A stretch of 64,000 bases of DNA, taken from the NCBI GenBank assembly GCA_963696295.1, contig CAVOJR010000002.1:1-64000 (forward strand). Direction: 5' to 3'. The stretch is from an uncultured Chlamydiae bacterium (GTDB lineage Bacteria > Chlamydiota > Chlamydiia > Chlamydiales > JAJFMB01). Shown piece after piece: positions 1 to 64,000 of this stretch. How positions within the stretch are numbered: the stretch's first letter is position 1; the number at the start of each line of letters is the position of its first letter. Under the pieces are notes generated by a model that did no database searches, was not told the DNA's origin, and was given only the letters and a program-made list of their open reading frames with translations. Position numbers and translations under genes: made by a program.

Positions 1-1
1 G

Positions 2-184
2 GACCGAAATCAGATGGAGAAGCTGATCGACCTTTTTCTAAAATTTCAGTCTGATCCCATGTTAAAGGATTCAGATGGAAAGAGTGTTTTTTTCAATGCT
101 ATCTATGACAATGATTATAAACTAATTGAGAAATTCCTTTCCGCTGCGGAAATTCAAATAGTGCAATTTAAGAGAGCGGTTTGA
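2..184 (+). CDS. 3' end of an ankyrin-repeat-like protein (partial, runs off the window start)
   Basis: Manual translation gives LIDLFLKFQSDPMLKDSDGKSVFFNAIYDNDYKLIEKFL, an ankyrin-like pattern; stop at 182-184. Confidence 0.5.
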   Translation, partial: DRNQMEKLIDLFLKFQSDPMLKDSDGKSVFFNAIYDNDYKLIEKFLSAAEIQIVQFKRAV

Positions 185-380
185 ATGTAGTGACTAGTTC
201 GAGCGGAGAGCGCGGATTTGCCTCCTTATTTTCGCTTATATAATCTCGCTTTTTACCTTCATTCAACCCGCGCTCCGGTTAACGGCATAAATAATGAAAA
301 TTCCTTTTGCGCCAGAATCCTTATAAGCTTAAAATTCGCTAGGAACTGAAATGCCTAAAAAGTCAGAGAGGTAAAGTACA

Positions 381-1394
381 ATGTGCGCGTCAATTAATCG
401 TCAAATTATTCTCGAATCCCGTCCACTCGGTATGCCAACCCTGTCAAATTTTAAACTTAGGGAATCTTCTATTCCAGAACCTAAAACAGGTGAAGTACTT
501 ATAAACTCTTTGTACTTATCTGTAGATCCTTATATGCGAGGTCGAATGAATGACCGCCCCTCCTATATTCCACCTTTTCAGTTGAACCAATGCCTTACAG
601 GAGATGTTGTTGGTAAAGTAGTACAATCAAAAAATGATAGTTTCAAGTCTGGTGATATTGTATTGGGCCGTCTTGACTGGGCAGATTATTCTATTGCCAA
701 TGGTAATGACTTACAAAAAATCAATCCAAATGATGCCCCAATGGAAATGTCGTTAGGTATTTTAGGAATGCCAGGAATGACAGCTTATTTTGGTTTACTC
801 GATATTGGACAACCCAAAACGGGGGAAACTGTCGTAGTGTCTGGGGCTGCAGGTGCAGTTGGGATCATTGTAGGGCAAATAGCAAAAATTAAGGGATGCC
901 GCGTCGTAGGTATTGTTGGTAGTAACGATAAGGCGGACTATTTAACCAAAGAACTAGGATTTGATGCAGCGGTGAATTACAAAAATTCCGATTATGCTGA
1001 AAAACTTAAAATTGCTTGCCCTCAAGGAGTTGACGTCTATTTTGATAATGTAGGAGGAGATATTACAGATCAAGTTATGAAACAGATCAATTGGCACTCC
1101 CGAATAGTGCTTTGTGGTCAAATTTCGATGTACAATCTTGAAAGCCAAGATGTAGGTCCTCGAAATTTCAGAATTCTGATCGTCAAAAGCGCCCTCGCAA
1201 AAGGATTTATTGTATTATTAGATTATAAAGAGCGATTTCCCGAGGGAATATCACAAATGGCGCAATGGATTAAACAAGGCAAAATTAAATACAAAGAAAG
1301 CATAGAGAGAGGCTTGGAAAATGCTCCTAAGGCATTTATAGGGCTTTTTACAGGAGATAATATCGGTAAACAGCTTGTTAAAATTGCAAATTGA
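381..1394 (+). CDS. NADP-dependent oxidoreductase, MDR superfamily (CurA/YncB, prostaglandin-reductase-like)
   Basis: YLSVDPYMRGRM, LGMPGMTAYFGL, SGAAGAVG, YFDNVGG and C-terminal NIGKQLV motifs. Confidence 0.93.
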   Translation: MCASINRQIILESRPLGMPTLSNFKLRESSIPEPKTGEVLINSLYLSVDPYMRGRMNDRPSYIPPFQLNQCLTGDVVGKVVQSKNDSFKSGDIVLGRLDWADYSIANGNDLQKINPNDAPMEMSLGILGMPGMTAYFGLLDIGQPKTGETVVVSGAAGAVGIIVGQIAKIKGCRVVGIVGSNDKADYLTKELGFDAAVNYKNSDYAEKLKIACPQGVDVYFDNVGGDITDQVMKQINWHSRIVLCGQISMYNLESQDVGPRNFRILIVKSALAKGFIVLLDYKERFPEGISQMAQWIKQGKIKYKESIERGLENAPKAFIGLFTGDNIGKQLVKIAN

Positions 1395-1587
1395 ATTTCA
1401 CAAATTAAGAACTGAAGGGCTTTCCTATTTTCAAATATTTCCCTTTGTCCGGTCTTTTCGATCGCCTCCTTTTGCACATCAAAGGCATAGACGGCGCGTG
1501 CGCGTTTCGCCCTTGTCGCAAGCCCCATCCCAGGTCCTCCTTTGTCAAAAGGGCGCAGCACTCAAGCGATTTCCAGGTGAAGGTTAA

Positions 1588-2265
1588 ATGAAAAAAGGTT
1601 ATGATGCATTTCTTTCTATTAGGTCATACATGAAACCACTTAAAGGCTTAAAGTACTTCCTTTTTTTCTTCCCCTTATTTCTTGCGGCCTCTGACTTTGA
1701 AATTTGGGTGGATGGACAAACCCAGTTACCGGTCAAAGGGAAGGTGACTTTCGAGTACCGCTACTCTTACCGCAGCGACCAAAATGCCAGCCGCCTTTAT
1801 TACATCTATTATCAGGGCAAGCTGATTTTACCGATGGGAGAAAACTGGTCCATAGCTCCCGGCTATAGGCAAGTGTTTCTATTGCTGCCCACAGCCTCGG
1901 GGGGAGATAAATGGGTACCCCAGTATCAGCCGATTTTCGATTTTATCAAACGGGGGAAGCTGAGAAGGGCGGATTGGGTGTTCACCCACCGGTTTCAGTA
2001 TGATACGCCGAATAAGAGATGGGAGATTAGAGATCGAATCCAGATTAAATTACCAAAGATAAGCTTTTTTCGCCCCGTGTGGTATGAGGAGATTTTTTAT
2101 GATTTATTTACAGAGATCGTACAGCATCGCCACTATTTTGGCTGCGAAGCCGAATTTCCCAAAGATTTTAGGTTCCGAGTAGCCTATTTGCTCCGTTATT
2201 TGAAGTTATTAGGGACCTGGAACCAATCTAATGTCCTCTTTTTCGAGTTCTTTTACACTTATTGA
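1588..2265 (+). CDS. Putative outer-membrane beta-barrel protein (DUF2490-like)
   Basis: Hydrophobic N-terminal signal, alternating aromatic beta-strands, EEIFY motif, terminal aromatic residue. Confidence 0.55.
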   Translation: MKKGYDAFLSIRSYMKPLKGLKYFLFFFPLFLAASDFEIWVDGQTQLPVKGKVTFEYRYSYRSDQNASRLYYIYYQGKLILPMGENWSIAPGYRQVFLLLPTASGGDKWVPQYQPIFDFIKRGKLRRADWVFTHRFQYDTPNKRWEIRDRIQIKLPKISFFRPVWYEEIFYDLFTEIVQHRHYFGCEAEFPKDFRFRVAYLLRYLKLLGTWNQSNVLFFEFFYTY

Positions 2266-2426
2266 GCAACTCTTTGCTGCTCGCAAATCGACCGTGATGT
2301 GAAATGGGATCTCCTCCCCGGGGAATTTGGCCGCCAGGGATGTATTTTCTTCTCGAAGATAAAATGACTTGGCCGGTGCAGCCGAACAGGAAAGGGCATT
2401 AATGACAAACGGTTTTTTCTTCTTTC

Positions 2427-3287
2427 TCAATCAAGGTACCAAAGATCGGCGATCTCTTCTCGCCGGCAGATCCACACCTCGTCAAACGATTTGATATATT
2501 CGATAAAGCCGCGCAGCGCCTCGATTCTCCCCGGCCTGCCTGACAGGCGGCAGTGCAGCCCGATCGACATCATTTTGCCCCCTTCCCGGTATAAACAATC
2601 GAATGAGGCTTTCAGGTATTGAAGAAAATTCCCGCCGTTGCACCAGCCAGGCGACGTCGCGTAGCGAAAATCATTTGTATCGAGGCTATAAGGGATGATT
2701 AAGTGTTTGCGCTCCCCCACATTCACCCAGTAGGGCAAGTCGTCGGCATAGCTGTCGGAGTCATACTTGAGCCCTGCCTCCACCACTAATTTGCGCGTAT
2801 TCGGGCTGATCCTTCCCGTGTACCACCCCTTCATTTCTTTCCCGAGGTTCCGCACAATCCCGATCGTTTTCAGGATATGTTCCCGCTCAATCGCTTCCCC
2901 TACCGAGTGATAGTCGATCCAGCGGTAGCCATGCCCGGCGATTTCATGCCTGGACTCCTTCAGTTTCAGGGCCAGCTCTCCGTTGCGTTCCAGAGCCAGA
3001 CCCGTGGCAAACAAAGTAATTGGAATTTGGTATTCGTCGAAAAGTCTCAATATGCGCCAGACCCCCGCGCGGCTGCCATATTCGTAAAGCGATTCCGCGT
3101 TCAGATGGCGCCCCGTTATAGCCGTCACGCCCGGCAGATCGACCAGAAAGGCTTCCGATTGCGCGTCTCCATCCAGCACGCACTCCTCGGCCCCCTCCTC
3201 GTAATTCAGGACGAAGTTCACCGCAATGCGCGCCGGCCACATCCCTTTTGGCGGCCGTTCTCCATAGCCAATAAAATCGCGTTCCAT
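2427..3287 (-). CDS. puuE: Allantoinase PuuE (polysaccharide deacetylase family)
   Basis: RDFIGYG, NFVLNYEEGAE, ESLYEYGSRAGVWR, HGYRW, GWYTGR, DSYADDLPYW and MMSIGLHCRLSGRPGR motifs. Confidence 0.92.
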   Translation of the reverse strand: MERDFIGYGERPPKGMWPARIAVNFVLNYEEGAEECVLDGDAQSEAFLVDLPGVTAITGRHLNAESLYEYGSRAGVWRILRLFDEYQIPITLFATGLALERNGELALKLKESRHEIAGHGYRWIDYHSVGEAIEREHILKTIGIVRNLGKEMKGWYTGRISPNTRKLVVEAGLKYDSDSYADDLPYWVNVGERKHLIIPYSLDTNDFRYATSPGWCNGGNFLQYLKASFDCLYREGGKMMSIGLHCRLSGRPGRIEALRGFIEYIKSFDEVWICRREEIADLWYLD

Positions 3288-3324
3288 AGGCTCAAGCTAC
3301 AATTTAAGCGAAAAATTGTAAACT

Positions 3325-3747
3325 TTAATGCAGGCTTTTTACGAACGTGTAGATACTTCCTCTTTGCTCGATAATTTTTTTCGAAAGCAAGCTTTCAAAT
3401 TGTCTTTTACAATTTCGCTCATTTTTGTGAGGGAATCTATCAGCGACAGAGCTCCAAAAACTCCTCCCTACCCCGGATTGAGAAATTTCATTAATGGTTT
3501 TGATTAAGAATCTTTTTTCTCTGGAAGACCATGGAGAATTAGAAGGTTTTCCCTTAGGCAATTCCAAATCGCGCAATTTCTGAACCATCTCCAGATTAGC
3601 CTGATGCTCAAGTGTTTTGAACATTTGCTCTTGGCGCCACAACTGGTATTTGCCATGAAAATCAACATCTTCAATCAACTTGGAGCAGGGGGGGAAAGGG
3701 AAATTGTATGAAGTACTTGGAAAAAAACTATAATTATTAATACACAT
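3325..3747 (-). CDS. Myb/SANT-like HTH protein, paralogue 1
   Basis: PWSSREKRFL...FWSSVADRF...NCKRQFESL; shares a PCSxLI motif with the two neighbouring ORFs. Confidence 0.6.
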   Translation of the reverse strand: MCINNYSFFPSTSYNFPFPPCSKLIEDVDFHGKYQLWRQEQMFKTLEHQANLEMVQKLRDLELPKGKPSNSPWSSREKRFLIKTINEISQSGVGRSFWSSVADRFPHKNERNCKRQFESLLSKKIIEQRGSIYTFVKSLH

Positions 3748-3755
3748 AAATACTC

Positions 3756-4205
3756 CTATCCGCCGTTGTTATTTCTTAAATAATAGGTATCGCCCTGTTT
3801 CTGAATGATGTTATGCGCAAGCAAGTTTTGAAATTGAGAACTGCAAGCATTGGAATTTTTGTTTAATTGAGCAGCGATAACTTTCCAAAATCCGCGCCTC
3901 CTTCGTGTTGTCCTCCCTGGCTTATCCAGTTCATTTACAAGGCTTACTAAGCGGCATTTGTCTTCATGAGTCCATACCTGGCCAGTCTCTGCAGGCCTCG
4001 AAAATAGCATAGCCGCCCAAGCGTGCAATTCCTGCGGCATGCACTTAGCCTGTTGAGCTGCGCGCGCTTGCTCCATGAGCATCAATTGGTAGCGAGCGTG
4101 AAAATTTACCCTCTTTATCAACTCGGAACAGGGGGTAAAACGAAAGTCTCGATGTTGTTTTTTGAATGGATCTATCAGCAGACCATTGTCAAATGTATTA
4201 ATCAT
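3756..4205 (-). CDS. Myb/SANT-like HTH protein, paralogue 2
   Basis: VWTHEDKCRL...FWKVIAAQL...ACSSQFQNL; basic RRRR patch. Confidence 0.6.
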   Translation of the reverse strand: MINTFDNGLLIDPFKKQHRDFRFTPCSELIKRVNFHARYQLMLMEQARAAQQAKCMPQELHAWAAMLFSRPAETGQVWTHEDKCRLVSLVNELDKPGRTTRRRRGFWKVIAAQLNKNSNACSSQFQNLLAHNIIQKQGDTYYLRNNNGG

Positions 4206-4254
4206 AATAACTCATAAATTAAAAGATCTTACTGCAAAAAGCCATTAAATGACT

Positions 4255-4725
4255 TCACTTATTTACAAAAAAAACATTTCCTTGCTTTTGAATAATATTG
4301 TCCTTAACCAATCTTCTAAATTTCAGGTCACATGCCCTTTGCGTTAAGTTTAGTTTATCACCAACAGCCTTCCAAAAACCAGGATTCCGTTTCCCTATCA
4401 CGAAGGGCTTTTCCCGTGCAGTTTGATTAATTGTGCTCACTAAGCGGTCAATTGCTTCAGCTGTCCAATGGGCCCGCCGCGCAGAAAGCACCCGTGCTGC
4501 CCATTTAAGCACTTCCGGAGCCCTTTCCAGCTTAGTCCGGCGCTCCTGTGCTTTGGCCGCTTCCGTCTGCCTCCACAACTGGCATTGCGCCTGAAAATCA
4601 ACTTTTTGAATCAATTCGGAGCAGGGAGGTAAAGGACCCGATGGATTCACTTCAGAATCGGGTGTTCTCGTATTAGCTGTATATATGTTATTTGAATTGT
4701 GCTGGACATAATTATGAACATGCAT
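4255..4725 (-). CDS. Myb/SANT-like HTH protein, paralogue 3
   Basis: HWTAEAIDRL...FWKAVGDKL...ACDLKFRRL. Confidence 0.6.
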   Translation of the reverse strand: MHVHNYVQHNSNNIYTANTRTPDSEVNPSGPLPPCSELIQKVDFQAQCQLWRQTEAAKAQERRTKLERAPEVLKWAARVLSARRAHWTAEAIDRLVSTINQTAREKPFVIGKRNPGFWKAVGDKLNLTQRACDLKFRRLVKDNIIQKQGNVFFVNK

Positions 4726-5106
4726 AAAAAACTCCCATTAAATTGAATAAGGCAATTAGTTTACCGCAAGGTGAGGATAAATGCAAGGGGTGGATTTAGT
4801 GGTTATCAGACTAGGTGGTCTTGGGGGTATATGTTATGCTAAAGTATCAGAAAAAAAGTGTGTTCAATGTAGTAGTAGTCCTAAGAGAGGGGACTACTTC
4901 AGCTTGATGCTTATTTTTTTGTGTCTCTTTTTGTTACACTAATCCATTTTCATTAAAAGTGTGCAGGAGATGAGGTGAGGGTTTCGAGTTAATTCAAATA
5001 TTGATGGAGGTCTTCTGTCAAATACCATCCTAGAATAATCTGCAACGCTTGCTCTTTTTAAAAGGGGATGATAACGTTGTCTCTCTATTACATTTTGGAA
5101 TGATTT

Positions 5107-5322
5107 ATGCCCATTGAGACTGGAATACCCAAAAAATCCAAAACGACTGTTTACATGACTGACGAAGAGAAAACCATATTGAACGAGCTGTTTATTAAAA
5201 GACTAAGAGAAAAACGAATAACAGATAAATCGGCTCTCTTATGCGAAGGAATTCGTTTGTTATTCGTGAAGGAAATTGAATCATTAAATAATAAACAGTG
5301 TGTCTGTAAACAAAAAAACTAA
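5107..5322 (+). CDS. Small ribbon-helix-helix-like DNA-binding protein
   Basis: KTTVYMTDEE beta-strand followed by two helices (KSALLCEGIRLL). Confidence 0.5.
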   Translation: MPIETGIPKKSKTTVYMTDEEKTILNELFIKRLREKRITDKSALLCEGIRLLFVKEIESLNNKQCVCKQKN

Positions 5323-7015
5323 TGCTCATATGAAGTTATTCCGAAGAATAAATCTAAGCCATATTCAACCACCCCTATCATTTATGAAGTTTGATAGGCT
5401 CTTCCAGCATTTGATTGATCAGCTATATCAACCAAATTCTAAGAATACCATATTGATTCTGGCTCAAGCAGGTAACCGCTTTCATAAAACCATGCATAAA
5501 AACAGCTGGGAAGATGCGGATAAAGAGCTAATAAATACGTATTGTAGCGGATCATCACGGGAGCAAGTGTTAAAATTCAAAGAACTAAATCCTGATTTCG
5601 TCCTTTTTACACCTATGACTTTTCGACTAATTCACCATCTCTTAGTTCATAATGTTGATTGTAGCTCAAAAACAACTCAATCTGACCACGCTAGCCCTAA
5701 CATTGACAAATCAATAGATTATACCTATGATAAATTCTCTCTGGTCGGGGTATGCCTAATTGCTAATCAAATTCTTGAACACGTAGATTCCTCTGTAATG
5801 CAATTACCAATTGCATCGCGAGAAATTAGAAATTATTACTTAAGATGTCTTACGGATCCAATAAGTGCAATTAGCAGAGCCCGCATGTACGACTGTCCAT
5901 ATTTCAGCAACAAACTCGAAAGTATGTATGATATATCTGCTAAGGAACTTATAGATGCTGTTTTTGATTTTTTTGTACACGTTACAAGCAAAGATCCTGC
6001 TATAATTAATGCTGACCTCTCATTTAATAGTTTTTTAGAAACAGAAAAGACAGAAGTCGCTCAAGACGTTCTCCACATATTAAGTCAAAAATACTTAGGA
6101 ATCCCTATCCCTCTTAATAAATTAATTGAAAACCTATGCGACGATTTATATTTGGATCGCTATTGCCGAGGAAAACCTTTTATCCAAGTAGAAGAACAAT
6201 ACTACTGCTTTAGACCAGATCTAATAGACAACACACTAGCAGACCTTCCATTTCATCTTATTTTTACTAAGTTGCTTTCTGAGAAATCTGATACGAACAA
6301 GTTAAAAGATGAAAGAGGAGTTGCCTATCAAAATTATCTTTGCTCAGTAACCCGTTCAATACTTGGAGAAGGGAATTGTAAAAACATAAATCTTAAGAAA
6401 AGCGGAGAATATGGCGACCTGATTATTGAAATATCCCATCAAAAGGTGCTAATACTAGAAGTAAAGCTTGCAGATCCTCAAGAATCACTGAGAAAAGGCG
6501 ATGTTGAAGAAATGAAGAAACGCTTTTTAATTCCACAAAAAAGAAATCGTGGCGGAAAGGAGGTCCCAGGGCCTCTTCAGTTAATGCAAAGAGCGGTAGA
6601 ATACAGAAATATATTTAACTATACTGGCATCATTCAGACTGCAGTGATTTTTTATGGGTGGTTTCCAGAAATTGGCATTTTTGATGATCTCTATATAGAT
6701 TTAGTCAAAAAAAATGAGATTTGTACACAATATGAGGCTGAAAAGAACAACTCCCCTTTAATTTTAATGAATGGGTTTACTTGGGAGCTCATTCTTAGCT
6801 ACATCAAACAAAAAGCCGATCTTGGAGCTATTAAGTTATATGAATTAGACTCTATTATTGATGCTTTAAAAATCCAGGCTAATTTCCCATCTACAACATC
6901 ATCCAGTGTTGAGACGTACATTAAATCTCAAGGACTTCATTTTTCAGTTTATCCTTTATTTGAAAAAATAATAGCCGGTCGTTTTGATATCAGTCGCAAA
7001 AGTTTAAAAAGATGA
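5300..7015 (+). CDS. Hypothetical protein with a C-terminal PD-(D/E)XK nuclease-like domain
   Basis: 571-aa ORF; RGVAYQNYL...GEYGDLII...LILEVK motif. Confidence 0.55.
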   Translation: MSVNKKTNAHMKLFRRINLSHIQPPLSFMKFDRLFQHLIDQLYQPNSKNTILILAQAGNRFHKTMHKNSWEDADKELINTYCSGSSREQVLKFKELNPDFVLFTPMTFRLIHHLLVHNVDCSSKTTQSDHASPNIDKSIDYTYDKFSLVGVCLIANQILEHVDSSVMQLPIASREIRNYYLRCLTDPISAISRARMYDCPYFSNKLESMYDISAKELIDAVFDFFVHVTSKDPAIINADLSFNSFLETEKTEVAQDVLHILSQKYLGIPIPLNKLIENLCDDLYLDRYCRGKPFIQVEEQYYCFRPDLIDNTLADLPFHLIFTKLLSEKSDTNKLKDERGVAYQNYLCSVTRSILGEGNCKNINLKKSGEYGDLIIEISHQKVLILEVKLADPQESLRKGDVEEMKKRFLIPQKRNRGGKEVPGPLQLMQRAVEYRNIFNYTGIIQTAVIFYGWFPEIGIFDDLYIDLVKKNEICTQYEAEKNNSPLILMNGFTWELILSYIKQKADLGAIKLYELDSIIDALKIQANFPSTTSSSVETYIKSQGLHFSVYPLFEKIIAGRFDISRKSLKR

Positions 7016-7365
7016 CCACATCCCTGAAAGAGGTTGGTGTGCTCTACCCGATCGAAGAAGGCGTCTTTGGCATCAAAGGTTTTTCAGGGGACAAGGCCAA
7101 TTTCAGTTTTGATGAAATCCGCATGCTACTTATTAGAAACGGCTATTCCGATAAAGCTGTGATTTCGACGAAGCTCATAGAAATTTATTTATGTCAAAAT
7201 AAGAATCTTGAACGTGAGATCCAACAGCTGTCCGACAAAAAGCTCATGAACGATGAATCAAACAAGCTCATATACATGCTGAAAATGACCCCAGTAGCGG
7301 AAAATACAAACAAAGTCCTGAAATACGAGCGCTCGCTACAAAAGTCGATCTTTCAAAACTGCTGA
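7012..7365 (+). CDS. Hypothetical protein
   Basis: 117-aa ORF with an ATGA overlap to the upstream gene. Confidence 0.55.
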   Translation: MTTSLKEVGVLYPIEEGVFGIKGFSGDKANFSFDEIRMLLIRNGYSDKAVISTKLIEIYLCQNKNLEREIQQLSDKKLMNDESNKLIYMLKMTPVAENTNKVLKYERSLQKSIFQNC

Positions 7366-7440
7366 AAAAACTGCAGGAGGTATTTTAGGAATGGGTTTGT
7401 TTTGGAAAAAACATCAAACCGTCACGGGGGATTGACACCG

Positions 7441-8637
7441 TTAGTTCAATAAGCCATTGACCCTATTGGGCCATCCTGTGTCAGGATCGTACAGCAGGCA
7501 TTTGATCCCCAAGCGATCTAACGCTTCATGAACGAACTTCTCTAAAGCGGCGTCTTGAATTTTATGCATGATCAAGGAAGTATCCAAAGGCTCGTAGTCT
7601 ATTGCCATCGCGTTGGCATAACAGGCTATCTGAAATGCTCCATTGGCTGCTTGGGCGATTATGTTCAGGGATGTAGAACTTTTGATCTCGAATATCTTCC
7701 TCCGCCCGTTCAAGGATATCATGAGGTCGATCGAAGCGGATTCATAGGGTGACAATCCCTTTTCTTTCAAATAGAAGGCGATGTCGCGCAACATGGCCTG
7801 ATGAAGTTTTTCAGCCGCTTCAGTCTTTCTCAGCGCACTCTCCAAGTCAGACAACATGTCATTGGACGGCACGAACTCTCTAGCATATACCGTTTCAGGG
7901 TTGATTTCGGTGAAGTTGAGGTCTACGCTCTTCGTAATGAAGGTTACTGTCTCTTCCACTACTGTTTTCGAACTACGCATCGCCTGGGTTAGAACGGTGA
8001 AGGGATCGCCCTTTCTTAAAAAGTCCGTTACGACAGAAGAATCAAATTCATGAAGGGCTAATAGATGGGCGGCAAAATTACCGAAAGGCCCCAATCTTGC
8101 CCCCGTTCCGGTGTCCCAAATTCGGTCGAGGGGAAACGCCTGCACTATTTGCGACAAAGCCGCCTTTGCCAACCCTTCTCCTTTTTTGGACAGAGTATCA
8201 AATTTTACTCTTTTCAGAATTGCGTTAGTGGGTTCGGCGAGTTTGACCTGGATCGTTTTAGAAACCAAGTTCTTCAACCTACTTATCGAATCTTCAGCTA
8301 TCTGTAGAATGCCGGTTCCCTGGCTTTGAAAGTCCGACAATGAATACGGCCTTGCTTCCTCAAAAGTTGAACTGAGGCGAAACGAGGCAGCTGTGTCACA
8401 TGATATTAGGAAGTCATCCGCATGGTAGCCTTCGCTGAACTTTTCTACCTTCTTAACGGAAACGACAGCTATGCATCGATCCTCAACGCCGCGCAGTATG
8501 ATCCAAAGCCTTTTTCCTCGTAGGCTTCTTTCTTCGTCATGCATCTGCCCCTGTGGGATTATGTAATTGGGAGAAACCCCGCCGTTACCAAGCGATGACT
8601 GCTTTTCTGCGGGTATGATCCAGACAAAATCAGACAT
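7441..8637 (-). CDS. PD-(D/E)XK-family endonuclease (C-terminal) with an uncharacterised N-terminal domain
   Basis: EKLHQAML...SIDLMI...KIFEIKS...GAFQIACY; probable start ATG at 8637 (MSDFVW) overlapping the SNF2 stop; the ORF track extends it to 8661. Confidence 0.7.
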   Translation of the reverse strand: MSDFVWIIPAEKQSSLGNGGVSPNYIIPQGQMHDEERSLRGKRLWIILRGVEDRCIAVVSVKKVEKFSEGYHADDFLISCDTAASFRLSSTFEEARPYSLSDFQSQGTGILQIAEDSISRLKNLVSKTIQVKLAEPTNAILKRVKFDTLSKKGEGLAKAALSQIVQAFPLDRIWDTGTGARLGPFGNFAAHLLALHEFDSSVVTDFLRKGDPFTVLTQAMRSSKTVVEETVTFITKSVDLNFTEINPETVYAREFVPSNDMLSDLESALRKTEAAEKLHQAMLRDIAFYLKEKGLSPYESASIDLMISLNGRRKIFEIKSSTSLNIIAQAANGAFQIACYANAMAIDYEPLDTSLIMHKIQDAALEKFVHEALDRLGIKCLLYDPDTGWPNRVNGLLN

Positions 8638-10309
8638 GGCCGGAAAGCTCTTGCAGTGCATCGTCGAGGGATGTGGGCCAAGGAATGTGGTCGCCCAACA
8701 ATTCGTGTTGTCTAACTTCCTTTCCCCGTAATCTTATGATTTCTGTCTCTTCCACTGTACCACTGCACACCAACAAGTAATAATTGACTTGACTTGACAT
8801 CTGACCGCGTCGATGAATACGATCGAGGGATTGCAGATAATGTGCTGCTTGATTCGAATAGGAGACATAAACAGCATCATAGGACGCGTGAAGCGTGATT
8901 CCCGCTCCAGCAGCCGCCGGGTTTCCCAGAAATAGCATGGTGTTTGGGTCTTCCTGGAAGGATTTCACGGCAGTTTTTCTGGAGGCTGTAGATGTTATCG
9001 ACCCGTCTACGCGCACAGGGTTAAAGCAACGATAACGCTCCATGATTTCGTCCAAGCTACGCTTGAAGAAAGACCAGACGATTACCTTGCGCTTTCGGGA
9101 AATAAGACGTTCCAAAAGCTCGTCCAATGCTTCATATTTGACAGGGGTCTCCGAAAGCGTGGGATCGAGCGCTCCAGGGCATGCACAGATTTGCAGCAAT
9201 GCGGCTCGCCGCTGAAAATAGGTTGCTAGCCTTTTTTTGAACGTTGCGTTACTTAACGTTCTAAGTTCGAGCTCTAACTCAGAACGTGCTATGTTGTACA
9301 TGAGGGCTTGCTTGCCTTTTAAGTGGACCTTTATCACATGGAAGTTTTTGTCGGGAACGTGCTGCAATATTTCGGATTTTAACCGCCGGATAAACAAACC
9401 CCGTGTATCTACCAAACGCAAAATCTCGTCCCAGTCCTCTGCGGGAGCTTTGGACTTCGTAAAGCCACCGAAGGTGTATCCTAAGTCCGCCAGATCGAAC
9501 TGGTTTATGAGATCATGTGCGGAATTGGGGGCGGGTGTCCCACAAAGAACGAAGCAACGCTTGCAATGAGCACGCAACTTTCCTACATTCTCCGATCGGA
9601 TCGAATCGCTGTTCTTTAGGTAATACGATTCGTCGACAACCAGCAGATAGCGTCTCGTCGCGGAAGAAGCTATAAGCGAGGTCAACATAACGTCCACACC
9701 TTCGTAGTTCGTAATCAAGACATCGAAATCTTTGAGTGCGGCCTCATATTTCTGCCTTTTATTTCCTTCAGCTAAAACCGTCTTGTATTTATCACCAATG
9801 AAGCTCTGCATGTCTTTGGGCCACTCGTTCACCATACTTTTCGGGCAGACGACGATTAGCGCATCGACAGCGCCAGCCTCCTTCAATACGTCAAAGGAGG
9901 CAATCGACATAACGGTCTTGCCGCTCCCCTGTTCGTCAAACTGACACAATCCTAATATGTCGGGTAAAGTCATAGCCGCAACTGCGATCACTTGGGCCGG
10001 ATCCAAGATTTCAAGCCATTTCGCGGGTATGCTTTTATTGCTACCTTCCTCGATGAGCCGCAACGCTCTTTCTCTGGCAGCGCGGTGTCTTTCCAACGCC
10101 TCCAAGCAACTTCTTACGCAGATATCGTTCTTTGTTGCTTCGTCCAGCAGGTCTTGTATCAAAGGGAGGGTGGAGGCAGGGATAATAATTGTGTTCTTTT
10201 CCGATTTTTGAAGGGTGCCGATACGCCTTCCAATTTCTGATTTTAGCTTGAGAAACTCCATTCCCGAAGCGGAGATCGTAGCTTCTCCGTTATTGATATT
10301 TACTTTCAT
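8630..10309 (-). CDS. SNF2-family (SF2) helicase/ATPase
   Basis: DEQGSGKT (I), VCPKS (Ia), VVDESY (II), LCGTPAPN (III), AAGAGITL (V), QSLDRIHRRGQ (VI). Confidence 0.9.
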   Translation of the reverse strand: MKVNINNGEATISASGMEFLKLKSEIGRRIGTLQKSEKNTIIIPASTLPLIQDLLDEATKNDICVRSCLEALERHRAARERALRLIEEGSNKSIPAKWLEILDPAQVIAVAAMTLPDILGLCQFDEQGSGKTVMSIASFDVLKEAGAVDALIVVCPKSMVNEWPKDMQSFIGDKYKTVLAEGNKRQKYEAALKDFDVLITNYEGVDVMLTSLIASSATRRYLLVVDESYYLKNSDSIRSENVGKLRAHCKRCFVLCGTPAPNSAHDLINQFDLADLGYTFGGFTKSKAPAEDWDEILRLVDTRGLFIRRLKSEILQHVPDKNFHVIKVHLKGKQALMYNIARSELELELRTLSNATFKKRLATYFQRRAALLQICACPGALDPTLSETPVKYEALDELLERLISRKRKVIVWSFFKRSLDEIMERYRCFNPVRVDGSITSTASRKTAVKSFQEDPNTMLFLGNPAAAGAGITLHASYDAVYVSYSNQAAHYLQSLDRIHRRGQMSSQVNYYLLVCSGTVEETEIIRLRGKEVRQHELLGDHIPWPTSLDDALQELSGHV

Positions 10310-11436
10310 GCAGTCTTCTCTCTTACCGCCCGACTCATCTTTATGACCATTTCAAGTGCTATTTCGAGATTTTCCTTAGACTTGTCGGGCAGAAGGTTCA
10401 TTTCCACCGCTGTCATTTCATTAAGGAACTTGACGAAACTGTCGATACGTCCAACCGCCTCGTCGGTACTGCGGACAATGCGCGTATTATACTCTAAGAT
10501 CGCCTTCGCCGACTTTGCCGCAGTAGGATCAGGTTGCATCAGGACGGCTTTGGCTTCTGGATTCTTCCACGCCTTGTATGCTACACGTACCTCAGGAAAG
10601 CTTGAGAACTTTCCCTCTTGTATCCATTTGAAGAACTGTAACTTGAAGTCAAAGTCTATTTTGATCTGATCGAAGAAGGACTTCTGTGCTTCGTTGAAAT
10701 ATTGATAGTTTTTGGCCGCTATTGTTTCTGCCTCTTGCTCCGAAAGACCCAAGCCTCCGCCATTCTCGTCATTCGGATCGGGCGATGCAGTGGCATACAT
10801 AATGAATTCAGAAATGATCTCATTGATTTTTAATGTTTCTTTGATCTTGCTTTTTTTCCAATTGAACTTTTTGGAAATTTGCTCCAATGTTAGGCCATTC
10901 TCGGACTCTTCGACGACCATCATCGCTTTGACGTAGTCCGGCCATTCGATTTTGAATGATGCGGAGAAGTTCTCCTCCACGAGCACGTTCTGTTCGTCCT
11001 CTTCAGAGGCTTCCTGAGTTAGGACGTAGGCATCGATGATCTCTAGATCCTGTCTGTTTGGATCTGTGATGGGCATCGTCTCCAAGGCGTATTTGATTGC
11101 GAAAAAGCGCCTGTTTCCGTCTAGCAGCTTCCCATCGAACGACATTGTTAGCGGTTCTCTCAAACCGTTTTTGATTATATCATCCCTCAGATCCTTCAAC
11201 TTTACCTCTGGATCGTTTTTCATTAGGTCGGCAATCTCTTCTTGAGACAACTGACGGTCGCCAACCTTTCGTGCTAAAGTTTTCCTGGCAAGCTCGATTC
11301 GAGGATTATCCACCCAACCCTTGATGGTTGTGATCTTCACCTTACCCTCCCAAACAACAAGCTTTCTGCCATTGTAGAGGCGTTGCTTAATGATAGGTTC
11401 CCTCTTGTCTAAAAAAAATGATGGTTTTTCTGTCAT
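10306..11436 (-). CDS. ParB/Sulfiredoxin-like N-terminal domain protein
   Basis: DNPRI, DIIKNGLREPL and LLDGNRRFFA motifs, then an HTH-like segment (LTLEQISKKFNWKKSKI). Confidence 0.8.
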   Translation of the reverse strand: MTEKPSFFLDKREPIIKQRLYNGRKLVVWEGKVKITTIKGWVDNPRIELARKTLARKVGDRQLSQEEIADLMKNDPEVKLKDLRDDIIKNGLREPLTMSFDGKLLDGNRRFFAIKYALETMPITDPNRQDLEIIDAYVLTQEASEEDEQNVLVEENFSASFKIEWPDYVKAMMVVEESENGLTLEQISKKFNWKKSKIKETLKINEIISEFIMYATASPDPNDENGGGLGLSEQEAETIAAKNYQYFNEAQKSFFDQIKIDFDFKLQFFKWIQEGKFSSFPEVRVAYKAWKNPEAKAVLMQPDPTAAKSAKAILEYNTRIVRSTDEAVGRIDSFVKFLNEMTAVEMNLLPDKSKENLEIALEMVIKMSRAVREKTA

Positions 11437-11447
11437 GAGATGCTTCT

Positions 11448-12284
11448 TTATGTTAATACTGTGAATTTAATTTGGTTTGTTTCTAATGTACCTTCAAGGT
11501 GGACAATATAGTTTACAAGATCGTCTCTGCTCAGGGATTCGAAACGATTGTCTGAATAATCCGGCGCAGATTTGGTAAAGGCTTGATGTGTTGCAGAAAA
11601 CGGAGTAGTAAGAATATGACGATGCGCCATAACTTTTTCCTTTTCGATGCGTTGAATCCAAAATTTTGACAATTGCGGATTAAATCTTTCATTTAGCGCT
11701 GTTGAAAGGGCATCGATGTAGTCTTTGGCTTCATCGTTTAAGCGAGTATCCCGCATAACGAATATAGCCAAATCCGTGAACGGAGTTGGATTTTTAATCT
11801 CAGAAAGTAGTTTTGGAAGACTGTCTGGCCAGTCTTGATGTAGTTCAATGCCCCACTTCAGTCCGGTTGCAGCCGTTCCGAGCTTAATCATAGGAGTTGG
11901 GGGTCGTTTTGGGTAAAAATAGGGTTCAGACTGTTCCGTGGCTTTTTTTAAGGGTACAGTTAGAAAGTTTGATGAAATTCGCTTTTCTGGGTGCTTACCC
12001 GTGCGGTCGATCTTACCAAGCTCTGTTACTTGAATGATTTTCTGAGGGCTTCTCTGTAACAAGACTAGTTTGGTGAACTCCAGCTCGATGGCTTTTCTGT
12101 TGTTTTTGCCTTCGGTCTTGTCAGGGTTTAAATCGAGGAGACTAAGATTCGTTTTCTTGCTTACGGCATCAAATGCAAAAAAATACATGAGACATGACGT
12201 ACGTTCAAGATGGGTCTTTCCCTTATGTTTCCTGGATGCCAACCTTTTAAAGGAAGTGTGTACCTGGTCTGAGCTGAAGTACAT
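11448..12284 (-). CDS. Hypothetical protein within the methyltransferase operon
   Basis: 278-aa ORF, 9 bp after the MTase stop and 11 bp before the ParB-like gene; no recognised motif. Confidence 0.75.
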   Translation of the reverse strand: MYFSSDQVHTSFKRLASRKHKGKTHLERTSCLMYFFAFDAVSKKTNLSLLDLNPDKTEGKNNRKAIELEFTKLVLLQRSPQKIIQVTELGKIDRTGKHPEKRISSNFLTVPLKKATEQSEPYFYPKRPPTPMIKLGTAATGLKWGIELHQDWPDSLPKLLSEIKNPTPFTDLAIFVMRDTRLNDEAKDYIDALSTALNERFNPQLSKFWIQRIEKEKVMAHRHILTTPFSATHQAFTKSAPDYSDNRFESLSRDDLVNYIVHLEGTLETNQIKFTVLT

Positions 12285-12293
12285 AATTTTGTT

Positions 12294-13694
12294 TTAGCCC
12301 TTTTGGGATTTACTTTGTAAATTTTTTATTGTCGAGAAAATGACATCGCGATCGCAAGCACGGAGAGGCTTTCCTGCCCCAATAAATTGGTCGAAAGTTA
12401 GATAAGCCCCGAAGCTGCGCAAATCCTTGCCATTCAATACATGGACAATCTGTTTTGCAAGTTCGTAGGCAAGGCGAGGTGGCACAGCGTTTCCGATCTG
12501 CTGGTATTTTGATTTGACTGTTCTTCCATCGAACTTGAACCAGTCAGGAAAGGACTGGATACGACTAATTTCTCTTACGGAGAAAATGCGATTTTCTGTT
12601 GGATGCCACACACCTGCGTTTTCGGGCTTGAATGCCGCAGTGATGGTGCCGGCTATTTCATTTCTGTGGAAACGACGATAAAAATTTGGCCATCGATAGC
12701 GTTCTATATTGTCCCATATCTTTTGAAGTCGCGGTGGCAACTTATCATATGGAATATCCTTCCACGACCCTCCTTCTGGAACCATGTTTCCAATGCGTAG
12801 GGCCTGTGGGTTCAACTGCAGCAACTCGTTTTGGTTGGGCGCATCCGCTGTTAAGTCAAGGATTGTGTGCTCCAGGGAAAGGTCGTCTCTATCAACGGGT
12901 TGTGGGAAGGAGAACAGGCCGATCTTCTCGAGCCGTGCCACACCAACTATAAACACACGCAGCCTTTTTTGGGCAACATGGTGGCGAGAGGCATCAACCA
13001 AGCTAAACACAACATCGTATCCGAGCTTATCAAGCTGAGTGCAAATCTCTTCAATCAGGAGCTTTTCCCCGTTTTTGAATGACAGAAGGCCGCGAACGTT
13101 CTCGAATACAACCACTCTGGGTTTCATTATTTCTACAATGTCTATTGCTGTCTGAAAAAGAGTACCTCTATCGTCCTTAACGCCCTTGCGAGATCCAGCA
13201 TTGGAAAAAGGCTGACAAGGGAAGCCGGCTGTAAGAACATCGGGGCTTAATTTCAGCTTGGGCAACTTTATTGTTCTAAGATCACCTTCGACAATCTCGC
13301 CAATATTGAGTCTGTAGGATCGGCAAGCATCAGGATCTATATCGTTCGCAAAAACCGTTTTAAATCCGGCTTGCCTAAAGCCAAGATCGAATCCTCCGCA
13401 TCCAGTGAACAAACTTACATGAGAAAATTCACACATATCTTCGGACCCTAGGCAATCGCCGAACACGCTCCAAGGCCTATCGTTCGAATCTGGACATGTC
13501 ATCGACTTCAGAGCGCCAGACAAAAGGTCTTGTAAAGTTGTTTGCCTGCTGTCAGCCAACTCTTTAATTTTGCCATGCGTTACCTTGTCGACTTCTACAG
13601 TTATTGTCTTAACATCCAGCCGCTTACGGCGTGCGGCTTGGGAAAGACGGATGGCTTCCTTACGGTCAGCGGAAAAGGGGATAGAGTTTGACAT
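12294..13694 (-). CDS. DNA (cytosine-5)-methyltransferase with an N-terminal RHH-like extension
   Basis: LFTGCGG (I), GFPCQPFS (IV), ENVRG (VI), QKRLRVF (VIII), YQQIGNAVPP (X). Confidence 0.95.
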   Translation of the reverse strand: MSNSIPFSADRKEAIRLSQAARRKRLDVKTITVEVDKVTHGKIKELADSRQTTLQDLLSGALKSMTCPDSNDRPWSVFGDCLGSEDMCEFSHVSLFTGCGGFDLGFRQAGFKTVFANDIDPDACRSYRLNIGEIVEGDLRTIKLPKLKLSPDVLTAGFPCQPFSNAGSRKGVKDDRGTLFQTAIDIVEIMKPRVVVFENVRGLLSFKNGEKLLIEEICTQLDKLGYDVVFSLVDASRHHVAQKRLRVFIVGVARLEKIGLFSFPQPVDRDDLSLEHTILDLTADAPNQNELLQLNPQALRIGNMVPEGGSWKDIPYDKLPPRLQKIWDNIERYRWPNFYRRFHRNEIAGTITAAFKPENAGVWHPTENRIFSVREISRIQSFPDWFKFDGRTVKSKYQQIGNAVPPRLAYELAKQIVHVLNGKDLRSFGAYLTFDQFIGAGKPLRACDRDVIFSTIKNLQSKSQKG

Positions 13695-13734
13695 GAGGGA
13701 TCCTTTGTATATTTATCTAGAAACAAGCATTTTT

Positions 13735-13750
13735 TGTTTACATGTAAACA
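13735..13750. promoter_or_regulatory. Perfect 16-bp palindrome TGTTTACATGTAAACA, candidate operator
   Basis: Seen directly, 41-56 bp upstream of the MTase start in the vsr-MTase spacer. Confidence 0.5.
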
Positions 13751-13759
13751 TAGAACCAG

Positions 13760-14182
13760 CTATTCCGCAAGAAATTTAAAGATTTTTTGGTTAACCCAAG
13801 GTTTTTTTATTTCACATTCCCAGATCGTAAGCGATTTCCAACCTTCTTTAAGTAGCGCCCTTACGCTGGCCGAATCTCGCCCCTTGTTTTTATCAATCTT
13901 TTGTTTCCAAAATTTCGTTCTGGTTTTGGGAAGCTTCTGCAAGCGACATATATGTCCGTGCCAAAAACAGCCGTGAACGAATATTACTTTCTTCAATCTC
14001 GCAAAGACCAAATCGGGGCATCCTGGCAACTTTTTTCCATGTAGACGATAGCGAAATCCAGCTGCCCAAATCAGGCGACGAACAGCCATTTCCGGTTTTG
14101 TATGCTTGCTTCTGATCTTTGACATGAGCGCACTACGCTCTGTTTTGGTTAAATGATCCATTATCAACTTTGAATGCCGCAT
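13760..14182 (-). CDS. vsr: Very short patch repair endonuclease
   Basis: DHLTKTERSALMSKIRSKHTKPE, LPGCPDLVF, FVHGCFWHGH, FWKQKIDKNKGRD, IWECE. Confidence 0.95.
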   Translation of the reverse strand: MRHSKLIMDHLTKTERSALMSKIRSKHTKPEMAVRRLIWAAGFRYRLHGKKLPGCPDLVFARLKKVIFVHGCFWHGHICRLQKLPKTRTKFWKQKIDKNKGRDSASVRALLKEGWKSLTIWECEIKKPWVNQKIFKFLAE

Positions 14183-14613
14183 TGATCTTAGGCATTTTTG
14201 GTTTTGCGTATCGTTATTTTTTTACCGTATCACCGCTCGTCACAATCTATGAATCTGGAAATTAATATTCTGGTTTTTACTTGACAATCTACTCAGACAT
14301 TGTGATATTCGACTGATATTACTTTTCTTTTTGTTACATAATATGGATGTAAAAGATATAAGTAAAGTAAATTCAATTGTCAATTAAACATAATAATTAG
14401 TTTAATACTAACTATTTTTTGATTGCAATTCAGATGGATTTCTCCGCAGTGCAGCAACGGTGCACTGGCGGTGCTACGGTGCAACCAACTATCCATCCCC
14501 AATCCGCAAAAACCATTAGCAATATAAAACCTATCCCCCTTATCATCATACCCATAGCGACTGGATGGTAACGGATAAGTGTGCGTTCCCTCGCCCTCAT
14601 AATCCGTTGGTCG

Positions 14614-17600
14614 TTAGTGCAAATTATACTCGCCACAATTTTTAAGTCGAAACCAACACAGTCTTTCTGCACTACCATAAGCAAAAAGAGAATTCACTAG
14701 ATTAACAAGTTTTAATTGCTCCACATTACTTACTACCGCGTTCCCAAGGTTGGGATTTCCCACTATTATCGCGAGAGTTTGTGCTCTTGAGACGGCTACA
14801 TTGATACGGTTTTTATTCAATAAGAAGTCGAGACCTCTTGGTGATTCGCTGGCATCGCTAGTACACATACTGAGAAATACGATAGGCGCCTCTTGCCCTT
14901 GGAATTTATCAACTGTGCCCACTTTTGCCTGTGAACCCAAAGCCGCTTTTAGCTTAATACATTGGTAATTATAGGGAGCTACAAATAGTATATCCTCCCA
15001 AGTGACTTTACGACTTCCATCTGCTGTTATGAGAGTCCGGTCCAGGAGTTCGCTTGTTAATTTTTTGATTTCGGCAACTTCTTCATCGGATGCTTGGGTG
15101 TTACCTTCATGGTGGATGGGTATATAGATGATTCCCGCCTCTTTATTAAGCTTGCCTTCGTAGGCTGCGGGAACTTGTATTGTTCTCCTTTCGTTTTCGT
15201 AATGAGGCTGAAGCTTGCCGTCATAGATGTTTTCACTTATGAAACTATTCAGCGATGGATGCATGCGGTATGTGGTACCTAGGAAGACTCCCATTTCGTC
15301 CGAAATGGTCGGGGAGTCATGGAGTAGATAATCCAAGATTGACAATCCGCTTTCATCAGGATGTGTCCCTTGTGTGGGTTGGCCTAGCTGCATCTGATCG
15401 CCCATAAGAACGAGATTTTTCGCGCTACGACTCATCGCGACCAAATTTGCTACGGCGACCTGTCCTGCTTCATCTATAAAGAGATAATCCAGCTTGCCGG
15501 CCATATCATCGCGAGAATACCCCCAAGCGGTTGAGCCCAGAACGCAACCGGCCTTGACATGGTTTGTAAGGTCTCCGTTGTCTGTAAGAATTACCCCTTC
15601 TTCCTTAAGGCTGGCGTCGGTTTCTTTAGTGCAAACAAAAGAAGCTTTTATACCCTGTTTATTACAGTATTTTGCTGTGCTAAGTAGTAGATGGTTAATG
15701 GCTTTATGACTGTTGCTTGAAATTCCGATTTTGTGTCCCGCTTGCACTAGCTTTGCAATCACATGTTTGGCTGTATAGGACTTTCCTGCTCCCGGCGGTC
15801 CTTGAATGGTCAAGTAGCTGTTGTCCAAATTCGCGATTGCTTGAATAATTTGCTCAAGTCTTTCTTCCGGATTATTGCATGTTACAATTGGGCCGCCTTG
15901 ATGTCCTTTGATCTTAGGTTTATCGTGATTAAGAAAATCTAAAATGGCACACTGTTGAATGTTTGCCGTTTGGTAATCTGAGACGATCTGCGTAATTGAC
16001 TCGGGGATCGGTTTTGGTTTGACGAATTCGTCGGGTATTAGTGAAATGAGCGCTTTTGGCTCTTTCTGGGATTTTAAGACGATCAGACCATTTTCTAAGT
16101 CGCTTTCCTCTGTGATATAGTCCACTTTAATTCGTTTGCCTTGCTCGTCTTCTTCACCCAATAGATAGAATTGTTTGGTTGGTCCTTTAAATTCCTGCGC
16201 AGGGTCAAAGCGATATTCATATGCTATTTTTTTATCCTTCGGCTTTTTGAAGGATTCCCTGTCTGTTCGTTGGCAGAGAGCCAGGCAATCTGAATCATCT
16301 AATAGCTCCTCATGGCTAAGACCGAGCCTATCGAAGAGTCGCCAAAATACGGGTTTGGCTTCTCGTGAATGGAATTCCAGCATCCAGGCAAGATTCTTTG
16401 TTAGTTGTGCTTGTTTAGGGTTAGAGTCATTTAAGTGTTTTGCCTTTTCGAGCAGCCGATCTCTAAGAAGAGGACGCTCTGTAACTTCTTCCTTAACTTC
16501 AGGTTCATAAACTTCGGCTTTTCCAAGATAGGTAATATTGTGCTCTTCCTGACGTTTTCGAAGCCAGTCAACAAGCTCTTGGGTGGATTCACAGTCGTCA
16601 ATATTGTAGTCACGGATGCTTTTAAGAATCGTTGAATTCTCCCATGTTTCACACTCATCACCTAATGCACGAAGTTCTCGCCACTTCTCATAGGCGATTA
16701 GGGAATCTCCACCGCTCCCCACTTCTGTTTTTCGTTTATCTCTGTAGAGCCGCTCAATATTTTTGATGGAATAACGGGGTTCACCGATGATGATGCTTCC
16801 TTTTACGATCTTATAAAGGTCTACAAAGACTTCATTGCGTAAAAGTTGATCTACTTCTTCTTCGCATGTGGCGAATCGCCCCATTAATTTGCGGCAAGCT
16901 TCCACTTCATAATTGGCATAGTGATAAATATGCATTGTGGGATCTCGCTGCCAACGCTCATAAACCCAATGGATGAAATTTTGAAATGCTTGTTTTTCTT
17001 CTTCTCTGTCGTGTGCCCAGAAGTCTTTGAAGTCTCGTTCTCCCGATTCATTGAAATAGGTGCATCCCCATAAATATTCCAAACCGCCTTCGTGTAACGT
17101 GAAGCCTTCAATATCAAAAAATACATCGAGAGGGGAGGCTGGGGGTAATAAAGCAAGTCCTTGCTTTTCTCCTTCTTGTGGAACGATAATTTCATATAGG
17201 GGTTTGGCTTGACCTCGGCTCGCTACTTGAATGTTTGCCTGATTTTTTAATTTCTGATAGACGGATTGATTGATACCGGGTATGTGATCTATATCGGTTT
17301 CAACAAGGTGTTGCATTGTTAGAATACCAAGCCTATTTAATTTCTTGATTTGGCCTCGGGTAATATTAGCGACCTGGAAGAGGTGATCCTTTTCGGTTAG
17401 GAGTTTCTCAGCATAGGTCGACCAATCGCCCCAATTTTTAAAGTCAGCGGGATCGGGCATATTGCCGGGGTCAAAATTTGCCTGAGCTGAGAGAAATGAC
17501 TGTTTTAGCCTGAGGTAATATTGAAAGCATTCATTTGTTTTTAATGTCTTTTTTCCATCCCCTAAAACAACTGTAATATTCTTTGGAAGTACTCCCTGGA

Positions 17601-18075
17601 TAGCTTGTAGCATCTCAGCGTAGCAGCACAACTGGATAACATGGGTGGGTTTGAGGTGTTTCGATAATTTGGCATCCCACACCTCATAATGAAAGTCTCC
17701 TAAATTGCTTTTGCCTGGAACCTTGATTAGAAAGTCTGCAAAGCCCTTAAAACCGCTCATTTCCAGTCGGGCTTGTACGATTACATCTATGCCCTGGTTC
17801 ATAAATGAGAGGGTAGCGGCATGCTTTTCAATATCGCTTTCACCCTCAATTTTTACGATGGACAAGCCTTGTTCTTTAAAGCTTATTTCGACTCGATCTT
17901 CATGAGCATAGCCTCTTTTTTGAAGTGTTGTTGATAAGGGATCTTGGGGGTCTTTTGACGGAGCAAGATGAGGAAACTCAAGCGCGTATCGATCCATCCA
18001 TGAAGCAAATGGACTTTCCATATAGCGAATTAAATCCGAAGGGGAATAAAAATCTTTTTTGCAATTATATTTCAT
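14614..18075 (-). CDS. TM0106-family RecB-like nuclease fused to an SF1 helicase
   Basis: SPSDL, GFADFL..YEVWDAK..QLCCY (RecB-like), FFDIEG/HIYHYA/YNIDDC (RNase H-like), QGPPGAGKS, IDEAGQ, GDQMQL, TVDKFQGQE, NRINVAVSRA. Confidence 0.88.
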   Translation of the reverse strand: MKYNCKKDFYSPSDLIRYMESPFASWMDRYALEFPHLAPSKDPQDPLSTTLQKRGYAHEDRVEISFKEQGLSIVKIEGESDIEKHAATLSFMNQGIDVIVQARLEMSGFKGFADFLIKVPGKSNLGDFHYEVWDAKLSKHLKPTHVIQLCCYAEMLQAIQGVLPKNITVVLGDGKKTLKTNECFQYYLRLKQSFLSAQANFDPGNMPDPADFKNWGDWSTYAEKLLTEKDHLFQVANITRGQIKKLNRLGILTMQHLVETDIDHIPGINQSVYQKLKNQANIQVASRGQAKPLYEIIVPQEGEKQGLALLPPASPLDVFFDIEGFTLHEGGLEYLWGCTYFNESGERDFKDFWAHDREEEKQAFQNFIHWVYERWQRDPTMHIYHYANYEVEACRKLMGRFATCEEEVDQLLRNEVFVDLYKIVKGSIIIGEPRYSIKNIERLYRDKRKTEVGSGGDSLIAYEKWRELRALGDECETWENSTILKSIRDYNIDDCESTQELVDWLRKRQEEHNITYLGKAEVYEPEVKEEVTERPLLRDRLLEKAKHLNDSNPKQAQLTKNLAWMLEFHSREAKPVFWRLFDRLGLSHEELLDDSDCLALCQRTDRESFKKPKDKKIAYEYRFDPAQEFKGPTKQFYLLGEEDEQGKRIKVDYITEESDLENGLIVLKSQKEPKALISLIPDEFVKPKPIPESITQIVSDYQTANIQQCAILDFLNHDKPKIKGHQGGPIVTCNNPEERLEQIIQAIANLDNSYLTIQGPPGAGKSYTAKHVIAKLVQAGHKIGISSNSHKAINHLLLSTAKYCNKQGIKASFVCTKETDASLKEEGVILTDNGDLTNHVKAGCVLGSTAWGYSRDDMAGKLDYLFIDEAGQVAVANLVAMSRSAKNLVLMGDQMQLGQPTQGTHPDESGLSILDYLLHDSPTISDEMGVFLGTTYRMHPSLNSFISENIYDGKLQPHYENERRTIQVPAAYEGKLNKEAGIIYIPIHHEGNTQASDEEVAEIKKLTSELLDRTLITADGSRKVTWEDILFVAPYNYQCIKLKAALGSQAKVGTVDKFQGQEAPIVFLSMCTSDASESPRGLDFLLNKNRINVAVSRAQTLAIIVGNPNLGNAVVSNVEQLKLVNLVNSLFAYGSAERLCWFRLKNCGEYNLH

Positions 18076-18138
18076 TTTTTACCGTTGATTAATTAATGAT
18101 GGAAATATATCATTTATCAACATAAATAAGGAAATAAA

Positions 18139-18490
18139 ATGACATCTGAAGTTTTAGAGAACGAACAAGTTGATAAAATGAAACTTGTTAAAAACGCATA
18201 TATAAAAAGTTTTATCGGAAGTTTTATTGTAGTATTGATTGGGTTAATCACCACTATGATAATAAATCTGTATTTTCCGTTAACCCAAACAAGGCTTATT
18301 GCAAGCCTTTAGTATTGTTCCTGGATCTGCAGCTTTGTTTGGTGTGCAGGGATGGAACATTCAAACATGGTGCGGAACGACATCAGCTGAGATGCTGAAT
18401 CAAAAATTATTTCGTTTTCTGTCGATTATCGGTTTGTTTTTTGCTGTTGTGGCATTTTCATTAAGTCCTTATTCCACCCCGAATACATAA
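18139..18490 (+). pseudogene. Frameshifted small membrane protein
   Basis: ATG at 18139 opens a hydrophobic frame that stops near 18322; a hydrophobic frame continues in 18299..18490. Confidence 0.4.
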
Positions 18491-19160
18491 AGTTCAATTT
18501 ATCCAATTAATAGAGAAGGTTGAAATGAAGGAAAATAGGTCTCAGGTAGACAAATTAATTGTTGCTAGAACAATTTTACAAAAATTGCAAATACTGTATC
18601 AAATTTTCAAGACAAATATTCTGCAACAGCCGCTTTGATTTTATTACAAGATGCATATGAGCTTGTTTTGGTTGCTGCTTATGATAAATTATTTGCTACA
18701 AACGTTCCAGAACAAATCAAATTTGATACCCTTCACAAAGAAGTTGCCGATAAAATTGGAGGTATTGCGTGTTCTCAAGAAATGTATGGAATGAATAAAG
18801 CTCGCGCACCGAACCAAGATAGCTCAAATTTCATATGTGATTTAATATCATAGTATGTCAAACTTGCTGCCCATTTCAGCAAATCGTCATAAGAAGAAGA
18901 AGGTACTCGCGACTCACACAACCATGGTCGATGCTGTGGACGTCCACTCATAAGCACTTCATAAAGTTCTTTTAATTTCATCGTGCAGTACATTTATATC
19001 CGCATGCTTTTTGATTGTATTCCGATGAAGGTTAAAAGGATAGGAAATTCAACCACGAAGTTAATAGTGGTGGCGTAAAATATTTTATGTCTTATAATGG
19101 GCTTCTTAAAACCGAGGTATAATATTCCCTTACTTTTTAGTATAGCGCTGTTCCTTACAA

Positions 19161-19544
19161 ATGGATAGTGCCGCTTTTTCAACATCTTGTGATGCTCTGA
19201 GTAAAACCCATAAATTAGAAGCCTCCAATAACGAAATTCCTCAATATGGTAACTGCATTACTTCTGTGAAGTATCTTATCCAAAAGTCTTCCTATGCTTT
19301 TTTGCCTCGTGTATGGGTTGGGGACCTGCCGCGTGTGCTTATATCTCATTGTTGGAAATTAATATTGATCAACTTGCTGAGATGCAGAGGGGAGACCTTC
19401 TTTTTTTACGGGATGAAAACCATCCATATCGAATCTTACTGTGACGCACTGTCCCGCGAAAGTCTCTGGGAAAAGATTTGGAAGAAGAATCAGATTTTCT
19501 GCTCATTTTATGGAAATCGAAAGAACAAATGTAAATTTTGCTAA
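19161..19544 (+). pseudogene. Possible degraded NlpC/P60-like gene
   Basis: GNCITSVKYL...LPRVWVGDLPR pattern, followed by an apparent frameshift. Confidence 0.25.
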
Positions 19545-19821
19545 TTATAAAGTCGAAAATTTGTTAAAATTAAAATTAATTGGTTGTTTAAATGTAACAC
19601 TTAATGCTTTAAATCGAGTTAAATAAATAGTTATGTTTGCTCTCTAATCTGATTCTATGTATAGTCTTGTCCTGCAATATGTTAAGAAATATTGAAGATA
19701 GTTTTCAAAAATATTTTTCATTTTACACTCGCCCTCGTCAGCCTAACCATGTGCTGAATGAATAAATATTTTGATATTATTAGCAGATCGAGAATGTATA
19801 GAATAAATAAATAAAAAAGGA

Positions 19822-20355
19822 GTGCATATGAATTTATTTAATAAATATTTAGGAATTTCAACTGCGGGAATTTTAATTTTTGGTAATTTACTTGCTGATA
19901 ATTATGATGATTCTGAAACTACGGAGTTTGAGCCTCTCGAGCATGAAACTTTAATGTATCAAGCTGAAATGATGGCTAAAGGAGGTAACGAAAAGGACAT
20001 AAATAAACTAGCTCAAGATGCTGTTGATGTTTGTTATAACGCGTACAAAAACGATTTTGATAGGGCAATTGCTCAAGAAAAAGAAAAATTAGCTGGCATG
20101 GGAGCATCAAATTCAAGTGCTGCAAAACTGATTCCAGTCGAGTATTCAAAAAAATTTGCCACAGTAATCATTAATCAAATTGATAGTTTAGCACAAAAGT
20201 TATCTGCTAATGACAAAAATGTGTTTTGGAATGCTTCTGAACAGCATATTAAAAAGGTTTTAGGGAATTACTGCCTAGGGCATGGTGCCAGCTCAACAGT
20301 GGCATTAAATGAGCATATCGAAAACCTCATTAAATTGAAGAAAACATTTGGTTAA
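19822..20355 (+). CDS. Hypothetical secreted protein
   Basis: AGGAG RBS, signal-peptide-like N-terminus, downstream hairpin. Confidence 0.6.
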   Translation: MHMNLFNKYLGISTAGILIFGNLLADNYDDSETTEFEPLEHETLMYQAEMMAKGGNEKDINKLAQDAVDVCYNAYKNDFDRAIAQEKEKLAGMGASNSSAAKLIPVEYSKKFATVIINQIDSLAQKLSANDKNVFWNASEQHIKKVLGNYCLGHGASSTVALNEHIENLIKLKKTFG

Positions 20356-20383
20356 TAAAAAATCAAGCTAGATTTATTTTAAT

Positions 20384-20415
20384 AGCTCCTTTCTCCTTCT
20401 TAAGGAAAAGGAGCT
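20384..20415 (+). terminator. Probable intrinsic terminator hairpin
   Basis: AGCTCCTTTCTCCTT...AAGGAAAAGGAGCT inverted repeat followed by a T-rich tract. Confidence 0.55.
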
Positions 20416-20466
20416 TATTATTTACCTTAAAAAGATTGTTAAAAAACAAAGAGAATATTTAAATTT

Positions 20467-21567
20467 ATGTTCAAGTATTCATTTTTTATTTTTATAAATA
20501 TTATATTCACACTAAATGCTGCAACTCCGGTATACAAAGTTTATGATCTAGGTACTCTTGAGACAGATGCAAGTATGGCTTTAGCTATCAATGACAACGG
20601 AGAAGTGTTGGGGTGTTACCACGATAGGGGAAAGTGGTATATATTTATATGGAATCGAGTAGAAGGCCTTAAAACTATCGAATCTCCATATCCATATTGC
20701 CATTTTGGAAAATTCAATAATAAAAGTCACTTTGTTATGCAATATATTCAGGATAACAAATACAAAGCATATTACTGGGATGAGGAATGGGGTTTTATTT
20801 CCATATTTCCTAGAGATGCTGTTGATATTATTGATTTTAACGACAATGATCAAATAATAATTCGTGTGAAAAATTCAGAGAATTGTTGGAGGGAAAAATA
20901 CTATGTATGGAATAAAGGGGAAATTTCTGATATTGAATCAATTTTCTCGCAAGAAATGAACAGTGAGTGGCATTTTTGCTGTCTTACTGCAATAAATAAT
21001 CTTGGAGAAATTGCAGTAATTGCTCAAACACAAATTGACACTCCTAATGATAAAAAAACAATACTCAAGTCATTTCTCTATGTTGATGGAAAATTTAAAA
21101 TTCTTCTACCTGAAGTAGGGTCGGAAGCAAATGTCGAAATTCAAAATCTGGACGATGAAAGAAATGTGATCGTTAATATTGATGGAATTTGTTACTTCTA
21201 TAGCCCCAAAAAAAGAATTAAAGCTTATTTTTTTAATGGAAATATGGGTTATAAATTGAAAAATGGCATTCCAGTATGTTATGACCGCTTACCAAGTCAT
21301 TTAAAAATGAACGAAAAAGGTGAACGATATTTTTGTCCCGGTCTCCAAATTGGAAAAATATTAGATACGCAAGGAACAGGTTATATAAAAAATAGCTGTG
21401 ATGGTTATGGTGTAGCAATATATGACCAAAATTCTAAAGGGTATGTTGTGGGTAGCATGGATACAATTTATCCCTCATGGCATGCCTTTATCGCTATTCC
21501 TGAAGAACAGACAGGGTCAAAACCCAAAATGAGCTCAGAATCTCAGCTGAGTAAAAAAGATTATTAG
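20467..21567 (+). CDS. Secreted HAF-repeat (beta-propeller-like) protein
   Basis: Signal peptide; YDLGTL..ALAINDNGEVLG, AINNLGEIA, NSKGYVVG..WHAFI repeats. Confidence 0.75.
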   Translation: MFKYSFFIFINIIFTLNAATPVYKVYDLGTLETDASMALAINDNGEVLGCYHDRGKWYIFIWNRVEGLKTIESPYPYCHFGKFNNKSHFVMQYIQDNKYKAYYWDEEWGFISIFPRDAVDIIDFNDNDQIIIRVKNSENCWREKYYVWNKGEISDIESIFSQEMNSEWHFCCLTAINNLGEIAVIAQTQIDTPNDKKTILKSFLYVDGKFKILLPEVGSEANVEIQNLDDERNVIVNIDGICYFYSPKKRIKAYFFNGNMGYKLKNGIPVCYDRLPSHLKMNEKGERYFCPGLQIGKILDTQGTGYIKNSCDGYGVAIYDQNSKGYVVGSMDTIYPSWHAFIAIPEEQTGSKPKMSSESQLSKKDY

Positions 21568-21929
21568 ATTTTGTAAGAAATGTCGGTAAACAACCATTTA
21601 ATGAGATATTTCACACAACAAAAAGTCTCCGCCATTAGAGACACAACTATAAAACTCATAAACCATCTAATTTCGTATAGCCTTGATTCATGATAGGCAT
21701 CTAATAAACACTTTATTACTAAGAAATGTTGAACAAACAATAAACACATGATTGAATATCCGAATAAAGCACGGTTATTTAACTTCCATCGATAATCATC
21801 ATTACGAATTTTTAAAAGATCGGTGTTATAGTCTTTTTTTGTTTTATTGTTTTCAAGCCTTTTGGGTTTAAAATTGGTTAAATCCTTAGGAAGTGTATCC
21901 CCTGGATTTTTAGAATTTTCATCACTCAT
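21564..21929 (-). CDS. Small two-TM membrane protein
   Basis: Charged N-terminus followed by two hydrophobic segments; start overlaps the peptidase stop by 8 bp. Confidence 0.65.
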   Translation of the reverse strand: MSDENSKNPGDTLPKDLTNFKPKRLENNKTKKDYNTDLLKIRNDDYRWKLNNRALFGYSIMCLLFVQHFLVIKCLLDAYHESRLYEIRWFMSFIVVSLMAETFCCVKYLIKWLFTDISYKI

Positions 21930-22434
21930 AGTGGTCCAATAATCCTAAATTTTTTAGGCGGTAATGAGCAGCAGTTGAAGAAACATCACAGCGTTTTGCA
22001 ATTTCATTAATATCCCCTATTGCTCTCCATAAAACTGTGATCACTGGTTTTGGCATAAGTAGACTTGCAGCAAAACAATTTGCTTCTTGTTCAAGTATTC
22101 TTTCTTCTTTTTCTATTCGATCGATGTCATAGCGAAAGAAAGTTTCATAAGGTTTTGAATCATGCAGATAAAAATGACCTAGCTCGTGAGCAACTGTAAA
22201 TGCTTTTCGAGCATAAGAATCATTTTCTTTTATGTAGATTGTTTTGTTGCTTTTATCATAGGCTCCTGAAACATCTTCTTCTTGGAAACGGCCTTGTTTC
22301 AAAGTTAACCCAGCAAATTCGATGATTAAGTTAAGCTGAATAGGAGGTACAACATCTTCTTTTCCATATGCATCAACGAGGATATCCCAAGTCATACACT
22401 CAATTTCTTCAATTTTATCTCTTGTTAACACCAT
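21922..22434 (-). CDS. ImmA/IrrE-family zinc metallopeptidase (M78/DUF955)
   Basis: RKAFTVAHELGH, EQEANCFAASLLMP, and C-terminal HTH EIAKRCDVSSTAAHYRL. Confidence 0.9.
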   Translation of the reverse strand: MVLTRDKIEEIECMTWDILVDAYGKEDVVPPIQLNLIIEFAGLTLKQGRFQEEDVSGAYDKSNKTIYIKENDSYARKAFTVAHELGHFYLHDSKPYETFFRYDIDRIEKEERILEQEANCFAASLLMPKPVITVLWRAIGDINEIAKRCDVSSTAAHYRLKNLGLLDHYE

Positions 22435-22535
22435 ATTTATCCATCAATAACCATAAATTATGTAATAACATAAAAATTTAAATATCATTTAGCTGATTTA
22501 TCATTGTTATTATTGTATGTAAGTTGATGATTAAA

Positions 22536-23509
22536 TCAAAGCCCAACATGAGCAGCAGCATTTTGCTCTAATTCCCTGCTCAGTCTCTCGTATTTTTTAT
22601 GAGTATTGATGCTCTTGTGTCCTGTTTGCCTAATGACTATTGTGTCCACTCCCTTTTTGATTGCAGTAGTGACTAAACCAGCCCTCAGGGAGTGACCGGC
22701 CACTTTTTCTTCGAAGCCAAAGGGAGCTGCTAGCTTCTTTATGATAGTGGCGACGCTTTTATCACTGAGCCTTTGAGGGGCTATTCTCCCCACTTTATCG
22801 ATGGGGGAAAATAGGCCCTTCAGTTATCTTTCCGGCCTTGATCCAGTTTTTGAGAGCCGTTAGAGGGCAAAGCGTAGTGATCTTGCCCTAAGGGATGTCT
22901 ACAAAGCGACCCTCTTGGTTTTGATCGGTTTTAGACTTCCCAAGGAAAATGGTGATCCCGTCAGTACTGAACTCAACATGTTCTAAATTCATGCCGACAA
23001 GCTCACTTCTCCTGAAAGCTCCAGCAAATCCAAGCTTGAGAGCCTTGTCCCGTACATTGATTGCTTTTGACTGATCATGGACAGATTCAAGCATTTGGTC
23101 CTCAGTATATAGCGCTTTCTTTTGGTCTGTTTAGTACCGAGGGCGCGTTTAATCCCTGCCATTGCCTCGCGGATGCGGATGTGTCTAGTATCAGCATTGA
23201 TGCCCTGTTCGAGGTGGAAGTAGCGAATGCCGGCGACGTAGCATTCTAAGCTTGCAACCGACAGCGCCTGCTCTTTGCCATGTCGCAAATAAACATGCCG
23301 ATCAGCAGCTCATATTGGCCTTTAGGAAAATCGATGGAGTCATAGCCATGCTCAGCGCACCACGATTGATATTTCTTCCAAGCAAAACGATAAGCTCTAA
23401 CCGAATTTGCAGATTTTGCTTGTTTTGTAAAGTCCATGAAACTCTTAATATGATTCTGATAATTTCTCATATCTGAGTAATTATTTTCTTGTAAAATTAG
23501 TTGTTCCAT
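22536..23509 (-). pseudogene. Fragmented tyrosine recombinase (Cre-like/plasmid resolvase type)
   Basis: Four consecutive ORF pieces: SANSVRAY..WKKYQSWC, RDKAL..GFAGAFRRSELV, KSKTDQ..EG, GHSLRAGLVT..QTGHKS. Confidence 0.85.
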
Positions 23510-23713
23510 AGATCCTCAAACATGGTTGATAGCGTAAAGAATATCACTTAACGGAACCAACATAAAAAAAGATAAAAAGATTTGGCATTTGGGATAGGGT
23601 GTCGAAGCACCTCACCCCGTGATGTGACAGAAAAGTGATGCAGAAAAACAGGATTAACAGTATTTTTGGTAAATATGGAAATCACTTCAATGCTGAATCA
23701 GTAAGGAAAATAA

Positions 23714-24031
23714 ATGGCCCGAAAACCAAAAAGTGAAACTCACGGTGGAATAATCCCTTCCACAAAGAAAAACCCCTCTCCAAAAACAAAGCAGACAAAT
23801 CAGAAAGCAGCTACAAAAAAACAGCTGTCTTCAGTCAAAGATCGCATGACCGTTCAGATATGCCTGGATGTCATAGAAGGCGTAAAAGATATCGTTTATT
23901 GGCATCGTCTAACAATCGCACAATTTGTGGAAGATGCCCTCAGAGAAGCAATTACCAAGGCTGAGAATAAAAATGGGGGAACATTTAAGAAAAGGGAAGC
24001 CCAGCTCAGAGCCGGACGTCCCCTCAAATAA
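23714..24031 (+). CDS. Small basic RHH-like protein (plasmid partition/regulator-like)
   Basis: Disordered basic N-terminus, then RMTVQICLDVIEGVKD..TIAQFVEDALRE. Confidence 0.55.
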   Translation: MARKPKSETHGGIIPSTKKNPSPKTKQTNQKAATKKQLSSVKDRMTVQICLDVIEGVKDIVYWHRLTIAQFVEDALREAITKAENKNGGTFKKREAQLRAGRPLK

Positions 24032-24035
24032 TAAA

Positions 24036-24063
24036 TTCATTGATAAGTAATATCATGTTATTT
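24036..24063 (+). other. dif-like (XerC/XerD) site, degenerate
   Basis: TTCATTGATAA-GTAATA-TCATGTTATTT, 11-6-11 layout. Confidence 0.4.
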
Positions 24064-24483
24064 TTTGACATGCATTATTTGTTTATTATCGTATGAATAT
24101 ACCTTCCCCCATGTATATTTATGGATGAAGTGATCTTTTTTCTGTTCAAGGTCATAAGAAATACCTGTTATACTATCATTAACAATGATGACTTGTTTAC
24201 CTTGTTCTGTTCCGTCCAGTGCCGTCACAATTACTCCATCAGCGTAAACACCAACATGACACGTAACACCTTCTTCTGTTACGATATATCTGATGATATT
24301 TGTTTCAGTCTTTTCATCTTTCTTTGATTTTAGGTCTATCATGAAATCATTAATATCTTTGAGTAAACCAATTTCAAAGCCATGATCTGAAGGAGAACCA
24401 AAATTTTCCTCAACTGGAAGACTTGAAAAAGCATAACCAGAAACACATAATAAAGTTAATAAAACAGCTGTTAATTTTTTCAT
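24058..24483 (-). CDS. Hypothetical secreted protein
   Basis: MKKLTAVLLTLLCVSGYAFS signal peptide. Confidence 0.65.
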   Translation of the reverse strand: MKKLTAVLLTLLCVSGYAFSSLPVEENFGSPSDHGFEIGLLKDINDFMIDLKSKKDEKTETNIIRYIVTEEGVTCHVGVYADGVIVTALDGTEQGKQVIIVNDSITGISYDLEQKKDHFIHKYTWGKVYSYDNKQIMHVKK

Positions 24484-24543
24484 AAATTCACATTTTTAAT
24501 ATATAATAAAAATAGATTGTATTTGATTTTAATTTAAAGAGTC

Positions 24544-24927
24544 CTAACTCAAAGAAACACCTTTCACATATTCATTCTCATCGTACCAAACCTTGACACA
24601 GAAATATTCTACCTTATCAAGACCTTCAATAGGCGTCCCGACAGCTTCCCAAATCCCAAGGGTAGCAACATCAAGAACTCCATGCATTAAAGCTCTTGCA
24701 GCAGAACCGCGTTCATTTTTGAATTGGTAAACTTCAATCAAGTCACCATTTGGCATTCGGTCACTATTTATGATTTTTCCTCCAAGACAAATAAACTGGT
24801 TCCGAGTTTTGCATTGCTGAACTTTAGATATATTTGTTCCATCTTTCTTTGCTGCCATGACAACAGAACATGAAGAAAGAACGCATAATGAGATAAAAAT
24901 AAAACAAAAACAAAATAGTTTTTTCAT
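24544..24927 (-). CDS. Hypothetical lipoprotein
   Basis: MKK + hydrophobic stretch + LSSC lipobox. Confidence 0.7.
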   Translation of the reverse strand: MKKLFCFCFIFISLCVLSSCSVVMAAKKDGTNISKVQQCKTRNQFICLGGKIINSDRMPNGDLIEVYQFKNERGSAARALMHGVLDVATLGIWEAVGTPIEGLDKVEYFCVKVWYDENEYVKGVSLS

Positions 24928-25080
24928 TGTATTATAACCTTTTATATTTTTACATAAATCATTAAAACTTATTAACCATTAATTTAAAGACAACCTTGAA
25001 AATCATGGCTAACACATAAATGAAGGTATTATCAGAAATACTGGTATTTACTGTAAATTGATATGATTTTTTGAGAAGCT

Positions 25081-25513
25081 CTAAAAGGGAATGCCGTCTT
25101 CCTCGTTTTTCTCTTGAGCTCCTGAATGAGTGGACATGCTTGCGACATATTCGCCCTTTTCAGCAGACTCTGAGGAGGGCAAGAAGTTCACGTCAGAGAC
25201 AAAGATTGTTAGGTCGATTTCATGATTACAGTCTTTTAAACCAGACAGCTTGACGGCGTTTTCCCAGGCCGTACTTATGCCAGTGGGTCTTTTGCCATCT
25301 TTGCTTGGAAACACGTAATAGCTGAATATAGGCCTTTTAAGCCTCTCCTTACGCAAAAGGGCAACGAGGTTAGGATTTAGTGAGACGGACCGGGATTCCC
25401 CGTTCTTGGTCTCGCGGAATATGGCTATGGAGCGCTGAAAGTCGATATCCTCCCAGTGAAGATTGAGAATCTCCCCCTTCATTGCCCAGGTACTTAGCGC
25501 AAATAATACGAAA
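25081..25513 (-). pseudogene. Internal fragment of a phage-type tyrosine integrase
   Basis: FVLFALSTWAMKGEILNLHWEDIDF...ETKNGESRSV...AWENA; the box-I catalytic Arg position reads Met and no HxxR box follows. Confidence 0.8.
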
Positions 25514-25567
25514 TGCTAGAAGCGGGACTCGAACCCGCACGGGCCGAAGCCCAAGGGATTTTAAGTC
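25514..25567 (-). pseudogene. 3' half of tRNA-Leu(TAA); att-site remnant
   Basis: Minus strand GACTTAAAATCCCTTGGGCTTCGGCCCGTGCGGGTTCGAGTCCCGCTTCTAGCA contains the anticodon loop, long variable arm, T arm and 3' acceptor strand; the D arm and 5' acceptor strand are absent. Confidence 0.85.
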
Positions 25568-25585
25568 TCGCCTCGTTGACCTTGC

Positions 25586-25606
25586 TGACCTCGCCCCCAA
25601 AAACAG
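25586..25606 (+). mobile_element. IS3-family-like terminal inverted repeat
   Basis: TGACCTCGCCCCCAAAAACAG, 19/21 identical to the reverse complement of 28000..28020. Confidence 0.65.
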
Positions 25607-25627
25607 GTCCACTCTAATGTAGAAAAC

Positions 25628-26458
25628 ATGCTATCCTTGGACAATGACAAATGTTTTTTGAATGTGAGGAAAATGACAGCACAGTATGAATATGTTTATC
25701 AAATAAAAGAGGAATCTTACTATCCATTAAAAGGAAGCTATGTTAATACGCCATTTCGCGTGGATGAAACGCTAGAGCAAAATGATGAAACTAAAGGAAA
25801 GAGGTGTCTGGAAACTTTTATTGCAAAAGGGGGGCAATTCCATCATCTGGATCCAAATAGGGTAGATCGTTTCGTCCTGTTTCCAAACGACATTGTCTAC
25901 CCCAGCTGTTCAGCAGGTTATAATCGTTCTCAAACTTTATTTGTCATCTTATCCAATTTTTCCATTACTCTTTTCGCCCCTCATGCGACGCGTCTTGGTT
26001 TTGATCCCTATAATGATAAAGCTAACTGGCACGTAAACAAAGAAAAAGACAAAGAAGCCGACGGATTTGCAAAGTGGGCCAATCGAGAAAGGGAAACACG
26101 CTTTGGCTTTGATCATTTTAAATATCTATTTGATGAAAATCCCTCAATTGAAACGTTAAGGGAAATTAGAAAGTATTTTGACGATCATTATTTTGGACCT
26201 AGTATAGGAAACGAGATGAAAGATCGCAGACGTGTGTATATCACATTTGCACAAAATGCACATGTGATCATCCACCGTCTTAACCAAACTAATGAGGAAC
26301 TCAATCATGTTGTGGTTGTTAGTATCGATCTGGATGATTATATTGGCAAGCCGCTGGATGCAAATGTGGGAAGTAATAGTGAGATAGCCTTTGCAATTTT
26401 TTCCCAAATTCTAATGCGATTGATTGACGTTACTCAACTGATCAAGAGCGATAAGTGA
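25628..26458 (+). CDS. Hypothetical protein with a CX5R phosphatase-like loop
   Basis: 276-aa ORF containing SCSAGYNRSQ. Confidence 0.55.
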   Translation: MLSLDNDKCFLNVRKMTAQYEYVYQIKEESYYPLKGSYVNTPFRVDETLEQNDETKGKRCLETFIAKGGQFHHLDPNRVDRFVLFPNDIVYPSCSAGYNRSQTLFVILSNFSITLFAPHATRLGFDPYNDKANWHVNKEKDKEADGFAKWANRERETRFGFDHFKYLFDENPSIETLREIRKYFDDHYFGPSIGNEMKDRRRVYITFAQNAHVIIHRLNQTNEELNHVVVVSIDLDDYIGKPLDANVGSNSEIAFAIFSQILMRLIDVTQLIKSDK

Positions 26459-26624
26459 GGGAGAAAACTGAATTTGAAGGAAAAAAAGATTTCCTTCATC
26501 CAGAGAAAGAATCCGGCAAACAAATGTCCCATTGATCAAAACCATTTTTAGAAATGTTTGAATGTAAGGATCAAAAATAGAACAGTAGAGGAATATAGAT
26601 TATTTAGAGTCAGCCACTTAATCA

Positions 26625-26652
26625 ACGCTCGATAATAAGGGTTATGTTGGAT
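26625..26652 (+). other. dif-like (XerC/XerD) site
   Basis: ACGCTCGATAA-TAAGGG-TTATGTTGGAT; the right arm resembles the canonical XerD arm TTATGTTAAAT. Confidence 0.6.
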
Positions 26653-26873
26653 GAAGACTCTTTTCCATCATCATTGCGTGATGATTTGTCGAATAGCATT
26701 AATTTCTTAAACTGAAATCGCGATCTAAGTATTGAAGGCTGGTTTTCTTGAGTGAATTCTATTTCGTGCAATAGCCCTCATTGCACCTTAAAAAATTCGA
26801 TTTTACACATTTTGTTGCTATCATTCATTATGTTTACATATAATCTTTTCTCATCCAGTTAACAGAGGTTCGT

Positions 26874-27302
26874 ATGACAAGTGTATCGCCCTATACATGC
26901 GGAGTGAGTTATCCGCTCAATTCCCATATGCACATGGCTTTGTCGGGAAGAACCATTGCTAACCATCAGAAATACACTATTTCCTTCAAAACAGGGGCTG
27001 ATGATTCACTTGTCGGCGATATAGAAAAAAATCGTTGGGTCCATTCCAATGTTCGCATCATCGTGGCTAAAGATACTGTTTTAACTGATGAATTTCTCGA
27101 CTCTCCTTATTCAGTCACCTATGATTCTGAATCCAAAGTTATCGTTGTTGGGCGTTATGGTCTGCCAGGCGGTAGTAATGATGGGGAAATAGTGGAGACT
27201 AAAAAGAAAAAAGTACTTTTTTGGCTTAAAGTAACTCATAAAGTGTGTAAAATTGTACTGAATTTTGTTAAAATTGTGCGCATTTTAGTCGAAAAAAATT
27301 AA
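26874..27302 (+). CDS. Hypothetical protein
   Basis: 142-aa ORF with a GAGG RBS. Confidence 0.5.
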   Translation: MTSVSPYTCGVSYPLNSHMHMALSGRTIANHQKYTISFKTGADDSLVGDIEKNRWVHSNVRIIVAKDTVLTDEFLDSPYSVTYDSESKVIVVGRYGLPGGSNDGEIVETKKKKVLFWLKVTHKVCKIVLNFVKIVRILVEKN

Positions 27303-27309
27303 ATCTGCA

Positions 27310-28020
27310 TCCCCTGGCTGCTCTATTATTATCGAAACATGGAATTCACGGGCGAATAAACTCTGTTAAGCCCGCTATCAGATCCCTTTTTAAAACGGTG
27401 TATCAGGAGATATTTAAAAGTCATGCCGATCAGAGTGGCAAGACGAAGTGGAAACTGTCTGACCTATGTCGAGAACGTCCATGATTGGGCATCAGCTAAA
27501 TTTGGAATTCACGACGTCCTATTCCTCTTATTATCTGCATGAGCAATCTGCAGATGATTAATAATCTCATATTCCATCAGCAAAATAGTTACAGTTTTTA
27601 TGGTTTTTTAATGAATAGTCCTTTTCCAACCAATTAAGAGCAGGTTGTCCGCTCTTCCTTATCTTCTGCCTTTCTGGTGATGTATCGCCCTACTGACCTA
27701 TGCAAATCAACCAACTTGAAAGCGCGCCTTTTGGCCGTACTCCTTTATTAAGACCTCCAAAGCGCGCTTTATCTTAGGGCTTACCACTTTTTGCGGACAT
27801 CCTTTGCAATGTCTAATGCTTGATCAGCTACAAGGCGTTTAAGCTTACTATTTTCAGCTTCAAGGCGTGCCTCAGAGACCTCCATCCCTTAATTTAGCTC
27901 AGTTGTAGTAAGAAGAGAATTCCATGTTTTCAGCATACCTCTTAGGGGAATACCCGAATCAAAGGATGTTTTTAATTTGTTCTTCTGTAAATCTTTATGC
28001 TGTTTTCGGGGGCAAGGTCA
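27310..28020 (-). mobile_element. Degraded IS3-family insertion sequence
   Basis: IR at 28000..28020; minus-strand remnants RFTEEQI and GMEVSEARLEAENSKLKRLVADQALDI..KKW typical of IS3 OrfA; left boundary approximate. Confidence 0.75.
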
Positions 28021-28150
28021 CAATTTGGCCATGAAAAACTAATTAATTTTATAAAAAAAATATTAATTTATGGGTTAAAATGGGTTAATATAAAAAATCT
28101 ATTACTACATAATGTCATTAGTAATATAATGTGTAATTAGGGGGTGGAAA

Positions 28151-28867
28151 ATGGAAGATCTTACTGCACATAAACATGTTATTCCAAATCAACCTATTCC
28201 TCAACCTGTTATTCCAAATAAACCTGTTCAGGCAGAAAAAGAAGTGGAAAAGAAACTGGCTGATACAGTTTTACAATCTCGGGAAGGCCTCCAATATCAA
28301 AAGCTTCAGCGTCAAGGGTCAATAAATCCTGAAACTGGCATTGCTGGCATTGGCCCTAAAGTACTTAAGACGGAAACGTTAGTAAGGGAATGTTTTGAGG
28401 CGGCAGATACAGCTACCGGTTATGAAGGGGCTATGATGGATGACAATATGACCCGTGACTGGTACAATGCTTGCATGGATCATTTTAAGACCCTTCAGCC
28501 GGAATTAGACAGAAAGTTGTCAGCAAAAGAATTGACCTTAAGTGAGTATGCCAAAATTGCCTATAATGTCAGACATGAGGCTAGAACGCATACTAGAGAA
28601 CTTATGGAAGATAGAAGAGCGTTGGCATGGATTAAAGCTAGGGACTTGCAAGATTATGGCCATGAGGATGGTCCTCAATTTGATGAGCTCGTGAACAAGG
28701 CGGTGGCTAAAGGGAAGAGCATTGACGATGCCTATCGCAAAGTGATTGCATCCTCTACCCATACTAACAAATGGGTTAATGCGTTTTTATCAACCGTAAA
28801 GGTGACTAAATCAGTGGGAGAAAGTGTACATGCGTTTTTAAACACTATGATGGTGGATCTTGAATAA
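28151..28867 (+). CDS. Hypothetical protein, polymorphic-toxin-like C-terminal domain
   Basis: AYNVRHEARTHTRELMED...GPQFDEL...GKSIDDAYRKVIASSTHTN pattern; low-complexity N-terminus. Confidence 0.5.
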   Translation: MEDLTAHKHVIPNQPIPQPVIPNKPVQAEKEVEKKLADTVLQSREGLQYQKLQRQGSINPETGIAGIGPKVLKTETLVRECFEAADTATGYEGAMMDDNMTRDWYNACMDHFKTLQPELDRKLSAKELTLSEYAKIAYNVRHEARTHTRELMEDRRALAWIKARDLQDYGHEDGPQFDELVNKAVAKGKSIDDAYRKVIASSTHTNKWVNAFLSTVKVTKSVGESVHAFLNTMMVDLE

Positions 28868-29159
28868 AAGGAGAAAGGGTATGGATCCTCTAAAAGAATT
28901 TCTTGGTGAAGTGGGGATGATCCCAGAAGTGGATAAACAGGCTTATAAAGACCTTGAAGCAAAGGTCTTTGCAGTCGCCGTCAACTGGCAGCGTTCCACT
29001 GATGCCAAATTTCCTGTTAAATCTGAAGTGGGAAACCATCAATGGAAATTGCGCATCAATGATTTTCCGGTTGAAGAATATAAATACACACTCTTTGTGG
29101 ATGACCGCGCTGTTTTATCCTTTAATAAACCACCTTCAAACTGGACCTTTCCCGGCTAA
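28860..29159 (+). CDS. Small hypothetical protein, candidate immunity protein
   Basis: Coupled to the upstream ORF; WKLRINDFP..YTLFVD...PSNW. Confidence 0.5.
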   Translation: MNKRRKGMDPLKEFLGEVGMIPEVDKQAYKDLEAKVFAVAVNWQRSTDAKFPVKSEVGNHQWKLRINDFPVEEYKYTLFVDDRAVLSFNKPPSNWTFPG

Positions 29160-29292
29160 ATAGATTGAGTGCCTCTCCACACTCAGGGCTTCCAAAGAAA
29201 AGCCAATTCTTGCGCCCTATTTTCTTTATAAATATATTGACATTATAATAAAATTATAATAAAATTTGTACAATTAAATAATTGTAAAGATA

Positions 29293-31725
29293 ATGTCTTC
29301 TATTCAATTTTTTGACTCCGTTTACTATGATGGCAATCGATGTAAGAACCTCATTGAGGATTATTTTTACATCCCCAAAGTTTCGGAATATTTCGGTTTT
29401 CGCAAGGTTGCCTATCGCGCGTCGAATAAAGATTATTATACACCTGCGGAAATTTCCCTACCCATCATCTTAAAGACAATAGTAAAAATTGTTTCTTATG
29501 CAACAATCATTTTCCCCATCATAATGGCTGCTGCCCGGCAACTTACGCGACGTGATCTGCCTCCCCTACCTCCAAAAATGCAATTACCTGGTATGAATTC
29601 GCCAGCAAAGGGGACGGCTTCGGCCATTTCTCGCAAGAATGTCTCTCTCGTACAGAATCATCAACCAGCTGATGGAAGCAAGGTTTATGCTGCAGCGCAG
29701 AGCATGATGAAACACGGCTTGCGCCGGGTCCTTCATCCCTTTGCCGAACTTGATGTGGGCATCTTTGCCTTGCATGAAGTGATAAGACAGATTGAGCAGG
29801 AAGATATCTGCGAGTTGGCCCAAAAAGCCAAGAATGAGGTCTTTTCGGGACTTGTTCTTTCTCTAATTGACGCAGTCAAACAGAATCCGCTTATTCTCAA
29901 AAAAGCGATCGTCATCCTGCCCTCTTCCAAAATGGAAACAACAGAAGCCAAATGCTTTCTTTCGGCTCTCGCAAGCCTCCCGTTGCAACAAAAAGAGCTT
30001 GACCAACTTCTCTGTGATGCTTGTGAAACCGGTAATCTGCCTCTCATCAGGCACCTTCTTTCTCGCGGTGCAAATCCCAACGCGATCTCGGAAAAAAACA
30101 AGGAAACTCCGCTCCACTGCGCTGCCGGTCACGGGCACGCAGACGTCGTATCTCTCCTTCTTACAAAAGAAGTTGAACTCGAAGCTAAAGACGTATGTGA
30201 CTGTACTCCGCTGCACCAGGCAAGCCTTAGGGGACATGTTGAAGTCGTCTCTCTCCTTCTTGATAAGGGGGCAAACGTTAATGCCAGAGACAGGGCGAAT
30301 GGGACTCCGCTTCATTGGGCAAGCAATACAAAGATCATCTCTTTGCTTCTTGGTAGAGGAGCTGATATCGAAGCAAGAGATAGAAACGGCTTTACTCCAT
30401 TAGTTAGTGCAATCTTGAAGTGTGCCTTCCAAAGAGAGTATACGCAAGCCGCCTTAGCGCTCATCGAAAACGGGGCGAATGTTAGATCTATCGATGATGA
30501 AGGACAAACAGCTTTGCACCATGCAAGCGAAAAGGGGCTCATAGGGATCGTTTCTCTGCTACTTGAAAAAAGAGCCGACGTCAACGTAAGAGACCATGTT
30601 GGGCGCACTCCTTTGCAATATGCAACGAACGAAGAGGTCATCTCTTTGCTGCGCCAAAATGGTGGAGCCGGTGCATTAGATCCACGGGAAGCTCTCATCG
30701 ACTCTGTCCGTATTGGCGGAGAAGCAGGCCATAATGCCCTCCGAGAACTTGCAGCGGCCTCCCGCAACCGTCTGTCCTTTGTCGCTTTAGAAGGAGCCTA
30801 TGAAATTGCCAAAGGAAAAAACGACTTAGTAGCTGCGCAACTGATCAAGGACCTTATCAACGCCCTCTATTCCAATGATCCGGATGAATCAAAACGACTA
30901 CCCAAGGACATCGTCGACGTAATAATTCTTCTTCAGACAACTGCTAAGCCATCGGGGTATCGTCCTCTTGGCGATCTGCCTCAACGTGCCGGGTGGAAAC
31001 ACCTTTCCCAAGATGAGCTAGATGAAATGGCGTCGGATACAGCACTCTCCGGCCTCCCGTTAGGTTTGGTCATATTTCCATCGGAAGCCGAATTCTTTAA
31101 TGAGCTTACGATCGTACCAGACGATCATCCCAACCTCTCCCTTCAAGAAATTCGCCGGACTGAAGCGCTCCTTTTTTACAAACTCTATTTGCGAATCATC
31201 ACGAACATGACACGGATCCAGATTCCTATCGAAGATGAATTTCACACGGTAGTGTCCAAGCAACTGCGTACAATGATGTCAACACCTTCGGGAAGATGGC
31301 TTCTTCTTTTCACATGCCGTCGAACAAGAAACATTTCTTTCCTAAGGGGTGGGGAATCTAGGCAATTAGGGGACATGGTCCTACTCAATCCTAAGCCCAA
31401 AGAATATCTCTCTCTCGACAAAGAAGGCAAGCCGACCCGCTACACCGAAACCGAACCCGACCGCCCTCTTTTTCATGAATTGGCCCATGCTCTGCATTAT
31501 CAAGAAAACGCTGACCTTTGCAGCGTTCTCCATCGTCTTAAACCTTCAGATCCCTATTATACCAATCTCTTGGAGCAATTAGCGATTACAGGACTTCCAA
31601 AAGATTGCACCCATTTAGGTTTAAGCGGATTGAGCGAAAACGTGTATCTCTATGAACGAAACGCGGTTGTTCAAGGCCGATATTTCTACCCTGCGCGATA
31701 CGGCCATAGTTTTTATTGTCCATAG
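29293..31725 (+). CDS. Ankyrin-repeat protein with a chlamydial DUF648-like N-terminus and a C-terminal zinc metalloprotease (M91/NleD-like)
   Basis: KIVSYATIIFPIIM N-terminal motif; several TPLH/TALH ankyrin repeats; LFHELAHALH...EQLAITGL...SEN..RYGH. Confidence 0.8.
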   Translation: MSSIQFFDSVYYDGNRCKNLIEDYFYIPKVSEYFGFRKVAYRASNKDYYTPAEISLPIILKTIVKIVSYATIIFPIIMAAARQLTRRDLPPLPPKMQLPGMNSPAKGTASAISRKNVSLVQNHQPADGSKVYAAAQSMMKHGLRRVLHPFAELDVGIFALHEVIRQIEQEDICELAQKAKNEVFSGLVLSLIDAVKQNPLILKKAIVILPSSKMETTEAKCFLSALASLPLQQKELDQLLCDACETGNLPLIRHLLSRGANPNAISEKNKETPLHCAAGHGHADVVSLLLTKEVELEAKDVCDCTPLHQASLRGHVEVVSLLLDKGANVNARDRANGTPLHWASNTKIISLLLGRGADIEARDRNGFTPLVSAILKCAFQREYTQAALALIENGANVRSIDDEGQTALHHASEKGLIGIVSLLLEKRADVNVRDHVGRTPLQYATNEEVISLLRQNGGAGALDPREALIDSVRIGGEAGHNALRELAAASRNRLSFVALEGAYEIAKGKNDLVAAQLIKDLINALYSNDPDESKRLPKDIVDVIILLQTTAKPSGYRPLGDLPQRAGWKHLSQDELDEMASDTALSGLPLGLVIFPSEAEFFNELTIVPDDHPNLSLQEIRRTEALLFYKLYLRIITNMTRIQIPIEDEFHTVVSKQLRTMMSTPSGRWLLLFTCRRTRNISFLRGGESRQLGDMVLLNPKPKEYLSLDKEGKPTRYTETEPDRPLFHELAHALHYQENADLCSVLHRLKPSDPYYTNLLEQLAITGLPKDCTHLGLSGLSENVYLYERNAVVQGRYFYPARYGHSFYCP

Positions 31726-32040
31726 TCTGAAATAACGCACAAACTCTCCTTGTCTTAAGGGCCTCCAAAGAGGCGGCATAACCACCCATCCTCAGGATGT
31801 TTATTGCGCGATCACGACTTGCCATTCGTTATTTTACCGCGCAAAAGAGGTCCATTTTTACGAAATGGAAGAGTATTTTGAGTAACAATCTGCAACGAAA
31901 CAGAAAAGCAAACTGAAAGCTTCAAAAATAGACTCGTTTGGAAAGGGAACTATGAGGAAATTAAGAAGGTTTTGGAAGAGCTTGCATATAATATGCCTAT
32001 TTGAGCATAATAAATTTAGAAGGACTTAGGAATACCTTTA

Positions 32041-32322
32041 ATGAAACGACTATTCTGGATTGGCTCAAGTCTTGAAGACGCATGGATTATATCTAGCTCA
32101 AATGGGTGATCGCCATATTCATGCAAAGACGTTAAGTGGGCTGGAAAGCGCGAAAATTATTGAGATTCGAGAAAGAGACAGATCTGGAATGTGCTGCATG
32201 CGTTCCAGAAAAAATCGAAAAGCGGCATTGCAACACCAAAGCAAGATATTGATTTAATTAAGCAACGCTTGAAAGAGGCTGAGTCCCGATATAAAGAGTT
32301 AAAAGAGGGGGAATTATCATGA
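32041..32322 (+). pseudogene. Degraded RelE/ParE-family (Gp49/DUF891-like) toxin
   Basis: Pieces MKRLFWIGSSLED / LAQMGDRHIHAK / VLHAFQKKSKSGIATPKQDIDLIKQRLK spread across frames. Confidence 0.75.
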
Positions 32323-32669
32323 AGAAAAAGATTGTGTGCGAAGAAAGCTCCGGAAACGTCTTTGCAGATTTAGGCGTTGACAATCCAGAAGAGGCTTTAG
32401 CTAAATCCGAGCTTGCTCGTCAAATAGCTAAACTCATCAAGAAGAAAAAGCTTACTCAGAAACAGGCTGCTGAAATTTTAGGGATAGATCAACCAAAAAT
32501 CTCAGCTTTAATACGTGGAAAGTTACGTAGCTTTTCATTAGAACGGCTAATTAGATTTCTTAATGACCTGGGTCAAGATGTTAGTATTATGATTAGTCCT
32601 GCAAAATCACAATCAAAACGTGGTCATATGTGGATTAGTGAATCCACACAAAAACGAATAAGCATTTAA
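32319..32669 (+). CDS. XRE-family HTH antitoxin (HigA-like)
   Basis: ESSGNVFADLG...LTQKQAAEILGIDQPKISAL..FSLERL. Confidence 0.9.
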   Translation: MKKKIVCEESSGNVFADLGVDNPEEALAKSELARQIAKLIKKKKLTQKQAAEILGIDQPKISALIRGKLRSFSLERLIRFLNDLGQDVSIMISPAKSQSKRGHMWISESTQKRISI

Positions 32670-32861
32670 TAAAATAGCTCATTAACTTCTCCCGCTAAAC
32701 ACATCAAAACTCTTCTCGGATTTAGCGCCTCCTGCGCCGACTTTGTACGACCTGAATCGGGATACTTCTCATGAGCATTTTGACATAAAGGCATGATTTT
32801 TAGTGCCATTTATTATCATAGCAGATAAAATGTTTGTTTTTTCTAAACAGGAAGAGGTAAA

Positions 32862-35039
32862 ATGGCTACTATTAACAACGCTTATTCACACCCGTTAGTG
32901 TCTTATCAGGCCGGCCCTATAATAACGGATTCATTTGTTAGCAAAATTCTCGAAGTTTTTGTCACTACATTGATAACGAAATCGAAAGATGATAAAGTTT
33001 ATTATTATAAAAACGATGAAGTTTTTACCGTTACTGCAAAAGGGAAAAAGGTTGAGCTTGGATGGGATAAACAAACACGCCATTGGTACACCGATCATAA
33101 AATATGCTGGGTAATGAACAATTTTCTTAAAAAATTCCCGTCGCTGACTGGCAAAGAATTAAAAAATCTGGACAAAGCAACCCTATCATCCATAGAAAGC
33201 TATTTAGTCGGGGCTCCAGACTTTCTGAGACACTTGAGATTTAGCCCCCCTGTTTTCGAATGCCAATACGAATTTTCCAAACCTTTTGCCCTCAAAGAGC
33301 GAAACATTGCCATTCCCGGCAAGAATGTTTTGGGAATTTCTATAAATAACTTGAATCAATTGTTTGCAGACTTGTTAAAAGACAATAAAGGTGTCTTTGT
33401 GGGGGTTGAATACTCCCAACTGGAAACGAAAGTCGGCATATTAAATGGACAAATGGAGTCTCTTAAGAAGGCTAATGTCAAGCATATATATATCGGTTTA
33501 CCTGCCACCATGTATCCCGAATTTGAAGATTATAACCTCAACCCCAAGGCTAGTGAAGAAGATTTATTCGCAACTATAAAAAAGACGGAACATGGGTCTG
33601 GCGAGGCTACCATGAGCCTTTGTAGAGCAGCGAAAAAACAGGGGATTCATATTTGGCCAGTAGATAGCAATTACATGACTAATATTTTGGCAGAGAGATT
33701 AAAGTATGGTGCCGGTTCGATGATCCGTAATATTGATTATTTTTCCGGTCAATTAAAACCGGAAGAGAAATATATCGCCATCCTTAGCCAACCATTCCAT
33801 CAAGTAGCTCGGGAATTGGGCCTCCCTAACGTGCAATTTGGCCAGAAACTTCCATCAAGCAACAGCGAAGATGACGATGTCAATGACATTATGGCCCATT
33901 TATTTACAAGGGCGATATTATCAGACCATATGGCTCCCGAAAAATCCTCATTCCTAAATTATTTATATGGTTTACAGTTTACCAGCAAGCAGCGCAATGA
34001 AATGAAAGGAGCGCCGGATTTTATTATCTCCTTTAAAGACAGTGAAATGAGCCGGTCTGAAACGCGAAATGTAGCGGGGAAGCTAGTCACCAACTGGCAT
34101 GGCATGCAAAATATTAATAACTCTTGCTACATTGCCTCTGCCATCCAAGCCATAAGTGCTTCATCATTCCTGAAAACTCGCATTGCGCTTCCCCTCGTGA
34201 GAGGAGCTGAAGAATCGGAGTCACACTTCTCAGAAAGAGAAAAGGTGCAAAAAGCGCTGATAACTCTTCTTAATGCATTGGAAAATGGCAAAGAGCTGCC
34301 AAAGCATTTACGCAATTTCCGGTCTGCGCTTTTCGCGAATAAAACACTCAATTCCGATTTAAGCCTCTACGGCGAGTACCAACAAGAGGGCGTCTTTAAT
34401 CGCGATCTTATGAAAAGAGTTTCTCCCCTTAATGCCCAGCAAGATGCCGCTCAGCTGATGCAGCTTATCTTTGAGGTGCTCGACCTTAACGTCTACCAGC
34501 AAGAACTCTGGTATGGGGAAAATGAAGTGGTAGGGCAGCCGCCCATCACCGCCGAAAAAATGATCGAACTGCCCCTTTCAGGTTCCTCTCTGCAAGATAT
34601 TCTCAATCAGCGGTTTCAAAGAAACCAGGCCGCTCCCGGTCAATACATCGAAGTTGGAGACTCCAAGGTGTGCAAAGTGGAAGAGGAGTCCCGCATTTTG
34701 GGCACCCCCGAAATACTCGTCGTGCGCCTAAAGCGCTTTGGGTGGGATCAGCAGAGTAGCTGCCCTCTCAAAAACTGCGCGCTTGTGGCTCTCCCTGCAA
34801 ACCTGGAGGTGGATCTCTCCGCTGCTTTTAAATCAGAAGAACCCCAACCGTATCGCATCGCAAGTATTATCAGCCACTCCGGCAACACCCTCTTTAGCGG
34901 CCACTATATAGCCCATATCCGCCAAGGCAATGAGTGGGTAACCTGCGACGACGACTCAGTGTACCACTCCAACTCGGATACCATCAACGATAACGACCTC
35001 TTCCAAAACTATCTGTTCATCCTCGAGCGCAAAAATTAA
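32862..35039 (+). CDS. Ubiquitin-specific protease (USP/C19) domain effector
   Basis: Cys box GMQNINNSCY, QQDA, LVVRLKRF, His box HSGNTLFSGHY, W..CDD. Confidence 0.85.
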   Translation: MATINNAYSHPLVSYQAGPIITDSFVSKILEVFVTTLITKSKDDKVYYYKNDEVFTVTAKGKKVELGWDKQTRHWYTDHKICWVMNNFLKKFPSLTGKELKNLDKATLSSIESYLVGAPDFLRHLRFSPPVFECQYEFSKPFALKERNIAIPGKNVLGISINNLNQLFADLLKDNKGVFVGVEYSQLETKVGILNGQMESLKKANVKHIYIGLPATMYPEFEDYNLNPKASEEDLFATIKKTEHGSGEATMSLCRAAKKQGIHIWPVDSNYMTNILAERLKYGAGSMIRNIDYFSGQLKPEEKYIAILSQPFHQVARELGLPNVQFGQKLPSSNSEDDDVNDIMAHLFTRAILSDHMAPEKSSFLNYLYGLQFTSKQRNEMKGAPDFIISFKDSEMSRSETRNVAGKLVTNWHGMQNINNSCYIASAIQAISASSFLKTRIALPLVRGAEESESHFSEREKVQKALITLLNALENGKELPKHLRNFRSALFANKTLNSDLSLYGEYQQEGVFNRDLMKRVSPLNAQQDAAQLMQLIFEVLDLNVYQQELWYGENEVVGQPPITAEKMIELPLSGSSLQDILNQRFQRNQAAPGQYIEVGDSKVCKVEEESRILGTPEILVVRLKRFGWDQQSSCPLKNCALVALPANLEVDLSAAFKSEEPQPYRIASIISHSGNTLFSGHYIAHIRQGNEWVTCDDDSVYHSNSDTINDNDLFQNYLFILERKN

Positions 35040-35047
35040 ATCGAATA

Positions 35048-35072
35048 AGGCAGTCACTTGCTGTGACTGCCT
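35048..35072 (+). terminator. Hairpin downstream of the USP gene
   Basis: AGGCAGTCAC-TTGCT-GTGACTGCCT perfect 10-bp stem. Confidence 0.5.
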
Positions 35073-35235
35073 CCTCGCATCAGGCGACTAGAAAGTAGAA
35101 TCGATGGCATGACAATCATGGGCTTGCTGTCAGTACTTAGTCGGGTCTAAAGCCGGAAATTGCGCTTCCCGATTTTACAGTATTTTTTGAGGACTCGCCA
35201 TCAGATCAGAAAAAACAGCCGCGTCGATTCGATCT

Positions 35236-35883
35236 GTGGCATCGTCATTTGTCGAAGGCTTTGAGTTTTTCGACGATACAGCCGACCCATTTTCGATAAG
35301 GAATTGGGTGAAGCAGGAAGGCCCTGGCTGGTTATTCCTTGCTTGCAGCCCCAAGCAAAGAACTGTTATGCGGCCGCTGTTAAGCAGCTGGGTCTCCATC
35401 GTCACAAGATCCCTATTCGAGTTAAGTCCCTCTTTGGATAGGCGCATTTGGTTTGTTTTAGACGAGCTCCCAAGCATGCAAAGAATTAAAGACCTTGAGC
35501 TATTCCTTACAGAGTCTAGAAAATACGGCGGTTGCGGTCTAATCTCTTTGCAAAGCCCCTCACAGCTTGAGTCTATCTATGGCAGAGCTGTAACAGAAAC
35601 GATCATTTCCAATTGCAATACCAAGATCGTCTTTTCGGAAAAAACACCGAACATTGCAGAAGAGATCTCCCGTTCATTCGGGAAAAAAGTTAGCAAAGAA
35701 TTTTCTGAAGGCATATCGTATGGGGCTAACGATGTCAGGGACGGTGTCAACCTCTCCTCTCATTAAAAAGAGTCGCAATGCGTATCAGCCACGCAAATAC
35801 AATCCCTTAGCAAAAATACAGCCTATGTGAATCTCCCCGAAAACATGCCGATCGTAAAAATCAAGATGAAAATCGCCAAGTAA
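35236..35883 (+). pseudogene. traD: C-terminal fragment of an F-type conjugative coupling protein TraD
   Basis: FSIRNWV, WFVLDELPSMQ, ESRKYGGC, ISYGANDVRDGV; in-frame stop at 35764 then VSATQIQSL..AYVNLP; N-terminus missing. Confidence 0.8.
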
Positions 35884-36010
35884 GTGAAGGTTCAGATGCA
35901 AGCGAATACAGATAAAATTGCTAAAACTGAGAAAAGGCTGAAAATGTCTTTACCGAAGGGCAATCATCTCCAATTCAGCCTCAAACCAAAAGAGGTTCTT
36001 TCGGATAATC

Positions 36011-37264
36011 TTGGGTTTTATCCGATTATTCATAAAAACAAGTAACAATAGGAGCATAAATATGTTTAATTTTTGTCGTAGTATTTTTTTTATATGTATG
36101 TTAATTTATTCACATTCTTTAAAAGCTGCAGAATATAAAGTTTCGTTGGTAGGTACTGAAGGAATTTCAAACGCATCATTTTCAGGAACATCCATTAATG
36201 ATAATGGGCAGGTATTTGGCACAATTGGTAGAGAATATAAATATTCTGTTTATATTTCCGATCCAAAAAATGGTCTATCCCTCTTTAGTGAAGATGATAT
36301 TTCGGGTAAGGTAAAGAAAAATTCAGATAAGGTAGATAAAACTACAGATGATGATGATTATATTTCAGTTAAAGAAGATAAATTTACAGCCAGGATAAAC
36401 CCATATGACGGACATCATCTTATATTCAACAATAACAATCAAATGCTTGTACATGGCAATTGGGGCGCGGCATGTTTGTGGAACCCCATTTCCGGGTTGC
36501 AATCAATCAATGTTTTCAACAATTCAGAAGTTCAAACCATAGATCTGAACGATTCGGGTCAGGTTATAGGTAAATCTAGGAAGGAATACAGTCAAGATGA
36601 TTTTCGGCCCTTCTTCTGGGATAATGGAGTTGCAATTGATATGGGACCAGGATCTGAATTTACGCAGAAATTTGAAGATCTAGGGTATCATGTAATGGAC
36701 ATCAAGTTAACTTCCCTTAATAATAAGGGGGAAATAACTGGCCACTTTACGTTTGGCAAATACAATGCTAAGCAGAAAAGATACGTAGAAATTGGGAAAA
36801 GACTGTATTTTTATTGGAACGGATCAATAAATATCATTCCTTTACAAACAAAAAATGAATTTTCTGATAATACTCTCAAAATGAAATTGAATAATACGGG
36901 CTCTGTCTTGATAAATAACGAATACAAGACATATCTTTGGAATATTGAAAACGGTTTACAAGAGATTCCTTATTTTTATGGATACGATTTTAATGATTCA
37001 AATGTTATCTTAGGAATATTAGATGATGATGATGATGAAGATAGATTGTATCCAGCGATTTGGAAAAAGGGTTCTTTTACAAAAATATCCGAATTGTTAG
37101 ACAAAAAAGATCTTTCTGACTTGGCTCCTGCCTATTCTGACTCTTTCGAAGTCGAAGAAATCAATGAAGTCTCGGGTATAAATAACAAGGGTCAGATCGT
37201 GGCAATGGGCCTCGTCTGGGGGGAATGGCATCCATGTATTATTGAACCAATCGAAGCCCAATGA
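36011..37264 (+). CDS. Secreted HAF-repeat-like beta-propeller protein (true start probably ATG at 36062)
   Basis: SINDNGQVFG, DLNDSGQVIG, SLNNKGEITG and GINNKGQIVA repeats; signal peptide; AGGAG RBS before 36062. Confidence 0.75.
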   Translation: MGFIRLFIKTSNNRSINMFNFCRSIFFICMLIYSHSLKAAEYKVSLVGTEGISNASFSGTSINDNGQVFGTIGREYKYSVYISDPKNGLSLFSEDDISGKVKKNSDKVDKTTDDDDYISVKEDKFTARINPYDGHHLIFNNNNQMLVHGNWGAACLWNPISGLQSINVFNNSEVQTIDLNDSGQVIGKSRKEYSQDDFRPFFWDNGVAIDMGPGSEFTQKFEDLGYHVMDIKLTSLNNKGEITGHFTFGKYNAKQKRYVEIGKRLYFYWNGSINIIPLQTKNEFSDNTLKMKLNNTGSVLINNEYKTYLWNIENGLQEIPYFYGYDFNDSNVILGILDDDDDEDRLYPAIWKKGSFTKISELLDKKDLSDLAPAYSDSFEVEEINEVSGINNKGQIVAMGLVWGEWHPCIIEPIEAQ

Positions 37265-37352
37265 ACCCAACCGTCATTCAGGCGGGAAATGAGGCCTTAA
37301 GGGAAAGGTCATTACCCGCTTGTTCTTCCTATCCTTTCACGCTATAATTATA

Positions 37353-38072
37353 TCAGCTTTTCCATTGTTTGCAACAAAGGGCAATTAGAACGAGGGGAAA
37401 AAGGGCCAGGGAAACTTTGCTTAAGTTTTGAGAAACGGGGTCAGGCTCTAACAAACCTCTCGCACCATAGTAAGCAAAGAAAAAAAAGACCGAAGTGACA
37501 TAAAAAGCACTGCGGCCGGCTGTAGAGGAGATTTTCAGGCAATCGCAAGCGCGCGGCATTTCAAAAGTCAAAATCCGGTAAATGCCCCAAATGACAAACA
37601 GCGTGCCGGGGATCACAACGAACCAAGGGGAAAGGCCGGTAGCAAAGTCAAAATTGTAAATATCATCTTTTTGGGCAAAGGATCGAATAGGGATATAGGA
37701 GAAAATCTCAGCCAGTTGAAAGAAAGTGAACCAATAGACAAAGGCAAACAACCAACGTTTACTTTGCAAGGCGGGAAGATTCATCAACTTTAAGCCCAAG
37801 AGAAATACGAGGACCTGGCACACCAAAGGGGCGATGGCAATAAAAGCCATTACCGAGGGTTTTCCATCCCGCAAAATTTGGTTGTAGGGAACAGCTTCAT
37901 CGATATCCCGTAGGGTGATCCATTTTTCCCCATAGTGAATAGCAAAAGGGTGGCTCTTATAGCCGGTTAGCCATGCTGCCGTTCCATGCACCCATTCATG
38001 GAAATAGATCATGCCATGATGAGCTATGAAAATGATCGCGATGAGAGCTAAAATGAAGGCTAATCGTTTCAT
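37353..38072 (-). CDS. Integral membrane protein with HEXXH (M50-like zinc peptidase)
   Basis: FHEWVHG adjacent to the first TM; about 6 hydrophobic segments. Confidence 0.6.
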   Translation of the reverse strand: MKRLAFILALIAIIFIAHHGMIYFHEWVHGTAAWLTGYKSHPFAIHYGEKWITLRDIDEAVPYNQILRDGKPSVMAFIAIAPLVCQVLVFLLGLKLMNLPALQSKRWLFAFVYWFTFFQLAEIFSYIPIRSFAQKDDIYNFDFATGLSPWFVVIPGTLFVIWGIYRILTFEMPRACDCLKISSTAGRSAFYVTSVFFFFAYYGARGLLEPDPVSQNLSKVSLALFPLVLIALCCKQWKS

Positions 38073-38168
38073 AGTCGTTTTGTAACAGGAATTCCTTGTT
38101 TAGTCAAGTCTTGTGGTTAGGTTAAAAAAGATCCAAAAAATTGGCCTTTAGGTTAAGCTGTTCTTAAA

Positions 38169-38601
38169 ATGAAAATCAATATTTATGAGGAAAACAAAGC
38201 GGTTCTCGCCTTAAACAACGGGACCCTATTTTACGGGCGATCAAGCGGCTGTAGCGGGACCGTGTGCGGGGAAATTGTTTTATCAGGAAATTTGTACAGA
38301 TCCTTCCTATGCCAACCAGATTGTTCTTTTTACCACGAGCCATGTGGGAAATGTGGGGACAAATAATGCAGATTATGAATCGGGCCAAACAGGGGCAAAG
38401 GGGATTATAACTCGCGAAATGTCAAAAACAAGCAGCAATTGGAGGAGCGAAAAAAGCTTTATTACTTTTTTGAAAGAGAATAAAGTGACTTGGATCGAGG
38501 GGATTGATACGCGGAAATTGACCAGGCACATCAGAAAAAATGGGACGCAAAAGGGCTGCATTATAGTGGGTGAAATTGACCCGGATTTAGCTAAAGTATA
38601 G
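38169..38601 (+). pseudogene. carA: Truncated, frameshifted carbamoyl-phosphate synthase small subunit
   Basis: AVLALNNGTLFYG..GEIV / YQEICTDPSYANQIV..HVGNVG..GIDTRKLTRHIR; the glutaminase domain is absent. Confidence 0.85.
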
Positions 38602-39342
38602 GAATTTCAATGAGGGGTTGCGGTCTGCTTTCCCTCGGGAAAGCAGACCGACCCCTCATTGAAATTCTCTTTCGTGCTCCTAAAAAAAAGTATAAATTCA
38701 CCAAATTTCTATCGCCTTTGATGTAAAATAGTCATTAGAAGTCAATTTTTGGGAAAAACTATTCTTGTTGACAATCTCATGCGGTGGATCGCAGCTTTCA
38801 TCAGTCATGTATTTCTAAGAAAGGAGGGTCCGGCCCTCTATCTTCTAGAAAATAGAATGCCTCTTCGGGGAATCCGTCTGCAGTTCCTGGTATTAATTGG
38901 CAGATCTCTTTATCAGAAAAGTTGTAGGGTGGATCAAAATCGGGAATTTCAATCGGCCAGCCGATTCCGCTTAAAATACGCCGGATATCAAGGGAGTTTG
39001 TGACAAAACCGGTAATTTTAATCTCCTTGCCACAGCTGCAAATTAGCGGATTTGTTTCATAAATACGAGCGATCAGCTTGGCCCAATTGAAAGAAACCCT
39101 TTCAATCTTCTCTACTATATCCCGAGCATCTTGAGATGAATTGATCCGTGGCTTTTTTATCGCAATTTTTTTCTTAATGGGGAGTTGGGAGCGAAAATAC
39201 CATGATAACGTCGTCGGTGACGTCGTGGATAGGGAATAAATTTAGAGATTCTTTCGATGAGTTCTAAAGGCTCAATCTGGACCGCGCATGATCTTACTTT
39301 TAGGCCGCGCACAGTCTCATTTTTATGTTGCCAAATACACAT
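38596..39342 (-). mobile_element. IS91-family (rolling-circle) element remnant with an oriIS-like end and hairpin
   Basis: PLELIERISKFIPYPRRHRRRYHGIFAPNS and WAKLIARIYETNPLIC transposase remnants; minus-strand end TTGAAATTCCTATAC; long inverted repeat at 38602..38667. Confidence 0.75.
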
Positions 39343-39614
39343 AGAGGATGAGTTCTTTGAATGGTTGAAAAGTCGGAAATCAATTTCAATGGATTAGAAA
39401 TCCCTTAAGCTGGAATAAGTTAGAAAAATGCCAAGACAATTATATCACCAATCGGCACTTTGTTGGTATTCTCGATCATTGAAAATTAAAAATTGTCTAA
39501 AATATTATAAGTTTGTGGACGGCTGAATTTTGTTGCGGTAGGGCGTCTATTAAATCGTTTGTGTTCCCATTAGGAGACGATAATTCTATAAATCGATTTA
39601 GGAGACAAAAAAAC

Positions 39615-39790
39615 ATGCGATTCTTTGGATATGCCAGGGTTTCAACAAGTCAACAATCACTCGACATACAGATTAAAGCAAGAAGTTGGTGTTAGTGAAA
39701 GCCGAATTTTTCCGACAAAGCCAAGGGCAGTCATGCACAACGAGAGGGGCTGACGCTGTTACGCATGAAAGTTGAAGAAGGGGACATGGA
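39615..39790 (+). pseudogene. tnpR: N-terminal fragment of a Tn3/gamma-delta-type resolvase
   Basis: MRFFGYARVSTSQQSLDIQIKA, then frameshifted DKAKGS..REGLTLLRMKVEEGD. Confidence 0.8.
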
Positions 39791-39901
39791 TTCGAGGACA
39801 ATTCAGAAAATGGAGTTCGCTGGTTTGGCCATAGCGGCGGCGCTCCCGGCATAAACTCAACGCTAAGGAATACCCCCTTATTCGGGTACATAATTGCAGT
39901 C

Positions 39902-40441
39902 ATGAGAAATTTAGACGTTCCGGCTGCAAATAGTGTTGTTGAATATATTGCTGCAAGTTTGTTAAAAAAATGTAGCCTTGATAAGGAGTTTTGCATGCAA
40001 AGGGATTTTGAAATTGAAACCGTGCTCAAAAAACCTCTCATGGCTCATCTCTCGACCGTCGCGAATGGTGAACCAAGAGATTCTCCCGTTTGGTTTATTT
40101 GGGAGGATCCACATTTCTGGATTTTTGGAACGGACAAAGATAGTTTTATTCAACGGCTTAAACAAAATCCTAGCTGCGCAGTGGGCGTTGTCGACTTTGA
40201 TTTGAATCGAGGTATTCTCAAGCACGTGGGTATACGTGGAACTGCAAAAATGGAAGCTGTGGATAAAGATAGACTTATGCGTTTTGTATCCAAATACTTA
40301 GGTTATAACAATGAAGAATGGAACGAATGGTTCATGGCAAACATCGTTTATCCATTGAATGAAATGGTGCAGATTACTCCTAAGACTATTGTTGCAAAAA
40401 ATGTCTCTTTCTTTAAAACAGGCCCCAATTTAGCGGGTTAA
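39902..40441 (+). CDS. Pyridoxamine 5'-phosphate oxidase-like (split-barrel flavin-binding) protein; start probably near 39995
   Basis: AHLSTV..GEPRDSPVWFIWE...RLKQNPSCAV..HVGIRGTA. Confidence 0.8.
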   Translation: MRNLDVPAANSVVEYIAASLLKKCSLDKEFCMQRDFEIETVLKKPLMAHLSTVANGEPRDSPVWFIWEDPHFWIFGTDKDSFIQRLKQNPSCAVGVVDFDLNRGILKHVGIRGTAKMEAVDKDRLMRFVSKYLGYNNEEWNEWFMANIVYPLNEMVQITPKTIVAKNVSFFKTGPNLAG

Positions 40442-40524
40442 AAAATAATATGGAAAGAACTGCTCGTTCTGTATAGACATGTCTTCATGAGCTTCAAGCC
40501 ATGACGCCAAAATTCATTGAAGCT

Positions 40525-41433
40525 CTATTTTTTTACATACGCTTTAATCATATGATTTCGGATCAACACAGCAATCTCACCTTCCAGTTCCAGATTAAAA
40601 ATCATATGCCCCATGCCGGGAATCATAATCAATTGGGAGCCGGGAATAGCATTTGCTAATGCGGTGGCGTCACGCGGTAATGCAAGAGGGTCTTGCTCCC
40701 CATGAATGATCAAAACCGGAACTTGAATTTGCTCAATGAGATTGCGCCTGCCGGAAAGAGATTCATGGAGAGTGCGCATGACTAGTTCGTGATTGTTGCC
40801 GGCTTGAATAACATGATTTGTGCGAGTCAATAAATCGATGGTATATGCGCGAGCCATCTTTTCATCAAAAGGAATGGATGCGTTAAGATATTTCCATGTT
40901 TGAAGAAATCCGTTCACTCTTTCTTCGGGATCACTGGAATCCTTGCGAGAGAGAAAAATCTCCCAAGTTTTATCCAAAATCGCTTTTTCTGAAGATGTAA
41001 GAGGGCGATCAGTATCAGCTGTTCCACTAATCGGACCAGATGAAATGGCTGTAAATCCCATCACCCTCTTTGGATAATCGAGTGTGAGTTGCTGACAAAT
41101 ATGCCCGCCCATCGAATGTCCGACAAAATAGGCAGTGTCGATCCCATAGCCATCTAATAGGGAGATCGTATCAGCGGCCAAGTCTGCTAAATTATAAGGC
41201 GCTGTTTTCCAATCCACGGAGGAGGACAGCCCAATATCACGGTTATCGTAACGGATGACTAAACATGCCTCTTTAGCCAAGGCATGACAAAATGTATCTG
41301 TCCAAAATCTTCCGGGTGCCATGGCTCCGGCAATGAGCACACATGCCATTTTAGAGATCTGTCCGAATGATTCTGTATAGAGTCGAACGGAGTCAGCACT
41401 CTGAACAGTTTTTGATTTCATGCCAATCTCCAA
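40525..41433 (-). CDS. Alpha/beta hydrolase (RdmC/EstX-like esterase)
   Basis: VIRYDNRDIGLS, GHSMGG nucleophile elbow, IHGEQD, GMGH. Confidence 0.85.
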   Translation of the reverse strand: MEIGMKSKTVQSADSVRLYTESFGQISKMACVLIAGAMAPGRFWTDTFCHALAKEACLVIRYDNRDIGLSSSVDWKTAPYNLADLAADTISLLDGYGIDTAYFVGHSMGGHICQQLTLDYPKRVMGFTAISSGPISGTADTDRPLTSSEKAILDKTWEIFLSRKDSSDPEERVNGFLQTWKYLNASIPFDEKMARAYTIDLLTRTNHVIQAGNNHELVMRTLHESLSGRRNLIEQIQVPVLIIHGEQDPLALPRDATALANAIPGSQLIMIPGMGHMIFNLELEGEIAVLIRNHMIKAYVKK

Positions 41434-41437
41434 TCCT

Positions 41438-43009
41438 TTACTTTTCAGGAGTAGCCTGGTTGAGAATCCAATCTGTCACCAAATTCATAATTAAGGGGGA
41501 CACTGTTTCTGAACTTTGGATATATTCAGCAATAGACCCGGTTTCGCAGGACTGAAGCATGTGATTATGTTTTGGAAGTTCCTTTACTGTGTAATTAGGA
41601 TGATGGGCTTCATTTAACGTTTTAAAAAGCAGTGGCATGTTTTGTTTGGGAGAGACTTGTGAGTCAAGTTCAAAGTAAAGAGCATAGATCGGCATTTTAA
41701 TCTGTTTTAGATTAAATGTGGGTTCGTTACTTAAAAAATAGCGAAACCAAGGTGTATTAATTCGAGTAATGATGTTGTCCAGAGATGATTCATTGATCTC
41801 TATTCCTGTGATTGAAAAATTTGGCTTTACTTCCCCCCTGTCCGCGAGATAATTTCTTAAAACGTCATAAATTTGCTTTTCAACCTCTTGTTCATTTTTA
41901 ACCAATTCGTAGACTTGATTAAGAAGTGAGCTTTCCTTAGAAATAATTTCTTCAGAGACGCCATCGGCACGTCGATTAAGTGCGTGCTGTTCAAGCATAA
42001 TCTCTTTTCCATTAACTGTCGCTCCAGCCATAAGCACAAGAAAAGCAATATCCTTCGATTTTACTGCAACCATCGGTGCAAGCACCCCACCCTCGCTATG
42101 ACCGATCAGACCAATCTGTTGATGATTAATCTCAGGTCGAGTTTTTAAGTAATTCACTCCAGCAAGTACATCATCTGCAAAATCTCTGCCGTCTGCAGCT
42201 TCGTATGTTCCTGTTGATTGATTTACGCCGCGCTTATCGAATCTCAAGACGGCTATTCCATTTCTCGTCAAATGATCCGCCAATACCATAAAAGGTTTAT
42301 GGCCGCTTTGTGTAGCGTCGCGATCATAGGGAGCGCTGCCGGCTATAAGCACCACTGCTGGAAATTTTCCTTGTGATGAGGGTAGCGTCAACGTTCCTGA
42401 AAGGGTAATTCCTGTAGCATGATTTTCGAATTTTACTAGTTCTTCGATGTAAGGAAAAGGAGGTAATGGTTCTTGAGGTTTTCTAAATAGTTTCTTATCT
42501 AAGATTCCTTTCTTTAAACATAATGGGTAAGCTTCTTTATTATAGATCAGATTTCCGAAAATTTCGGTTTCATCTTTATTTAGATTACCCTCATAAACAG
42601 ATGCAAGTGTGGGTAATTCAAACTTTAAATAGGGACTTTGTAAAATTATGTTAACTACTTGAGTTTTAGGAATTGATCCATCAATACTTTCAAAAGTAGC
42701 TGTAATATTACCCTGAGGTTCTTGGTTGATCCGCAAAACCAAAGTAAGTTTCATACCACCGAAATCAAATTCTCCCGACCATTCTCCTTCGATATCAGTC
42801 TTAGTTTTATACTCTCTTTCATTGATAGGTTCATCTTTCATATCTGCTCCATAAGTTAAAGCTTCGAATAAACTTAATGACATTATAATTAAAAGAAAAA
42901 TATTTATTGATTTCATATGGTTACCAAATGTTTTATAATGCAAATTTATCAGAAAACAACAATAATTTCTAGAAAAAATGGGAAATGGAAACGCACTCTT
43001 ATGCTTCAT
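41438..43009 (-). CDS. Secreted alpha/beta hydrolase (S9/S15-like)
   Basis: LSGTLTLP, IAGSAPYDRD, LRFDKRGV, GHSEGG, DSQV, NHMLQ. Confidence 0.85.
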   Translation of the reverse strand: MKHKSAFPFPIFSRNYCCFLINLHYKTFGNHMKSINIFLLIIMSLSLFEALTYGADMKDEPINEREYKTKTDIEGEWSGEFDFGGMKLTLVLRINQEPQGNITATFESIDGSIPKTQVVNIILQSPYLKFELPTLASVYEGNLNKDETEIFGNLIYNKEAYPLCLKKGILDKKLFRKPQEPLPPFPYIEELVKFENHATGITLSGTLTLPSSQGKFPAVVLIAGSAPYDRDATQSGHKPFMVLADHLTRNGIAVLRFDKRGVNQSTGTYEAADGRDFADDVLAGVNYLKTRPEINHQQIGLIGHSEGGVLAPMVAVKSKDIAFLVLMAGATVNGKEIMLEQHALNRRADGVSEEIISKESSLLNQVYELVKNEQEVEKQIYDVLRNYLADRGEVKPNFSITGIEINESSLDNIITRINTPWFRYFLSNEPTFNLKQIKMPIYALYFELDSQVSPKQNMPLLFKTLNEAHHPNYTVKELPKHNHMLQSCETGSIAEYIQSSETVSPLIMNLVTDWILNQATPEK

Positions 43010-43059
43010 GAGACTTTTAATTAGAAATACGATTCTGCAATATCACTATGCCTTTAAAA

Positions 43060-43818
43060 TCATTGCAACATCTGCAGGAATTTCTTTGCTTCTTTATCCG
43101 AAACCCACTTGTTTGAGTCTAGTAGAGTTTGAAGCTGGAGTTGAGCTACTTTTTCATCTAGTTGTGGGGACGGCTTCACAATGAGATATCTCTGCAATGG
43201 AATTCCCCTGCGATTCATTTCCTGGAGCATCGCATCAAGGTGCTTTTTGTCGTCATCAATAAAAACGATTTGTTCCGGTTTCCAACTGATCCGATCGAGA
43301 AAAACATCGAATAATTGCCCTTTGGTGCTTTGCTGGGGGGCTTGAAAATCTCCCGTAAAAAGAATGCCATTCTTGAAAAGCGGAGGACGAGACCTATCAT
43401 CAACTAAATCAGAGAAAATAAACTCCTCATCAAAGAAAGGACTAAAGTCAATTCCCACAGCCTTAAGTTGATCAATTCTCCATTTTTCCATCGATTGAAT
43501 CACCCCAACAGATCCGGTACTGCATGCGGTGAGCCCCATGGCGAATACCCCTTTTTGGGGCAGCCTTTGAATCACACTTGGAGCTTCATTATCAACCAGA
43601 ATATAGTTTGTGCTTGACAGCATGATGCTTAAATAATTTGTAAATTGTTCTGACTCATCCGGTTTTATCATCTCCCAGCCCTTAAAATTTCCTCCAATGG
43701 GTTTCAGGAGAATATCAGCAGGAGTTATCAAAGTCTCATCTATGTCAAAAATGACCAATGTTTTAGGTGGAAGGATTTCCCAGTTTATTTCTAGAAAAGA
43801 GCTAATTGTTTGGATCAT
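43060..43818 (-). CDS. DUF2608-like HAD-superfamily protein
   Basis: VIFDIDETL, LTA, KG and VFIDD HAD motifs; NGILFT. Confidence 0.75.
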   Translation of the reverse strand: MIQTISSFLEINWEILPPKTLVIFDIDETLITPADILLKPIGGNFKGWEMIKPDESEQFTNYLSIMLSSTNYILVDNEAPSVIQRLPQKGVFAMGLTACSTGSVGVIQSMEKWRIDQLKAVGIDFSPFFDEEFIFSDLVDDRSRPPLFKNGILFTGDFQAPQQSTKGQLFDVFLDRISWKPEQIVFIDDDKKHLDAMLQEMNRRGIPLQRYLIVKPSPQLDEKVAQLQLQTLLDSNKWVSDKEAKKFLQMLQ

Positions 43819-44453
43819 TCGGCAGCCTCTAACCGGTCAACATCCAGGTTACAAATAAGGGAAAGATGGCGATTGATTTTTTCTATATCCCAATCCCACC
43901 ACGCTATTTTCTGAAGGCGTTCAATCGTTTTGTCATCGAACCGATATTTTAAAACTTTGGCCGGATTCCCTCCGACAATAGCGTAAGGAGGAACATCTTT
44001 GACCACCACGGAGCGCATTGCGATAATGGCGCCATTGCCGATTTTAACACCTCCTCGTATGAGCGAGTCGTATCCAAACCAGACATCATTGCCCACGATA
44101 ATATCGCCCTTGACAGGTAGATCAAAGATATTGTAAGCGCTTTCCCAGCCCTGTTGAAAAATAGGAAACGGGTAAGTACTGATAGCGTCAAGCTTGTGGT
44201 CACCGGTCATAATAAAACGGGTCTCGGCTGCGATAGCGCAGAACTTTCCAATTACGAGCTTCACTTTGGCAAAATCATAGTTGTACATGACGTTGTACTC
44301 TTCAAATTTCTCCGGCCCGTTTCGCTGATCATCAAAATAGGTGTAGTCACCGATGATAATATTACTTGCCTTGACGAAGTTTTTTAAGAAAACCAGCTTG
44401 TTATACTCTTTCAGTGGGTAAATGGAATTTGGATCTGGTCCGGTAATTTTCAT
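43815..44453 (-). CDS. Vat/CatB-family xenobiotic acetyltransferase (streptogramin A acetyltransferase-like)
   Basis: GPDPNSIYP, NIIIGDYTYFDD, KLVIGKFCAIA, STYPF, KGDIIVGNDVW, KDVPPYAIVGGNPA, WWDW. Confidence 0.88.
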   Translation of the reverse strand: MKITGPDPNSIYPLKEYNKLVFLKNFVKASNIIIGDYTYFDDQRNGPEKFEEYNVMYNYDFAKVKLVIGKFCAIAAETRFIMTGDHKLDAISTYPFPIFQQGWESAYNIFDLPVKGDIIVGNDVWFGYDSLIRGGVKIGNGAIIAMRSVVVKDVPPYAIVGGNPAKVLKYRFDDKTIERLQKIAWWDWDIEKINRHLSLICNLDVDRLEAAE

Positions 44454-44853
44454 ACTAACTGCCTATGTTCAAATGCATCATTATGCCTTAATCCTGTATA
44501 TATTCAAATAACTTAATTAGAGTCGCTCTTGATTAAGATAAGTGCTGTGAATAATTTTATAGCCCAGTTGATGATACTGGTTTCTGAAGTATTTCGCCCA
44601 GTCATCATATTTTTATTCGCCAGATATTGTATTTTCAACGTATGCATATTCGATAAATTTTGGGCTGCTCTGGCCATCAAGACTAACATAGGTATCTGAT
44701 AGAAGTTTTTCTTTTTTTACTGTCAACATAGAGTGTACCCATGCTGAACAACGAAATACCCCCAAAAACATGTCTAAATAGGGTTACGTTTTTAATTGTT
44801 TGACACATTTCTAAAAATGTCTTAGACTCAAATTTGACACTTTGAGGTGACTT

Positions 44854-45411
44854 ATGACAGGACAACGCATCGGATACGCACGAGTCAGCACATTAGATCA
44901 AAATCTAGACAGACAATTGGAAAATGTTCCGCTCATAAAAATATTCGTAGATAAGGCTTCAGGAAAGGATACAAAGCGTCCCCAGTTTGAAGCTATGATG
45001 GTTTATGTACGAGAAGGGGACACTGTTATTGTTCATAGCATGGATCGTTTAGCTCGTAATCTCGATGACCTGCGTAATATTGTGCAAACGCTGACCGGGA
45101 GTGGTATATGCGTTGAATTTGTAAAAGAAGGACTTAAATTTTCAGGGGATGATTCTCCAATGTCCATTCTCATGCTCTCCGTAATGGGGGCATTTGCAGA
45201 ATTTGAACGGGCATTAATTCGGGAGCGACAGCGAGAGGGCATTGCTTTGGCTAAGCAACGAGGTGTCTATAGTGGTCGCAAGAATTCATTATCGGACGAA
45301 GAGGTTAATGAATTGCGGCTGTGTATTAAAAAAGGGGAAAAAAAAGCAAAAATCGCCAAAGATTTTGGCATCAGCCGTGGAACACTTTATAACTATCTTC
45401 GAGTACACTAA
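44854..45411 (+). CDS. tnpR: Tn21/Tn501-type serine resolvase
   Basis: MTGQRIGYARVST, HSMDRLARNLDDLR, MGAFAEFERALIRERQREGIALAKQRG, C-terminal HTH. Confidence 0.92.
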   Translation: MTGQRIGYARVSTLDQNLDRQLENVPLIKIFVDKASGKDTKRPQFEAMMVYVREGDTVIVHSMDRLARNLDDLRNIVQTLTGSGICVEFVKEGLKFSGDDSPMSILMLSVMGAFAEFERALIRERQREGIALAKQRGVYSGRKNSLSDEEVNELRLCIKKGEKKAKIAKDFGISRGTLYNYLRVH

Positions 45412-45449
45412 CATGCAAGCCAAAACAAATAAGAAATTCTAATTTAAGA

Positions 45450-45474
45450 TGGACCTAAGAAAGGGGCAAGGTCA
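45450..45474 (-). mobile_element. Isolated IS3-family-like terminal repeat
   Basis: Reverse complement TGACCTTGCCCCTTTCTTAGGTCCA shares its first 12 nt with the IR at 28020. Confidence 0.5.
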
Positions 45475-45783
45475 CTGCCTTGAGGTCTAAGGTGTATGAT
45501 CTCAAACACAACATAATTATGATTTAAACAGAAAATATCACTTTGAAAAGCTTCTATAGTATGATAAGGAAAATTATTAATTTATATAGCAAATAGGGTT
45601 TACGTTATTTTTTCAGCCCATTATGAAGATTACTAATAATAATGTCCATAGGAAGAAACTGTTTAATAGAAAAATAATTTCTTGGTTTATCTTGGAAAAA
45701 CCTCTCTGAAATCTGATAACATTACATTGTTAATAATAAAAGACATGTGATATAAGTCTTAGATTTCAAGTTTAGGATTTGCC

Positions 45784-47274
45784 ATGTTAAAAAATAAATA
45801 TACAAAGAATTTGGATGATTGGAATGAGTATGATTGTAATATAAAGGAAATAAACAGATTTTTGCATGAAATATATTATGATGGATTTACTACAAACTGT
45901 CTTGAAAATGGAAAAAAAATATGGGGATACCCTTTCAGCACATTTCTGAAGAGAGAGGAGCCTGTAGGGTCAAAGCTTTTTTTATTACCAAAAGAGTATG
46001 AACTAATTACTTTGGATGAATTATTATTACCTCCTTTAAGTCCTCCCGATTTTCCAATCCCTATTGACGAACCTAGACTAAGACCAAATGAATGTGAGTA
46101 CCCTGTTTTGTCTAAAGATTCTTTTAAAAAAATTATAGAGAAGCGATCAATATTAATCAATCAGATGAACGAAACAAAAAAATTACTCGAGAAGAAAAAA
46201 AATGAGTTTATAGAGCTTCATTTACAGTTACAGACAACTTTAAATAAGCTCAAAGGCCAATTGAAAGTGTCGAATCCAAAAGAAAATGCTTGTCTTATTG
46301 AAATTGCGCATAGTAAACATGTAATTCAAAAATTTCTTAGAAATAAATTTGAAGTGTATATCGATATTAATAATCGCATAGCCTTAGTTCAATTCAAGTT
46401 TCCAGATTATACTGAAGAAGATTTAGTTATTGGATATACAGGTAAATCTAAGTCCAAAAAACTTGCATCTGAATCGATAAAGAAAAAATTAGTTAAGCAA
46501 TGTCTTTATTCATTAATCATTCGTGCTGCATATTTGGCAGCACATTATAGACAACACAATTTTTATGAAACGGTTGTGGTGAATGTTGAACAGGATTGGT
46601 TCGATCCTGCAACTGGACAATCTCGAAATGGTTTGATAGCATCTCTACAGGCACCTGTCGAATATCTTGGATCTCTTAACCTTGCAAAACTTGATCCTGA
46701 ATCATGCTTCAAGTATCTCAAAGGCATAATTACCCCCTCATTGCAAAACATAAATCCGATAAGGCCGATTTTTGTTCTTAATAAGAATGACAGCAGGATT
46801 GTGACTAATAAAGATATTGACAGTGGATTAGAGCCTAATTCAAATCTTGCTTCATTACCTTGGGAAGATTTTGAGCATCTAGTCGCGCAGTTATTTGAAT
46901 GGGAATTTGCAAGAAATGGTATTGAAGTAAAAGTTACTAGAGTTTCAAGAGATCGAGGAGTTGATGCAATCCTCTATGATCCAGAACCTATCAAAGGAGG
47001 GAAATATGTTCTTCAGGCAAAGCGTTATACAAGAACAGTTGATGTTTCAGCGGTTCGTGATTTATATGGAACAGTACTAAATGAAGGGGCAAACAGAGGA
47101 ATTTTGATTACCACGAGTAGTTATGGACCTGATGCATATGAATTCGCAAAGGATAAACCTATTTCACTAGTAGATGGTCAAAACTTATTACTAATGTTTC
47201 AGAAGCATGGTAAAAAATATCATATCAATTTAGAAGAAGCTCGAGTTATTAATAAGGAATTTAAAGACGTTTAG
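45784..47274 (+). CDS. Mrr-family (type IV) restriction endonuclease domain protein
   Basis: WEDFEHLVAQLF, SRDRGVD, LQAKRY, VRDLYG, GILITTSSY, LVDGQNL; coiled-coil N-terminal region. Confidence 0.88.
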   Translation: MLKNKYTKNLDDWNEYDCNIKEINRFLHEIYYDGFTTNCLENGKKIWGYPFSTFLKREEPVGSKLFLLPKEYELITLDELLLPPLSPPDFPIPIDEPRLRPNECEYPVLSKDSFKKIIEKRSILINQMNETKKLLEKKKNEFIELHLQLQTTLNKLKGQLKVSNPKENACLIEIAHSKHVIQKFLRNKFEVYIDINNRIALVQFKFPDYTEEDLVIGYTGKSKSKKLASESIKKKLVKQCLYSLIIRAAYLAAHYRQHNFYETVVVNVEQDWFDPATGQSRNGLIASLQAPVEYLGSLNLAKLDPESCFKYLKGIITPSLQNINPIRPIFVLNKNDSRIVTNKDIDSGLEPNSNLASLPWEDFEHLVAQLFEWEFARNGIEVKVTRVSRDRGVDAILYDPEPIKGGKYVLQAKRYTRTVDVSAVRDLYGTVLNEGANRGILITTSSYGPDAYEFAKDKPISLVDGQNLLLMFQKHGKKYHINLEEARVINKEFKDV

Positions 47275-47576
47275 GTCTCAACTACCCCATCGTAGCCAGT
47301 CAGCCAAAGACAGATAAAGATGGTTATAATTCCCCTGAAAAATAGTCGCATTGGCAGAATCAAGAAAACTCAGGTTAAAAATCTTAATTTAATAATGTTT
47401 AACTCTCTTAATTTCTCTTTTGTCAAAAAAAACTTTTCGTCGAACTCTTTCATATCGCTCGCTTTAAATTAAATAGGTTTTTATTAATTAAGCGCTAATG
47501 CAACAAATATATGTTTAGCAAAAAATACCAGAAACATATAAAATATCCCTCAGTTTTAAGCAAAAAAGGTAATTCG

Positions 47577-49712
47577 ATGAAATAATTTATTGAGGAATGG
47601 GCTCAAAAAAATAAAAATCTATTGCACAAGTTATTTTATATAGTGGTTGCGATAAATCTAACAGGTGCCCCATTTGTGAGGACCTGGTTAGCCGTGATGG
47701 AGGCTAGATTAGGCCAGCTGTTTCTGGCATAATCGGCATTGGAATGTCTTGTTGTGCTGATGCTGTAGAAATAGCAAATACCCCACTTGTATTAGATTTA
47801 CCATTGCCAGAATCTTTCTTTTCATTTGGTATTGCTCCGTCGCTTGGCTTCTTACCATGTTTGCATATGGAATTTGGTCTTGTTTAAGAGATTTCCTTAA
47901 AAGACATGATGAAAATGAAGAAAATTTCATTGAATAGAATGTGAGAAACAAAGATTAGAAGAACAGAGGTAAGAACAATAGGATCCATTCTTTAGACAAC
48001 CACTGGAGAGATGCAATGTGAGCCTGAATTTGTTTCTCAGAGACAATGAAATAACTTAGTTTGCTAAAAAGTAACTGATGAAATTATTTGGTGTTAAAAT
48101 TGGCCAGTAAGGGGCCTAAGATGGATGCCACAGCTCAAAAGGATGCAGGTAAATTGACACAAATTAAGTGGTTAGAGAAAAACTCTCAATCACAAAATTA
48201 GAAATTGGTCTGAAATTTGCTAAAAAATACAACATAATATTATCAAACATTACAGTTAACTTGGCCAGAACTTTTTAAGGAGATGAAAATATGAGAGATA
48301 TATTTAAAGATTTTTTAAAATCACCGACTCCAAGTCGCTTTGCAGAAATGTCAGCCATGTGGCCTTATTTAAGCGATGAATCAAAACTCTTATTTTTTTT
48401 GGAGAAAATCAAATAAAAAAGACCTTAGAATTCTAACTCATCTTATGAATAGTTTATGCCTATTATCTTTAGAGAGTGCCAATCCCTATATCCGTTACCT
48501 AGCTTCAAAAAATTATGTTTTTAACTTTGATTGGTCGAAGCATTTAGACGAAAAAGCAAGGAAGATGATAGAGAATGACTCACATCATTTGATGAAAAAT
48601 TTGCACCTAGAAAAAAATTATTCCTCTTTGGACTAAAACAGCAAGATTTTGAAAGTTTTTTACAATAGCTTGATCATCAAGCAAAGTTAGCATTTGTTAA
48701 AGCAGGAGAAATTTCTGTGGAATAAATTTTCAGAATTAATCTCATATTCTTGTATTAATACGGACTTCAATCACATAAGATATCTGAAAAAATCCCAAAA
48801 TATATGCAATTGTTTACAATTATTTATTCTTGGCTTATTAATTTGATCTAAATTGCACGAGCTAGCGAAAGTTGTGGATATGGAGCATATTGCCAAGCTC
48901 GACATATTCGAACAGATGTGGAAGTTGGTTCAAGTTGTTCCTGAAAATTGTGGCTTCTCTTTTGATTGTAAAATTACCTTCTCAAGATGGACATTTTCAC
49001 ATTAACAAGTATTCCCAAAGAGGTTCTTCAAGGCAATGTCCACATCAACTTGAAAAATTATTGTATCGATCTGATGTTTATCTTGAAATATTTCCAACGC
49101 ATTTGTTTTTAAACATTTGAAACCAATCAAATGATTTATCAGATAATTTGCTTTCAGCTGTGATGTCTCATAATTTTGAATTTAATTTAACATGATGAGT
49201 TTCTTCAAATTCTTGAATTTCCAAAAAATAAATCTCTCAAGATTTTATCTCTTTTATTGCTATCTGAAATGTCATAACCCTGTTATAACCTTTGCATCCT
49301 GGGATTATTTATTAGCCCAAAATTGGGAATACTATTGGTACCTAAAGACTTCGAAAAAAGAAAGGGGGAAATCCGCAGGATATTGAAAAGGGCCTTATTG
49401 AGAATTATCATGTAAGAAATCTACGACTTTAGATATGTCAGCAAAAATAATTATGCCTTGGGAAAAAGAAAATGCAGAAGCGTTAGATGGGCTAGCACAA
49501 CAAATTGGATTGAAGATGATAATTTACGGTTTTTACTACCTAGTATCAGCTATGGAAAAACCTGGGAAACTTACTGCTTTAAGGTATCAATAATGCATGG
49601 TATAGGGAATATAGAGAAGATGAGTCTAAAGATAAATCTTCTCCCAGAGATTCGGTATTACACTCCGCCCAGAAGTAGGCATATATACAATATGAGTCAT
49701 ATTATAAGATAG
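47577..49712 (+). pseudogene. Heavily degraded unknown gene(s)
   Basis: About 2 kb with only short, broken + strand frames; boundaries approximate. Confidence 0.3.
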
Positions 49713-49730
49713 TAACCGGCGCCCTTCAGT

Positions 49731-49758
49731 GCACAACACAATTTATATTATCAGAGGC
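49731..49758 (-). other. dif-like (XerC/XerD) site
   Basis: Minus strand GCCTCTGATAA-TATAAA-TTGTGTTGTGC. Confidence 0.55.
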
Positions 49759-50184
49759 TAAATAAGCTCCTCGCAATATGCGTCTTCAGTGGAACTGGCT
49801 TTTGTGGATTCCATGCAATCCATGTGAATATATGAGTATGTAAGATGCAAAAAGAACCAAGGGACATACAAACAAAGGCAGGAAAAAGAGGGAAAAAGGG
49901 AATTTGGAAAAAAAAAAAGTTACTTTATCAAATTTATTGACCTGGATCAATAATAAATGTGTTGAATTTTAATTAAATATTACCATAAAATCTTATCCTT
50001 TAAATGGAGTTTGTAATGAATCGCGGTGGTTTTTCTTGGAAACGATTTTTTGGCATTTCTGCTTTTAAAGCGAAAATTTCAAGAACAGATTGGTATTCCC
50101 CTTACCAGATCTGCAAAGACAAAGAAAGATAAGGGCTCTTGTAGAAAGGCTTTTTCTTTTCTTCTTATCACGATGATGCTCGCC

Positions 50185-51615
50185 TTAGTCGTGCATTGTT
50201 TTCAGATTAGACTCTTTTGATCTTCGTGAACGTTCGGCTAGGGGAGATGGTTCTTGAACATGCTTCGAAGTGTTTGGCGCCAGCGGGTACCTCTTTTTGC
50301 AGGCACCAGAATATGTCCCGGACTTTTCTAGTAAAGACTGGAGGCGAGTAAATTCTGACTACTAAATAGTTTCTCTATCGCGATCCTGTGATGTTTTCTA
50401 CACTAGTGGGTTTATCGGTCAAAGGAGTAATGCTGGACTTACACTCTTTCAGCATCCTCAACCGCACCAAGCTCAACCCCGTATCCTTTTTCGTTAGGTT
50501 TTCTAACAACTATGCGCCCATTTTCAGCCCATGCGGTAGCTTAATTTCCCGAGCTTCATATCCAAGTTCAGATAGCCCTTTAAGCATAGCGGTTCTTCGG
50601 GCACTCCCCTGCCATAGCTTTTCCGTTTCTTCTTCTGCTACCCAAAGGCACATACCTTCATCGTAGAGCAGTTTACTTGAAGAAGTATCTTCAAGCAACC
50701 AATTGCTTTAGTGAGTAATGGTTTCTCCAAGGTCTTCAGCCTGTTTAGATTTTAGTCTATGCAGGTCGCTGCTAATTTCTCGCATGGATGTGATTGCTTT
50801 ATCTTTCGCTTTTCTTTCATTAGAGTGGGCCACTGGATCTATAATGAGAGAGTCGGTGAGGAGAGATCTACGACTAGCTGAAACGCAATTTTTTAAGAGA
50901 TAGAAGTAATGCGATCTAAGAAGGGTTTGACAAACGATTTATCCTCTGTTACTTCCAATTCAGCTACGAAGCTTATCCAGCTCAATGATCCTTCTCTAAT
51001 GATTTGGCATCATCATGTTGGACTTTCCAATCCGCTAGAGTTTTGAGCATCTCCCCTTCCGCCAACTTTTTTGAGAGCTCTTTTTGCAGCAGAGAGGTCA
51101 TGCTTTTTTGATCGGTTGAGCTCATAGTATATTCGGCTGAGATTCGGCTCAAAGTGGCGTTCATTGCAGCTCATAATTCTGCGTCATTCGCTGTGAGTGA
51201 TGATGAAGCAATGTCTAAGAGCTTTTCTGGGATTTGTCGTTGTATGGATTTAACTGTCGAGATAAGGGTCTCTGCTGGGTAATAACATCTAGTTGGTCTT
51301 CTCATGTTACGTTCATGTCTAAGCTTTCAGCAATAGCCTCGTCTCGTATTTGATTCATATCGGCTTGTAGGGACGGAGACTCCGACACCCCATTGTTTTT
51401 GCACGTCAAGAAACTGAAACTCTCGAACATTTTAATGATAGCAGAAAGCCTTTTCTCTATGGCCTTTTCTTCTTCCGCAGTTAAGGCATTGTATCTAGCT
51501 CGGAGCACCCACTCATCATTGTTTGATCGCATCTTGAAGGGTATCGATTCTGCCTCTGCAAATGGACATCACTTCTTGTTTGGTAGACTACGCGTACTAC
51601 CTTAGGGCCGCTCAT
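50185..51615 (-). pseudogene. Degraded coiled-coil protein, fourth gene of the ATPase/radical-SAM operon
   Basis: GGAGG RBS and ATG at 51615 (MSGPKVVRVV), helical fragments, RRTAMLKGLSELGYE; many frameshifts; end approximate. Confidence 0.55.
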
Positions 51616-54600
51616 GCTCTTTTATCCTCCGGAACCAGATTTAATGGGTTCTCCTGATAGCCTAACTCCCAATGTTTCTCCGATTACTATTTTTAATCGT
51701 TCCATTTCTTCTTTTCTCCGATGATACCACGCATAACTCGTCACTCTATGGACATGCGGGATTTCCATGCGCAGGACTTTAGGCCGCCAAACTTCACGAA
51801 GCTCTTGCCGTTTCTAAAATAGGGTGCGACAAATAGGCATCGAATTCTATTTCAATTCCATATTGTTTTTTTTTTTTTTTTTCTGTTCACTAAAACCAAA
51901 CCAAAAGCATCATTTTCTTTGATCGAAGGATGGTTTGAGTCCAAGACCTTTGATGAAAGTGGCGACGGATCTGGTAAAACCATCTTTGTCAAAATTTGAA
52001 CTTCCCTGTGAGGGGAAGGAATTTACAAGGGAAGCCATACTATCTAGAGATTTTCGAGCGGCTTCGACTCGTACTCCATTGTTGAGTTTAGAAGCATAGT
52101 CAAAGTAGGCTTGGAGATAAACTCTAGAGTTTTAGGGCAATGGCCTTTGGATATAGCATCTGAGATTTCGTTAATGGGTAAAGAAGTGACTATGATAATT
52201 TTTTCTCGGGCTTGCGTGTACAGCCTACATCTTCAAACGGCGCTCTCCACCGGTTTGGCCTAGAAGACCGAATCGTCTTCTGAAGGACCCTTGTTCATCT
52301 CTTCCAAAGGTTGAGCTGAAAATGATTACATCTCTTTGTTCCCTCTCAACGTTTTCCACGTTTTTCAACAAAAAAAGCTCGATATCTTCCCCTGCCTTGT
52401 TGGCGCTCTTTTTTTTGGCCTAAGGCTTGTCTCAAGGAGGCATCTCGATCGGCTCGTTCTGCTAGAACATCTTCTATCAGGTCTGCTTGTTTCGCGTTGA
52501 AGGTCACTACTACAACGCGAGGCCTTTCGGGATAATACCTAAACGTTCCGTTAACAAGTCCACGACCCTTTCGGCTTCTTCCCTATTCGTTTGGTTTGCG
52601 CGATACACTCGATCTACTCGTATAACCGCAAGAGGGCGAATGTTTTGAATTACATATTCTGGGTGTCTGACAGGCACGCTTAATTTATTGCCATAGAATG
52701 CCGCGTTCTAAAAGGCGATGAGTTCGCGATACTTTGAAGCTGATAGTGAATTTTTAGCATGGATCTCGGTAAAACGGTTTTTCCAAGAGCTAGCAAATCT
52801 CAGCAATTTTTAATTTCTCTTCTGTTCCAGGTGTCTTCTAGAGTCTCTCTTTCTGCATCACTGATCATTTCATCTAGGTCATCATCAATAGAAGTTGCCT
52901 CCTCATCGTCACCGAGTCGCTTCCCCTGCAAAAACGCTCGTGAGGGGGCATCTGTTACTCATCTCCACTGATGACGGTGCGTTTCGCCCGATATAGAGTT
53001 GGAAGAGCATTTTCTATGGGGATTTGACTTGCTTCATCGAAAATGATCACATCAAACATTCCAGCTCTTAAAGGAAGCAGTTGGCTTGCCGTGTCTGGAT
53101 TCATTAGCCAGACACGGACGCAGATGTACAAGCCCCATATCCCAACCACGTTCAATGACTTCTCAAATACTGACGAGCTCTCGAACACCTCCCAGGTGAG
53201 TGATATCCTCCCAATCCTCAGGAACTGTGACCATCTCTATATCCATAGTTGCAATGCCAATAACTTCTCATTCATTTCTCCTGACTTCTGTATTTGATTC
53301 GTCGAGAGTTTGGATTTTTCGTGAAAGCTCTTTTTGAGCAAGACGAAAAATCGGAAAGCTCTGCTCGATTAGGTCTTTCCAAGCAAGCCGAGCTTCACGA
53401 GCAATAATCCTTCGGATCACTATTTCTATTTCATCTTGAGCATATTCCCTTCCAGACAATTTTTCGTCTTTTTCCCCGAGACTGGCAAAGATCTTTAAGA
53501 TCTCCGGCAGAAAGATTAGGCGCTTGTAGGCGGAATTCTTGGTAAGCAGGGGAGGGGAAGGGCAGTGCTTCAACTAAAAGTTGGAGATCGAGAGAGATTG
53601 GATCGATTATTTCGAATATTGGCTTGGCAAAGCTCGAAAAAATAAGTTCAACAGAAAAAAATGTAGTAAGCCTGTTGAAAGCATCTAGTACTCTCGCATG
53701 GGACCTGGTGACGTTCAAAAGGTTTTCCGTAGCGAGATATATGATCTCGGGAGTCCGGATACACCTGTTTTAGACTAGTGGCTCAACTTCTTCTTGGCGA
53801 GGGCAAGCATGAAGGGCATGAATGCCTCTTTGTGCTAAAGATAGCTCTTCTAACATACACTATTAGTCATAAAAGCGTAACTCATTCAAATATATTGTCT
53901 TAGATGATTTTTCACTGTAGAGCATGTCAGAAAACTCTAAAGCTGTCTCTCGAAGAGGCTGCTGCTGGAGTTCTAGAGGCAGCTGCGCTCTGAAATGTTA
54001 TGATTCTTTCCAGGGGAACCGTAGTTCCTGGAGATCGTTCAGAACCTTTTGAGATCGTTCTGCAGTTCATATAGCGTAAAGGATTGAGAACGGGCTTAAA
54101 AAAGAAACTGGTGTGGTAGTACTCTTCGCCCATGAGAGCCATTTTTTTATGGTCGAGATAGGCATTTGAATGAGATGGCAGAAGATAGTTGTGAGTCATG
54201 ATCTTTTGAATCTGATGTACTTAAAAATGTTTTGAGCTCTTCAAGTCGGTCGGATGAGATCGCTATTACCTGCTGACTGTCCATTTTCGGGAAATAGTCG
54301 AAACCAGAGATGAGATATTCTTCCAAGTCGACTTTATGAAGAAGAGACTCATGTGATTTGATCCACTCTTGGCGAGGAGACGATATCTTCCACATCGAAG
54401 GATCCCCATCGACTGTGGCACTCATTCATCTCGTCTTTCTTCCTTCTTTCTTAATGAATGCAAAAAGAGAGCTGACGAATTCATTGACTAAAGCAGAATC
54501 GGGAGAAAAGATCTTGAGCTTGTCTAATGGATTTCCTTCAAAAGAGGACGTGTGAGCCAAATTCCGGCGATCGGAGAACATGTTTCTTCGATACCTTGTA

Positions 54601-57600
54601 AGTTGTTTTTGATCGAAATCTTTTAAAAGTCTTCTTAGAGCAGGGACATCAATCAATTTGAAGACTTCCCTCGGTCTTCTAGATCGATTAGCTCAGCGGA
54701 GAAGGGTTCGATAGCTTAGCCCCATTGCTTCGTCAGTTCTGTGGATTGCTGCATGGTGCTCTCATCCATTTCCATTTCCAGTTTTTCGATTTTCTCCGCG
54801 AGTTCTTCCCTTTCACGTTCTCACATTTTCTCGGCGGTACCGGCCCCTGAAGTCTTCTACTATCCTTTTCGATTCGAGTTCTGAGATTTTGTAAAACAGA
54901 GGTGCGATCTTTATTTACGTGTGTGAGGAAGCAAATAACAACTATCTTCTGCAATAATTTTTTCCCCATTTAGTCGTTTTGCGAGCAACTTCTAGGGCTG
55001 CACACTTTTTGAAAGACAACAACCATGCTGTCTGATTGTGACGATACAGTCTCCAATGATATTCACCATTGTTTTGCTTTTTCCTGTTCCTGTAGGCCTT
55101 CAGTCAGCAACCCTGGAGTTTGTCTTCGCGGAAAACAGCCTTTTCTTCAGAAGGATCGCTCTCCATCGTGAAGAAACGATCTTTTTCAGAAATCGAAGGC
55201 AGAGGGGGAGTAGCAATAGGATCTTTGTTCACTCGCAGTGCCGTTTCCATTCCTGTTCCACCAACCAGGGACTCTTTCCTCATTTGGCGTAAATCTTCTC
55301 CTATTGCCTGACCCATAAATTCAGCATGGAAGAGGACTGCAGAGCAAACCACTTGCCTACAACCGGCTTTCACTTTGTAATCACTATCCGGTAGAGCGCA
55401 TAGAGCCCTTTGGATCTGCTAGCGATCCGAAGGCATCAATCACGTCTCCGATACGGATCGCGGACCTTCCTAATAGCTCCTTAGCAGTTTCTGCCCATCT
55501 TTTCGCTTCTTCAGGACCAATCAGTCCAGAAAGAGCCGGATTCAGGCGTACTTCTTTTCTATCATGGTCAAAAAGGATGGAGACTCGATCCTTATTGTCA
55601 ATTTTAATGGGCCAGAGTAATAGGGGCGCAATTCTTGGTTTCTTTTCTGCAATCTCTGCACGACTATCTTTCATGACAAGGAACGGAAATCCAAGGTAAA
55701 GGCTATCGATACCTGTATCTCTCCTGTATGTTTTTGCATGGCTGACAAGATGACGCAGCCTTCGCTCAAGGTTAGAATCATCTTCGAAAGCCGCCCTATC
55801 GATTCCTACAGGAGCTTCTACTCTGCTGATCAGATGTTCAAGAATAGAGGTGGCAGTGGGTTTTTTCCCGGCAACTCCTGCTAGGTCGACTCGGCTAGAC
55901 TTCCCAATCACCATTCTGACAAGGGTGCCTCTTTGCGCAAGACTTGCCGTTCGCTTTTCAAAAAACTCGAGGATCGTAGAGACATATTGTTGGCGATCAG
56001 GCTCTTGCCAAGATTCTTTTGGGATGGATAGAAGCACTAACGCTCGGGGCAATGAGATTCTACGCTCAATTCTGAAATCGTAGGCCCATTCATCGATACG
56101 AGCGATTCCACATTGAGCGAAATTGGCTGTCCTTTCTTCGATTTCCCGATAAAGATTTCTTCTTGAAACTTCAAACCATTCTCTTGCAGCCGAATCTTCA
56201 TAGGTAGAAACTTCAGCTTGTGCAGCAACGGTTTTGGCCTGACTTAGAATTAGTTCGAGCGGTTGATATTGTTGAGTCGCAGCTCCTAAAAGAACCATCA
56301 ATTCTTCATCGGTAATCTTCTGGCGATCCATCAATGAATTCAGTCCACCATGATCCGATCCTGGGTAGAGGCGGCGATGCATTCCCCACTGTTTCTCTAG
56401 GTTTGGACGCGATGAAGCGAGAGCTAGAAGTCTGAAACTTTCTTCACTTAATTCAATTTCAAGAGCCTTAGCTCTTTCCCGCGCTCTTATCTCGCGATCA
56501 TGGAGATCGCAAAGGTGCCTCTCTCTATTCATTTGGCGGAGATGCCCAATGAGAGGGCCGGTGATGAGTTCGTAGCCTTGAACTGGATTTTGTAGCATCC
56601 ACGCGGAGTTAACAATCTCCCCTTGATAAATCAGCGGCAAACTTGGATTCATCCACATCAGGGCTAAGGCATGCCTAAAAGTCTTCATGAAGTGAATCTA
56701 TTGAAGTTGCGAGTCGAACTCCAGCTACCATCTTTGGATCAGCTTTCCTGTCTTCTAACCAAGTGGCTATGACACCTCGTAAGAGGAGATCTTTTGCTTG
56801 TTCCCAGTTCGAAGCTTCAGCTGCTATTAAGGCATATGCTTTGGGACAGGTGTAGGAGAGATCTTTAAACTCTAAAGCGGGGCCGCTTTTCGTTTCTTCG
56901 GACTTCGTATCTGAAGGGGCTTCAACAGGCTCCCCTGCTAACCAGCTTTGTACTTGGGACCATTGCCAACGTTGATCAGGATCCCTAGCTAACAAACCCC
57001 GAAGGAGAAGGAGAATAGAGGGATCGATACCCTTAGGAAGATAAACTCCTCTGGTTACTACGTGAATTCTGAATGCTTTTTCATTGATGCCTTCAAAACA
57101 TGAGCCTGTTGTGATAAGCTGAAGGATTATCATCCCTAAGCTCCACCAATCGGAAGCCACACTGATACCTCCGGCGATCACCTCTGGCGCTACATATAGA
57201 GCTGAAGTAGGCTGTTTGACTGTATCAAGGTCGAAAGTAGAAAGACGGCTATATTGAAAGCCGCTTAACATTAAGTTCAGGGGATCTCTTTGGGAAATGA
57301 AAATGGTTTCTGGCCGAAGGTTGTTATGTCGTAAACCCTTTTCAGAAAAAGAAGACAAGATTTTACTCATCGATTTAACGATTTGTTGAACAGTCGCTAG
57401 TTCTACAGAGGTAGATTGAAGATCAAGGAGATTTGGGTGGGAGATAAGATCGGTGACATCATATCTTCGACACTCCCATACGCCTTGCGCCAAAAGTTCT
57501 GGTACATGGTCTTTTGGCAGTCGCTTTAAAATTTCATAAATGTCTGGTTCAGGGTGTGTGTCAGTGAGATATAAAGTCAGGAGCGCTCTGTGTCCATGTC

Positions 57601-57961
57601 CTTCAACAATAAAACTCTCAAAGGGTTCATTGGTAGTTTCCAGTCGGTCGATGACAGTCCATCCATCAATGATCGCTTCCTTTTCTTGAGGTAAGGTTTC
57701 TTCATTGACGATACTGAGTTCTGTTGCGACAGTAGCCCCACATTTTAAACACATCTCATCATGAGGATCTAAAGGGTGGCCATTGGAGCAAAGGCGGGTG
57801 TGCTCTGTGGGATTTGAATCCTCAGGAGTTGGATCAACTTGACCGGGAGGTCTCGGTGGTTCTTGTATGAGAACCCATGCGCAGTTTCCGCAGAGCACTT
57901 CTTCAGCAGGGCGCTCTTCTCTACATCCTGGGTTTGGGCACTTACGGACATAGAGTGTCAT
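51612..57961 (-). pseudogene. Frameshifted giant gene: zinc ribbons, Ser/Thr-kinase-like domain, DUF4011-like domain, SF1 helicase
   Basis: CPNPGC/CGNC/CSNGH/CLKC; YVAPE..SDWWSLG; one extra T near 56678 splits EDF|RHALAL; RDTGIDSLYLGFPFL..APLLLWP..LNPAL; GPTGTGKS near 55090; FDVIIFDEASQ..ISGDE at 52955..53188; VIIFSSTFG near 52320. Confidence 0.8.
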
Positions 57962-58613
57962 AGATCTTCTCCCTGGTAGAGCTTTCGTCCTGTGTGGTTA
58001 CAGCAAGATGGCCCTCTTTTGCTAAGATAGTCTTTAAGCGACGCATATCATCGCGCCTAGGAATACCAGCAAGCCAAATGGCTCCGGCTTCATCAAACAT
58101 AATATCAAAAGTCTTATCCGATGACTTAAAGGCTCGATCGAAAGGACGGAATCGAGTTTCTCCTAGAGGGGTAAGACAATGGAGACGTTGGTTATCGCTC
58201 CCGCGTAAAGCAAGAGTTTGTGGGGCATTTTCATCATACGGGTCTGAGATCAAGGCATCGATTGTTCCCTGACATTTTTCAACCGTAGGGGTGATCTTTT
58301 CAAAAGGGTGTCCGCTATAGACGAGAATGTCGATACTCGTTTTAGAACGAGTTTGTGCCAAAAGATGGATGAGAGCTTCGGGTTGATCGAAGGGTTCACC
58401 TCCAGAAATCGTGATCCCATCTGCTTCCTGAAGCCAAGGAGAGATCACATTCATAATTTCATCGACAGATACACCGCCTTTCCCGGTTCCCCATGTGTCG
58501 GCTGAGACACATCCCTTACAACGAATAGAGCATCCTTGAAACCAGATCCCAATACGGCGACCTGGCCCCAATGTTGTAACTGGGAAGTGAATCCTGGAAA
58601 GGTAGAGCATCAT
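57942..58613 (-). CDS. Radical SAM protein, NrdG/activase-like (single 4Fe-4S cluster)
   Basis: LGPGRRIGIWFQGCSIRCKGC (CxxxCxxC), TISGGEPFDQ, LRGSDNQR. Confidence 0.9.
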   Translation of the reverse strand: MMLYLSRIHFPVTTLGPGRRIGIWFQGCSIRCKGCVSADTWGTGKGGVSVDEIMNVISPWLQEADGITISGGEPFDQPEALIHLLAQTRSKTSIDILVYSGHPFEKITPTVEKCQGTIDALISDPYDENAPQTLALRGSDNQRLHCLTPLGETRFRPFDRAFKSSDKTFDIMFDEAGAIWLAGIPRRDDMRRLKTILAKEGHLAVTTQDESSTREKIYDTLCP

Positions 58614-60469
58614 AATGTCACACTCTCTGTGGTCAGGCTAAGCTTAGTGACCTTACCAGTTTCAACGGAACGAATAGAAAGCCGACTACCCGTTTCAATG
58701 TTTTCATCGAAAAGAGCACGAGAAAGAGGATTTACTAGATGGGTTTCAATTTTATTACGAATTCCCCGTCCTCCGTTCGATAAATCTTTTAAACAAAGCT
58801 CTCTAAGTGTTTGCAGAGCCGTTGGATCGATGGAGATATCGATGCCTTGAGATCCTTTCAGATCTGATAGTACGCTATCCACCATGCTCTTGAAGATTTG
58901 CTCAGCTATGTTTTCGCGAATGAAGTCGAATACGATGATATTGTCTCCGATCCGGTTGAGAATTTCAGGGCGATTGAGAGTCAATTTAAAATGTTTCTCA
59001 ATCTCCTCGCGGATGCGTTTTTGGATGTTCTCAAACGAATCTTCTGGTGAAACGGTTGCTTTTCTTTCGCCTGTAATGTCAGTTTGATAGATTCCCAGAT
59101 TCGAAGTAAAGACGATGAACGCCTCTGTAAAATAAACTCTTTCCCCTCTTCCTGACGTCAAAACACCGTCATCTAGAATCTGGAGAAATTTATCGAGGAT
59201 TCTTGGATGAGCTTTTTCAATCTCGTCAAAGAGAACTACGCTAAAAGGCTTTTCCCGAATCGCATTGGTCAATTCTCCTCCCATATCATATCCGACATAG
59301 CCGGGAGGAGCTCCGATCAAACGTTGATCTGAATGTTCAGCACTGAATTCCGACATGTCAAAGCGGATGTAAGCGCTTTCATCGCCAAATAAAAGGCTTG
59401 TTATCGATTTAGCAAGCTCGGTCTTTCCCACTCCGGTTGGCCCAGCTAAAAAGGCAACGCCTCGAGGACGTCCACCACGGCGAGGAGCTCCTACTCCAGT
59501 CACAGCGCGCTTGATAATATCGAGCATGTGAGCGACTGCGTGATCTTGACCTTTGACCCTTTCCATAATGAAATTCTGTCCATCGCGAATCTTTCTACGG
59601 TCGAGCTTTTGCCAGGGATCTTCGGAAACTCCCACTTTATAACGACGCACGGCTTCTCCAATCTTGGCGTATCCTAATTTCTCCTCACGACAAAGTTGTG
59701 CAATCAACATGAGATCGACGAGAAGGAGTCCTTCAGTGTTATCTACAAAACTTTGAATGGCAGTATCTTTTAGCTGTGCTGAAGCTTCTTTTGCCCCATC
59801 AAGTGACTGAATCAAGGACTTTGCTAGAACTTGACGCATTTGATGATCAGGATTTGGAATGGAAATATGGCGAACTTTAGAATTATCAAGAGTAAACCAG
59901 TCTGGCATGTCCCCTTCTTTCTCCACGATCCATAGGACAGTATTAAAAAAAGGTTTAGGCGGTGTCCCATGCGCACGAACGCGTGCTTCCTGAGATCGAA
60001 TCAGCGCCCGTGTAAAAAGCCGGTGCTCGCTATCAGTGAGATTATTTTGGTGAATAATAAGCCGGGATGCGAAATCGACAATTAAAGCTATAGGCTCACC
60101 TTTCCATGCAATCAGTTGTTCTAGGACTTGTTCAAAAAGATCTAGGCCAGCTGGGGCACATCCGTTGACCGGCTGGAGTCCCAGTTGCTTCATGACGTTT
60201 TCAGCAGATTCACGACCTTGTTGAACGGACATCGGGTCGATTAATTTAAACCCATTGATGAAGTCGTAACTCAAAACATGAGGGTAGCCATAGCTTCGAA
60301 GATCTGCATTTAAACAGGAAGTGAAAGAACGCACAACAGCTCCGCCCGATTTATCTTCTGTTTGTAGGTCGCGTACATTCCCTGAAAGAACAAACTGACT
60401 TTTCAATGGCAAAAAACGAAGAAGATCGCGCAGCCATTTTAATTTTCGAGTTTCAAAGTCATTAATCAT
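58610..60469 (-). CDS. ClpB-D2-like AAA+ ATPase with a degenerate N-terminal P-loop-like domain
   Basis: GPTGVGKTELAK, FDMSEF, LIGAPPGYVGY, LFDEIEKAHP, RPEILNRI; lacks the Clp N-domain and an intact D1. Confidence 0.9.
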   Translation of the reverse strand: MINDFETRKLKWLRDLLRFLPLKSQFVLSGNVRDLQTEDKSGGAVVRSFTSCLNADLRSYGYPHVLSYDFINGFKLIDPMSVQQGRESAENVMKQLGLQPVNGCAPAGLDLFEQVLEQLIAWKGEPIALIVDFASRLIIHQNNLTDSEHRLFTRALIRSQEARVRAHGTPPKPFFNTVLWIVEKEGDMPDWFTLDNSKVRHISIPNPDHQMRQVLAKSLIQSLDGAKEASAQLKDTAIQSFVDNTEGLLLVDLMLIAQLCREEKLGYAKIGEAVRRYKVGVSEDPWQKLDRRKIRDGQNFIMERVKGQDHAVAHMLDIIKRAVTGVGAPRRGGRPRGVAFLAGPTGVGKTELAKSITSLLFGDESAYIRFDMSEFSAEHSDQRLIGAPPGYVGYDMGGELTNAIREKPFSVVLFDEIEKAHPRILDKFLQILDDGVLTSGRGERVYFTEAFIVFTSNLGIYQTDITGERKATVSPEDSFENIQKRIREEIEKHFKLTLNRPEILNRIGDNIIVFDFIRENIAEQIFKSMVDSVLSDLKGSQGIDISIDPTALQTLRELCLKDLSNGGRGIRNKIETHLVNPLSRALFDENIETGSRLSIRSVETGKVTKLSLTTESVTL

Positions 60470-60852
60470 TCTAATATTCCAAGGTAAATAAATTAATTAA
60501 ACAGTTCGGTTAATATTATTTTTTAGATCAAAAAAACATACATGTTTATTGCATTATATTCAATGAATGATCTTGTTGTCAATTTGTTTTTAAATGTTAC
60601 TGCTAATGAATAAACAATTCATCATCACGACATTGCAATTTTTTATGTTGGATAAAAATCCCTTATGGATAAGGCATGAGACCTTCGGAGACATAACTAA
60701 AAAAGAGCCTCTCTCAGACACAACGACAATTAAAATTCCCTGTCAGCGACAATTATTATTCCCTTCGCTGCAATTGTAATATCCTACCCATATGAACTAT
60801 CTTGATTTTCCGAATTATTATAAACAAGAAGAGAAGGAAATAATAGTATTGT

Positions 60853-60918
60853 TGTAATGGTCCCCTAAATTAGGACCATCTGTTAAGGTTATAGCCTCCT
60901 AGACCTGGAGGACAAAAT
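60853..60918 (+). mobile_element. Possible isolated IS3-family left end
   Basis: TGTAATGGTCCCCTAAATTAGGACCATC followed by a GGAGG RBS with no ORF. Confidence 0.3.
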
Positions 60919-60933
60919 CAACTTAACCCCTCA

Positions 60934-60961
60934 ACACACCATAACCTATCTTATCAGTCGG
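60934..60961 (-). other. dif-like (XerC/XerD) site
   Basis: Minus strand CCGACTGATAA-GATAGG-TTATGGTGTGT, preceded by GTCAGCCACTTAA at the same spacing as at the 26625 site. Confidence 0.6.
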
Positions 60962-61425
60962 TTTTTAAGTGGCTGACAGTAAATAATCTCCACCCTCTCT
61001 TACCTATATGATAAACACCGATCAAAAATTAAGGTGATAATTGCGAAGTAGGTTTCAGGCTAGCAATCCAATATTCCTTATGAATATTGTAAATATGAGA
61101 AACCTAACCAGCAGCATTTCTCATTCTTGTACTCCCCCTTCCAAAGTTCAAGCAACATGAGTGGTGGGTATTACCTTTTTTCAAAGGTTGATGGGTTAGG
61201 TACAGAACTGATAATCAACAACTAAAGGCTATTGCATTAATTTCAAGGAGGGTGATACAGTATATAATTTCATGTATTATCCGACCTTGAATGTGACCAT
61301 CCTAGCCGTTGAATTTAAAAAGCTAAGCAAAAAATTGGTTGATTTATCACTATAGCTCTGTTTTCATAAAATGTGAATATTATAAAATATGAAATTAATA
61401 ATGAATTAAATAGGATTAATAGTAA

Positions 61426-63549
61426 ATGAAAGCGTCAAAAGCAGAATTCCTGGAATTATTAAAGAAGTCAACTCAATTCGTTATTCCCATCTATCAACGC
61501 ACATATTCATGGACAGAGAAGGAGTGTCGACAACTATGGGATGATATTATCGCATGTGGAAGAAACAATAATATTCCAGTCCATTTTATCGGTTCCATTG
61601 TTTATGTGGAAAGGGGGTTGTCACAAGTGACTAATCAGGAGCCTTTACTCGTCATTGATGGACAGCAACGTCTTACCACTTTGACGCTTTTATTGGCTGC
61701 TTTATCAAAAGCTGTAGGCACAACGGAGCCTTTTGATGGATTTTCTCAATTCAAAATTTGCAAGGATTACTTACTGAATCCTAAGGAGACAGGTGAGCGG
61801 CGTTACAAACTTTTGCTCACCCAAACGGATAAAGACACCCTTAAATCATTGGTAAGCGAACAACCCAAACCGCACAGTCATTCCCTGCGAATAGAGGAGA
61901 ATTATACTTTGTTCCAAGAGTTGATCAGGAGAGAAGGGGGTGATTTGTTGGATCTTTGCAAGGGTTTGACCAAGCTAGTGGTGGTAGACATCGCCTTGAA
62001 CCGAGAGCAGAATCCGCAGCTCATTTTTGAAAGCATGAATTCAACTGGAAAAGAGTTGAGTCAAGCGGATTTGATCCGCAACTTTATTTTGATGGGGCTT
62101 GAACAGACACTACAAACTCGTCTTTATGAAAATTACTGGCGACCAATGGAGGTGAATTTCGGACAGGAAAACTATGCCTCCCATTTTGATGAATTCATGC
62201 GTCATTACTTAACTGTAAAAACGGGGGATATACCCAATATAAATGATGTTTATGAAACTTTTAAGAAATATGCTCTTAAGCGGGCTGATGCAGTAAGTAA
62301 TGATAGTCATGTGGAGTCACTGCTCAATACAATCAAAGATTATTCGGAGTATTTCTGTGCAATATCCCTAGGCAAGGAGACCGATAAGGAATTGAAGATG
62401 GCGTTTAATGATTTGAGTGAATTAAAGGTTGATGTGGCTTGTCCCTTCCTAATGGAACTGTATTGTGATTACAAGAAAGACATCTTTAGCAAAGGGGATT
62501 TTGTACAAGCTGTTAGATGGGTGGAAGCGTATGTGTTTCGCCGGGTAGTTTGTGAAATACCCTCTAACTCGATGAACAAGACTTTTGCGTCTTTTATTAA
62601 GGCACTTAAAAAAGACCGTTATCTGGAGAGCATTGCCGCGCACTTTCTTCTATTTTCTTCGCAGCGTAGATTTCCAAGTGATGATGAGTTTGAGAACCGT
62701 ATTCAAGTCCGGAAACTATACAAGTTACGTAACCCCAAATACTGTTTGCGCCGTATTGAAAATCACGGGCGAAAGGAATGCGTTCCTGTAGATGATGAAT
62801 ACACTGTAGAACATATCATGCCGCAAAATGAAAATCTGAGCGCAGCTTGGCAGGCGGAACTGGGAAGCGAATGGAAACTCGTTCAGCAAACTTGGCAGCA
62901 TACATTGGGCAACCTGACACTCACTGGCTATAACTCGGAATATCGTGATCGGCCATTTATTCAAAAACGGGATATGGACGGTGGATTCAAAAACAGTCCG
63001 CTCAATTTAAATAAAGATCTGAATCAGGTGACTGTTTGGAACGAATCGGCGATTAAGGAGAGAGCAAACCGACTTGCCAAACAGGCGGTAGTAATATGGA
63101 ACTCACCAAAATTGGACGAAAGTATTTTGGCTGGTTATCGACCCAAAGTTAAACCGGGATCTGAATATACAATAAACGACCATCCATCCCTACTTAACTC
63201 GCCATTGCGTACCCTGTTTGAGGCGTTTAGGACAAAAGTATTAGAACTTGATCCACCATACATCAGGGAAGAGTGGTTAAAATATTATGTGGCTTACAAA
63301 GTCGAAACAAACTTTGTGGATGTTATGCCAAAGCCACAGTTGAGGCGCTTACAACTTTCATTAAAAATGAGTATTTCCGAGGTTAATGATCCCAAAAAGT
63401 TATGTAAAGACGTGTCCCGTGTGGGTCATATGGGAAATGGTGATGTCGAAGTCTCATTATCTTCACTTGAGGATTTGCCTTATGTGATCGAGTTAGTCCA
63501 GCAAGCTCTTGAAAAGCAATTGGTAGGGGTCTCAATTCATGAGAAATGA
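61426..63549 (+). CDS. GmrSD-like protein (DUF262 + DUF1524 HNH + C-terminal DUF5655-like domain)
   Basis: IPIYQRTYSW, IDGQQRLTT, IFESMNSTG, EHIMPQ, LGNLTL..YN; C-terminal KYYVAYK..GHMGNGDVE. Confidence 0.9.
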   Translation: MKASKAEFLELLKKSTQFVIPIYQRTYSWTEKECRQLWDDIIACGRNNNIPVHFIGSIVYVERGLSQVTNQEPLLVIDGQQRLTTLTLLLAALSKAVGTTEPFDGFSQFKICKDYLLNPKETGERRYKLLLTQTDKDTLKSLVSEQPKPHSHSLRIEENYTLFQELIRREGGDLLDLCKGLTKLVVVDIALNREQNPQLIFESMNSTGKELSQADLIRNFILMGLEQTLQTRLYENYWRPMEVNFGQENYASHFDEFMRHYLTVKTGDIPNINDVYETFKKYALKRADAVSNDSHVESLLNTIKDYSEYFCAISLGKETDKELKMAFNDLSELKVDVACPFLMELYCDYKKDIFSKGDFVQAVRWVEAYVFRRVVCEIPSNSMNKTFASFIKALKKDRYLESIAAHFLLFSSQRRFPSDDEFENRIQVRKLYKLRNPKYCLRRIENHGRKECVPVDDEYTVEHIMPQNENLSAAWQAELGSEWKLVQQTWQHTLGNLTLTGYNSEYRDRPFIQKRDMDGGFKNSPLNLNKDLNQVTVWNESAIKERANRLAKQAVVIWNSPKLDESILAGYRPKVKPGSEYTINDHPSLLNSPLRTLFEAFRTKVLELDPPYIREEWLKYYVAYKVETNFVDVMPKPQLRRLQLSLKMSISEVNDPKKLCKDVSRVGHMGNGDVEVSLSSLEDLPYVIELVQQALEKQLVGVSIHEK

Positions 63550-63623
63550 AAAAAATGGCTTATCCTATTTTTAAGACGTTTCAAAGGCCAATGCAAGCCC
63601 GTTCTGTTCAAACGCACCCCTTA

Positions 63624-63651
63624 ACACAACATAATTATTATTATCAGTCTT
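63624..63651 (-). other. dif-like (XerC/XerD) site
   Basis: Minus strand AAGACTGATAA-TAATAA-TTATGTTGTGT. Confidence 0.6.
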
Positions 63652-63772
63652 TAATTTTACTGAGATTTAGGATCACCCTATCAGTAATTGACGGTCCAAT
63701 TTTCTCGGTAGTGTGACTTTTTCACTTAAATTGATGTCGAGATGAACCTCAGCAAATCCTTCTTTGCAAACA

Positions 63773-64000
63773 TCACTCCCCCAACCCAGCTGCAAGCAAT
63801 TCAAGATGCTGGCGGTTGCGCTGATAAAGCTTTGAATTTTTGGATTCCCAAGTCCCTCTTTTAACGGTAAAGCCAACTACAGCAACAGCTCGGCTTAAGC
63901 GCAAGAGAGGCATCACGGACTTGTAATCAGGGACTTTGCGGATGGAAGCATAACCTTGCAGGAAAGAGCTCTTACTGTTCACGCTATTTGGCCATTCTCC
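63773..64000 (-). CDS. 3' end of a gene entering from the right, possibly aminoglycoside-phosphotransferase-like
   Basis: Open frame from the window end; SFLQGYASIR motif. Confidence 0.35.
   Translation of the reverse strand, partial: GEWPNSVNSKSSFLQGYASIRKVPDYKSVMPLLRLSRAVAVVGFTVKRGTWESKNSKLYQRNRQHLELLAAGLGE

Follow-up and report, generated by a model that had tools for sequence, protein, structure and literature searches.

A chromosomal defence island of an uncultured bacterium assigned to Chlamydiota (GenBank assembly GCA_963696295.1) contains four 28-bp sites that, judged from their sequences, are real XerC/XerD dif-like sites copying the host dif, and a fifth that appears decayed. The sites suggest that host Xer enzymes once helped bring in foreign defence blocks, and we lean towards reading them as scars of Xer-mediated integration of plasmids or other circles, now mostly locked. 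The region analyzed, called the window here, is the first 64,000 nucleotides of contig CAVOJR010000002.1 (C2 below). An earlier note on this DNA had described 11-6-11 sites at 26625 (+), 49731 (−), 60934 (−) and 63624 (−), with weaker copies at 24036, 25009 and 45506. All seven of its sequences are present where it placed them, the profile scores given below bear out the layout of the best four, and these four are indeed intergenic; its placement of the host in Chlamydiota also holds.

Written as XerC arm, spacer and XerD arm, the four sites are ACGCTCGATAA-TAAGGG-TTATGTTGGAT (26625..26652, + strand), GCCTCTGATAA-TATAAA-TTGTGTTGTGC (49731..49758, −), CCGACTGATAA-GATAGG-TTATGGTGTGT (60934..60961, −) and AAGACTGATAA-TAATAA-TTATGTTGTGT (63624..63651, −), the last being the best of the set and the right end of an 18-kb defence block. 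The inner ATAA-N6-TTAT palindrome, together with a match to the host dif arms, is complete in 26625, 60934 and 63624; 49731 has one change in its inner XerD arm. The decayed site, at 45506..45533 (−), is the left end of the same block. It conforms in its XerD arm only, which equals that of the host perfectly; its spacer is TCATAA and its XerC arm is ruined. The orientations of 26625, 45506, 49731, 60934 and 63624 are +, −, −, − and −, the first being inverted with respect to the other four.

The whole 3.43-Mb genome was scanned with a profile built solely from six distinct published chlamydial difs. Site 63624 was the top match genome-wide (22.9 bits), followed by the host dif in third place (20.4 bits), 26625 in fourth (19.7 bits) and 60934 in sixth (16.8 bits), while 49731 scored 13.0 bits. 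A second profile of 16 sites, none from the host genome (G000), gave 24.3 bits for 63624, 20.6 for 26625, 19.4 for 60934 and 15.3 for 49731. By this profile contig C1 (3.30 Mb) of the same genome has two sites of at least 17 bits, one of which is dif; C1:979775 scores 20 despite a broken core, so high scores can arise by chance. Three sites of at least 17 within 40 kb have a probability of about 2.5e-4 against an AT-matched background, and the profile scan proposed in the earlier note thus finds the island enriched. The core YGATAAN6TTRTGKTG, which was tuned on these very sites, has four matches, and none in 100 of 100 shuffles.

Comparison with the chromosomal dif, also proposed earlier, shows that the window sites match its arms: 26625 is identical at 8/11 and 9/11 positions and 49731 at 9/11 and 9/11, and the genome has the XerD arm TTATGTTGTGT at just three places, the host dif, 45506 and 63624. 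Inner arm positions depart from consensus in 1 of 40 cases versus 9 of 48 for outer positions (P = 0.019, though the sites had been chosen by their inner core). In the XerC arm, GTC at positions 3–5 is present in 24 of 25 reference sites versus none of the four here. The window spacers agree with the host dif spacer at 1–3 of 6 positions and those flanking the GmrSD gene (60934 and 63624) with each other at one; the 45506/63624 pair agrees at 5/6, the other 9 of 10 pairs at 0–4/6, and by our own estimate such a match among 10 pairs has a chance expectation of about one in ten. As a whole site 45506 scores at background level (4.5–6.7 bits), but its XerD arm, its spacer and a GC step support a decayed site.

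The XerC-side flank common to 26625 and 60934 (26595..26624, +, at the former) contains GTCAGCCACTTAA, a 13-mer that lies at an identical offset at both, as had been noticed before, and occurs at those two places only in the genome. These flanks are identical at 24 of 30 positions; among 300 pairs of relatives' difs, which served as the null, the highest count was 20. Sharing between 60934 and 63624, likewise reported earlier, is confirmed on the XerD side, where 7 of 10 flanking positions are identical (null maximum 6). Such mosaic flanks at 60934 are, on the face of the sequence, as expected from a crossover of two unlike sites. No shared flank accompanying a site was found anywhere outside 26625 and 60934; the shared 30 bp could be an accessory-protein site.

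The host dif lies at C1:3021565 and has the spacer TGTATG. Polarized octamers flip at 3.02 Mb (6:1 to 3:9), which supports its identity, and the dif of G301, a genome of the same family, has the same spacer. C1:3021565 stands alone where polarity switches at the terminus, unlike the window sites, which are 348–385 kb away, four of them inverted relative to it. The host has XerD (TIGR02225, above cut-off) and XerC (best match TIGR02224, scoring 320, slightly below the cut-off of 335). In the assembly, a frameshift breaks the host's ftsK in two, which we counted against Xer joining. Gene P0121, on an independent 9.5-kb contig, matches the end of C2 over 23/23 amino acids and the end of C1 over 138/139; this gene, split across contig ends, joins C2 to C1, and C2 is therefore chromosomal. 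ParA, pgp6 and DnaB had no match on C2, and the idea of the window contig as a plasmid was rejected on both counts. The parallel with plasmid-borne pdif sites drawn in the earlier note needs changing accordingly.

The four direct repeats from 45506 to 63651 split the 18-kb block into an Mrr segment, a decayed helicase-kinase operon and a GmrSD segment; segments between sites measure 2.7–11 kb, and GC content across the four runs 0.40, 0.32, 0.44, 0.40 and 0.45. The bracketing of the GmrSD-like gene by two sites, and of the Mrr region by 45506 and 49731, is as the earlier note described it. The segment from 45506 to 49731 (GC 0.324) holds an Mrr-type type IV restriction gene (45784..47274, +; PF04471, PADLOC mREase_IV) and a broken gene, here called Y (48300..49660, +), with no Pfam match. 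Module X, a candidate defence operon (50016..60471, −), comprises a small gene, a broken 461-aa gene, a broken kinase-DUF4011-helicase gene, a radical SAM/4Fe-4S gene and a ClpB-like AAA gene. It forms a single 10.3–10.5-kb block in genomes G159, G271 and G226 (81, 80 and 71% identity) and is in pieces in G255 (about 75%). The sole long ORF between the direct sites 60934 and 63624 is an intact GmrSD-family gene (61426..63549, +; DUF262-DUF1524-DUF5655 by Pfam). It was not found in any of 299 further genomes of Chlamydiota (E<=1e-30), and its best relatives, some named Nitrosomonas, are 71–72% identical. This gene is foreign to Chlamydiota. Pfam and PADLOC recognized no replication, transfer or Xer-activation genes between the sites.

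Synteny and GC breaks lie 0–450 bp from the sites; the earlier note had looked to the spacers for synteny breakpoints, and they are near but none is at a spacer. A GC change point at 45494 (interval 45267–45541) coincides with 45506, where an IS3-type right end 30 bp away could also explain the step. In G255 the junction between gene Y and module X is reversed: the Y homologue lies immediately upstream of the AAA gene, in the same orientation, and the break falls inside the 49640–50000 gap holding 49731. Homology breaks about 90 and 245 bp to either side of this site, that of gene Y stopping about 90 bp short of it, and the best GC change point nearby is 50168, about 410 bp away. Breaks at 60934 are 16–210 bp off, homology to G159 ending at about 60720, and in between is a 65-bp IS3-type left-end stub (60853..60917, +; 94% to C1:1462821-1462885) cut off 16 bp short of the XerD arm. 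The C1 element encodes HTH_Tnp_1 and rve, a combination that we take to denote the IS3-type family. No dif-like site was found near the edges of module X in any of four carrier relatives (the left edge in G271 being a contig end), and no convincing site beside GmrSD relatives at 80 metagenome loci. The same module between such sites was found in no other genome, a weak test given relatives as distant as 59–81% identity, and among relatives this distant no empty or rearranged allele turned up.

Chlamydial plasmids are a likely source of the sites. Plasmids pSn (at 46626) and pCs1 (at 50660) each carry one near-perfect site, so that two of three large chlamydial plasmids have one, whereas none was found on pPNK or two small plasmids. 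The pCs1-like elements in G179 and G088 also carry a site, as do 4 of 74 IMG/VR loci with 12 or more proteins common to pCs1.

The left part of the island has a different character. A copy of the tRNA-Leu(TAA) 3' end, an att and not a dif (25514..25567, −; 98% to C1:2157071-2157124 and its att duplicate), adjoins an integrase fragment (25238–25512) whose intact version is in a C1 island; the integrase at 25.2 kb thus belongs to a tRNA-targeted element. IS3-type ends occur at 25586, 27650–28007, 45475 and 60853. Plasmid relics include a TraD fragment (35194..35880, +; 58% to pPNK), a HigA-like gene (32319–32669) is 90% identical to pPNK, and a serine resolvase gene (44854–45411) lies near the TraD relic. 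Given the att, integrase fragment, IS3 ends, resolvase and plasmid relics, other recombinases therefore built much of the island. The earlier proposal of an Xer-built island stands insofar as the sites are dif-like, match the host and lie at or near module borders; Xer accretion of the whole island is not supported.

Under the reading we lean towards, chlamydial plasmids and phage-plasmids would bear a single dif-like site for dimer resolution, and host XerCD would have used these sites to fuse such circles, either on a plasmid or following chromosomal entry, every fusion yielding two direct copies with exchanged flanks. The outer pair, with its common XerD arm and 5/6 spacers, would be attL and attR of the 18-kb block, and 49731 and 60934 would be older joints inside the donor. 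The ruined XerC arm of 45506, the other spacers (1–4/6 alike) and the lost GTC would leave the array mostly locked, so that XerCD, once activated by FtsK, could neither delete the cargo nor recombine it with dif. We counted against Xer joining that no crossover is placed at any spacer and that two sites have IS3-type ends 30 and 16 bp away, along with the site-less module X relatives and GmrSD loci and the plasmids lacking a site.

Several of these observations would suit a passive origin, in which different plasmids or phage-plasmids each contributed one site, either their only dimer-resolution site or a copy of it, and XerCD made no joint. Fusion would then be due to IS3-type elements, the resolvase, deletions and the tRNA-Leu integrase, and the weak XerC arms to selection against live extra chromosomal difs or to plain decay. 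The plasmid relics, the single site on each of pSn and pCs1, the IS3-type ends, breakpoints off the spacers and the movement of module X among Chlamydiota without sites all agree with it. We nevertheless think it rather unlikely, since four or five independent sites would have had to survive in 37 kb while plasmid backbones vanished, four sites share an orientation, each at a segment border, and the swapped flanks of 60934 go unexplained. We consider it improbable that the sites are still a working system in which host XerCD moves single cassettes such as GmrSD in and out and reshuffles them despite unlike spacers, possibly aided by an activator. In its favor, the foreign GmrSD gene is intact and has the interval between two direct sites with related arms to itself, inner arm bases are conserved, and Xer can act on imperfect sites given an activator (PMC9226527); against it, the GmrSD spacers are 1/6 alike, and Acinetobacter excision requires identical or one-off spacers (PMC13141974). 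The cargo is also largely pseudogenes, the genome has a single such cluster, and none was seen in the 11 inspected of 36 multi-hit relatives. Very improbable, in our judgment, is that the motif belongs to another protein (an element's tyrosine recombinase or a regulator), to promoter −10 boxes or to AT-rich chance: the asymmetric arms track the host dif base by base, the XerD arm matches 11/11 twice, and the clustering departs from AT-matched DNA. Two broken tyrosine recombinase genes at 22.5–25.5 kb would favor it, but the one at 25.2 kb goes with the tRNA att; GATAAT does resemble a −10 box, which accounts for 25009, and C1:979775 illustrates a chance score. We regard the sites as apparently genuine XerC/XerD sites by descent.

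Known Xer systems offer partial parallels. Chromosomal dif islands of Acinetobacter resemble the array in having several intergenic 11-6-11 sites of host type away from the main dif (PMC12907356, PMC6449649), conserved inner bases with variable outer bases and XerC arm, varied spacers, cargo between the sites, a plasmid origin and no recombinase of their own. Acinetobacter modules alternate C/D and D/C, whereas 4 of 5 sites here are direct repeats with mostly unlike spacers, and the segments here are 2.7–11 kb of partly decayed defence genes; the exceptional 'CD fusion' of two sites in one orientation is the only module type that fits (PMC13141974). Rep_3 plasmid cointegrates share direct pairs with near-identical spacers and decayed sites (PMC13141974, PMC11705084); in 8 of 10 cointegrate types the pdif sites form direct pairs whose spacers are identical (PMC13141974). 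Unlike them, the array is chromosomal, the contig has no Rep backbone, and the only spacer-compatible pair (45506/63624) has one ruined member. In IMEX (CTX, VGJ, TLC, the gonococcal island GGI and Legionella LME-1), integration by host Xer likewise yields direct repeats, one weakened, which stabilizes the element (PMC5357621, PMC9765430), as in LME-1 with its modified downstream dif (PMC9765430), and 45506 and 63624 show this form; IMEX are located at the chromosomal dif, however, and their weak arm is XerD in GGI and TLC rather than XerC. Single plasmid sites such as cer and psi (PMC5357621) compare with those of pSn and pCs1, one of host type each, unlike five on one chromosomal stretch. 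Insertion of the IS1202/ISAba32 type, in which the left IS end is 5–6 bp from the XerC arm (10.1101/2022.12.17.520857), was rejected, the pieces here being IS3-type, with the XerD arm 16 and 30 bp away.

Multiple dif sites with modules have been called characteristic of Acinetobacter (PMC6449649), and the literature searched, which lay mostly outside subscription papers, contained no description of additional dif or pdif sites from Chlamydiota. A phylum-wide study of chlamydial plasmids found frequent flow of genes between chromosomes and plasmids, the word 'xer' being absent from its main text (PMC7846284). Host-type Xer sites on two named plasmids, a phage-plasmid family and a chromosomal defence island offer a concrete, testable route for such flow in obligate intracellular bacteria. 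The evidence comes from one genome, whose array is decaying and in which no crossover was mapped. We tentatively raise the possibility that Chlamydiota have their own route of gene capture, in which XerCD joins one-dif plasmids and phage-plasmids into head-to-tail defence arrays that loss of the XerC-arm GTC fixes in the chromosome. If true, this would supply the missing mechanism for that gene flow, and the sites could act as landing pads in environmental chlamydiae.

Two of the weaker copies were rejected as dif-like sites. The one at 24036 scores 6.1 bits, a background level that C1 reaches about 14 times per 64 kb. The copy at 25009, with its 9-bp spacer, scores 0.6–4.6 bits and overlaps a promoter-like TTTACA-18-GATAAT motif match after the ssb gene end (25009..25057, −), which two related C1 islands keep behind the ssb gene end without any XerD arm.

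The four strongest dif-like sites in the window, at 26625 (+), 49731 (−), 60934 (−) and 63624 (−), each consist of an 11-bp XerC arm, a 6-bp spacer and an 11-bp XerD arm. Scored on a profile of six published difs only, 63624 ranks 1st in the whole genome, the host dif 3rd, 26625 4th and 60934 6th, while 49731 scores 13.0 bits. Three window hits reach at least 16 bits, against a mean of 0.19 in 200 local shuffles of the window. A second profile was built from 16 sites without sequence from this genome, though its added sites were chosen via an earlier profile containing the host dif; it scores 63624 at 24.3, 26625 at 20.6, 60934 at 19.4 and 49731 at 15.3, and finds 2 sites of at least 17 on the entire larger contig, C1. 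Against AT-matched DNA, the window sites have a P of about 2.5e-4. Both profile scans and the shuffles thus bear out the earlier note, which had named these four sites as the best and had proposed a genome scan for enrichment in the island.

A fifth site, 45506 (−), had been read as a weaker copy: its XerC arm is ruined, but the host XerD 11-mer occurs genome-wide only at dif, 45506 and 63624, its spacer differs from that of 63624 by one base, and GC content falls from 40% to 32% nearby, at 45494. Two further weak copies claimed from the sequence were rejected. The match at 24036 scores at background, and that at 25009, with its 9-bp spacer, is promoter-like, lies behind an ssb gene end and recurs in two C1 islands with different cargo and without an XerD arm. 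Similarly, C1:979775 was not counted, as it reaches 20 bits but has a GAGAA core. A family of tRNA-targeted islands (window 19100–25570; C1:2157042–2174322; C1:388054–393480) has in common an ssb end, a promoter and a small regulator gene, and the cargo between them differs.

The 3.43-Mb genome comprises two contigs, C1 (3,298,190 bp, 47% GC) and C2 (135,310 bp, 43% GC), the latter containing the window. A gene starts in the last bases of C2, and the end of C1 carries a gene tail. Both pieces align with a 163-aa protein encoded on an independent contig of 9.5 kb, agreeing at 23 of 23 residues for the C2 end and at 138 of 139 for the C1 end, which places the boundary within a single gene, without a gap. 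Because both contig ends lie inside this gene, C2 belongs to the chromosome and follows C1 in reverse, and we rejected a plasmid identity for C2. Queries with pSn (Simkania) and pPNK plasmid ORFs found no ParA, pgp6 or DnaB on C2, and no join was obtained for its other end.

C1 has one strong site (C1:3021565–3021592, −; GCGTCCGATAA-TGTATG-TTATGTTGTGT), which we take as the true host dif. Polarised octamers change over at this position, from 6:1 in the 3.00-Mb bin to 3:9 in the 3.02-Mb bin, although the GC-skew maximum lies 109 kb further along, on a flat stretch. The TGTATG spacer is also found in G301, a genome of the same family. Both xerC and xerD are encoded on C1, as is ftsK, which is frameshift-split into two frames in the assembly (G000:C1:2237640–2239996, L404). 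A search for an intact FtsK of the host organism found none, the closest full-length match being 91%; the remaining core genes compared alongside it appeared whole. The window sites lie 348–385 kb from dif and, in chromosomal orientation relative to it, four are inverted and one is direct.

Between the sites lies defence cargo of differing composition. The 45506–49731 interval (32% GC) holds an Mrr-type gene and a broken gene, Y (48300..49660, +); 49758–60934 (44% GC) holds a partly broken operon of kinase-DUF4011-helicase, radical SAM and AAA genes (module X, 50016–60471); and 60961–63624 (40% GC) holds an intact GmrSD-family gene (61426..63549, +), which was not found in 299 other Chlamydiota genomes and is closest to proteins from other phyla (71–72%). 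The 26652–45506 interval carries putative effectors (ankyrin, ubiquitin hydrolase), IS3-type ends and plasmid relics, including a resolvase and, relative to pPNK, a TraD fragment (58%) and a HigA-like gene (90%). A tRNA-Leu-targeted element has left a remnant to the left of 25.6 kb, including its own att copy and an integrase fragment. Compared with other genomes, the DNA around 26625 yielded IS pieces and short matches only, and window 18.5–26.4 kb had no match among plasmids. Given the IS3-type ends, the resolvase and the tRNA-Leu integrase remnant, recombinases of at least three other types contributed to the island. The earlier proposal of an island built by Xer accretion is not supported for the island as a whole, although the best sites lie at or near module borders.

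Several other features of the island were observed. The IS3-type element is 1218 bp long, with five copies on C1 and ends at window 25586–26458, 27650–28007 and 45437–45475; a 276-aa gene at 25628 uses its start codon. Window 7441–18075 (C5 methylase, Vsr, SNF2 helicase and three unknown genes), adjoining a TM0106-like nuclease-helicase, is a candidate further defence cluster without dif-like sites. Two ubiquitin-hydrolase putative effectors (window 32862–35039 and C2:65095–66729), 90% identical over 1 kb, flank a 30-kb stretch starting with the TraD fragment; this stretch may be an insertion that separated two tandem paralogues. Just beyond either end of the defence block lie a Vat/CatB-like acetyltransferase, below all cut-offs (window 43815–44453), and an APH-family phosphotransferase (C2:63773–64672), both common throughout Chlamydiota.

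Module X is also present in 4 of 299 other scored genomes (G005 was left out of this comparison and of those of the GmrSD protein, the GmrSD-segment DNA and the 26625 region). Homology sets in 245 bp from site 49731, at about 50000. Gene Y is directly upstream of the AAA gene in G255; in the window it is at the opposite end of module X, convergent, ending about 90 bp before site 49731. On the right, homology with G159 continues to about 60720, taking in 38 codons at the start of a TM0106-like gene; an IS3-type stub comes next, followed 16 bp later by site 60934. No dif-like site was found at the module X edges in the four relatives, where one edge is a contig end, nor a convincing one at 80 GmrSD loci from metagenomes. 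GmrSD-segment DNA was matched in 30 other genomes among 300 scored, strongly only at the neighbouring APH gene, and the 19 loci scanned in relatives had no site of at least 11 bits. Thus the synteny breaks, which the earlier note proposed to compare with the spacers, fall close to the sites and none maps to a spacer, among relatives too distant for a sharp test.

Module X, a candidate defence operon, spans 10.4 kb and encodes AAA, radical SAM, a kinase-DUF4011-helicase-MTES_1575 fusion, a 461-aa unknown gene and a small gene. It is spread over four Chlamydiota families at 71–81% DNA identity (L198, L199, L200, L247), intact in the relatives and broken in the window. The very small gene (50016–50150) also occurs in G182 and G280, and in G002 and G258 it stands behind other defence-like operons, which we read as vWA, phosphatase-like and kinase genes.

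The arms of the window sites were compared with 25 reference sites taken from relatives; as each of these is the top site of its locus, the comparison is partly circular. Deviations affect 1 of 40 cells at inner arm positions and 9 of 48 at outer ones (P=0.019, a value inflated by the use of the core to find the sites). At positions 3–5 of the XerC arm, GTC is present in 24 of 25 references and absent from all four window sites. Spacers agree pairwise at 0–4 of 6 positions, except for 45506/63624, and with the dif spacer at 1–3 of 6. Site 60934 is a mosaic, sharing 24 of 30 XerC-flank bases with 26625 (maximum of 300 null pairs, 20) and 7 of 10 XerD-flank bases with 63624 (null maximum, 6). 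The shared flank GTCAGCCACTTAA plus GATAA has 20 matches in GTDB genomes, roughly the chance number by estimate; 19 have no XerD-like arm and one (L069) overlaps a gene end. Viral contigs contained none, metagenomes none under a stricter pattern, and in none of these three collections did the flank stand alongside a site. With up to 3 mismatches, a 60934/63624-type site with its XerD flank occurs in 4 of 300 other genomes, each having a single site with an ordinary GTC arm.

Such sites also occur on mobile DNA. Near-perfect intergenic dif copies are found once each on pSn (NC_015710, L075; 46626–46653) and on the Criblamydia plasmid pCs1 (NZ_LK031773; 50660–50687, with a weaker match at 42647), and no mention of either was found in the literature searched. 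The plasmids pPNK and pWc and a 6.3-kb Chlamydiifrater plasmid have no site of at least 15 bits. In G179 and G088, pCs1-like phage-plasmid DNA bears a second site, behind the same gene. A consensus scan of IMG/VR returned 74 contigs, 63 with the match outside ORFs (by a crude ORF caller), against 23 matches for a control pattern, 4 of 20 scored being outside ORFs. Four of the 74, likewise pCs1-like phage-plasmids, have at least 12 proteins in common with pCs1. Many of the 74 are GC-rich, and the consensus is therefore not private to Chlamydiota. Five viral-locus-based matches and the relatives' extra pattern matches inside ORFs were counted as chance.

Beyond the observed identity, position and cargo of the sites, we infer a crossover, an order of events and a locking. 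On balance we favor, by a modest degree, a history in which the sites are scars of joining: XerCD would have joined dif-bearing circles, 45506 and 63624 would be the outer attL/attR pair of an 18-kb defence block, and the array would now be locked by the loss of one arm, by differences among the spacers and by the weakening of the XerC arms. It is possible, if less probable, that the sites are passive relics of plasmids, brought together by IS elements and other recombinases; the dif copies on pSn and pCs1 and the IS3-type ends sit well with this, and the mosaic flanks of 60934 less so. A live cassette system is improbable, the intact GmrSD gene between two direct sites speaking for it and the dissimilar spacers and partly broken cargo against. 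Least probable of all, the sites may belong to another protein or be chance matches, as the high score of C1:979775 might suggest; the likeness of the arms to the host dif and the comparison with AT-matched DNA argue otherwise.

Among known systems, the closest likeness is to islands of dif modules on Acinetobacter chromosomes (PMC12907356) and to the direct pairs that Xer cointegrates leave behind (PMC13141974, PMC11705084), with an IMEX-like weakened flank (PMC9765430, PMC5357621, PMC9226527). However, sites of dif modules alternate in orientation and the same module lies between sites elsewhere, unlike in the window array, which also departs from IMEX in position; we therefore filed it in neither class. 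The literature searched yielded no report of comparable sites in Chlamydiota.

Across the phylum, a core pattern tuned on the window matches 170 of 301 genomes, mostly once, with the most matches (5) in the present genome. By hand count, 36 others have 2–4, and the 11 inspected include five with two strong sites and none with a cluster. The organism belongs to Chlamydiota, and matches in relatives coincide with the Chlamydia dif positions given by Kono et al. (PMC3025954). G068, G087 and G133 have two strong sites each, on separate contigs or far apart, one of which adjoins toxin-antitoxin-like genes in G087 and G133. A complete 72.8-kb phage (G315, L314) has five dif-like sites within 3 kb (L363:5438–8494), amid small phage genes, and none elsewhere in its genome; their spacers all differ, and one is inverted and four direct, the polarity pattern of the window. 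Finally, a viral contig (L316; G316:C1:28498, 33491, 34497) carries two strong and one weak dif-like direct repeats within 6 kb.
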